Sequence record: SRR20825006_430
Length of the DNA stretch: 34,113 nucleotides
Direction: 5' to 3' (one strand)
The translations under genes and the position numbers were made by a program. Under the pieces are notes generated by a model. The model made no database searches. It saw only the letters and a list, made by a program, of their open reading frames with translations, and had not been told where the DNA came from. Positions 1 through 34,113 of this stretch are shown here, piece after piece. Within the stretch, counting starts at the first letter, position 1. The number at the start of each line of letters is the position of its first letter.

Positions 1-603
1 AGTTACTGTGAGTGTGTCGCCTGCTTCGTCGCCACCTTCTAGGTCGGATTCTGCAATGCTCAAAGTGCCGCTTGTGCCAACGGTCAAGTCAGAAAGGCCA
101 AGAGCTGCTGATGTGTCTGTGTAATCAACCGCAGAGATGTCCAACTTAGATGTGCCATCTTCGTTGAAGACCACTGAAACGTCGTTGCCTGTACCTGCCA
201 ACAGGTTTTTACCTGAGTAGCCAGAGTCTTTAGCAAGTGTTTCGATCTGGTTGAGAAGTTCGTTATATTCGCCAGCAAACTTACGACGGTCAGCTGTTGA
301 AGATGACTGCAATGCTTGGTTTGCTTTCGCCTTTGCCGCTTCTGCGAGCTTGGTGATCGCTTGAATACCTTCGTCAGCAGCTTTCAAAGTTTGAACAGCC
401 TGGCCTTGGTCATCCAACAAAGATGAAAGGTCAGAAGCGCGTGAGTTCAAAGATTGTGCTGTGAAGAAAGAACCTGGATTGTCCAACGCAGAGTTAACTT
501 TCAAACCAGTTGAAAGGCGGTTCTGTGTTTTGCTGAGAAGATCAGCAGTGCCTTGAAGGGCGGTGAGGTTCTGACGTACTGCAGCTGATAGTTGAATAGC
601 CAT
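1..603 (-). CDS. fliC: Flagellin, N-terminal 201 aa (runs off the window start; missing from the ORF track)
   Basis: Manual translation from ATG at 603 gives MAIQLSAAVRQNLTALQGTADLLSKTQNRLSTGLKVNSALDNPGSFFTAQSLNSRASDLSSLLDD...KDSGYSGKNLL, a flagellin N-terminal (D0/D1) signature of the alphaproteobacterial type. The frame is open to base 1 and there is an upstream GGAG RBS. Confidence 0.95.
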   Translation of the reverse strand, partial: MAIQLSAAVRQNLTALQGTADLLSKTQNRLSTGLKVNSALDNPGSFFTAQSLNSRASDLSSLLDDQGQAVQTLKAADEGIQAITKLAEAAKAKANQALQSSSTADRRKFAGEYNELLNQIETLAKDSGYSGKNLLAGTGNDVSVVFNEDGTSKLDISAVDYTDTSAALGLSDLTVGTSGTLSIAESDLEGGDEAGDTLTVT

Positions 604-723
604 GATACTAAATACTCCATTCTGGCTTACAAACGGGCCTTCCTGGCCCGCGTTTCAAATGAAAAGTTTAAGTCATTTCTTTGACCGCCACTTCCCGCGA
701 TATCCCCATAAACCACCGATCAA

Positions 724-805
724 GTGAACTAAACCTTAATCGGGCAGCCTGAGGAATTCCTATGGTAAACCGCTGTTTAATTGGCATGGTTAACAGCGAT
801 TTTAC
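724..805. promoter_or_regulatory. Three CtrA-like boxes upstream of flagellin
   Basis: TTAA-N7-TTCAC (724-739, minus), TTAA-N7-TTTAC (765-780, minus) and TTAA-N7-TTTAC (790-805, plus). Each is one mismatch from TTAA-N7-TTAAC. Confidence 0.65.
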
Positions 806-811
806 AAACAC

Positions 812-1171
812 TTAGCCTTTAATCGTCTCCAATGCGCGCAGCAGATCAGGTGAGGGGACCCAACGGCGATTGATCATCCGTGGAAAATCAATATGTCCTG
901 GTTCACCCTCTTCCGCGTTCGCAGCGAGAGAGGCTTCAAATAATAAACTTGCTGGTGCTGCTGGTCCCACTAGTTTTGGGATGTCTGGCAGCCCGTCGTC
1001 GGCAACTGGATTAACGCGTTGCGGGTTCGAAGGTGGCGCTGCTTGTTCGCTGCCAACTTGCGCTTTAGTACTCGCCGCATCCTGCGACTTATAATCCTGT
1101 TGAGGGCGTGCGTTGCCACTAAGGGCTGCGCCGCCTTGAAAACCGGCGGCAGATTCTATTCTGACGGTCAC
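812..1171 (-). CDS. Hypothetical 119-aa protein between the flgN-like gene and flagellin
   Basis: GTG start preceded by a GGAGAAGAG SD-like sequence. It is co-oriented with its flagellar neighbours and fills the gap. Its N-terminal half is low-complexity A/Q/P/S-rich. No family recognised. Confidence 0.6.
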   Translation of the reverse strand: MTVRIESAAGFQGGAALSGNARPQQDYKSQDAASTKAQVGSEQAAPPSNPQRVNPVADDGLPDIPKLVGPAAPASLLFEASLAANAEEGEPGHIDFPRMINRRWVPSPDLLRALETIKG

Positions 1172-1173
1172 GG

Positions 1174-1228
1174 CTCTTCTCCATGAAAATTCTCGGCATT
1201 TCTTGCCTTATTGCATCATGGAGAAGAG
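1174..1228. repeat. Perfect 13-bp inverted repeat enclosing an ftr-like palindrome
   Basis: CTCTTCTCCATGA (1174-1186) pairs with TCATGGAGAAGAG (1216-1228). The loop contains GGCA-TTTCT-TGCC (1195-1207). Confidence 0.8.
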
Positions 1229-1277
1229 AGATTGCGTATAAGTAATTTGGAATGATGTTATTTAAATATAATTTGAA

Positions 1278-1766
1278 CTAACTTGTCTTGTTAATAGAGA
1301 CACCTTGTAAACTCTGCGCCTTCTGCCCGTGGGCGCCATTGCCGCCATAGGTTTTTGGCTTTTGCGCTTGGCCGAGTTGTGCAGCGACATCACCGATTAT
1401 CTCTTCAGACAAAGTTTTTGCCGTGGCCAGCACGCGCATATTTTCTGCCATCTGGGTGGCGAGGGCTGTTTGGTGCTTTTGCAATTCCATCAGCAAATGC
1501 GGCGCGGTTTCTTTCAACAATTTGGCATTGTGTTGAATGGCACGGGCAAGCCCGACATATTTTTGTGCAAGTTCTGCCTTCGGGGCTGCCAGCTCGCTGG
1601 CTTCCAATAGTCGCCCTGCACGCAGCAATGTGGTCTCATTATTCATGATGTCCACAAGCTTGGTCAGTGTTTCATGCGCATCCGCACAAACTTCTTCCGG
1701 CGTGCCGGGCAAAGGCATTGCAGGATTTTTGGCCAATGTTTGTGCTCTTAACTGATGTGGGGTCAT
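1278..1766 (-). CDS. FlgN/FlbY-like flagellar export chaperone
   Basis: The likely start MTPHQL at 1766 forms an ATGA overlap with the flgJ stop. The protein is helical with L..L..IM..ET..LRAG...KAELA..Y and a C-terminal TYG motif. Its position after flgI-flgJ fits this role. Confidence 0.7.
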   Translation of the reverse strand: MTPHQLRAQTLAKNPAMPLPGTPEEVCADAHETLTKLVDIMNNETTLLRAGRLLEASELAAPKAELAQKYVGLARAIQHNAKLLKETAPHLLMELQKHQTALATQMAENMRVLATAKTLSEEIIGDVAAQLGQAQKPKTYGGNGAHGQKAQSLQGVSINKTS

Positions 1767-2110
1767 TGTTGATACGCTCCTGCTACTAAGGCCGGGTTCG
1801 GCTGGGCCGCTGGTTGCGGCAAGTTGATTGATTGTTGTGAGAGAATAAGATCGCGCAAAATATCGTCTGCGAGACCAATGCCGCCATTGCCGGCCATGTT
1901 TTTCGCATATTCTTCGCCCAGCATGCCGCGCCATGTTTCTTCAGCATAGCCGCCGCCAAACATGTCTTCTGTGTCTGAAGCTTTGGTCATTTCACTCATC
2001 AGCGTGTTGAGAAACACGCCTTCTAGTTCAACAGACTTTTCTTTCAAGGACGCGAATTGGGCGTCGGTCATATTGTGTGGTTTTTGAACTGGGTAATAAA
2101 CGTTCGGCAT
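1763..2110 (-). CDS. flgJ: FlgJ, rod-binding single-domain form with no muramidase domain
   Basis: Rod-binding motif ELEGVFLNTLMSEM...FGGGYAEETWRGMLGEEYAKNMAGNGGIGLAD, directly after flgI. Confidence 0.9.
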   Translation of the reverse strand: MPNVYYPVQKPHNMTDAQFASLKEKSVELEGVFLNTLMSEMTKASDTEDMFGGGYAEETWRGMLGEEYAKNMAGNGGIGLADDILRDLILSQQSINLPQPAAQPNPALVAGAYQQ

Positions 2111-3237
2111 TAGATCACCTCAATTTCAGCTTGCAGGGCGCCGGCAGCTTTGATGGCTTGTAAGATCGAGATCAAATCCCGTGGTGAAATGCCCAGCGCA
2201 TTCAGCCCATCAACGAGTTCTTGCAACGTGACCGTTTCATTCAATGTGGCGAGACTGCTGTCTACTTGATCGACCTGAATTTCTGTGCGCGGCACCACGA
2301 CGGTTTGGCCGTTGGTGAGTGGGTTTGGCTGATCTACTTGCGGGTCTTCGGTGATGGTGACGGTGAGATTTGATTGTGCGATGGCCACTGTTGAAACACG
2401 GACATTGCGCCCCATCACCACGATGCCGGAATTTTCATCAATCACAATTTTGGCAGGTAGGTCCGGGGTGATGACCAATTGTTCAATATCAGTAATCAGA
2501 TCGACAATATTGCCATTAAAGCCGCGGGGCAGGGTGAGGTTTACTGTGGCGTTGTCCAGCGGCACGGCTGTTGGCATGCCAATCAAATTGTTGATGGCGA
2601 GGGCAATACGACGCGCCGTTGTGAAATCTGGATTGCGCAAAGCCAGGCGCACAGCACGGCGAGCGCCGAGATCAAAATCAACTTCACGTTCGATCAGTGC
2701 GCCATCAGAAATCCGTCCGGTTGTGGGAACGCCGGAAATAACAGTTGCGCCATCACCTTCGGCTTGGAAGCCGTTGATCGCGATGGGGCCTTGCGCAATG
2801 GCGTAAACTTCGCCATCAGCGCCCATTAGTGGGGTGACCAGCAATGTGCCGCCCTGAAGGCTTTTTGCATCGCCCAAGGCGGAAACCGAAACGTCTAAGC
2901 GTGAACCTTGGGTGGAGAAGGCTGGTAAGTTAGCGGTGACCATAACGGCGGCAACGTTTGCTGTGCGCATATTGGTGCCGCGGGTGTTGACGCCCATGCG
3001 CTCCAACATGGCAGTTAGGCTTTGGCGGGTGAAGGGCGCATTGTTGAGCCCATCGCCCGTGCCGTTAAGGCCAACAACTAGGCCATAGCCAACCAATTGG
3101 TTTTCGCGCACGCCTTCAATATTGACAATATCTTTAATGCGAGCAGCTTGGGTTGGCGCACAGAGCAAAAGTAGCGCTAGCCCGATTGTTCCCCATTTTG
3201 TCGCGATTGCAAAAATTGCTTTCATCATTTTCCCCAT
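2110..3237 (-). CDS. flgI: Flagellar P-ring protein FlgI (start could be 3228)
   Basis: Signal peptide followed by RIKDIVNIEGVRENQLVGYGLVVGLNGTGD, and C-terminal DLISILQAIKAAGALQAEIEVI. Confidence 0.98.
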   Translation of the reverse strand: MGKMMKAIFAIATKWGTIGLALLLLCAPTQAARIKDIVNIEGVRENQLVGYGLVVGLNGTGDGLNNAPFTRQSLTAMLERMGVNTRGTNMRTANVAAVMVTANLPAFSTQGSRLDVSVSALGDAKSLQGGTLLVTPLMGADGEVYAIAQGPIAINGFQAEGDGATVISGVPTTGRISDGALIEREVDFDLGARRAVRLALRNPDFTTARRIALAINNLIGMPTAVPLDNATVNLTLPRGFNGNIVDLITDIEQLVITPDLPAKIVIDENSGIVVMGRNVRVSTVAIAQSNLTVTITEDPQVDQPNPLTNGQTVVVPRTEIQVDQVDSSLATLNETVTLQELVDGLNALGISPRDLISILQAIKAAGALQAEIEVI

Positions 3238-3284
3238 TTCTGTCCGGCCCCATTCCCCAATCGGGCACGGTCTGCCAACATAAA

Positions 3285-3300
3285 TGCGAAATCTGTGCCA
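3285..3300 (-). promoter_or_regulatory. sigma54 -24/-12 promoter of flgI-flgJ-flgN
   Basis: Minus strand TGGCAC-AGATT-TCGCA (GG-N10-GC). An IHF-like AATCATAAATTTA lies at 3319-3331. Confidence 0.85.
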
Positions 3301-3399
3301 ACTTCGGATGTGTTGGGCTAAATTTATGATTTAATTGAATAAAATTAGATCGGGCGTGTGGGTTCTTTTGTTTTGTGCTGGAAAATGATAGATTTTGTA

Positions 3400-3453
3400 G
3401 GTAAATAGTGCCCATCATCTGATTTGGGTGGTAAAGGTTGGGCAGAAATTGCC
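3400..3453. promoter_or_regulatory. ftr-like (FlbD-type) enhancer palindromes
   Basis: GGTA-AATAG-TGCC (3400-3412) and GGCA-GAAAT-TGCC (3441-3453) lie 100-150 bp upstream of the flgI sigma54 promoter. Another copy, GGCA-CGGTC-TGCC, lies at 3264-3276. Confidence 0.7.
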
Positions 3454-3477
3454 GACTGGATTGTTTTAGGTTTTTAA

Positions 3478-3888
3478 ATGCGCATTACAGACACCAACAG
3501 AACCAGCCGCACTGCGCCGAAAAAGGCCGCCAAAGGGCAGCCTGACGGGCAAAAATTTGCCGTGAGTGATGACAACACCACGCAGCAAGTGCGTCACCAT
3601 GCGTCTGTTGAAGATGTGGGCAGTGTTGATGCGCTGCTGGCATTGCAAAGTGTTGAAGATCCAGTGCTGGCCAAAAAGAAGAGCATTAAGCGGGGGCACC
3701 AGCTTTTAGATGGGTTGGAGCGCCTTAAAACTGACCTGTTGGTGGGGCGTGTGAGTGAAGCGCGGCTCAACAATATGCTCAAGATGCTGAAAAATGCGCC
3801 CAATGTTGATGATCCTGCCTTGCAAGAGGTGATCGACGACATTGAACTGCGTGTTCAAGTAGAACTGGCCAAACTTGATCGGCTCTAG
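3478..3888 (+). CDS. fliX: Flagellar assembly regulator FliX
   Basis: Motifs VDALLALQSVED...RGHQLLDGLERLKTDLL and IDDIELRVQVELAKL. It is divergent from flgI, as in Caulobacter. Confidence 0.92.
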   Translation: MRITDTNRTSRTAPKKAAKGQPDGQKFAVSDDNTTQQVRHHASVEDVGSVDALLALQSVEDPVLAKKKSIKRGHQLLDGLERLKTDLLVGRVSEARLNNMLKMLKNAPNVDDPALQEVIDDIELRVQVELAKLDRL

Positions 3889-4032
3889 TGCCGAAATTCC
3901 TTCAAATTTGTGGATAAGTCCGCGTCATCTTACCGTCATCATAATTGACTAGAGGGCTATGCAATTAGCGGCTTGCCGCCTAGGCCATTGGCGACTATAT
4001 ATGGCCCACATTAGTTGAGGGAGTAAGACTCA

Positions 4033-4488
4033 ATGTCTATGGACTTGGAACGCGAAATTACTGCACCAGATATGGAAGCGCAGGAATTTGACAACTATCG
4101 TCCGAGCGAGGACGAAGAGTTCATGAATCCAAAACAGTTGGCCTATTTTCGCCGCAAGCTGTTGGCGTGGAAAAATGATATTTTGCGCGAGAGCAAGGAA
4201 ACATTGGACGCCTTGCAGGAAGAAAGCCAAAACCATCCTGATATTGCTGACCGTGCATCTTCAGAAAGCGATCGGGCGCTTGAATTGCGGACGCGGGACC
4301 GTCAGCGCAAATTGATCTCTAAAATTGATGCAGCGCTGAAGCGGGTTGATGATGGTTCTTACGGCTATTGCGAAGAGACCGGGGAGCCGATTGGCTTGGC
4401 CCGGCTGGACGCACGGCCAATTGCAACCTTGTCGCTTGAAGCGCAAGAAAAGCATGAACGGCGCGAAAAAGTTTACCGCGACGATTAA
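4033..4488 (+). CDS. dksA: RNA polymerase-binding transcription factor DksA
   Basis: YRPSEDEEFMNPKQLAYFRRKL, the coiled-coil tip DIADRA, and YGYCEETGEPIGLARLDARP. Confidence 0.97.
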   Translation: MSMDLEREITAPDMEAQEFDNYRPSEDEEFMNPKQLAYFRRKLLAWKNDILRESKETLDALQEESQNHPDIADRASSESDRALELRTRDRQRKLISKIDAALKRVDDGSYGYCEETGEPIGLARLDARPIATLSLEAQEKHERREKVYRDD

Positions 4489-4627
4489 GCGTGTCTTTTA
4501 ATCGCTTGATTTGACTTATATATAAAAGATAGGACAAACTGGATAAGTGTCTTATCTGACGTGTTGACGGCAGTTTTGAGTTGGCACAAAGATATTGAGT
4601 TGAGCGTGGTAATTGAGGGTTGGCGCT

Positions 4628-5638
4628 ATGACAGCACATGCTGGGCGAAAGGTGGAGGGGCAGCAGCCGATGGCGGCTGTGACGCAACCTCAAGCCATAT
4701 CGCCAGAAAGCTGGCCCATTTCTCAACCATATGATGTGGTTTTTTATCGCTCACGCGGCCCGAAAAGTCGCGTGAACGTCACGTTTCAGCACGCATTTGA
4801 TTTTGATGCGTTCAAATCTTCCCGGAAATTTACCCATTGTGCGTTGGTTGGTTCAGAGCTGACGGCGGTTGAAGCCTATCCCCGCGCGGTGAAGGGCTAT
4901 TACACCGATATGCTGCACCCTGGTGGCGTGCGCTTTGTGCCGGTGATTGACCTTTGTTACGACAGCAAAAAGCGTTATCGCGATTTTATGGTGCTGCGCT
5001 GCCCAGATTTGCGCTCGCCAGATACATTCTTCGGGGCGGAAAGCATGATGAGTGCTTGGCGCTATATTGAATCTAAATATAGCTTGCGCCGTTTTGTTGG
5101 CTTTGGCCGTGGGCCAAAAGACAATCAAAATGCCAAACAGATCAAAGAGTGGCTTTCCTGCTCTGATCTTGTGTTGAAGATATTGGCCGATTCTGGTCGG
5201 TTCGGCATGAAGTTTCGAGAGCGGACAACACCATCTGGCCTTGTGGCCCAGTTGAAAATGCGGGGCTGGCAGGATGTAACCGCTGATTATGCGCCTGAGC
5301 GATTTGAGATTAAATCGCGGCAATATATGCAGCGTTTTGGCCTGTCTGGCGCTAATCGGGCAGGGGTGGATATTTTCGCTTTAAAGATGGCGTGGAACCT
5401 TGGCACTTTTGGTCAATCGATCCAACGTCAGCAATATATGGTGGAAGAATATATCAATCGTCGCCTTTCGAATTTGTGGCACCATGACCCGGAAGCTAAG
5501 AGCTTTTTGGAGCGGTTTACCGCGGACCATGCCATGGGCGTGCTCAAACAAATTCGTTCAATGCGGGCAGATGATTTTGGCGATCATATTGATCCTTTAT
5601 TGGCTGAGCTGTCGCAAAAGCGGCATTTTTTGAAATAG
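4628..5638 (+). CDS. Permuted papain-like (YiiX/YebB-like, NlpC/P60 superfamily) enzyme with an uncharacterised C-terminal extension
   Basis: The motifs occur in the order of permuted NlpC/P60 proteins, with His before Cys: QPYDVVFYR, FTHCALV (His), VEA, GGVRFVP, VLR, KYS, SCSDLV (Cys), TPSGL. The start is uncertain (4613/4628/4670). Confidence 0.7.
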   Translation: MTAHAGRKVEGQQPMAAVTQPQAISPESWPISQPYDVVFYRSRGPKSRVNVTFQHAFDFDAFKSSRKFTHCALVGSELTAVEAYPRAVKGYYTDMLHPGGVRFVPVIDLCYDSKKRYRDFMVLRCPDLRSPDTFFGAESMMSAWRYIESKYSLRRFVGFGRGPKDNQNAKQIKEWLSCSDLVLKILADSGRFGMKFRERTTPSGLVAQLKMRGWQDVTADYAPERFEIKSRQYMQRFGLSGANRAGVDIFALKMAWNLGTFGQSIQRQQYMVEEYINRRLSNLWHHDPEAKSFLERFTADHAMGVLKQIRSMRADDFGDHIDPLLAELSQKRHFLK

Positions 5639-5667
5639 CCAAAATTCCATTTCTCGAAACGATGTGC

Positions 5668-5693
5668 GGAACTGAATGACGCCTTTTTGCGTT
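5668..5693 (+). promoter_or_regulatory. EcfG/sigmaT/RpoE2-type general stress response promoter
   Basis: GGAAC-N17-CGTT, an exact match to the alphaproteobacterial GSR ECF consensus, about 70 bp upstream of the 95-aa gene. Confidence 0.75.
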
Positions 5694-5764
5694 TATCTGT
5701 TGTGAAATCGCGCTTGCAGCTTGGTGCGGTGCCAAGTTGAAGCGCGCAACGAACAGAGGCTCAT

Positions 5765-6052
5765 ATGTCTGAAAAAGATCATTATATCCAGAAAGCAAAA
5801 GCGAAGCTTGATCAATGGGATGCAGAAATCCGCAAAAAGAAGGCTGAGCTGGACGAGGCAGATGCAGATCGCAAGATCGAGCAGGAAAAAGAATTGGACC
5901 AAATGTGCGCCAAGCGCGATGACGCTCAGTCCAAATTGGATGAGTTGCGCGATGCGAGCGACGATGCTTGGCAAGATATGAAAGGCGGTTTCGACCAAGC
6001 GTGGGATAATATTTCCAACGCATTTGAACGGGCGAAAGCGCGATTTAACTAA
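5765..6052 (+). CDS. Small coiled-coil stress protein (sll1863-like family)
   Basis: MSEKDHYIQKAKAKLDQWDAEI...ASDDAWQDMKGGFDQAW pattern, with a GAGG RBS and its own terminator. Confidence 0.8.
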   Translation: MSEKDHYIQKAKAKLDQWDAEIRKKKAELDEADADRKIEQEKELDQMCAKRDDAQSKLDELRDASDDAWQDMKGGFDQAWDNISNAFERAKARFN

Positions 6053-6082
6053 AATAAGATTGCTTGAACTATCCCTTTGAAC

Positions 6083-6112
6083 ACGGCGTGCACAATGTGC
6101 ACGCCGTTTTTG
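6083..6112 (+). terminator. Intrinsic terminator
   Basis: ACGGCGTGCACA/TGTGCACGCCGT inverted repeat followed by a T-run. Confidence 0.8.
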
Positions 6113-6170
6113 TTATGGCATATTTGCGTTTGTTTGCTTCGCCGTATCCACGGTTTCGTAGTCTGTGTTT

Positions 6171-6671
6171 CTATGATTTTTCAAGATTTACGATATGGCC
6201 GAGCATTTTTTGGGTCAGGGCATTGAGTTGGGAGATTTCTTCAGAGGATAGGCTTGCCAGCAGGCGGGCTTCATTGTCGATATGTTTGGGGACAATCTCA
6301 TCAATCAAGGATTTGCCTTTGGCCGTGAGGGCCACAAGATTTGAGCGCCGGTCATTGGGATTGGGGCGGCGTTCGATTAGCGCTGCTTTTTCTAACTTAT
6401 CGATACGATTGGTCATGCCGCCGGAGGAGACCATCGTGGCCTCATAAAGGGCGGTGGGCGAGAGAGCGTGCGGGGCGCCGGCGCGTCGTAGCGTGGCCAA
6501 AACGTCAAATTCGCCCGGTTGCAATCCAAATTTTGCGAAGAGGGGGTCAATGTGATCACGTTGCGCACGTAGCGCCAATTCGGCAATGCGCCCAAGGGTT
6601 TCCATGGGAATGGTATCAAGTTCTGGGCGTTCTTTTTGCCATTGTTTAGCAGCGTGAGCAGCGCGATCCAT
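6171..6671 (-). CDS. MarR-family regulator, PecS/UrtR-like
   Basis: N-terminal QW..ERPELD..PM..LGRI extension, GEFDVLATLRRAG, SSGGMTNRIDKLE and DRRS wing. It is divergent from a DMT gene. Confidence 0.9.
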   Translation of the reverse strand: MDRAAHAAKQWQKERPELDTIPMETLGRIAELALRAQRDHIDPLFAKFGLQPGEFDVLATLRRAGAPHALSPTALYEATMVSSGGMTNRIDKLEKAALIERRPNPNDRRSNLVALTAKGKSLIDEIVPKHIDNEARLLASLSSEEISQLNALTQKMLGHIVNLEKS

Positions 6672-6682
6672 ATTTATGCCTT

Positions 6683-6715
6683 TATCTTAATGTCAAGATA
6701 CTTTATGGTAAGATA
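6683..6715. promoter_or_regulatory. Tandem 18-bp MarR/PecS operator palindromes
   Basis: TATCTT-AATGTC-AAGATA (6683-6700) and ATACTT-TATGGT-AAGATA (6698-6715) overlap by 3 bp in the 64-bp divergent intergenic region. Confidence 0.8.
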
Positions 6716-6735
6716 AATTTCAATTCAAACGGAAT

Positions 6736-7686
6736 ATGAGTATGGCTAACCTGTCGCAAAATCCAACCGCCAATCTTAACTCGTCCCCAAAGGTGACGTT
6801 TTGGCAGCAGTTTGACCTTGGCATGCTGGTGCTTTTGCTGATTGTTGGCTTTTTTATGGGGCTTACTGCCGTGTTGGGCAAAGTGGCGATCAATACCGGG
6901 TGGACACCATCAATTTATCTTGCCCACACCGCGCTGGGCGGTGGCTTGCTGTTGCTGATTATTACAAGATCTTTGGGGCAACGGGCGCAATTTAACCTGT
7001 CGGATTGGCGTTATAATTTTATCTCTGGCCTGTTTTTTGTGGTGCCAAACCTGATGTTTTTCTTTGCTGTCCGGCATGTGGGCGCAGGCTTTATTGCCTT
7101 TGCCACAGCGTTTGCGCCCGTGCTCACCTTTTTCATTGCTGTTGCAATTGGAGATGATCGCTTTTCGCTCGGCAAGATTTTAGGTGTCGGCATGGCGTTG
7201 ACTGGTGGAATTTTGTTGGCGCTGGGCAAATTGACCGACACGAGCATAGCGCCATTGTGGATTGTGATAAGCCTGTTTGGCCCCGTGTTCTTGGCATTCG
7301 GCAATATTTTCCGTTCGCGCTTTTGGCCAACTGGCGTTGCGCCGTTATTGTTGGCGCCATGGATGCTGATCACGGCCGGACTTTATAGCTATGGGTTTGC
7401 TTTTGTGACGGGTTCATGGTCGGCGGCGGATGTGTCCAGCGCTGGATATTTGGTGATGGGGGCACAGATTTTGTGCTTTGCGGCGGGCTTTGGCTTTTAC
7501 TTTGTGCTGCAAAAACGCGGTGGCCCGGTTTATCTGAGCCAAATTGGTCCGGTGATTGCCCTGGTTGGTGCGCTGTTGGCAGCGACTTTCCTGCAGGAGC
7601 AGCTGACGCTTTTGGTTTTGCTTGGCGGCGCGGCTGTGATCGCTGGGGTGGTGATTTTCAATGCTGCCAATTTTGGCAAGAAATAA
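6736..7686 (+). CDS. DMT/EamA-family transporter (about 10 TM)
   Basis: Two hydrophobic EamA-like halves, with APVLTFFIA...DRFSLGKILG and GGPVYLSQIG...FLQEQL motifs. Confidence 0.9.
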   Translation: MSMANLSQNPTANLNSSPKVTFWQQFDLGMLVLLLIVGFFMGLTAVLGKVAINTGWTPSIYLAHTALGGGLLLLIITRSLGQRAQFNLSDWRYNFISGLFFVVPNLMFFFAVRHVGAGFIAFATAFAPVLTFFIAVAIGDDRFSLGKILGVGMALTGGILLALGKLTDTSIAPLWIVISLFGPVFLAFGNIFRSRFWPTGVAPLLLAPWMLITAGLYSYGFAFVTGSWSAADVSSAGYLVMGAQILCFAAGFGFYFVLQKRGGPVYLSQIGPVIALVGALLAATFLQEQLTLLVLLGGAAVIAGVVIFNAANFGKK

Positions 7687-7696
7687 GCCGCGCCTT

Positions 7697-7794
7697 AAAA
7701 ACAAAAAGGGCGCGACCAAATTGGGGAAAGTCGCGCCCTTTGGGGAAGGGCTGACCGCAAATTGGGGAAAGCGATCAGCCGATTTAATGGTGCC
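7697..7794 (-). ncRNA. Candidate flgH 3'UTR structured RNA/sRNA: two hairpins with identical UUUCCCCAAUUU loops, ending in an intrinsic terminator
   Basis: Minus strand reads GGCUGAUCGC[UUUCCCCAAUUU]GCGGUCAGCC-CUUCCCCAAA-GGGCGCGAC[UUUCCCCAAUUU]GGUCGCGCCC-UUUUUGUUUUU. The G.U wobbles and the U-tract work only on the minus strand. Confidence 0.55.
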
Positions 7795-8529
7795 TTAGAA
7801 GGGGAGAATGGCGTCCATAAATTGCTGGCCATAGCGTGGCTGCTGCACATCGGTGATTTGACCGCGGCCGCCATATGAGATGCGGGCCTGTGCAATTTTT
7901 TCGGAAGGAATGGTGTTGTTGGCTCCGATGTCTTCTGGGCGAACCACGCCAGCGATGATCAAGTCGCGTACTTCGAAATTCACCCGAACTTCCTGACGAC
8001 CTTCGATGACCAAGTTGCCGTTTGGCAAAACCTGCACCACCACTGCGGCCACTGATGTGTCCAAAGTTTCTGAGCGGTTTACGGAGCCGTCGCCTGTGTC
8101 AGCAGAGCCAGAGCTCAACTCGATTGCGCCATTGGCAGAAACGTCTGGCACCACTGAGTTGAAGATGGAGCCAACCACGCCGCCTGCGCCTGCATCATTT
8201 GTGCTGGTGCGTGAGCGAGATGTTTTGTTGGCGATTTGGGCTTTGTCTGCAATGGTAACGTCCACGGTGAGGATGTCGCCCACTTTGCTGGCACGTTGAT
8301 CTTTGAAAAAGCCGCGCTTGCCAGAGATGAACAATGAGTTTGGCTGGTAGGCCACTTTCTCAGGTTCTGGCATAGGCATAGACACTGGCTTGTAGCCTGC
8401 TTTCGCCTGCGGGTTTTCAATGGCGGTCAATGATGGTGCCTTGCCGATATTTGCAATTCGATTGGCCGTTGTACAGGCGGTGAGTGATGCGCCTAGTGCG
8501 ATCAAAGTGATGATTTGAAGCAGTTTCAT
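7795..8529 (-). CDS. flgH: Flagellar L-ring lipoprotein FlgH
   Basis: Lipobox LTAC, FFKDQRASKVGDILTV, VLPNGNLVIEGRQEVRVN and ARISYGGRGQITDVQQPRYGQQ. Confidence 0.98.
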   Translation of the reverse strand: MKLLQIITLIALGASLTACTTANRIANIGKAPSLTAIENPQAKAGYKPVSMPMPEPEKVAYQPNSLFISGKRGFFKDQRASKVGDILTVDVTIADKAQIANKTSRSRTSTNDAGAGGVVGSIFNSVVPDVSANGAIELSSGSADTGDGSVNRSETLDTSVAAVVVQVLPNGNLVIEGRQEVRVNFEVRDLIIAGVVRPEDIGANNTIPSEKIAQARISYGGRGQITDVQQPRYGQQFMDAILPF

Positions 8530-8540
8530 TTTGGTTGCTC

Positions 8541-9497
8541 CTAGTTAACTGTCGCGACTTTGGCGGGACCATTTGAAATGGTCACAGCGCCGGCGCCAGT
8601 GACGATGCCCTGAATTGGTTTGTTGGACATCAGATTGAGAACGGTGACAGGCTCGTTAAGGGCTGCTGATTGCATGGCCTTTGCCTTCACAGTGAGGGTG
8701 AGTGCGCCTTTTTGGAAATAAAGGGTCACAAGTTCGTTGCGACTAATCAGATCTGGCTCGGTCACATCAGCGACACGAAGTGGGCTGCCGCCACGCAGGG
8801 CGCGGGTTAGGCTTTTGCCCACCAGTTCTTCAATGTGCAGAACGCCTTGTGAGCGCACCAATTGTTCAGAAGCTGGGCGCATTTCAATATCGCTCAACTG
8901 CAGGATTTCGCCTTTGCCCTTGGTTTGGGTCAAGAATGGTGCTTCGACCATAATGTCGATCCGGCCATTCAATTGCAGCGGCTGGCTGTGACCAGCCAAG
9001 GCCAAGCGGGCGGCGAATGTGCGGGTGTTTGGACCAACTTCAAAGTCCAGCACCATCACAGGATTGTCTGATGCACTGTCTGCAAAGATGGTGTTGAGCG
9101 CAGCATTCAACCGCAATTGAGCTGTTTCACCCTCCAGCAGCAATTCACGCGCCATCAATTCTTCATTGACGAGCTGGTTGATGTAGCCCGCGTCAACTTT
9201 AACGCCTGCGCGTTCAACCCGAACTTGGGAAAGACCTGCAGTGTCGTAATTGGCAAAGCCTGCCCGCTGCGCGGCCAAGTGAATGGAGGTGAGGGGCACA
9301 GCGCCAACCGTGCCAGGCGCTGGGCTACGGAACAAAGGCGTTTCAGCATGCACGCCAGCATTGTTGAACATGTCGCCCACGGTGACCACTTTTGTATCCA
9401 CCAACACCGAAGGCTTAAGCACTGGCATGGCCAAAGCGCTTTGCGCCATAAGTGCGGCGGTGAGGGCCAGAACAGATTTGCTAAGAGATTTGAACAT
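8541..9497 (-). CDS. flgA: P-ring formation chaperone FlgA
   Basis: Signal peptide, SAF-like region and C-terminal LTLTVKAKAMQSAALNEPVTVLNLMSNK, located between flgG and flgH. Confidence 0.9.
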   Translation of the reverse strand: MFKSLSKSVLALTAALMAQSALAMPVLKPSVLVDTKVVTVGDMFNNAGVHAETPLFRSPAPGTVGAVPLTSIHLAAQRAGFANYDTAGLSQVRVERAGVKVDAGYINQLVNEELMARELLLEGETAQLRLNAALNTIFADSASDNPVMVLDFEVGPNTRTFAARLALAGHSQPLQLNGRIDIMVEAPFLTQTKGKGEILQLSDIEMRPASEQLVRSQGVLHIEELVGKSLTRALRGGSPLRVADVTEPDLISRNELVTLYFQKGALTLTVKAKAMQSAALNEPVTVLNLMSNKPIQGIVTGAGAVTISNGPAKVATVN

Positions 9498-9512
9498 GAT
9501 CTCAACCTACCC

Positions 9513-10298
9513 CTAGCGGATCTGCGATGTGGCTTGCAGCATTTGGTCGGCACCCGAAATTACACGCGCATTCATTTCATATGCGCGCTGGGCGGCGATC
9601 AAATCAGCAATTTCAGTCACAGCGTTTACGTTGGCCAGTTCCAAGTGCTTTTGCAGCATGTTGCCAAAGCCATCTTGGTTGGCGACGCCGTTTTGCGCAG
9701 GGCCAGAGGCGGCGGTTTCAACATAGGTGTTGTCCCCGATGCTTTCCAAACCCGCTTTGTTGGCAAAGCGGCTCAATTGGATTTGACCCAAGGTAGTTGG
9801 AGCTGACTCATTGTCCAAAAAGGCTTGGACCGTGCCGTCAGCTGAGATTGAAACGGCGCGGGAGTTGGCCGGAATGTTGATGCCTGGCTGAACCAAATAA
9901 CCTTCGATGGTGACCATCTGGCCGTTTGAGTCCCGTTCGAAGGAACCATCACGCGTGTAACCTGTACGGCCATCTGGTAGGGTTACCGAGAAGAAGCCTT
10001 CACCACGAATGGCGATGTCCAACTCTTTTTCAGTTGGCTGAATGTTACCTTGGCTCATGATCCGCGGTGTGGCGCCGGTTTTAACACCAGAACCGATTTC
10101 AACGCCTGTTGGCAATTGAGTGCCAGCGGCAGAGGTTTGCGAACCTGCGCGGCGATAAACCTGATATAGCAAATCCTGGAAGTCAGCCCGCTGGCGCTTA
10201 TAGCCAGTGGTGCGCATGTTGGCGATGTTGTTGGAGATCACTTCAACGTTCCGCTCTTGCGCTGACATGCCTGTGGAAGCGATATAGAGTGCCTTCAT
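9513..10298 (-). CDS. flgG: Distal rod protein FlgG
   Basis: MKALYIASTGMSAQERNVEVISNNIANMRTTGYKRQRADFQDLLYQ, YTRDGSF and LIAAQRAYEMN. Confidence 0.98.
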   Translation of the reverse strand: MKALYIASTGMSAQERNVEVISNNIANMRTTGYKRQRADFQDLLYQVYRRAGSQTSAAGTQLPTGVEIGSGVKTGATPRIMSQGNIQPTEKELDIAIRGEGFFSVTLPDGRTGYTRDGSFERDSNGQMVTIEGYLVQPGINIPANSRAVSISADGTVQAFLDNESAPTTLGQIQLSRFANKAGLESIGDNTYVETAASGPAQNGVANQDGFGNMLQKHLELANVNAVTEIADLIAAQRAYEMNARVISGADQMLQATSQIR

Positions 10299-10321
10299 TA
10301 TTCTGTTCCTTTCGCTTTCAC

Positions 10322-11059
10322 TTAAGCTCTTGTGTCGCCAAGTTTTTGAATGGCGGAGCGCCGCAATTCATCTTGACGCTGTTGGAGACTGGCAATGGAT
10401 TCATATGCCTTGGTTACGCGGATCATTTCAGTCATTTCAGAAACGCCAGAAACGTTAGACCGCTCAATGGCCATATGGACCAACCGGGATGGGTTGTCGA
10501 AAATTGGATTTTCGCCAGAAAACATGGTGTCGCCTTCGCGGCGCAGGCTTTGTGGATCATCAAATTCTGCGACCCGCAAAATGCCTTTGTCGCCAGCGGA
10601 AGAGGTTACCCGGCCATCTTCGGTGATGGCGATGCCTGTTTCTTCCGGGCCGAAGGTTACGAAGCCACCATCGGCCAGCACATTGTAGCCTTCTGAGGTG
10701 ACCAGCTGACCAAGCTCATTAAGCTGGAATGAACCATTGCGGGTGTAGCGCTCGCCGCCAGGCGTATCGATAACAAAGAACCCGTCGCCTTGAATGGCCA
10801 CGTCCAATGGGTTGCCTGTTTGCGTGATGCTGCCGGAGGCAAAATCGTGAATGGTGGCCCAATCCTGCGTGTAAGAAAGCGGCTGGTCCATCATCTCAAA
10901 ATCTTTATGACGGGCGACCGGCATGACATATTCTTCGAAAAGAATGTCCATATTTTTGTAACCGGCTGTATTCATATTGGCCATATTGTTGGCCACAACG
11001 TCCATTTGACGTTGCAGGGCAATTTGCCTTGATAAGCCGATGAGCTGTGCGTTTTCCAT
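10322..11059 (-). CDS. flgF: Proximal rod protein FlgF
   Basis: MENAQLIGLSRQIALQRQMDVVANNMANMNTAGYK, TGNPLDVAIQGDGFF and ERSNVSGVSEM. Confidence 0.97.
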   Translation of the reverse strand: MENAQLIGLSRQIALQRQMDVVANNMANMNTAGYKNMDILFEEYVMPVARHKDFEMMDQPLSYTQDWATIHDFASGSITQTGNPLDVAIQGDGFFVIDTPGGERYTRNGSFQLNELGQLVTSEGYNVLADGGFVTFGPEETGIAITEDGRVTSSAGDKGILRVAEFDDPQSLRREGDTMFSGENPIFDNPSRLVHMAIERSNVSGVSEMTEMIRVTKAYESIASLQQRQDELRRSAIQKLGDTRA

Positions 11060-11128
11060 GGCACCTGTCTCCCCAATTTAACATTTGGCCGTTTAACTTC
11101 CCCAAGCTAGCGGGCCTGCCAAATACAA

Positions 11129-11163
11129 TGCGAAGATCGTGCCAGTTTTCTAACTTATTGATT
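11129..11163 (-). promoter_or_regulatory. sigma54 promoter of flgFGAH with an IHF site
   Basis: TGGCAC-GATCT-TCGCA (11129-11144). AATCAA-TAAG-TTA (11151-11163) is a perfect WATCAANNNNTTR. Confidence 0.85.
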
Positions 11164-11218
11164 TATATGGATTTTGATTAAAATTTTCATCAAATGGGCA
11201 AGTGAGTGTTTGCTGGGT

Positions 11219-11245
11219 GGCAAAAATTACCGGGCAAAAATTGCC
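11219..11245. promoter_or_regulatory. Tandem ftr-like (FlbD) enhancer sites
   Basis: GGCA-AAAAT-TACC (11219-11231) and GGCA-AAAAT-TGCC (11233-11245), 75-100 bp upstream of the flgF sigma54 promoter. Confidence 0.75.
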
Positions 11246-11259
11246 GCAAAATGCAAAAA

Positions 11260-11275
11260 GTAACTCTTCGTTAAC
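11260..11275 (+). promoter_or_regulatory. CtrA box of the fliL operon
   Basis: GTAA-CTCTTCG-TTAAC, with a GANTC at 11326-11330 downstream. Confidence 0.75.
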
Positions 11276-11350
11276 CTTCTCGCCCTTACCTCTGTATATA
11301 TAGGCAATGTGGGCGCATCGCCTATGATTCTTGGATAATTGAGGTTTGGC

Positions 11351-11842
11351 ATGGCCAACGAAGACGCAAATGTCGACCCCGAAGCCGGGGAAGAAGGCGA
11401 AGGCAAAAAGAAACTGCCCTTAATGGTAATTATTGGCGCTGCTGTTGTTTTGTTGGCGGCGGCAGGTGGTGCAGCCTATTTCTTTTTATTTGCAGGTGGC
11501 GATAGCGAGAAGCCCGAACTTCAAGATGTACGTGAAGCGGTGTTTTACGATTTGCCCACAATCACTGTGAATTTGAGTGATGATGCTGACAATGATGAAG
11601 TGTTTTTGAAGCTCGCCATTGCGCTTGAGCTTTCTGATGAGGCGCTGATTGAAATTGTGGAACCGCGTATGCCGCGGGTGTTGGACACATTTCAGGTTTA
11701 TTTGCGCGAATTGCGCCGCTCAGACCTTGAAGGGTCTGAAGGGATTTATCGATTGAAGGAAGAGTTGCGCCGTCGGGTGAATTTGGCGGTGTTCCCCGCG
11801 CAAGTGGACAGCATTTTGTTTAAAGAAATTCTGGTTCAATAA
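11351..11842 (+). CDS. fliL: Flagellar basal body-associated protein FliL
   Basis: KKK followed by a single TM segment, then FYDLPTITVNL, FLKLAIALEL, PRVLDTFQVYLREL and ILFKEILVQ. Confidence 0.95.
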   Translation: MANEDANVDPEAGEEGEGKKKLPLMVIIGAAVVLLAAAGGAAYFFLFAGGDSEKPELQDVREAVFYDLPTITVNLSDDADNDEVFLKLAIALELSDEALIEIVEPRMPRVLDTFQVYLRELRRSDLEGSEGIYRLKEELRRRVNLAVFPAQVDSILFKEILVQ

Positions 11843-11851
11843 GGTTACGTC

Positions 11852-12982
11852 ATGGCTGATGAAAACGACGATCTGATGAGCGCCCTGGACGAAGAACAGT
11901 CCAAAAATGATGACGATATGGCATCAGAATGGGCTGCGATGATCGAAGGGGGCGGCGACGGTGATGGGGATTCCCACGCTGACCGTATCCTCAATCAGGA
12001 CGAAATCGACAATCTTTTAGGCTTTGATCAGGCGGATCTGAGCGAAGGCGATATGTCTGGGGTGCAAGCGTTGATCAATTCGGCGCTCGTATCTTATGAA
12101 CGTTTGCCTATGTTGGAGATTGTGTTCGACCGCTTAGTGCGGTTGACCACAACTTCACTGCGCAACTTTACGTCTGATAACGTAGAAGTCTCGCTGGATA
12201 GCATCACTTCCGTGCGCTTTGGCGACTATTTGAACTCTGTGCCTTTGCCAGCAATTTTGACTGTGCTGAAGGCGGAAGAGTGGGACAATTTTGGTTTGAT
12301 GACGGTTGAAAGTAACCTCATTTATTCCATGATTGATGTGCTGTTGGGCGGCCGCCGTGGCAATAACACTATTCGGGTTGAAGGGCGTCCTTATACCACC
12401 ATCGAGATGGGACTGACCCAGCGCATGATCGAGTTGATCCTCGATGATATGATGAAGGCCTTTGAGCCGCTGACGCCAGTGACCTTTAAAGTTGAGCGCA
12501 TGGAGACCAATCCGCGCTTTGCTGCGATTGCCCGGCCTGCCAATGCCGCCATTTTGATTGAGTTGCGCATCGATATGGATGATCGCGGCGGCAAAGTTGA
12601 AATTTTGCTGCCTTATGCAACCATCGAGCCGATCCGTGAGCAATTGCTGCAAATGTTCATGGGTGAAAAATTTGGCCGTGACCCGATTTGGGAAGGCCAT
12701 TTGGCATCTGAGATTTTTGCGGCGGAAACTGAGTTGGAAGCGGTGTTGCATGAGTGGGAAATTCCATTGTCCCACGCCATGAACATTTCAGCGGGTGACA
12801 CGCTGATGTTTGAACGCACACCAAATGATCCGGTTTCGCTGCGTTGTGGCAATGTGACCTTAACCGAAGCGCAAATGGGCCATATTGGCAAAAATGTATC
12901 GGTACGCGTAACCCGTCCGCTGAACCCGCCAAAAGTGACAATGTCGGTGTTTGAAGCAATGGACGAGCAGGGGAGAGACTAA
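11852..12982 (+). CDS. fliM: Motor switch protein FliM
   Basis: CheY-binding ILNQDEIDNLL, SYERLPMLEIVFDRLVR and a C-terminal SpoA domain. Confidence 0.97.
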   Translation: MADENDDLMSALDEEQSKNDDDMASEWAAMIEGGGDGDGDSHADRILNQDEIDNLLGFDQADLSEGDMSGVQALINSALVSYERLPMLEIVFDRLVRLTTTSLRNFTSDNVEVSLDSITSVRFGDYLNSVPLPAILTVLKAEEWDNFGLMTVESNLIYSMIDVLLGGRRGNNTIRVEGRPYTTIEMGLTQRMIELILDDMMKAFEPLTPVTFKVERMETNPRFAAIARPANAAILIELRIDMDDRGGKVEILLPYATIEPIREQLLQMFMGEKFGRDPIWEGHLASEIFAAETELEAVLHEWEIPLSHAMNISAGDTLMFERTPNDPVSLRCGNVTLTEAQMGHIGKNVSVRVTRPLNPPKVTMSVFEAMDEQGRD

Positions 12983-12983
12983 A

Positions 12984-13454
12984 ATGGCTTTTGGTTTGAT
13001 TGTTGAAGGGGCGGTTGCCATTTTGTTGGTGCTGACCATTGGCTATTGCTATGTGCTGAATGTGCGCTTGAAGCGGCTACATGCTGACCGCGATGCCCTG
13101 CGGGCCATGATCACCGATTTGGTGCGTGCCACTGATATGGCCAATGGGGCCATTCAGGGCTTGAAGCGCACTGCTGCAGAAACTGACGCCCAATTGCGCA
13201 GCCGTATGCAAGAAGCGGAAGGCTTTTCCACTCAGATGGGTCAGCAAGTGCAAGACGGACAAGATTTGCTGTTCAAAATCAGCCAGATTGCGAAAACTGC
13301 ACGTGATGCGGAAGCGCAGCGCGGTGGCGTGCCATTGCCACCACAATCAGCACCTGCGCCACATGTTCCGGTTGGCGAACGCCCTATGCCAAAGGCGCGT
13401 AACGCTTTGTCACAATTGGATAAATATACCCGCTCTAAAGGGGAGGCGGCATGA
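12984..13454 (+). CDS. DUF6468-like bitopic membrane/coiled-coil protein (positional equivalent of Caulobacter PflI)
   Basis: N-terminal TM (VAILLVLTIGYCYVLN.RLKRL), coiled coil and Pro-rich tail, located between fliM and motE. Confidence 0.75.
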   Translation: MAFGLIVEGAVAILLVLTIGYCYVLNVRLKRLHADRDALRAMITDLVRATDMANGAIQGLKRTAAETDAQLRSRMQEAEGFSTQMGQQVQDGQDLLFKISQIAKTARDAEAQRGGVPLPPQSAPAPHVPVGERPMPKARNALSQLDKYTRSKGEAA

Positions 13455-14224
13455 ATTCAATCCGCTTGCTGCCAGTGGTTATGGTTGCCGCTGGTGCGTT
13501 GTTTCTGTTCAAGTTTCTCGGCATTGTTTCTGGCGAAGGCTACAGCCTGAGCGGGGCACAAATGGTGAGCGCGCAAGAAGCGCCTGAACAGCCACAAGAT
13601 GCGCAAGTGCAAGAGGATATGACCCAAGATTCGACGGGGAACAGCTTGGCAGATGATGCCCAGATGAGCCCGGAAGAATTGGCCGCACAGGAAGAGAAGC
13701 CGCAAGACGCAGCGCCGATCATGATCAAGAAAGATGGTGACATTGTTTCTTGGGAAGATGCAGACGGGCTTGCGGATACGGAACGCGCCATTTTGGCTAG
13801 GCTGAGTGAGCGGCGCAAAGAGCTTGATGCGCTGGAAGCGCAATTGAAAGTGCAAGAAGATATTGTGCGAGCAGCGGAAAAGCGGCTGGAAACACGGGCA
13901 GCCGAACTGAAAGAGATCGAAGCCCGCATTCAACAGCTTGTTGATCGCAAAGAAGGGCTGGAGGATGAGCAATTTGGCTCGCTCGTCTCCATGTATGAAA
14001 ATATGAAGCCCAATGATGCGGCGCGGATTTTCGACCGGCTGGATATGCTTGTGCTGGTGCGCATGGTAGAGCGCATGAACCCACGCAAAATGGCGTCAAT
14101 TTTGGCGGCAATGGATGCGGAAAAGGCAGAGGCCCTGACGATCAATCTCGCCAACCCGAATTTGCAGCAGATGGAAACTGTGCCTGCACAGGACGATGCT
14201 CTGCCTCAAATTGTGGGCCAATAG
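13451..14224 (+). CDS. motE: MotE-family periplasmic motility protein
   Basis: IRLLPVV N-terminal anchor, coiled coil ERAILARLSERRKELD, and MYENMKPNDAARIFDRL...MNPRKMASILAAM. Confidence 0.85.
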   Translation: MNSIRLLPVVMVAAGALFLFKFLGIVSGEGYSLSGAQMVSAQEAPEQPQDAQVQEDMTQDSTGNSLADDAQMSPEELAAQEEKPQDAAPIMIKKDGDIVSWEDADGLADTERAILARLSERRKELDALEAQLKVQEDIVRAAEKRLETRAAELKEIEARIQQLVDRKEGLEDEQFGSLVSMYENMKPNDAARIFDRLDMLVLVRMVERMNPRKMASILAAMDAEKAEALTINLANPNLQQMETVPAQDDALPQIVGQ

Positions 14225-14313
14225 CCCGCTTTCCGGCGTGTGGTAAGTAAAGTGTTAATCGCTAGACGCTAGATTGATCTGAACGATTGATCGTAAAGAG
14301 GCCCATCCCGCAA

Positions 14314-17300
14314 ATGGTGTTGTTTAAAGCCATGCAAAAAGCGTTGTGCCAAGCGTTGGTTGCGTCCACGCTTGCAGGCGGGATTGCTGCATCCATTTTA
14401 CCGCCAGCGGCGATGGCGCAAAATCAGCAAGAATCCCAGCGTTTAGAAGTGGTTGCGCAAGGCCAGCCAGGCTACGGCCGGATTATCTTGAAATTTGTCG
14501 ATCGGCTTAATTTACCCTCCTACTCCATTTCTACCAATGGCGGGGTGATGAGCATTGAGTTTTCTCAACCGATCAATGTGCAATTGCCGGACGTGACCGA
14601 GCAGTTGGGCGACTATGTTGCTGTGGCACGGGTGGACCCGGACTTTAAAGGCATTCGCTTCGGCTTAAAGCAGGATTACCGCATCAACCGTATCGAAGCG
14701 GGTGAGCGGCTGTTTATCGACTTTATTCCGCGTGATTGGCAGGGGTTGGACCCCTCATTACCTGAAGATGTGGTGGCGGAACTGGCCCTGCGGGCAGAGC
14801 AAGCGGCAAAGCTGGCAGAGCAGCGCCGCAAGGAGCGGATTGCGCGGGAAACCAAGCCAAGCGCCATTTTGCGTGTTGGTCGGCACCCGACATTTACACG
14901 CGTGAAATTTGAATGGACCATCGACACTGAGGGCAGTTGGGAACGCACTGCTGAAGGCGGGGTGTTGAAATTCGAATGGCCTGTGGATGTTGATCTTTAT
15001 CCCATTCAATCGGAATTGCCGGAAGAAATTGAAAGCGTTGAAAAAGAGATCACGCGCGACGGGCTACAGGTGAGCTTTAAGCTAACCGACAAGGTTGAGC
15101 CGCGCTTTTTCAAAGAAAATAACCGCAACTATACGTTGGATTTGGACTTTTCGACCCGTGAAGATGTGGGCGTGCCCATTACCGACATTGCGCCGGAACA
15201 AGTTGCAGAAGAGATTGCAGACAATGAGCGTGTGACGACGACGCAGGACGAGATTGACCCGCTATTGCGGAAAACGCCAACCTTGTCGCGCCAAACTCGC
15301 ATTACGCCATTTGTGAACAAAATTGGCGGCACTGTTCGGCTGATTTTCCCATTTGAGCAAGATACGCCTGCCGCTGTGTTTAAGCGCGGTGACACGGTTT
15401 GGATGGTGTTCGACACCCACGTGGCGATCGACCCACCTGCGGACACGGATTTGCTTGGTGGCATCACGCAAGACATCAAAGTCGATACGGCCGGGGAAAC
15501 CCAAATTGTTCAAATGACCATGAATGCGGATCGGTTGGCGACTTTGGGGTCAGAAGGGCGTTCATGGGTTTTGTCGCTGGGCGATATATTGATTGCGCCC
15601 ACCGAGCCAATGTCGCTTACCCAGCAACGCCAAAGTGATGGGCGCACCGTGTTGGTGGCTGACTTGCTGCGACCTGGGCGGGTGCACCAATTGCGCGATC
15701 CAAATGTTGGTGATTTGTTGCAAGTTGTGACGGCTTATCCACCTTCACGGGCGATTGTTCGCGACTTGGAATATGTAGATTTCAAAGCGCTGCGTGCGGT
15801 GCATGGTTTGGTGATCAAGCCTTATCACTCTGAAGTGATTTTGCAGATTGAAGGCTCGGAAGTGGTGATCGATGCGGAGGAAAAACTGATGTTGTCTTCC
15901 GCCACAGATGTGAACCGCGAAGTGCTTGTGGATGCTGGTGACCGCATTGGCTATATCGACCTGAGCGCGCTCGAGACTGTTCGTCCAGATAATTTCATTG
16001 AAAAGCGTGAAGAAATTCAGGTGCGGGCTGCGGAAGCAGAGGGCAATGCGAAAGAGAGTGCGCGGGTTGAGTTGGCCAGATATTATCTGGCCAATCGTTT
16101 GACCCATGAAGCCTTGGGCGTGCTGCGGGTTTGGGAAAAAGACACCAAACGTCCGCAGTTGTTGGAAGAAGGCAAGATGGTGCAGGCCGCCGCAAATGTG
16201 CTGGCAGGGCGCCATGATGATGCGCTGGAAATTTTGCTGGAAGACGAGTTTGTCGACGAGCCAGATGCGGTGATGTGGCGGACCATTGCACGGGCCAACC
16301 GCGGCGAATATGATATTGCCCGCAACGATGCGTTGCTGGCTGAGCAGGCGGTTGAAGCCTATCCGACTTGGATTGCCAATGAGTTTTACTTTGCGGCAGC
16401 ACGGTCTGCCGTTGAAATGGGTGATTCCGCAGCGGCAATCCGCTATTTGGGCGGTATTGATTTCAGTTCGCTCGATAAAGAAAATCTAAGCCGCTATGAC
16501 TTGCTGGCTGGGCGTGTGGACGAGGTGGACCAACGCTATGCTGACGCGCTGGAGACTTATGGTTCAGTGCTGAATATGGATATTCGGCCCACCTATGCCG
16601 AGGCGGTTTATCGCACATTGTTGGTGCTGGAAAAGCAAGGCAATATTGATTTGGACAAAGCGGTGCAGACGCTGTCCATTCAATCGCTGACATGGCGTGG
16701 TGGCGAGCTTGGCGCGAATATTCAAGAGCTTTATGGCCGCTTGCAATTCAAAAACCATGATTATCGTGGCGGGTTTGAAACGCTTGAGCGGATGCAGGTG
16801 GTGCATCAGGATACGCCACAAGAGACGCGGCATTTTGAGCTGTCTAAGCAGATTTTTGAAGATCTGTTTTTGAATGGCGAAGCTGATCGGCTTGAGCCTG
16901 TGCGGGCGCTTGGCCTTTATTATGACTTCCGTAAATTGACGCCTGCGGGCGCCAAAGGCGATGAAATGATCCGTAATTTGGCGCGGCGTTTGGTGCGGGT
17001 TGATCTTTTGGATCAGGCGGCGGAGTTGCTGGATTATCAGATTGATAATCGCTTGGAAGGCGTAGCGCGCGCGAAGATTGCGGCGGACCTTGCGGTGATC
17101 CATATTGCCAATCGGCGCGCGGACTTGGCGCTAAAAGCGCTTTATAAAACCCGTTTGGCCAATTTGGTGCCGCAGTTGGAGCGGCAGCGTCGGATTTTGG
17201 AAGCTAAGGCTTTGATCGATGCGGGCCGCGATGAGCTGGCGGTTGATATTTTGCGCAATATTGAAGGGTTTGACGCCCGGTTGCTAGAGGTTGATGCCCA

Positions 17301-17670
17301 TTGGGCAGGTCGCCGCTATCGCGAAGCGGGTGAGTTGATTGAGCGTATTTATGCTGACCAGTACACGGATGCGGGGTCATTGCCGACAAGTGTGCGCAAT
17401 GATTTGGTGAAGGCAGCTGTGGCCTATACGCTGGGCAATGATGAGATTGGACTGACACGGTTGCGGGCAAAGTTCTCCGGTCGCATGTCGTCCACGCCAG
17501 AGTGGCCAGTGTTTGAATTCGTGACCAGCAAAACCGCGTTTGGCACGAAGGAGTTTAAAGCATTGGCAAAAGAGATTGCAGATGTGGATTCGCTCAACTC
17601 ATTCCTTGCGGCGTATAAAGAGCGCTATGGCACGGAAGGCGCGTTGGCGCCGGATCAGGATGTGCTTTAA
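14314..17670 (+). CDS. Large periplasmic TPR protein with repeated N-terminal beta-domains (MotK/PflA-like motor accessory protein, inferred)
   Basis: Signal peptide ending AMA-Q, three similar beta-rich units, and a helical TPR-like C-terminal half (ARVELARYYLAN..., IRNLARRLVRVDLLDQAAELL). It follows motE. The start is uncertain (14287/14314/14332). Confidence 0.8.
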   Translation: MVLFKAMQKALCQALVASTLAGGIAASILPPAAMAQNQQESQRLEVVAQGQPGYGRIILKFVDRLNLPSYSISTNGGVMSIEFSQPINVQLPDVTEQLGDYVAVARVDPDFKGIRFGLKQDYRINRIEAGERLFIDFIPRDWQGLDPSLPEDVVAELALRAEQAAKLAEQRRKERIARETKPSAILRVGRHPTFTRVKFEWTIDTEGSWERTAEGGVLKFEWPVDVDLYPIQSELPEEIESVEKEITRDGLQVSFKLTDKVEPRFFKENNRNYTLDLDFSTREDVGVPITDIAPEQVAEEIADNERVTTTQDEIDPLLRKTPTLSRQTRITPFVNKIGGTVRLIFPFEQDTPAAVFKRGDTVWMVFDTHVAIDPPADTDLLGGITQDIKVDTAGETQIVQMTMNADRLATLGSEGRSWVLSLGDILIAPTEPMSLTQQRQSDGRTVLVADLLRPGRVHQLRDPNVGDLLQVVTAYPPSRAIVRDLEYVDFKALRAVHGLVIKPYHSEVILQIEGSEVVIDAEEKLMLSSATDVNREVLVDAGDRIGYIDLSALETVRPDNFIEKREEIQVRAAEAEGNAKESARVELARYYLANRLTHEALGVLRVWEKDTKRPQLLEEGKMVQAAANVLAGRHDDALEILLEDEFVDEPDAVMWRTIARANRGEYDIARNDALLAEQAVEAYPTWIANEFYFAAARSAVEMGDSAAAIRYLGGIDFSSLDKENLSRYDLLAGRVDEVDQRYADALETYGSVLNMDIRPTYAEAVYRTLLVLEKQGNIDLDKAVQTLSIQSLTWRGGELGANIQELYGRLQFKNHDYRGGFETLERMQVVHQDTPQETRHFELSKQIFEDLFLNGEADRLEPVRALGLYYDFRKLTPAGAKGDEMIRNLARRLVRVDLLDQAAELLDYQIDNRLEGVARAKIAADLAVIHIANRRADLALKALYKTRLANLVPQLERQRRILEAKALIDAGRDELAVDILRNIEGFDARLLEVDAHWAGRRYREAGELIERIYADQYTDAGSLPTSVRNDLVKAAVAYTLGNDEIGLTRLRAKFSGRMSSTPEWPVFEFVTSKTAFGTKEFKALAKEIADVDSLNSFLAAYKERYGTEGALAPDQDVL

Positions 17671-18509
17671 CCGAGATAACTTCGGATCAGTGAGCCTGCG
17701 ACCAGATTCCAGCCATCGACGAGCACGAAGAAAATCAGCTTAAACGGCAATGAGATCACGATAGGCGGCAGCATCATCATACCCATGGACATGAGCACCG
17801 AGGCGACCACCATGTCGATGACGATGAAGGGCACAAACAGCAAAAAGCCAATTTCAAATGCCCGACGCAATTCAGAAATCATGAAGGCTGGCACCAAAAT
17901 AGTGATGTCCAGTTCCTCGGGATTTTCTGGGATCGGCGTTTCCGTTAGGTCCAGAAACAGCTGTACATCTTTATCCCGCACATGCGCGCGCATAAATTCG
18001 TGCAATGGCGCCATGGCCTCTGGCAGCGCTTCTTCCAGCAACAAATCGCCAGCAACCAAAGGCGCGATGCCCTGATCGTAAGATTGTTGCAGGGTGGGGG
18101 CCATCACAAAGGCCGTGAGGAACAAGGCCAGCGAAATCATCACGGAGTTCGGCGGTGCCGTTTGCAGGCCGATGGCGGTACGCAGCAAAGACAAGACAAC
18201 GACAATGCGGGTGAATGAGGTGACCATCACCAGAATAGACGGGGCCAAGGACAGGATCGTGATGATCCCGATCAGTTGTACCGCGCGTTCAGTGAGCGTT
18301 GTTTGGTCTTCAAAGTCGATTGAAATGTCTTGGGCAAAGCTGGGGAACACAAACAAGGCCCCCAGCATCAAAATAACAAAGCAGAAGCTGAACGATTTTG
18401 CGCTAAACCAAGCGAAGGATTTAAGACGTTCAGCCGTAAATAATTGCGCTGGCGGTGTGCCAGCCAGCGCAGGGCGCAATTTAGTCTTGCTTGGCTTTGT
18501 CTTTTCCAT
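17667..18509 (-). CDS. fliP: Flagellar export gate protein FliP (start uncertain)
   Basis: LSLAPSILVMVTSFTRIVVVLSLLRTAIG, PAFMISELRRAFEIGF and LPFKLIFFVLVDGW. Confidence 0.97.
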   Translation of the reverse strand: MEKTKPSKTKLRPALAGTPPAQLFTAERLKSFAWFSAKSFSFCFVILMLGALFVFPSFAQDISIDFEDQTTLTERAVQLIGIITILSLAPSILVMVTSFTRIVVVLSLLRTAIGLQTAPPNSVMISLALFLTAFVMAPTLQQSYDQGIAPLVAGDLLLEEALPEAMAPLHEFMRAHVRDKDVQLFLDLTETPIPENPEELDITILVPAFMISELRRAFEIGFLLFVPFIVIDMVVASVLMSMGMMMLPPIVISLPFKLIFFVLVDGWNLVAGSLIRSYLG

Positions 18510-19257
18510 GTTCAGACGCTGAATCGGCTCCTTCATGCTCGCTTTTCGGAGCATCTTCATTCGCCAATTTAACTGAGTCGGCATTTGCGTCTTGGTTTTT
18601 GTTGTCTGAAACCAGGCTATCCACGTCTTTTTGCTTGTTGCCGCTCCGCAAAAGGCCGGGATATTTCAGCGTGTTTGTGCCTGCACTCGGGTTTGATTTG
18701 GCCAGCTCTTGCAGCTTTTCAATCGGGGCGAGGTTTGGCATTGGCGTCACGTTGCCGCCTTTGTTTTCGCTTGGCGGGTTAACCTGCGGTTCCATCCGAT
18801 CTTCCAGCGGGGAAACGGGTGTGGTGCGCGACGGGCCGCTGGGGCGCGGTTTAGCAACGATAGGGGCAGCTGGTTTTAGGCTCTCTTTTGGCTCCAATTG
18901 CGCCTTCATGGATTCACTTTCAGGCATTTCGGTTTTGGCTGCAGCTGGGCGTTGATCAACTTCATTAGGATTTTGAAAACCGCTTTCAATCACCACATCA
19001 TTTGGGCCGCCTATCATCACCAGATGTTCAACATCGTCGCGGCGCACGATCACCAATTGGCGCTTATTGTCTACCGGCGCAGATTGCAGCACGGCCAGGC
19101 GGCGCAATTTGCTGCGGCTGCCATCGCGGCTGGCGCGGAAGCCAATTTTGATCAGCCACACCACCAAAATGATGGCCAGAATTGTGATGAAAAGACCGCC
19201 AATAACAATGGCAATATTGCCCAAATCTTCACCCAAAAGTTCAGTTAAAAAACCCAT
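18481..19257 (-). CDS. fliO: FliO with a long low-complexity C-terminal tail
   Basis: TM segment followed by the FliO motif RLAVLQSAPVDNKRQLVIVRRDDVEHLVMIGGPNDVVIE. Confidence 0.9.
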   Translation of the reverse strand: MGFLTELLGEDLGNIAIVIGGLFITILAIILVVWLIKIGFRASRDGSRSKLRRLAVLQSAPVDNKRQLVIVRRDDVEHLVMIGGPNDVVIESGFQNPNEVDQRPAAAKTEMPESESMKAQLEPKESLKPAAPIVAKPRPSGPSRTTPVSPLEDRMEPQVNPPSENKGGNVTPMPNLAPIEKLQELAKSNPSAGTNTLKYPGLLRSGNKQKDVDSLVSDNKNQDANADSVKLANEDAPKSEHEGADSASEHGKDKAKQD

Positions 19258-19351
19258 TATAGCCTCTATGTTCGTCTTTATTGCTGTGTGGCATATGCGA
19301 CCTATCTGGTCAAAATGTGGTGATCGAATTTAAACACTCAAAAAATGATAT

Positions 19352-19479
19352 GGCAAAAACTGCCTAGTGCAAGCCTACATTCGGCGAATGACACATTTTG
19401 GCACGCTGATTGATGGCATTTATTGAAAATTGCAAAGATTATTAACGCAACGTTAACCATTTGCCCGGCAATATCTGCC
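19352..19479. promoter_or_regulatory. fliO/flgB divergent control region: a perfect CtrA box flanked by two ftr-like sites
   Basis: TTAA-CGCAACG-TTAAC (19442-19457), GGCA-AAAAC-TGCC (19352-19364) and GGCA-ATATC-TGCC (19467-19479). Confidence 0.8.
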
Positions 19480-19500
19480 TAGCACTAAGATGAGGTTAGT

Positions 19501-19905
19501 ATGTCGATTGCAAAGTTGCCTTTATTTGATGCGTTGACGCAGAAAATGAAGTGGCACCAAACGCGGCAAACATTGTTAGCAGAGAACATCGCCAACGCTG
19601 ATACACCAGATTATCGCGGGCGTGACCTGAAAAAGTTCGATTTTGCACAGCATCAGGCTGATTTGAAGATGACCAGCGTGTCGACGCGGGTGACGAATGT
19701 GAATCACTTTTCAGTGGTGGGGCAAGGCGCAGACGGATTCGGCGCGCGGCAAATGAACAATTTTGAAATTACGCCAGAAGGCAATGGTGTGGTGCTGGAA
19801 GATGAAATGATGAAAGTCTCCAGCAACCAGATGGACTATCAAGCGGCGACCGCCGTCTACAAACGCTCTTTGCGGTTGATCAGAACCGCATTGGGCAAGC
19901 AGTAA
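19501..19905 (+). CDS. flgB: Rod protein FlgB
   Basis: RQTLLAENIANADTPDYRGRDL and PEGNGVVLEDEMMK. Confidence 0.97.
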   Translation: MSIAKLPLFDALTQKMKWHQTRQTLLAENIANADTPDYRGRDLKKFDFAQHQADLKMTSVSTRVTNVNHFSVVGQGADGFGARQMNNFEITPEGNGVVLEDEMMKVSSNQMDYQAATAVYKRSLRLIRTALGKQ

Positions 19906-19921
19906 TTTGACGAGGTGAGTG

Positions 19922-20338
19922 ATGTCTTCTGATTTTATGAATTCGCTGAAAATTGCCGCAACTGGGCTGCACGCGCAGTCTGCGCGGATGCGGATTATCG
20001 CTGAAAACATGGCCAACTCCAGCTCAGCAGCGAAAGAGCCGGGGGCAGACCCATATCGGCGCAAAGTGCCAACATTTGAGGCGGTTTATAATAATGAATT
20101 GATGGCCAATGAAGTGAAGATTGGCCGCGTGGCTTATGACCAAAGTGATTTTCAATCACGCTATGAGCCTGGGCACCCGGCAGCGGATGATCGTGGCTAT
20201 GTGCTGTATCCAAATGTGAATAGCCTGGTGGAAACCATGGATATGCGGGAAGCCCAGCGCACATATGAAGCGAACTTGAATGTGGTGACCGTGACCCGGC
20301 AAATGCTGGGCGGCACATTGGACATTCTTCGCGGATAG
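19922..20338 (+). CDS. flgC: Rod protein FlgC
   Basis: IAATGLHAQSARMRIIAENMAN, YEPGHPAAD..GYV.YPNVN and AQRTYEANL. Confidence 0.97.
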   Translation: MSSDFMNSLKIAATGLHAQSARMRIIAENMANSSSAAKEPGADPYRRKVPTFEAVYNNELMANEVKIGRVAYDQSDFQSRYEPGHPAADDRGYVLYPNVNSLVETMDMREAQRTYEANLNVVTVTRQMLGGTLDILRG

Positions 20339-20408
20339 GGGAAGGGCTGAGCGGCGCAAAATTGGGGAATGGCGCGCCGCGATAGCCAACTAAAATTGGG
20401 GAATTTTT

Positions 20409-20729
20409 ATGAGCGTACCATTTGCAGCAGCGTCTAACGCTTATGCCAGTGCAGCCCAATTGGGCAACACGGGCCAGCAAAGTGCCCAACTGGCACCAAA
20501 AACACATGAGGGTCCAAACTTTGGCGAAATGCTGACGCAAAGCCTGACCGATGTGGTGGAAACAGGGCGTGTGGCCGACCAAAAGGCCATGGATCTTGTG
20601 AATGGCGAGTCAAACGTGGTTGATGTGGTGACCGCGATCTCCGAAACTGAAATTGCTATGGAAACAGTGGTGACGATTCGTGACCGGGTGATCACTGCTT
20701 ATGAATCAATCATGCAAATGCCAATCTAA
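20409..20729 (+). CDS. fliE: Hook-basal body protein FliE
   Basis: VVDVVTAISETEIAMETVVTIRDRVITAYESIMQMPI. Confidence 0.95.
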   Translation: MSVPFAAASNAYASAAQLGNTGQQSAQLAPKTHEGPNFGEMLTQSLTDVVETGRVADQKAMDLVNGESNVVDVVTAISETEIAMETVVTIRDRVITAYESIMQMPI

Positions 20730-20762
20730 GCTTGCTTAGGTGGCATGATTTAGGAGGCGTTG

Positions 20763-21029
20763 TTGACCGGCGCGCAAGTTCTAGACGTTGCACAAGACGG
20801 CATTTGGACGTTGATCTATGTATCGGCGCCACTGATGATTGTTGGCCTTGTGGTGGGCGTTGTGATTGCGCTGTTTCAGGCTTTGACGCAAATCCAAGAG
20901 ATGACGTTGGTGTTTGTGCCAAAAATCTTGGCGATCTTTATCACCATGCTGCTGCTGCTGCCGTTTATGGGCGCGCAAATGGCAGGCTATATGGATCGGG
21001 TGGTTGATTTGATCATCACTGGCGGTTAG
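20763..21029 (+). CDS. fliQ: Export protein FliQ (TTG start)
   Basis: FQALTQIQEMTLVFVPKI, with a GGAGG RBS at 20753-20757. Confidence 0.96.
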   Translation: MTGAQVLDVAQDGIWTLIYVSAPLMIVGLVVGVVIALFQALTQIQEMTLVFVPKILAIFITMLLLLPFMGAQMAGYMDRVVDLIITGG

Positions 21030-21033
21030 CGCC

Positions 21034-21807
21034 ATGAGCTTTAGCGTCAACTGGCTGCCCCAAACGGTTTTACTTTATTTCTTGATATTTGCGCGGCTGG
21101 GCACATTGATCATGCTGATGCCGGGCTTTTCCTCCAGCCGACTTTCGGTTCGGATGCGATTGGCGCTGGCGCTGACTTTTACATTTATCATGTACCCGCT
21201 AATCTCGCCGACTTATCCGCAGGGCAACTTGGCGTTTTACCCGATTATCGCCCTTTTGGCCTCTGAATTGGCGGTGGGGTTCGTGCTGGGGGGCACAGCA
21301 AGATTGTTGACCTCCGCAGCGCAAGTAGCTGGATCGACCATTGCGTTTCAAACCGGTTTGTCCTTTGCGCAAACATCTGACCCGACACAGGGCGGTTTGC
21401 AGGGGGCGATTTTTGGTAACTTCATCGCGGTGCTTGGCGTAACGCTGATCTTTTCGATGGATTTGCACCATTTGGTGTTGGCCGCGATTTATCGCAGCTA
21501 TGAGATATTTGCGCCCGGCGCACCGATTTTGTTGGAAGATGCAGGCACCATGGCGCTGAAAATTATTTCGTCCAGCTTTGTGGTTGGGGTGCAGATGGCC
21601 GCGCCCTTTATCGTTTTTGGCTTGGTGTTCTATTTCGGCTTAGGGCTTTTGGCCCGTTTGATGCCGCAATTGCAAGTGTTCTTTATCGCCATGCCTGCCA
21701 ATATTGGCCTTGGTTTGTTGATGTTTGCGCTGCTGCTGAGTGTGATGATGGCGCTCTATATCGAGCATCTTGAAGCCTATTTTGCAGCGCTTGTTGGAGT
21801 GAGATAA
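21034..21807 (+). CDS. fliR: Export protein FliR
   Basis: FLIFARLGTLIMLMPGF, AGSTIAFQTGLSFA and GLLARLMPQLQVFFIAMP. Confidence 0.96.
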   Translation: MSFSVNWLPQTVLLYFLIFARLGTLIMLMPGFSSSRLSVRMRLALALTFTFIMYPLISPTYPQGNLAFYPIIALLASELAVGFVLGGTARLLTSAAQVAGSTIAFQTGLSFAQTSDPTQGGLQGAIFGNFIAVLGVTLIFSMDLHHLVLAAIYRSYEIFAPGAPILLEDAGTMALKIISSSFVVGVQMAAPFIVFGLVFYFGLGLLARLMPQLQVFFIAMPANIGLGLLMFALLLSVMMALYIEHLEAYFAALVGVR

Positions 21808-22892
21808 TGGCTGACGAACCGGATAAGTCCGAGAAAACCGAGGACCCCTCCGAGAAAAAGCTGCAGGACGCACACAAACGAGGGGACGTGGCGAAAAGCC
21901 AGGAACTAACCACTTGGTTTATGATGCTGGGCACAGCCCTGATCTTCTCACTGATGGCCCCGATCACTGCTGGCACACTGACGCGTATGCTGAAAAATGT
22001 GATGGCCAATGCCGACCAATATGAGATTGGCGAATCTGGCTTTGCAGGCTTTTGGTATGAGCTGGCGGGTACTGTGCTGCTTGTCGCATTGGTGCCGTTG
22101 CTGATTTTGGCGGGCTTTGCCTTGGCGGCAAATCTGGTGCAACACCGACCCGTATGGTCGCTTGATCCGCTAAAGCCAAAATGGTCGAAAGTATCGCCGC
22201 TGAGCGGGGCAAAAAGGCTCTTCTCCAAAGACGCGTTGGTGAATTTTGCCAAAGGTCTCGCGAAGCTATCGATCGTGTCGATCATCATGTTTTTGGTGAT
22301 TTGGCCGGAGCGTGATCGGCTGGACACGTTGGTGACAGCTGACCCGGCAACACTGATGCTGACTTTTCAAGAATTGGGCATCAAAATCATATTGGCAACG
22401 CTGGCGGTTGTCACCGTGGTGGCGGGGCTCGATTTTATGTATCAGCGCAACAAATGGTTTGAAAAACAAAAGATGACCATCAAGGAAGTGCGCGACGAAT
22501 ATAAGCAAATGGAAGGTGACCCGAAGGTCAAAGCCAAGTTGCGGCAAATTCGGGCTGAGCGCGGGCGTCAACGCATGATGCAGAATATTCCCGATGCCAG
22601 CGTAATCATCACCAACCCGACCCACTATGCGGTGGCACTGAAATATGAGAAGGGCATGCCTGCGCCAATTTGCCTTGCCAAAGGCGTGGACAAGGTGGCG
22701 CTGAAAATTCGTGAAATTGCCACCGAAAACGATGTGCCGATTGTTGAAAACCCGCCATTGGCGCGGGCGCTGCATGCCAGTGTTGAAATTGAAGACCCCA
22801 TCCCCTCAGAGCACTTTAAAGCGGTGGCGGAAGTGATCGGATATGTGATGCGTTTGCGCCGCGTACGCTCTTGGAGCGCAAAAACGTCATAA
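21807..22892 (+). CDS. flhB: Export/substrate-switch protein FlhB
   Basis: EKTEDPSEKKL, EGDPKVKAKLR and the autocleavage motif NPTH. Confidence 0.98.
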   Translation: MADEPDKSEKTEDPSEKKLQDAHKRGDVAKSQELTTWFMMLGTALIFSLMAPITAGTLTRMLKNVMANADQYEIGESGFAGFWYELAGTVLLVALVPLLILAGFALAANLVQHRPVWSLDPLKPKWSKVSPLSGAKRLFSKDALVNFAKGLAKLSIVSIIMFLVIWPERDRLDTLVTADPATLMLTFQELGIKIILATLAVVTVVAGLDFMYQRNKWFEKQKMTIKEVRDEYKQMEGDPKVKAKLRQIRAERGRQRMMQNIPDASVIITNPTHYAVALKYEKGMPAPICLAKGVDKVALKIREIATENDVPIVENPPLARALHASVEIEDPIPSEHFKAVAEVIGYVMRLRRVRSWSAKTS

Positions 22893-23032
22893 ATTTGCAT
22901 CTCACCGGGCAAAAAGCCAAATAATTCCCCTCATTCACTTGTGGTTGGACGCAATTGGCGCAAAGATTTATGAAGGGTTAATTTTGGTGATTCTCAACGC
23001 CAAATTTAGAGTAGTGTGAGAGGGCATAGACT

Positions 23033-25603
23033 ATGGCGGTGACCCCGCTTCAAGAGGACACATATCCGCAACCAGCCGTTAAACGGTCCATGGGCAACCC
23101 TGGCCTTTGGCGCGTTGTTGTGTTGACGCTGTTTTTCATCGGTCTTGCAGTTGTCTATGCTTTTTACGGAGATCAAATCTCAGCTGACATCTTGTTGCTG
23201 GTGCTTGGGCTTTTGGCCGTGCTTGGCGTGTTCAGCCTGTTTGGCTTGGCCGCAGGTCTGTTTCGACTGTCTCATCATGATGATGGCCCCGCGCTGCAAA
23301 ATGCGATTGTGGACAGCCTAGATTATGGCGCCGTGGTTTCTGATCGCGATGGGCGCATTGTTTATGCCAATGCGGCCTATGGCGAATTGGTGGCTGGGTT
23401 GGACCGCACAGCGTTGGCCAGCGTGCCGCGTCTGTTTGCCAGTGCGCCAGAAGCAGCAGAGCCGATTTATCGCTTGTCCCGCGCGGCGCAAGAGGGGCGG
23501 CGCAGTGTTGAAGATATTCGCCTCACCACCACACTGACCGGTGAAAACCCGGATATGCCGATCTGGTATCGCGTGCGCGTACAATCTTTGCCAGCCGTCG
23601 ATCAGGCGGGCGGCAAAGCGCTGGTGATGTGGAGCGTTGAAGATATTTCACGCGACCGGGCCAAGCAGGAAAACATCTTTTTGGAATTGCAACGGGCGAT
23701 TGATTATCTCGATCATGCGCCTGCCGGTTTCTTTTCCACCAATGGCAGTGGGCAGATTCAATATTTGAACGCGACATTGGCCAATTGGCTTGGCTATGAC
23801 CTTGCCGAATTTGATACGGGGTCAATCCATCTTTCCGAAATTGTGCGCGGCGACGGGTCTGGCTTGTTGCTTGGCGGCTCGGCCGACGGACAGATCAAAA
23901 CCGAAATTATCGATATTGATTTCGTCAAGCGTGACGGGACTAACTTGCCTGTGCGTTTGTTGCACCGTGCGGCGCGGTTGGCCGAAGGTGATTTGGGCGA
24001 AACCCGCACTTTGGTGTTGGATCGATCTAAAGGCGCGGACCTATCCGAAGAATTGCGCACGGCGGAAGTCAAATTCTCGCGCTTCTTCAATGATACGCCA
24101 TTTGCGATTGCTGCTTTGGATTCAGAAGGTCGCATTTTGCGCACCAACGCGCCGTTTATGCGCACTTTCGACAATGAGCGCGGCGAACGGGCAACGGATC
24201 ATTTGCCATTGTTTGACTTTGTTGCGGATGATGCCAAGGCCAATTTGGTGACCGCATTGCAACAGGCCAATGCCAACCATTCGACCATTGAGCCGGTGGA
24301 TGCGGTGCTGAAAAGCGATAATGAGCGCAGCGTTCGGCTTTATATTTCTGGCATTGAGGACCCTGATGAGCAGGGTGAAAGCGCCATCGTGTATGCGCTG
24401 GACACTACGCAACAGCGGGTGCTTGAGCAGCAATTTGCGCAAAGCCAGAAAATGCAAGCCGTGGGCCAGCTGGCCGGTGGTATTGCTCACGATTTGAACA
24501 ATATTCTGACGGCCATTATTGGCTTCTCTGACCTGTTGTTGCTTAATCTGCGGCCTAACGATCCGTCCTTTAAAGATACGATGGAAATCAAGCAAAACGC
24601 CAACCGGGCTGCTGGCTTGGTGCGGCAGTTGCTGGCCTTCTCGCGTCGTCAAACCTTGCGGCTTGAGGTGTTGGAAGTCTCGCTTTTGGTGGACGACCTG
24701 ACCGTGCTGTTTAAACGCTTGATTGGCGACAGCATCAGCCTGAGTGTTGACCATGCGGCAGAGCTTTGGGCTGTGCGGGCAGACCATGTGCAGCTTGAGC
24801 AGGTGGTGATCAATCTGGTGGTGAATGCGCGTGACGCTATGCCAGATGGCGGGTCTGTTAAAATTCGCACCCGCAATGTGGCTGAGGCGGAAGCTGCCAC
24901 GTTCAATTATCGCGGCATGCCCGCGGCAGACTATGTGTTGATTGAAGTGGAAGACACCGGCACGGGCATGACCCAAGAGGTGATGGCGAAGATATTCGAG
25001 CCATTCTTCACCACTAAGGATATTGGCAAGGGCACAGGGCTTGGGCTTTCCACCGTTTACGGCATTGTGAAGCAAACAGGCGGCTTTATTTATGCGGATA
25101 GTGAGTTGGGCAGAGGCACAACTTTCCGCATCTTCCTGCCGAAATATGCCCATGTGGCGGGCGAAGCGGCAGAGCGCGCTTCAGTGCAAAAAGCGCGTGA
25201 TTTGACAGGCAAAGAGCGCATTTTGATCGTTGAAGATGAAGATAGCGTGCGGGCTTTCTCTGCGCGGGCTCTAGCTTCTGCGGGCTATGTTGTGCATGAG
25301 GCCGATAGTGGCGTGGAAGCGCTGGAAGTGCTGGAAGAAATTGATGGCGAGATCGAACTGCTGATTTCTGACGTGGTGATGCCGGAAATGGACGGCCCGA
25401 CCTTGTTGGGCGAGATGCGTCAGCGCTATCCGGACATTAAGGTGATCTTTGTTTCCGGCTATGCCGAAGAAAATGTGCGCAAGGGGCTTGAGGACGATGT
25501 GAGCGTCGACTTCTTGCCGAAGCCATTCTCTCTAAAACAACTGGCCGCGAAGGTGCGGGCGGTGCTGGAAGGTGAAAGCGATGACCCGGAAGAAGGGGAA
25601 TGA
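23033..25603 (+). CDS. cckA: Hybrid PAS histidine kinase CckA
   Basis: Two N-terminal TMs, PAS domains, H-box GGIAHDLNN, G-box GKGTGLGL and receiver ISDVVMPEMDGP, in the flhB-cckA-recA context. Confidence 0.93.
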   Translation: MAVTPLQEDTYPQPAVKRSMGNPGLWRVVVLTLFFIGLAVVYAFYGDQISADILLLVLGLLAVLGVFSLFGLAAGLFRLSHHDDGPALQNAIVDSLDYGAVVSDRDGRIVYANAAYGELVAGLDRTALASVPRLFASAPEAAEPIYRLSRAAQEGRRSVEDIRLTTTLTGENPDMPIWYRVRVQSLPAVDQAGGKALVMWSVEDISRDRAKQENIFLELQRAIDYLDHAPAGFFSTNGSGQIQYLNATLANWLGYDLAEFDTGSIHLSEIVRGDGSGLLLGGSADGQIKTEIIDIDFVKRDGTNLPVRLLHRAARLAEGDLGETRTLVLDRSKGADLSEELRTAEVKFSRFFNDTPFAIAALDSEGRILRTNAPFMRTFDNERGERATDHLPLFDFVADDAKANLVTALQQANANHSTIEPVDAVLKSDNERSVRLYISGIEDPDEQGESAIVYALDTTQQRVLEQQFAQSQKMQAVGQLAGGIAHDLNNILTAIIGFSDLLLLNLRPNDPSFKDTMEIKQNANRAAGLVRQLLAFSRRQTLRLEVLEVSLLVDDLTVLFKRLIGDSISLSVDHAAELWAVRADHVQLEQVVINLVVNARDAMPDGGSVKIRTRNVAEAEAATFNYRGMPAADYVLIEVEDTGTGMTQEVMAKIFEPFFTTKDIGKGTGLGLSTVYGIVKQTGGFIYADSELGRGTTFRIFLPKYAHVAGEAAERASVQKARDLTGKERILIVEDEDSVRAFSARALASAGYVVHEADSGVEALEVLEEIDGEIELLISDVVMPEMDGPTLLGEMRQRYPDIKVIFVSGYAEENVRKGLEDDVSVDFLPKPFSLKQLAAKVRAVLEGESDDPEEGE

Positions 25604-25782
25604 TCCGCACCATTTAGTGGGTGATTCCTTTTTCAGGGCGAGCTGACAATTTAAAGTTGCGACTGATTGTAACTAACGCACATGGTTAATTTGCATGTGT
25701 TTTTAGATCAAAAAAAGAACAAATCTCAAAAATGCATATAATTCAGTGACTTATCCTTATTGACAAAATCCGTAAAATATGA

Positions 25783-25797
25783 GAACAAATATAGTAC
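25783..25797 (+). promoter_or_regulatory. Alphaproteobacterial LexA (SOS) box
   Basis: GAAC-AAATATA-GTAC (GAAC-N7-GTAC) upstream of recA, downstream of TTGACA at 25760-25765. Confidence 0.85.
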
Positions 25798-25867
25798 AAA
25801 TTATATTTTTCCCCGGACCCGAATAAATTTGCATGGGCCAGCGGACTTTGGAATAAGGAGAAGGCAA

Positions 25868-26953
25868 ATGGCTAATTCACAACTTCGCGTGGTCGAAGGG
25901 GGATCTATGGATAAGAATAAGGCACTTGAAGCCGCGCTCTCTCAAATTGAGCGAAATTTCGGTAAAGGCTCAATTATGCGCCTTGGGGAAAATTCTGCTG
26001 TTGAAGTGGAATCGATCTCTACTGGGTCGCTTGGTTTGGATATTGCGTTGGGCATTGGTGGTTTGCCCCGTGGCCGTATTGTTGAAGTTTTTGGCCCCGA
26101 AAGTTCTGGTAAAACCACATTGACTTTGCACGCCATTGCGGAAGCGCAAAAGGCTGGCGGCATTTGTGCCTTTGTGGATGCGGAACACGCATTGGACCCT
26201 GTTTATGCACGCAAGCTTGGCGTGAATATTGATGATTTACTCATCTCTCAGCCGGATGCTGGTGAGCAAGCGCTAGAGATTGCCGACACATTGGTGCGTT
26301 CAGGTGCGATCGATTTGTTGGTTGTTGACTCGGTTGCCGCATTGACACCTAAGGCCGAATTGGAAGGCGAAATGGGCGACAGCTTGCCTGGTTTGCAAGC
26401 GCGCTTGATGAGCCAAGCAATGCGCAAATTGACCGCGTCCATTTCTCGCTCAAAAACCATGGTGATTTTCATCAACCAAATCCGGATGAAGATTGGTGTG
26501 ATGTTTGGTTCGCCAGAAACCACAACTGGCGGTAACGCGCTGAAGTTTTACTCATCTGTTCGTTTGGATATTCGCCGCATTGGCTCGATTAAAGATCGGG
26601 ATGAAGTGGTGGGCAACCAAACACGGGTGAAAGTGGTGAAGAACAAGCTTGCACCTCCATTCCGTCAGGTTGAATTTGACATTATGTATGGCGAAGGCAT
26701 TTCAAAGACCGGTGAGCTTTTGGACCTTGGGGTTAAAGCCGGTTTGGTGGAGAAATCTGGTTCTTGGTTCTCATACGACAGCCAACGCTTGGGACAGGGG
26801 CGTGAGAATGCGCGTCAGTTCTTGAAAGACAACCCGCAAATTGCATTTGAGATTGAAAGTGGTGTGCGGGAAAGTGCCGGCCTACTGACCGATAATATGA
26901 TTGCACCACCGCAACCAGAGCAGGCTGAAATTGAAGATCAGTCTGATAAATAA
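25868..26953 (+). CDS. recA: Recombinase RecA
   Basis: GPESSGKTT Walker [29 protein letters not shown] and an AAGGAG RBS before ATG 25868. Confidence 0.99.
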
Positions 26954-26973
26954 ATAATCCTTGCTGACCTTAT

Positions 26974-27001
26974 AGGCGCCGAATATTTTCGGCGCCTTTT
27001 T
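26974..27001 (+). terminator. Intrinsic terminator after recA
   Basis: AGGCGCCGAA-TATT-TTCGGCGCCT followed by a T-run. Confidence 0.85.
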
Positions 27002-27111
27002 CTTTTCTATGCCTCTCAAATCCATGTGCTATTCAATTGCTGGACAGGTGGAGTTGTGGCGTGTAAAACCGCCTGAAGTTCTGACTATTTGTGCAAGGCC
27101 GACATAGATTT

Positions 27112-29766
27112 ATGACCAGCGTAAACGACATTCGATCCAAATTTCTTGATTACTTCAGTTCACATGATCATGAGTTGGTCGAAAGCGCGCCATTGGTGCC
27201 GCGCAATGATCCAACCTTGATGTTTGTGAATTCCGGTATGGTGCCGTTTAAAAATGTGTTCACCGGGGTAGAGAAGCGTGATTATAAACGCGCAACGAGT
27301 GCGCAAAAATGTGTGCGCGCGGGTGGCAAGCACAATGATTTGGACAATGTAGGTTTTACCGCACGTCACCACACCTTCTTTGAAATGTTGGGCAACTTCT
27401 CATTTGGCGATTATTTCAAAGAACAAGCTATCGAACATGCTTGGCAGACGGTGCACAAAGAATTCGCTTTGCCGAAGGATAAATTGCTGGTCACAGTTTA
27501 TCACGAGGACGATGAAGCATTTGATCTTTGGAAGAAGATTGCTGGTCTCACTGATGATCGGATTATTCGCATCTCCACAAATGACAATTTCTGGATGATG
27601 GGCGACACGGGGCCGTGTGGTCCATCTTCTGAGATCTTTTATGATCATGGCGATCACATCTGGGGTGGCCCTCCAGGAAGCCCAGAAGAAGATGGCGACC
27701 GCTTTATCGAGATCTGGAACTTGGTGTTCATGCAATATGAACAGCACGCCAATGGCGACCGTACAGATTTGCCACGGCCTTCGATTGATACCGGCATGGG
27801 CCTTGAGCGGATTGCGGCCGTATTGCAAGGCACACACGACAATTATCAAACTGATATGTTTAAGGCCTTGTTGGCCAGCGTCGCGGATGTAACTAACACT
27901 GATATTGGTGACAAGGGTGATCAAAGCCGCCGCGTGATTGCTGACCATTTGCGGTCCATGTCATTTTTGATTTCTGAAGGTGTTTTGCCGTCCAATGAAG
28001 GACGCGGCTATGTGTTGCGGCGGATCATGCGCCGCGCCATGCGCCATGCGACTTTGTTGGGTGCTAACGAGCCGGTGATTAACAAGCTTGTGGGTAGCTT
28101 GGTGCGTGAGATGGGGCAGGCTTATCCTGAGCTGTCGCGCGGTGAGGCAATGATCAAAGAAACGATCAAACTTGAAGAAGAGCGCTTCCTCAAAACCTTG
28201 AGCCGCGGCCTGCAAATTCTTGAAGATGAAACCAATGAGTTGAGTGAGGGCGCAACCCTTGATGGGGCGACTGCATTTAAGCTTTACGATACTTATGGTT
28301 TTCCACTGGATTTGACCCAAGATGCGTTGCGTCAACGCGGCATTGGTGTGGACCAAAAGGGCTTTGACGATGCGATGGCTGCACAAAAGGCCGAAGCGCG
28401 GAAAAACTGGTCAGGTTCTGGCGATGCTGCATCTGAGGCCGTTTGGTTTGCGATTGCTGATCAGAAAGGCACCACAGAGTTTCTCGGCTATGAAACTGAG
28501 CAAGCTGATGGTGAAGTTGTGGCCATTGTAAAAGATGGCGAGCAGGTTGAACAGTTAACAGCTGGCGAGAGCGGCATTTTGGTGTTTAACCAGACCCCGT
28601 TTTATGGCGAGAGTGGTGGCCAGGTTGGTGACACGGGCCGCGCTTTTGAAGAAGGCGTTGCTGCTACAATTTCTAACACCACGAAAAGTGCCGGCGTATT
28701 TGCGCACCATGCCAAAGTTGACGAGGGCACTGTGAAGGTGGGTGATGCGTTGCATCTGAGCGTCAATGATACGCGCCGTCAGTCCATCCGTGCCAATCAC
28801 TCAGCAACTCACTTGTTACACGAGGCATTGCGCGAAACATTGGGTGACCATGTGGCGCAAAAGGGCTCGATGGTTTCGCCTGATCGCTTGCGTTTTGACT
28901 TTTCGCACACCAAAGCTGTGGGCGCTGAAGAAATGCAGAAAATTGAGCATATGGCCAATGCGGTTATTTTGCAAAATAGCCCTGTTGAGACCCGTTTGAT
29001 GGCTGTTGATGATGCCATTGAGGCGGGGGCGATGGCGCTGTTTGGCGAGAAATATGGCGACGAAGTGCGCGTTGTTTCTATGGGCAAACCGCTCAACGAT
29101 AATAAATCAAACAAAGCCTATTCAATGGAGCTTTGCGGGGGCACCCATGTGCGGGCCACTGGCGAAATTGGCGTGGTTGCTGTTGTGGGTGAAAGCGCGG
29201 TGGCTTCTGGCGTGCGCCGGATTGAAGCGCTGACTGGTGATGCCGCACGGGCCTATTTTGCGGAGCAGGAAGCGCGGGTGCGCCAGATCGCGGATCGTCT
29301 GAAAGTTGCGCCAAAGGATGTTGTGACCCGGGTGGATGCGTTGATTGAAGAGCGGAAACAGCTTGAGAAACAATTGGCAGATGCGCGGCAGAAACTGGCC
29401 ATGGGCGGCGGCACTGGTGGCGGCAGTGAGATCGAAAAAGTTGGTGATTTCAACTTTATGGGTCGTGTTGCTGAAGGCTTGCCAAGCAAAGAACTGCGCG
29501 GGCTGGTGGACCAGGGCAAAGAGCAGATCAAATCAGGCGTTGTGGCGATTGTTGGCATCGGTGACGATGGCAAAGTTGGCGTTGCTGTAGGCGTGACCGA
29601 TGATTTGAAAGACAAGCTGAGCGCCGTTGATTTTGTGAAAATCGCTGTGGAGACACTTGGCGGCAAAGGGGGCGGCGGTCGCCCTGATATGGCGCAAGGT
29701 GGCGGGCCGAATGCAGATAAAGCGCAAGATGCTATTGATGCTGTTCGCGCTAAACTGGCCAACTAA
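27112..29766 (+). CDS. alaS: Alanine--tRNA ligase
   Basis: [38 protein letters not shown], editing-domain HSATHLLH and ELCGGTHV, and [15 protein letters not shown]. Confidence 0.99.
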
Positions 29767-29788
29767 AATTTGTTGGTGAAGCAATTTG

Positions 29789-29818
29789 AAAGGGCCGCCT
29801 TATAGGGCGGCCTTTTTT
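29789..29818. terminator. Terminator between convergent alaS and DUF2254 genes
   Basis: GGCCGCC..TATA..GGCGGCC hairpin flanked by A- and T-runs. Confidence 0.8.
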
Positions 29819-29822
29819 GTGA

Positions 29823-31085
29823 TTAGCTGATCAGCAAATTGCTTAGCCTGTCTTTAAGCGCGGCTTTGTCATCAGCGAGCAATGGGCCCGTTTCGATATA
29901 GCTCAGATGCTTTTCGATGATGGGCTGTAGCGGTTCAGCAAATAAATCTTTGTTCGCGGCAATAAGATTTTCCATGCATTGCAAGATTGTTTGTTGAACA
30001 TCGAATATTTCGGCGCCGTCGCGCATCACTGGGACGAGCAATGTGTGCAGAATTCGGCTGAGCGGGACAGGTGCAATCCATAAATGCTCATATTTGGGTG
30101 TATCGATTTCTGCGGGCGTGATGTGCAGCAGAATGCGCAAGCCGCGATTGAGGCAATCCATTGCGGTGCCGGGGTCATTGATGGCTTTAGATAGGGCGCG
30201 TGTGGCCGTTTCTGCCAACACGACAAATCCGAACTCTGGGTCTTGGGCGAAAGTGCGCTCATTGGCCAAATGGAATGTGCGCTGCACTTTCTCTATGTCT
30301 TCTTCCTCCAATTTGGCAGAACTCCATGCCAACGGCATGGTGGGGCAGGCGAATGCGCCGGGCTGAGCCGTGAGAAAGATGCGTGCTTCGTGCTCTTCAG
30401 CGAGCTCATTCAGGGCGTTCAAATCGACATGCTGCACAAATTGCGGTTGGGACGCATAGATGGGCATCCAATCAGCTGTCTTTAGTTCGTCCTCCCGATA
30501 TGGATTGCAGCCTAAATGGGGATCAATTTGCCAATTTTCGAGGGTGGAAAGTGTGGCCTTTTCAACCCGGTTTAGCGTGTCAGGGATGCGGCCAAACACG
30601 CGAAGTAAGTCGATCCACCGAATGAACGAGGTGAAGATGATCACCAAGATCAGCAGGGTCATGGCCAATAGGACGATGCGACCACCCTGGTCATAAACGC
30701 CCATATGGAGTGCGATGATGCCGACTAGGGCGAAGATGAAAGACCCCAGGAATGTGGTGAGCACATTTTGAGAGGTTTTATCGCGCAGCAGTAGTTGGGT
30801 GGCACGGGGCGTGGTGGACTGGGCGGCGCCGTTCATCGCATTGGCCATGATGCCCAAAGAGAAGGTGGAGACCGCCAGCATGGATGAGGCGATGATGTTG
30901 AGAATGGGCTCAACAGATTTTGCGCCAAGCTCCCAAATCCAAGCCTCTGGTAAAATGGGGCGCAACAGAATAGCTGCCAATGCGGTGATGATTGCCAGAA
31001 GGGAAAATGCGGTGAGCCTGATCCAAATTTCAGAAAGCAATTGCTTGAACAAAAAGAAGAATTTGGACGCGAACATAAAGTGCAC
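29823..31085 (-). CDS. DUF2254-family membrane protein
   Basis: ILNIIASSMLAVSTFSL, TTPRA..LL..D...QNVL.TFLGSF and RTFAQDPEFG..VLAE.A.RALS.AINDPGTA. Confidence 0.85.
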   Translation of the reverse strand: MHFMFASKFFFLFKQLLSEIWIRLTAFSLLAIITALAAILLRPILPEAWIWELGAKSVEPILNIIASSMLAVSTFSLGIMANAMNGAAQSTTPRATQLLLRDKTSQNVLTTFLGSFIFALVGIIALHMGVYDQGGRIVLLAMTLLILVIIFTSFIRWIDLLRVFGRIPDTLNRVEKATLSTLENWQIDPHLGCNPYREDELKTADWMPIYASQPQFVQHVDLNALNELAEEHEARIFLTAQPGAFACPTMPLAWSSAKLEEEDIEKVQRTFHLANERTFAQDPEFGFVVLAETATRALSKAINDPGTAMDCLNRGLRILLHITPAEIDTPKYEHLWIAPVPLSRILHTLLVPVMRDGAEIFDVQQTILQCMENLIAANKDLFAEPLQPIIEKHLSYIETGPLLADDKAALKDRLSNLLIS

Positions 31086-31183
31086 TTTCAGCAGGTTGGC
31101 GGCTTAGATTTGACCAGTGTAGCTGGCTTACGCCAACCTGCAAATGGGCGAGTGCAAACTATTCTGTTATAGATTGCAGCGCT

Positions 31184-32176
31184 TTATCGTGCGTCCAGGG
31201 CTGGTTTGATCACCTCAAGCCGATTGGTCCAAATATATCCGTCGAAATTTTCGGGAATATAGTCCAACTGTTCAAGCTGATCGATGCCGGCGGTGCCTGA
31301 TTTAATGTCGGTTAGGTCCATGGGGCCAAGCAAGACTAGCCGTGAATTATGCTCGGCAAGCCTTTTGGTGAGGCGATGGGGCCAACCCCACATGGCGGGG
31401 GCGATGTTGGCTGGAACTGAGACCCATTTGTTGTGGCACTCTTCCGGCACATGGCCTGACCAACCGAGAGCAATATATTTCAAGAGGCAGGCCTTGGTGT
31501 CTTGTTTGCTATAGCCACCGAGGTCTGGCCTTTTGGCAATTGTTTCGGCAACGGGGCGTGCGCCGCCATAAACAGCAATGGTCATTTGATTGAGCTTCGG
31601 ATCATTTTCAAAATAATCGAGCAGCAATTTTGCTTCTTCAGGATCGTCGCTTTTGAAATTGATCAGCAATTTGGCGTCTGATGGCTGAACGTGCTCGATA
31701 AACTCGCTTAGCTCATAGAGTTGGCCAACAAATTTGCCGCGGAAAGGGAAGGTTTTTCCGTCGTCCGCGGTGTAGCCATAGCCCACATCGAGTTGGCGCA
31801 GATCTGCCATCATTTTGTCTCGGATCGGACCAGTGCCATTGGTGCGGCAATCTAATGTCCAGTCGTGGAAAACTGCCAGTTTATTGTCCTTCGTTGGGGC
31901 GATGTCGATCTCGACAATATCTGCGCCCATTTCGATGGCTGCATTGGTAGATTCTGGTGTGTTCTCTAGATAATCATGGCTGGGCGGGAATATGCGCTCG
32001 GCTGTGCAGGTTTGGTTGGTGAGGCCTTCACGATGGAAGGTTTGGTGCAGGCCGCGGTGGGCGATAAATTCAAGTTTCCCATTTGAGGATGGGCCTGCTA
32101 TCAGCGAACTATTCCATGCCCAGAGGCCAGTAACAGCACCAATAAACCCTAAAACGACCCAATATCTTTTGCGCAT
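31184..32176 (-). CDS. Glycerophosphodiester phosphodiesterase family protein
   Basis: N-terminal anchor, IAHRG, ENT, VEIDI and VFHD..LDCRTNG, with a GGAGG RBS before ATG 32176. Confidence 0.9.
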   Translation of the reverse strand: MRKRYWVVLGFIGAVTGLWAWNSSLIAGPSSNGKLEFIAHRGLHQTFHREGLTNQTCTAERIFPPSHDYLENTPESTNAAIEMGADIVEIDIAPTKDNKLAVFHDWTLDCRTNGTGPIRDKMMADLRQLDVGYGYTADDGKTFPFRGKFVGQLYELSEFIEHVQPSDAKLLINFKSDDPEEAKLLLDYFENDPKLNQMTIAVYGGARPVAETIAKRPDLGGYSKQDTKACLLKYIALGWSGHVPEECHNKWVSVPANIAPAMWGWPHRLTKRLAEHNSRLVLLGPMDLTDIKSGTAGIDQLEQLDYIPENFDGYIWTNRLEVIKPALDAR

Positions 32177-32249
32177 GGAACCTCCAATATCTGCTTGCTG
32201 CAGCATCTATCGGCGTGCTTTGCGGGCAAAATAGGGCAGAGATGGAAAG

Positions 32250-32275
32250 AAAAGGGCGCTGAGATGCAGCGCCCT
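32250..32275 (-). terminator. Intrinsic terminator after the DUF2807 gene
   Basis: AGGGCGCTG/CAGCGCCCT stem with a T-run on the minus strand. Confidence 0.75.
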
Positions 32276-32282
32276 GATTGTT

Positions 32283-33050
32283 CTAATGAACGGTGACTTC
32301 ACCGCCACTTGACGTGTTGTTGCGTGTCTCTGCTGGTGAGCCGTAAATGTTCACATCTGCGCCAGAGCTGGCGTCTGCAGTCACTTTGTTGCTGGCGAAA
32401 GCGCTTATGTCGCTGCCAGACGACGCGGAGATTTCAACGTCCGCACATTCCATGTTGCGCGCATCGAGATCAGAGCCAGCGCTGGCTTGAAGGTCGGCAT
32501 TTTCACATGAGCCGGACAGTTCAACATCGCCGCCAGCTGACGCGCGGGCTTTGATTGATTTTACGGCCAAATCTTTGCCGTGGAAATCAGCACCAGCGCT
32601 GCTGTGCAGGCTCAAACGGTCCAACTCGAAACCTTCAATGTAAAGATCAGAGCCAGCGGAAACATGTGCATCGGTGATGGTTGGCATTTGGATGCGAACC
32701 TTGGGGGAGGGGCCGCTGAACCAGTCAGTCAGGCTTTTGAAAATACCTTCTTCTTTGCGGTCGATTTTGAGGGCATTGCCATCTTGCTCGACGACGAGAG
32801 TTTCGAGGGTTTTTGCATCTTTCGCTTCAGCGGTGACGGTGAAGCTGTCGCCATAGGTGATATAGGCGTCAACAGATTCAGAAACGGTGACCATCGAGAA
32901 ATCTTTAAAGTCATATGTGCGCGTTTCTTGCGCGAATGCGGGCTGGCTGGCAACAACGAAAGCGCCGATGGCCAAGCCGAGTGCGGCCAAATGCGTTGTT
33001 TGGGCAGTATTGGATTTTTTGGCAATAAGTGTCTGGGAGGGACGAAACAT
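32283..33050 (-). CDS. DUF2807 (head GIN domain) beta-solenoid secreted protein
   Basis: Signal peptide ending AFA-Q, followed by repeated (A/S)S(A/S)G(S/A)D turns about every 19 aa. Confidence 0.85.
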   Translation of the reverse strand: MFRPSQTLIAKKSNTAQTTHLAALGLAIGAFVVASQPAFAQETRTYDFKDFSMVTVSESVDAYITYGDSFTVTAEAKDAKTLETLVVEQDGNALKIDRKEEGIFKSLTDWFSGPSPKVRIQMPTITDAHVSAGSDLYIEGFELDRLSLHSSAGADFHGKDLAVKSIKARASAGGDVELSGSCENADLQASAGSDLDARNMECADVEISASSGSDISAFASNKVTADASSGADVNIYGSPAETRNNTSSGGEVTVH

Positions 33051-33161
33051 AAATTCACCTTGTGTTCGATTGCCCTCCAAATATTGGGCAGATATCCGCG
33101 CATACAAGGGAATGTGGCGAGATTTAATAAGAAATTTTTGTGACAGAATCTCAGAAATGGA

Positions 33162-33194
33162 AAAGGCCGCGAAGACAAATGCTTCGCGGCCTTT
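33162..33194 (-). terminator. Intrinsic terminator after icd
   Basis: AAAGGCCGCGAAG/CTTCGCGGCCTTT inverted repeat. Confidence 0.85.
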
Positions 33195-33221
33195 CTTGAT
33201 TCAATGTATGAGCTTAGTAAT

Positions 33222-34113
33222 CTATTTGCTCATAGCTTTTTGCAGGTTCTCGTCAATGGCTTCCAAGAAACCAATTGTTGAGAGCCATTCTTGATCTGGG
33301 CCAACCAACAAAGCCAAATCTTTGGTCATTTGGCCACCTTCGATGGTGTCCACAACGGTTTTTTCCAAAGTTGCAGCAAAGTTTGCCAAAGCTTCATTGT
33401 CGTCCAGTTTCGCACGGTGGGCGAGGCCACGTGTCCACGCGAAGATAGATGCTGTTGAGTTGGTTGAAGTGGCTTCACCTTTTTGGTGCTGACGATAGTG
33501 ACGTGTCACTGTGCCGTGCGCCGCTTCAGCTTCAACAGTTTTGCCATCTGGTGACATCAAAACTGAAGTCATCAATCCAAGTGAGCCGAAGCCTTGTGCC
33601 ACTGTGTCTGACTGAACATCGCCATCATAGTTTTTACAGGCCCAAACATAGCCGCCAGACCATTTAAGCGCAGATGCAACCATGTCGTCGATCAAGCGGT
33701 GCTCGTACCAGATTTTGGCTTCTTCGAATTTCTCTTTAAATTCGGCTTCATAGACTTCTTGGAAGAGGTCTTTAAAGCGGCCATCATAGGCTTTCAAAAT
33801 GGTGTTTTTGGTGGACAAGTAGCAAGGCACTTTGCGGTTAAGCGCATAGTTCATGCTGGCGCGGGCGAAATCGCGGATTGAATCGTCCAAGTTGTACATG
33901 GCCATGGCCACGCCTGAGCTTGGTGCGTCAAACACTTCATGTTCGATTTCTGTGCCGTCTTCACCCACAAATTTCACAGACAATTTGCCTTTGCCTGGGA
34001 ATTTGAAGTCTGTCGCGCGATATTGGTCACCAAATGCGTGACGGCCAACGATGATTGGCTGTGTCCAGCCTGGAACCAAACGTGGCACGTTGCGGCAGAT
34101 GATCGGCTCGCGG
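33222..34113 (-). CDS. icd: NADP-dependent isocitrate dehydrogenase (5' part outside the window)
   Basis: [38 protein letters not shown] and [12 protein letters not shown]. Confidence 0.98.

Follow-up and report, generated by a model that had tools for sequence, protein, structure and literature searches.

The leaders of three flagellar genes, flgF, flgI and fliE, each carry a GGGG box in the loop of a hairpin and a second one at the Shine-Dalgarno (SD) site, and these boxes are complementary to C tracts in the flgH 3'UTR (the untranslated 3' region), with which they may pair as RNA. These features lie in a window of 34,113 nt (the whole stretch of DNA that was analyzed, from record SRR20825006_430), which comes from a marine Maritalea bacterium and whose nearest named relatives are Maritalea and Devosiaceae. 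Pairing between the leaders and the flgH 3'UTR is partly supported by comparative data, which fit it in their strand asymmetry, in the co-occurrence of the two kinds of motif, in the invariant loops carried on covarying stems and in a concerted change of the fliE leader.

All the boxes that the first-pass annotation had placed in these leaders were found at the right coordinates on re-check. The gene fliE is reached via a 70-nt flgC-fliE spacer, and its leader (plus strand) carries AAATTGGGGAA twice: box 1 (20359..20369) is in the loop of a predicted hairpin, GCGGCGC...GCGCGCCGC (z -2.83), and is kept by genus g1 and G014 on stems that covary, while box 2 (20393..20403) sits at the SD and ends 5 nt before the ATG at 20409. 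The flgF leader (minus strand) lies downstream of a TGGCAC-N5-TCGCA motif (11129..11144) that is also present upstream of flgF in relatives and that we take, from its consensus, to be a sigma-54-type promoter of the flgF-flgG-flgA-flgH operon. Its box 1 (TTGGGGAAG, 11097..11105) forms the GGGG tetraloop of a hairpin, (G)CUU-GGGG-AAG(U), and its box 2 (AAATTGGGGA, 11070..11079) corresponds to the SD region (GGGGAGA) and ends 10 nt before the ATG at 11059. In 27 aligned Devosiaceae leaders, the pairs closing the box 1 loop covary (UA 22, CG 4, AU 1) and 90.3% of the alignment cells are paired; the CUU/AAG flanks of this upstream box are explained by the constraint of its own hairpin stem, and the tight tetraloop leaves only 4 free bases.

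The flgI leader (minus strand) has the same layout, with a conserved TGGCAC-N5-TCGCA motif at 3285..3300, presumably again a sigma-54-type promoter, and box 1 (ATTGGGGAA, 3253..3261) in a hairpin loop closed by stems that covary in relatives (GCGCU/AGCGU, GUUCAU/AUGAAC, GAUCCGU/ACGGAUC and CCCAU/AUGGG). Box 2 (AAATGGGGAAA, 3229..3239) had been described as lying across the start region: its position stands, but it is probably an SD and not coding sequence. The ATG at 3237 is replaced by CTG or TTG in relatives, which retain the downstream ATG; therefore, flgI most likely starts at ATG 3225-3223, with the 3229-3239 box as its SD. Other Maritalea genomes also display a GGGG 6 nt upstream of this conserved ATG. 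Across the leaders, the upstream box is found in hairpins of the AUU-GGGG-AAU or CUU-GGGG-AAG type, and it is conserved with covarying stems family-wide for flgF and flgI and genus-wide for fliE.

The complementary element is located 3' of flgH (7697..7794, minus strand) and is predicted to fold into hairpin A (loop UUUCCCCAAUUU), a linker (CUUCCCCAAA) and hairpin B (loop UUUCCCCAAUUUG), followed by UUUUUGUUUUU, which we read as a terminator. The predicted fold has an energy of -46.4 kcal/mol (z -4.71), and in 10 Maritalea sequences 8 of its 21 pairs show compensatory changes and 98.6% of the cells are paired, while the C tracts in the predicted loops and linker are invariant in 10/10 sequences. 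A search of Rfam with 7697-7794 matched no family at E values up to 5. The complementarity of 9-11 nt to this element that had been claimed for the leaders holds between its three C tracts and 5-6 boxes; the three UCCCC tracts are in particular complementary to the flgF SD box AAAUUGGGGAGA. Considering the gaps of only 11-23 nt between genes, we infer that flgF to flgH form one transcript, of which this element would be the 3' end.

The boxes are rare outside of this gene set. The window contains 11 copies of TTGGGGA, versus 4.99±2.06 in 100 shuffled sequences, none of which (0/100) gets to 11, and 8 of the 11 copies fall within its 3070 intergenic nt (9.0% of the window), where ~0.45 would be expected (Poisson P ~3e-8), bearing out the low chance expectation of the first-pass annotation. 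Its count of eight intergenic copies was also right, but three of them (7721-7727, 7740-7746 and 7762-7768, plus strand) are the C tracts of the flgH 3' element seen on the other strand, leaving five target boxes, in addition to an ATGGGGA at the flgI SD and AGGGGAAGGGCTGA at 20338-20350. Set against 12 occurrences in 69.3 kb of background intergenic DNA, five target boxes still correspond to a P of ~2e-4.

For genome-wide specificity searches, we used the nearest whole genome (3.5 Mb, 98% complete). TTGGGGA is not the usual SD variant of this genome: only 2 of 647 background genes sampled from it have the motif at their SD. Among 680 5' regions, just four contain at least two GGGGA between -100 and +3, and three of these belong to flgI, flgF and fliE, so that the suspicion that the motif would be equally common before non-flagellar genes does not hold. 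A two-box pattern gave 8 matches in the whole genome versus 2 for a reversed control: the three leaders, the flgH 3' end in antisense, the leader of a PhyH gene and three sites within ORFs. The same pattern matched the flgF, flgI and fliE leaders in 5/5 Maritalea genomes searched. As for the exact 11-mer AAATTGGGGAA, the nearest genome has 5 copies, with two in the fliE leader, two in the flgH 3' element and the fifth inside a 405-aa ORF. No G-box was found at flgE, which is likewise behind a sigma-54 promoter, and the flagellin leaders carry a different motif (CC-AGGAA-GG).

We then compared the flgF leader with the 160 nt located 3' of flgH in 77 Hyphomicrobiales loci. A strand asymmetry was visible, with 136 GGGG versus 9 CCCC in the leaders and 229 CCCC versus 39 GGGG in the flgH 3' regions. 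A U precedes the C tract in 176/229 cases and an A follows the G tract in 127/136 cases. Both G-boxes and UCCCC were present in 62 loci and neither in 8, while 7 loci had G-boxes without UCCCC within the 160 nt scanned and none had UCCCC only. The fliE leader adds a more specific match: over 13 nt, its segment at 20338..20350 (plus strand, GGGGAAGGGCTGA) is perfectly complementary to the linker together with the 3' arm of hairpin A. This segment (at -71) differs between Maritalea subgroups (GGGGAAGGGCTGA versus GGAGAGCCAATCG), tracking the 3'UTR of each subgroup: in subgroup B, GGAGAGCCAAT(CG) is matched by (CG)ATTGGCTCTCC in its own flgH 3'UTR. In a permutation test within the Devosia group, leaders were no more complementary to their cognate 3'UTR than to non-cognate ones, values at or above the observed one being reached in 4371/5000 permutations for flgF and 1363/5000 for flgI, and the common core outside Maritalea is only 5-7 nt.

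The flgF leader also resembles flg-Rhizobiales (RF01736), a motif proposed as a candidate cis-regulatory RNA in 2010 (Weinberg et al. 2010, PMC2864571). A gathering-level Rfam search gave no RF01736 match for this leader, and a full-length alignment over 11014..11117 (minus strand) scored 22.2 bits (E 1.4) against a gathering score of 55; the same model gave 107.2 bits on Bradyrhizobium flgF leaders. As in the RF01736 seed (PMC2864571), the sequence is located directly 5' of flgF (identified by Pfam) in Hyphomicrobiales, with a G-rich hairpin loop and with an SD (GGGGAGA, box 2) and ATG that align inside the model. The G-loop hairpin P1 (CUUGGGAGAGC in the seed) is found in the variant form (G)CUU-GGGG-AAG(U), with the covariation described above. 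Unlike RF01736, the leader in the window has one hairpin rather than P1 plus P2, and its loop is GGGG (CUUGGGGAAG): neither P2, the second G-loop hairpin, nor P3 over the coding start was found in the alignment, in which only 4 nt stand in for the 39 model positions that separate P1 from the SD, and in which the pairs of P3 are marked non-canonical. A further difference from RF01736 is that flgI and fliE are here preceded by analogous modules and that we propose a complementary partner. Judged by this alignment, the flgF leader is related to flg-Rhizobiales while scoring below its threshold.

This resemblance opens another reading, which we consider rather unlikely: the leaders could be self-contained cis-regulatory elements of the flg-Rhizobiales type, in which an RNA-binding protein or another factor would read the GGGG loop and the SD box in a CsrA-like manner, with the C-rich flgH loops being unrelated or a separate protein site. 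Dimeric RNA-binding proteins classically contact two sites arranged in this way, one in a hairpin loop and the other at the SD: CsrA recognizes a GGA in a loop together with a second GGA at the SD, and CsrA/FliW control of flagellin in Bacillus uses this layout on a flagellar mRNA. The conserved GGGG tetraloop on its covarying stem, the lack of a cognate advantage within Devosia, the FlbT and FlaF genes adjoining the cluster and the classification of RF01736 as Cis-reg (PMC2864571) all fit such protein-read leaders. On the other hand, they do not predict the invariant complementary loops of the flgH 3'UTR, the matching U before C and A after G or the co-occurrence of the two motifs, nor a fliE segment that complements a 3'UTR stem arm and changes in concert with it. 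In the nearest genome, neither CsrA (PF02599, 0 matches among 21 scored candidates) nor FliW (PF02623, 0 candidates) was found, and, whereas the CsrA/FliW system acts on flagellin, the present leaders belong to rod and ring genes. Flagellin leaders, which are the known FlbT targets in Caulobacter, bear their own, different motif.

Interaction predictions bear on a simpler explanation. The gain in cofolding energy with the flgH 3'UTR was -18.2 kcal/mol for fliE, -16.3 for flgF and -12.7 for flgI, compared to -4.0 to -7.4 for four control leaders, which favors pairing. In a simple ranking of the 680 5' regions by hybrid energy plus target opening, fliE came 2nd, flgI 18th and flgF 34th; with hybrid energy as the sole criterion, their ranks were 5th, 2nd and 10th, respectively. 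The three leaders thus rank high, but not uniquely, and genes with GGGGAGG-type SDs score equally well against the C loops. All G-rich SDs are complementary to all C tracts that resemble an anti-SD. In these three genes, the boxes may be nothing more than G-rich ribosome-binding or standby sites of an unusual kind, with C-rich loops that are incidental to a terminator and no specific regulation. One box per pair is indeed at the SD position, and GGGG can pair with the anti-SD CCUC of the 16S 3' end with one wobble. We nevertheless judge this explanation improbable: TTGGGGA is at the SD of very few background genes, the conserved upstream hairpin box with covarying stems is left without a role, the 3'UTR loop sequences are invariant while their stems vary, and an 11-nt identity among the three leaders exceeds what an SD needs. 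That the fliE-leader and flgH-3' sequences act as DNA inverted repeats, for example as inversion sites for the 12.6-kb segment between them, is very improbable despite the 13-nt and 11-nt inverted matches, considering that the order and orientation of fliE, flgF, flgH and flgI are identical in six Maritalea genomes (G001, G003, G004, G005, G006 and G009), that a scan of the 35 window ORFs turned up no recombinase family, and that the flgF/flgI boxes and the order-wide conservation would be left unexplained.

Pairing of the anti-SD loops of the flgH 3'UTR with the flgF, flgI and fliE leaders, in the way of icaR, CcnA and GsrN, is the reading that we prefer, and we hold it to be about evenly poised between right and wrong. 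In this model, the G-rich boxes of the three 5' leaders would be recognition sites, a hairpin loop presenting one GGGG while a GGGG(A) serves as, or overlaps, the ribosome-binding site (RBS). The flgF gene would be the first of a sigma-54-driven flgFGAH operon, flgI would also be sigma-54-driven, and the partner would be the 3'UTR of the gene that ends the flgF operon, flgH; the two hairpins and the linker of this 3'UTR would expose three UCCCC (anti-SD-like) tracts. Once the full operon has been transcribed, its 3' end, whether it remains attached or has been processed into a fragment, would pair with the leaders, starting loop to loop and then spreading across the SD box. It could act in cis or in trans on the 5' leader of flgF, and in trans on flgI and fliE, and would thereby adjust rod and ring proteins in their translation or stability; for its sign, we lean towards repression by SD occlusion (negative feedback). 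We infer that the element is transcribed as RNA, that it pairs and that it has a regulatory effect. The post-transcriptional layer for rod and ring genes that the first-pass annotation had suggested is partly supported by the motif specificity and the comparative data, and weakened by the cognate test in Devosia and by a ranking that is not unique. The short core outside Maritalea, the stem-derived flanks and few free bases of the upstream flgF box, the seven loci with G-boxes but no UCCCC and the missing box at flgE also speak against the pairing.

Related systems are known. In Staphylococcus aureus, a UCCCCUG motif in the icaR 3'UTR pairs with the SD of its own mRNA, blocking initiation and making an RNase III substrate (PMC3868564). 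The flgH element likewise has 3'UTR motifs of the UCCCC type that are complementary to an SD region at the 5' end of what would be the same transcript. Unlike the monocistronic icaR mRNA with its one motif and one target (PMC3868564), it would belong to a 3.4-kb four-gene operon whose three C tracts lie in terminator-proximal hairpins, with a pair of boxes in each leader and with two additional putative target operons. In Caulobacter, a CCCC loop of CcnA pairs with GGGG in 5'UTRs (PMC8959179) and a C-rich loop of GsrN pairs with a G-rich leader (PMC5869019). Predicted C-rich loops and a linker facing G-boxes at the SDs of three genes match what is seen in C-rich-loop sRNAs of the CcnA, GsrN and RsaE type, and the exposed C-rich loop facing GGGG or G-rich 5'UTR tracts near a start codon is shared with the two alphaproteobacterial ones (PMC8959179, PMC5869019). 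These two are, however, free-standing sRNA genes that are mostly activating, whereas the C loops here are in the 3'UTR of a structural flagellar operon, and no sequence relation of the flgH element to CcnA or GsrN was seen. The QfsR sRNA of Agrobacterium (bioRxiv 10.1101/533729) was tested on the 5' regions of flgF, flgI, fliE, fliL and flgH, which include the same three genes; unlike the flgH element, it is plasmid-encoded, has a GAGG-containing pairing site and therefore the opposite polarity, raised reporter output and acts within one long polycistron.

In the accessible parts of the literature that names flg-Rhizobiales, including the original description (PMC2864571), no function or partner is assigned to this motif. 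A conserved complementary element at the opposite end of the operon provides a concrete hypothesis on this partner that can be tested by compensatory mutations. More tentatively, and with slightly less confidence than we place in the pairing itself, we propose an order-wide 5'-3' communication in Hyphomicrobiales flagellar mRNAs, in which the UCCCC loops at the end of the flgFGAH transcript would be the partner of flg-Rhizobiales, closing the operon mRNA on its own RBS and acting in trans on flgI. In Maritalea, fliE would have become a third target when part of the 3'UTR was copied in inverted form, this copy and the 3'UTR having changed together since then. If true, the icaR type of 5'-3' UTR pairing would no longer be confined to one Gram-positive gene but would extend to an operon of several genes and a whole alphaproteobacterial order, fliE would be an example of a target gained through reverse copying of its regulator, and the CtrA/FlbD/FliX/sigma-54 flagellar hierarchy would gain a post-transcriptional layer.

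Pfam scans of 35 ORFs showed that the window carries an alphaproteobacterial flagellar cluster, with flgI, fliX, dksA, a MarR gene, an EamA gene and flgH-flgA-flgG-flgF on the minus strand, and with fliL-fliM, fliP and flgB-flgC-fliE-fliQ-fliR-flhB, then a histidine kinase gene, recA and alaS. The closest named FlgH loci belong to Maritalea MAGs (82-84% identity), followed by Devosiaceae. For genome-wide comparisons, we used the nearest whole genome, G001 (3.5 Mb, 98% complete, 56% of 31-mers in common with the window), in which the same flagellar cluster is present in reversed orientation.

The leaders of flgF, flgI and fliE each contain two GGGG(A) boxes (G-boxes), the upstream one in a hairpin loop and the downstream one at the ribosome-binding site. 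The first-pass annotation had placed these boxes at 11070-11079 and 11097-11105 (flgF), 3229-3239 and 3253-3261 (flgI) and 20359-20369 and 20393-20403 (fliE), and every one of these positions proved correct when the sequence was read again. The upstream hairpin reads (G)CUU-GGGG-AAG(U) in flgF and AUU-GGGG-AAU, inside a larger stem, in flgI and fliE. Among 27 Devosiaceae leaders, the flgF hairpin is kept while the pair adjoining the closing U-A varies (UA 22, CG 4, AU 1), and 90.3% of the cells of this alignment are paired, compared with 75.6% in shuffles. Family-wide, flgI leaders present GGGG loops atop stems of widely differing sequence. The fliE leader was found only in one genus (g1, 9 of 9 genomes) and in a further relative, G014; in remoter family members, the flgC-fliE spacer is short and the Shine-Dalgarno (SD) sequence an ordinary GGAG. 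Since other Maritalea have CTG or TTG in place of the window's ATG at 3237 and retain an ATG 6 nt past the GGGG, flgI probably starts at ATG 3225-3223, and the longest-ORF start at 3237 would then be wrong. A third G-box, AAAATGGGGAAC, lies within flgI at 3190-3200 (-), about 25-35 nt past this probable start. Upstream of both flgF and flgI, we also found TGGCAC-N5-TCGCA, conserved in relatives, which by its consensus we take to be a sigma-54-type promoter. A 195-aa ORF starting with TTG at 19995-20582 (-), overlapping the fliE leader and the fliE start, is probably spurious; because it masks both fliE boxes, an ORF-based intergenic count missed them.

TTGGGGA occurs 11 times in the window, compared with 4.99±2.06 times in shuffles. 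The 8 intergenic copies that had been counted by eye are indeed there, gathered in 3070 nt (9% of the window; Poisson P ~3e-8), but only part of them can be target boxes as had been proposed: three belong to the flgH 3' element, whose opposite (plus) strand reads TTGGGGA, which leaves 5 target boxes. Additional G-boxes are an ATGGGGA at the flgI SD and GGGGAAGGGCTGA directly past the flgC stop. Single intergenic GGGGA words were also seen at 22926-22930 (-), in the gap separating flhB from the histidine kinase gene, and at 703-707 (-), some 100 nt ahead of the flagellin start.

We then considered whether the motif is simply this genome's common SD variant, as the first-pass annotation had allowed. 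It is not: in a 720-kb sample of G001 (36 evenly spaced 20-kb stretches), TTGGGGA occurs 12 times in 69.3 kb of intergenic DNA, and among 647 genes called by a crude procedure no more than 2 have it at the SD. In a set of 680 5' regions (-100..+3), only 4 contain at least two GGGGA, namely those of flgI, flgF, fliE and an SBP_bac_5 transporter gene. Across the whole of G001, the pattern GGGGA-N10-40-GGGGA-N1-12-ATG has 8 matches (the 3 leaders, the flgH 3' end in antisense, a PhyH gene leader and 3 ORF-internal sites) versus 2 for a reversed control, and it finds all three flagellar leaders in 5 of 5 Maritalea genomes searched. The boxes are a conserved two-site leader module, and we judge the observation to be genuine and specific. 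The two non-flagellar leaders with two GGGGA, those of the SBP_bac_5 transporter and PhyH dioxygenase genes (G001 L285:1592-1692 and L313:1503-1535), may be additional targets or may be due to chance. A fifth exact 11-mer in G001 was rejected as a further site, being antisense within a 405-aa ORF.

The proposed partner of these boxes lies in the 98 nt past the flgH stop (7697-7794 (-)), where two GC-rich hairpins, A and B, are predicted on the flgH strand with 12-13-nt loops UUUCCCCAAUUU(G), joined by the linker CUUCCCCAAA and followed by the tail UUUUUGUUUUU. This predicted fold has an energy of -46.4 kcal/mol (z -4.7), and among 10 Maritalea sequences compensatory change affects 8 of 21 stem pairs, 98.6% of cells pair and the loops are invariant. 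From sequence and fold, we read these hairpins as a probable terminator; a consensus terminator scan left them unflagged because their loops exceed its 8-nt limit. Compared with 6500-11400, three RNA libraries gave contigs as long as 14 kb (~97% identity), which carry neither transcript ends nor strand. In the other Devosiaceae genomes, flgH is followed by a diverged version of the element that retains UCCCC loops and a U-run, and such versions also stand past the flgH gene of Bosea, Methylobacterium, Roseibium, Pleomorphomonas, Bradyrhizobium and others. The loci from Parvibaculaceae and Rhodobiaceae showed none.

Across 77 loci, flgF leaders contain 136 GGGG versus 9 CCCC, and flgH 3' regions 229 CCCC versus 39 GGGG, with U preceding 176 of the 229 C tracts and A following 127 of the 136 G tracts. 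G-box and UCCCC occur together at 62 loci and are both missing at 8, with the G-box alone at 7 and UCCCC alone at none (Fisher P 3e-7, overstated since kinship is uncorrected). The flanks match by clade, GGGGAAG with CUUCCCC in Devosiaceae and GGGGAGC with GCUCCCC in most other families, which amounts to few evolutionary events. One Devosia MAG locus (L189) has a flgH 3' region without UCCCC (loop CACCC) and an upstream flgF box that has decayed from CUUGGGGAAG to CUUGGAAG, which suggests that the two were lost together, in a single case. In Maritalea, the match is lengthened to 9-11 nt, and the mean longest match of Maritalea leaders is 10.2 with Maritalea 3'UTRs versus 7.1 with Devosia 3'UTRs. 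The first segment of the fliE leader is perfectly complementary, over 13 nt, to the linker and the adjoining 3' arm of hairpin A, and in a second Maritalea subgroup the leader, GGAGAGCCAAT(CG), and the 3'UTR, (CG)ATTGGCTCTCC, have both changed with the match kept over 10-13 nt; the fliE leader is the strongest single item linking leaders and 3'UTR. Cofolding gains were -18.2 (fliE), -16.3 (flgF) and -12.7 kcal/mol (flgI), compared with -4.0 to -7.4 kcal/mol for four other leaders of the cluster. A pairing of GGCACC past the flgH stop with GGUGCC at the flgF start, also present in the cofold, is not conserved in another relative (G003) and was taken as chance.

On this evidence, the best-supported reading is that the leader boxes pair with UCCCC loops in the flgH 3'UTR, and we give it an even chance. 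A leader that is read by a protein or acts purely in cis is a serious rival, which we hold to be rather unlikely. Several findings count against pairing. Within the Devosia group, cognate leader-3'UTR pairs matched no better than shuffled pairs; they share a core of no more than 5-7 nt, and any anti-SD-like tract is complementary to G-rich SDs. For the upstream flgF box, the flanking bases are explained by the box's own stem. When 680 5' regions were ranked against the 3'UTR loops and linker only, fliE, flgI and flgF came 5th, 2nd and 10th by hybrid energy alone and 2nd, 18th and 34th once target opening was included, thus high but not unique. As for candidate proteins, no CsrA or FliW was found in G001, and FlbT and FlaF are encoded beside the flagellins. 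DNA inversion between the inverted matches was rejected, since synteny is constant in the six Maritalea genomes compared.

The flgF leader aligns over its full length with the Rfam motif flg-Rhizobiales (RF01736), scoring 22.2 bits where the threshold is 55, and Bradyrhizobium flgF leaders reach 107 bits; no Rfam family reaches gathering level in the window. By this alignment, we regard the leader as a distant variant of flg-Rhizobiales. The only other matches at E <=5, SMAD5-AS1_3 and RsmY, fall within coding sequence and were set aside as chance. flg-Rhizobiales was described as a candidate cis-regulator of Rhizobiales (Weinberg et al. 2010, PMC2864571), whose supplement shows P1 and P2 loops CUUGGGAGAGC, an SD GGGGAGA and the start codon; among abstracts and listings, our literature search found no paper giving it a function or a tie to the flgH 3' end.

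Other flagellar leaders differ. flgE has no G-box and an ordinary AAGGAG SD despite a promoter-like TGGCAC-N6-TGCA (G001 L250:10080-10300), so that the boxes single out some of the flagellar genes driven by sigma-54 and not others. The leaders of five flagellin genes carry a motif unlike the G-boxes, a hairpin NNCC-AGGAA/AGAA-GGNN (for example GGGCCAGGAAGGCCC) with a second CCAGAAUGG near the SD (window 604-650 (-); G001 L249/L250), present upstream of genes 1 to 3 and, in looser form, of genes 4 and 5. This motif may be a FlbT/FlaF target. Its word CCAGAAGG or CCAGAAUAG reappears past flgH, in the 3'UTR, in many Devosia.

Precedents exist for the proposed pairing: the icaR 3'UTR pairs with its own SD through UCCCCUG (PMC3868564), CcnA and GsrN of Caulobacter are mechanistic precedents for pairing by C-rich loops (PMC8959179, PMC5869019), and flgF, flgI and fliE are among the tested targets of QfsR in Agrobacterium (bioRxiv 10.1101/533729). 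Pairing of the leader boxes with the flgH 3'UTR would add a fresh variant to two known mechanisms, the anti-SD 3'UTR and the C-rich loop.

Follow-up and report, generated by a model that had tools for sequence, protein, structure and literature searches.

The flagellar operon flgF-flgG-flgA-flgH (positions 7795–11059, minus strand; Pfam matches for all four genes) ends in the gene for the L-ring protein (flgH, 7795–8529, minus strand; Pfam FlgH, E 2e-56), and the 98 nt that separate its stop codon (TAA, 7797–7795) from the vicinity of the convergent EamA-family gene (6736–7686, plus strand) raise the question of whether they simply end a transcript or constitute an RNA with a function of its own. 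The window, i.e. the whole stretch of 34,113 nt analysed here, is a flagellar gene cluster that also comprises flgI (2110–3237, minus strand), fliX (3478–3888, plus), fliL and fliM (11339–12982, plus), fliP (17667–18584, minus) and flgB-flgC-fliE-fliQ-fliR-flhB (19501–22892, plus), besides a 1127-aa ORF without Pfam match (14287–17670, plus). Its host genus is probably Maritalea (Devosiaceae, Hyphomicrobiales); the nearest genome (G001, 3.5 Mb), which shares 56% of sampled 31-mers with the window, was used for whole-genome searches. Three sequencing runs are on record as RNA, and four runs were compared with the window; their contigs reach up to 14,088 nt and span genes of both strands, and, being assembled, they carry no information on ends, strand or levels.

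On the minus strand, the flgH stop codon is followed by an AU-rich single-stranded spacer of 14 nt (GGCACCAUUAAAUC, 7794–7781), which is variable in the genus-wide alignment and represents a possible processing site. Hairpin 1 (7749–7780) comes next, with a stem of 10 bp, one of them U.G, formed by the arms GGCUGAUCGC (7780–7771) and GCGGUCAGCC (7758–7749), and a 12-nt loop, UUUCCCCAAUUU (7770–7759). The linker CUUCCCCAAA (7748–7739) leads on to hairpin 2 (7705–7741), whose GC-rich 12-bp stem includes an AAA/UUU extension and whose arms GGGCGCGAC (7738–7730) and GUCGCGCCC (7716–7708) enclose the 13-nt loop UUUCCCCAAUUUG (7729–7717, seed at 7718–7729); a U-tract, UUUUUGUUUUU (7707–7697), completes the element. 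In sequence and fold, this arrangement matches the original prediction in every detail, down to two differing stems that present an identical 12-mer. The 34-kb window holds exactly two copies of the latter, and allowing one mismatch yields five matches as compared to 0.42 expected (0 of 100 shuffles reached five). The linker provides a third C-rich site, and UUCCCCAA is present three times inside the element.

The minus-strand fold reaches –44.8 kcal/mol (z = –5.8), a value that none of 200 shuffles equalled. Hairpin 2, a GC-rich 12-bp stem followed by UUUUUGUUUUU on the transcribed strand, is a predicted intrinsic terminator; it was absent from a simple consensus terminator scan because its loop measures 13 nt and that scan accepts loops of 3–8 nt only. 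A crude scan for sigma70 promoters between positions 7500 and 8300 returned no sites, and hence no sign of a separate promoter for the element. Like a 3′UTR-derived base-pairing sRNA, the element follows the stop codon in the orientation of the mRNA, shares the terminator of the flgFGAH mRNA and has a single-stranded seed that is conserved and complements target sites which are conserved as well. Its U-tract might serve as an Hfq-binding site, and Hfq was found in both of the two genus genomes searched.

In all nine same-genus genomes the DNA match continues through the element, and outside the genus it ends where flgH ends. In the 10-sequence alignment of the genus, neither loop varies, nor does the C-run of the linker; the stem sequences differ between two clades. 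For a stem test, 21 pairs were specified and scored over the 10 genus sequences, with partners slid by 1–3 columns as a control: 97.6% of cells were paired, as opposed to 28–54% with slid partners, and seven of the 21 pairs showed compensatory changes (0 of 500 shuffles reached the observed values). Hairpin 1 contributed compensatory changes in three of its nine tested stem pairs and one-sided wobble changes in another count of three of nine; in hairpin 2, all twelve pairs were paired throughout (100%), four of them with compensatory changes. RNAalifold independently recovered the same two helices. The expectation that the loops are retained in orthologous flgH tails while the stems covary is therefore borne out by ten genomes.

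The one-sided stem changes are U.G or G.U wobbles, which would be mismatches on the opposite strand, and the flgH strand is thus the structured one. Indeed, the minus-strand orientation that had been deduced from G.U pairs and the U-tract holds up, since the former fit that strand only and the plus-strand fold, with a mismatched hairpin 1, attains a z of –2.9 compared to –5.8.

A covariance model built from the genus alignment returned one match per genome in seven of seven genus genomes and matched 24 of 61 genomes of the family. Where matches outside the genus were compared with the position of flgH, those in G010, G012, G014 and G022 all fell just 3′ of the gene; the match in G013 was weak (E 0.005) and located away from flgH. 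The gene downstream of flgH varies among relatives and the element stays with flgH. Its exact 11-mer TTCCCCAATTT has five copies in the 3.5-Mb G001 genome, four of which are inside the flagellar cluster. Given the single model match in each of seven genus genomes and the five 11-mer copies in G001, a dispersed REP-like repeat, against which the original prediction had staked its case, can be excluded. The fifth 11-mer copy (C2:729597), inside or beside ORFs and without hairpin or start codon, was put down to chance. The element had not been recognised as belonging to a described family, and Rfam 15 concurs, with no match at the gathering score in the window and, in a relaxed scan of positions 7500–8000, a best hit of 17.9 bits (E 1.8) to an unrelated family. 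Judged by sequence and predicted fold, the flgFGAH transcript ends in a structured RNA that is conserved, single-copy and strand-specific, and that is probably an undescribed regulatory RNA.

That transcript had been assigned to sigma54, and a promoter of the type TGGCAC-N5-TCGCA is indeed found ahead of flgF (TGGCAC-GATCT-TCGCA, 11129–11144, minus strand), conserved across relatives; flgI is preceded by a promoter of the same type (3300–3285, minus strand). The leaders behind these promoters harbor complements of the seeds. In flgF, the upstream motif CUUGGGGAAG (11097–11106, minus strand), which resides in a small hairpin with a GGGG loop and is conserved family-wide, complements the linker over 9 nt, and the Shine-Dalgarno region AAAUUGGGGAGA (11079–11068), ahead of the ATG at 11059–11057, allows 12 pairs with the loops, one of them G.U. 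In flgI, the leader motif GAUUGGGGAAU (3262–3252, minus strand) is accompanied by AUGGGGAAAA (3237–3228), ahead of the likely start codons. A third site is the flgC-fliE spacer (20336–20411, plus strand), which comprises GGGGAAGGGCUGA (20338–20350), complementary to the hairpin 1 3′ arm plus linker (UCAGCCCUUCCCC), a hairpin with the loop AAAAUUGGGGAAU (20358–20370) and the fliE Shine-Dalgarno sequence AAAAUUGGGGAAUUUUUAUG (20392–20411). Both flgF and fliE have the loop complement AAAUUGGGGA as their Shine-Dalgarno region, and each of the three predicted targets has a second G-rich motif upstream, namely CUUGGGGAAG for flgF, AAAAUUGGGGAAU for fliE and GAUUGGGGAAU for flgI. The leaders of flgB and fliL are of class II type, carry TTAA-N7-TTAAC boxes and are free of GGGG motifs.

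These boxes, located at 19442–19457 upstream of flgB and at 11251–11267 upstream of fliL, are kept across the fetched loci, and we take them to be CtrA-type. The flgF-fliL intergenic region further contains overlapping near-palindromes at 11217–11246 (GGCAAAAATTACC and GGCAAAAATTGCC) that presumably resemble Caulobacter FlbD (ftr) enhancer sites; similar CCGGCAA-N-TGCCGG elements are found upstream of fliL and flgB in relatives.

Genome-wide, such complements are scarce in a ribosome-binding context. AATTGGGGAR has 13 sites in G001, two of which are the antisense of the element itself and three the flgF and fliE sites; none of the remaining eight has a start codon of an ORF of at least 50 codons within 3–15 nt, so that only the flgF and fliE sites qualify. 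A sigma54 promoter followed by TGGGGA within 8–38 nt occurs twice in this genome (flgF and flgI) and never in a reversed control. Among the 32 start regions of the window, the best seed duplexes were formed, in this order, by flgI, orf257, flgF and fliE. Orf257, an unnamed ORF of 257 aa in the flagellar cluster (13451–14224, plus strand) with only a weak MgtE_N match and the ribosome-binding site AAAGGGGAGG, takes second place among the 32 for pairing with the linker seed. Duplexes with the whole element were calculated at –54.1 kcal/mol for flgF, –58.9 kcal/mol for flgI and –70.2 kcal/mol for the fliE spacer (z from –2.5 to –3.9; for each, 0 of 200 shuffled targets as good), compared to –27.6 to –34.7 kcal/mol for six control leaders of the same cluster (z from –1.2 to +0.9); as the cost of unfolding is left out of these and of the seed-duplex energies, only the contrast between targets and controls counts. 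To some extent, the complementarity is also generic, since any Shine-Dalgarno-like motif would match C-rich seeds. Of the predicted targets, the flgC-fliE spacer is the strongest.

The reading that we favour, and hold with moderate confidence, is that the flgFGAH 3′UTR carries a multi-seed anti-Shine-Dalgarno RNA that base-pairs with basal-body mRNAs. The sigma54-dependent transcript would end in a structured regulatory RNA made up of the 98 nt after flgH, with hairpin 2 and the U-tract ending transcription. The identical 12-nt C-rich loops on the two hairpins and the third C-rich site in the linker would act as anti-Shine-Dalgarno seeds for G-rich motifs (UUGGGGAA/G), two each in the flgF leader, the flgI leader and the flgC-fliE spacer; in each target, a small hairpin loop would present one motif and the ribosome-binding site the other. 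Such pairing would most likely block ribosome entry and might possibly trigger cleavage; its effect would be repression. Upon completion of the class III rod/ring operon, feedback would act on flgF and flgI, and fliE, in a different operon, would be turned down. The RNA would accumulate either as a processed 3′ fragment or within the full mRNA, presumably with the assistance of Hfq. Of the original prediction that basal-body mRNAs are the targets, the complementarity of the loops to leaders or ribosome-binding sites of flgF, flgI and fliE has stood; the feedback itself is what we infer.

A look beyond the genus brings another possibility into view. Our comparison covered 19 syntenic and 80 named loci (the latter from a FlgH profile search), and runs of C and G were counted over 97 distinct loci. 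The 150 nt after flgH contain 269 runs of at least four C as compared to 37 G-runs across these loci, with C-runs outnumbering G-runs in 81 of 97, the reverse in two and equality in 14, and the 82 nt before flgF display the opposite bias (162 G-runs vs. nine C-runs; more G- than C-runs in 81 of 95 loci). A C-rich tail and a G-rich leader in the same operon, together with the finding that the two flgF motifs could pair with two seeds simultaneously, would suit a mechanism confined to cis, in which the tail pairs with the leader of its own mRNA, joins the ends and sets flgF translation or mRNA stability, with neither a free sRNA nor targets in trans. Such pairing is possible for flgF but cannot explain flgI and fliE, which are on separate transcripts: flgI has its own promoter, and fliE, in another operon on the other strand and 12.6 kb away, has the longest complement of all, one that co-varies with the element. 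We therefore regard a purely cis-acting tail as unlikely.

The co-variation concerns two clades within the genus. In clade A, the tail segment UCAGCCCUUCCCC (hairpin 1 3′ arm plus linker) and the spacer sequence GGGGAAGGGCUGA form a 13-nt perfect complement, which takes in the 3′ arm of hairpin 1 that would have to open for pairing; in clade B, CGAUUGGCUCUCC and GGAGAGCCAAUCG, respectively, take their places. In an eight-by-eight comparison of this segment, perfect complements measured 9–13 nt within a clade and 6–8 nt across clades; the contrast represents a single phylogenetic split, though one that involves several nucleotides. Likewise, linker and flgI motif match each other in clade B (CUCCCCAG and CUGGGGAG), the clade A pair being UUCCCCAA and UUGGGGAA, and two positions have therefore changed on both partners. 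The G039 tail has three CUCCCCAAG sites; facing them in the flgF leader are CUGGGGAG, UUGGGGAG and CUUGGGGAG. The stem of the fliE-spacer hairpin changes independently of hairpin 2 in the tail, which disfavours simple gene conversion between two DNA repeats.

Other comparisons of this kind are less informative. The sequences that flank the leader motifs (CUU..AAG, GCU..AGC) are themselves complementary and fold into a local hairpin, so that part of their variation needs no distant partner, and a tally of UU/CU against AA/AG combinations largely sets one clade against the rest. In an all-against-all test of 96 loci, cognate combinations had a longest complement of 7.29 nt on average as compared to 6.31 nt for non-cognate ones, which include close relatives; as the excess is small and confounded by relatedness, this test was not relied on. 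What looks like a further matched change comes from the sequences of L063 (G014), whose fliE-spacer hairpin loop, UUGGGGGAC, has five G and whose flgH-tail loops, UUCCCCCAA, have five C.

Invariant 12-nt loops would suit a protein as well, e.g. a factor binding C-rich RNA, with another recognising the G-rich leader loops and complementarity arising as a by-product; a pair of motifs divided between a hairpin loop and the Shine-Dalgarno sequence is moreover the usual layout for dimeric translational repressors. However, CsrA was not found in two of two genus genomes (98–100% complete), and binding sites for proteins would not predict the co-variation of stem arm plus linker with the fliE spacer or of the linker with the flgI motif, making this explanation improbable in our view. 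We consider it just as improbable that the element does no more than terminate and protect the flgFGAH mRNA without regulatory pairing. Hairpin 2 and the U-tract make a textbook intrinsic terminator, and upstream hairpins are able to block 3′ exonucleases, but neither role needs identical 12-nt loops that stay fixed while the stems change, an additional copy in the linker, or a set of complements confined almost entirely to three flagellar ribosome-binding regions. Finally, a plus-strand sponge of the Csr/Rsm type with GGGGAA loops, or a REP-like or mobile DNA repeat, would account for the GGA-containing loops that show on the plus strand and for the related sequence at 20336–20404, but can be dismissed as highly improbable on the grounds that CsrA was found in neither of the two genomes (98–100% complete), that the structure favours the C-rich strand, with wobbles turning into mismatches and no U-tract following on the plus strand, and that the element is single-copy and remains with flgH while the downstream gene varies.

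The composition of the flgH tails follows a pattern that extends across the order. Most Devosiaceae have two to four hairpins with UCCCC-type loops, the last being a GC-rich terminator, and CUCCCC motifs are present in the tails of Bosea, Methylobacterium, Beijerinckiaceae, Roseibium/Stappia, Pleomorphomonas and Cohaesibacter. In Bradyrhizobiaceae/Xanthobacteraceae, an invariant GAGCUCCCAC precedes two hairpins, with AGCUCCCCU as the terminator loop; compensatory changes affect 12 of the 24 predicted pairs (14 sequences). The Parvibaculaceae, Rhodobiaceae and Azospirillum loci among those compared possess plain terminators or no C-rich tail.

Two further observations concern these tails. The Bradyrhizobiaceae/Xanthobacteraceae version of the tail (L105, L122, L140, L146 and other loci), located ~10–110 nt past the flgH stop codon, also includes a covarying hairpin with the conserved loop GAACCUAGG. 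In four Parvibaculaceae/Rhodobiaceae loci (L104, L113, L115 and L118), plain terminators follow flgH and the flgF leader contains GGGAAACGGGAGCGAAAGCUUCC, in which GGGAGC is able to pair locally with GCUUCC; this local pairing may substitute for a distant C-rich partner.

At the other end of the operon, the flg-Rhizobiales motif (RF01736) matched directly upstream of flgF in four of 12 loci scanned (58–125 bits), i.e. in two Bradyrhizobium, one Rhodopseudomonas and one Xanthobacteraceae locus. In its consensus, two hairpin loops contain GGGAG, and GGGGAGA forms the Shine-Dalgarno sequence. The flgF leader of the window scores 22.2 bits (E 0.013) against this model, below the gathering score of 55; hairpin 1 and the Shine-Dalgarno sequence align, hairpin 2 is missing, and the location upstream of flgF fits. 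The motif is listed in a table as a candidate cis-regulatory RNA of Rhizobiales (PMC2864571), and neither a function nor a partner is stated in the literature searched, which for this motif consists of that 2010 table row and a methods paper. It could plausibly partner with the C-rich flgH tail, although in Bradyrhizobium perfect complements between tail and leader are only 6–8 nt long.

As a tentative extension, which we put forward as possible rather than probable, the two ends of the flgFGAH operon would form a matched RNA pair across Hyphomicrobiales. The G-rich loops of the flgF leader, and with them flg-Rhizobiales, would have their missing counterpart in the C-rich flgH-tail loops, and finished rod/ring transcription would gate translation of flgF and flgI (and, in the genus, of fliE), adding an RNA-only checkpoint atop the FlbD/FliX hierarchy. 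The order-wide pattern, the kinship of the flgF leader with flg-Rhizobiales and the flgC-fliE spacer as a target were not part of the original prediction.

To our knowledge, post-transcriptional control of alphaproteobacterial class III (sigma54) flagellar genes is poorly understood. With its three seeds, its predicted targets and the compensatory changes that have arisen in nature, this conserved, single-copy tail RNA provides a directly testable model for such control and for the role of flg-Rhizobiales. No RNA after flgH in alphaproteobacteria is described in the openly accessible main texts searched; the sRNA lists of the Bradyrhizobium, Rhodopseudomonas or Methylosinus transcriptomes may contain it, perhaps under a different name. 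A study of transcription units in Methylosinus names a flagellar promoter motif and the sRNAs EcpR1 and alpha-r45, with nothing at flgH in the passages covered.

Several known systems share individual traits with the element. Staphylococcal sRNAs with UCCC loops (RsaE/RoxS) likewise present several C-rich loops to G-rich Shine-Dalgarno targets, but are independent genes with metabolic targets and are unrelated to the flgH tail in lineage and sequence. In E. coli, sigma28-dependent sRNAs are also UTR-derived, under flagellar sigma control and tune flagellar synthesis; they differ in their sigma factor (sigma54 here) and bear no likeness in sequence or structure, and two of them, MotR and FliX, pair inside coding sequences, as opposed to the leaders and ribosome-binding sites complemented by the element. 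Flg-Rhizobiales, a leader of flagellar basal-body operons, is the likely partner and not the element itself.

Among the nearest analogues is the alphaproteobacterial cuckoo family, characterised by two to four adjacent hairpins with variable stems and CCUCCUCCC in each loop (PMC4615179). The element resembles it in its two adjacent hairpins with covarying stems, the same C-rich motif in each loop and presumed anti-Shine-Dalgarno pairing. Its seed differs, as had been anticipated, with UUUCCCCAAUUU in the place of CCUCCUCCC, and, unlike cuckoo RNAs as portrayed there (PMC4615179), it is bound to the flgH 3′UTR, single-copy, equipped with an additional linker seed and predicted to act on flagellar targets. 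It would work like a multi-seed anti-Shine-Dalgarno sRNA, yet fits neither the cuckoo family nor any Rfam family.

Another analogue is CJnc230 (FlmE) of Campylobacter jejuni, which lies downstream of the RpoN-dependent flgE, is processed from its mRNA and represses flagellar regulatory mRNAs (PMC11187230). The element shares with it the position downstream of a flagellar structural gene with an RpoN-type promoter. Phylum, gene and sequence are different, and the targets reported for CJnc230 are flgM and Cj1387c (PMC11187230). The flgH tail would add, after Campylobacter, a second lineage in which a sigma54-driven flagellar structural operon may carry a regulatory RNA at its 3′ end.
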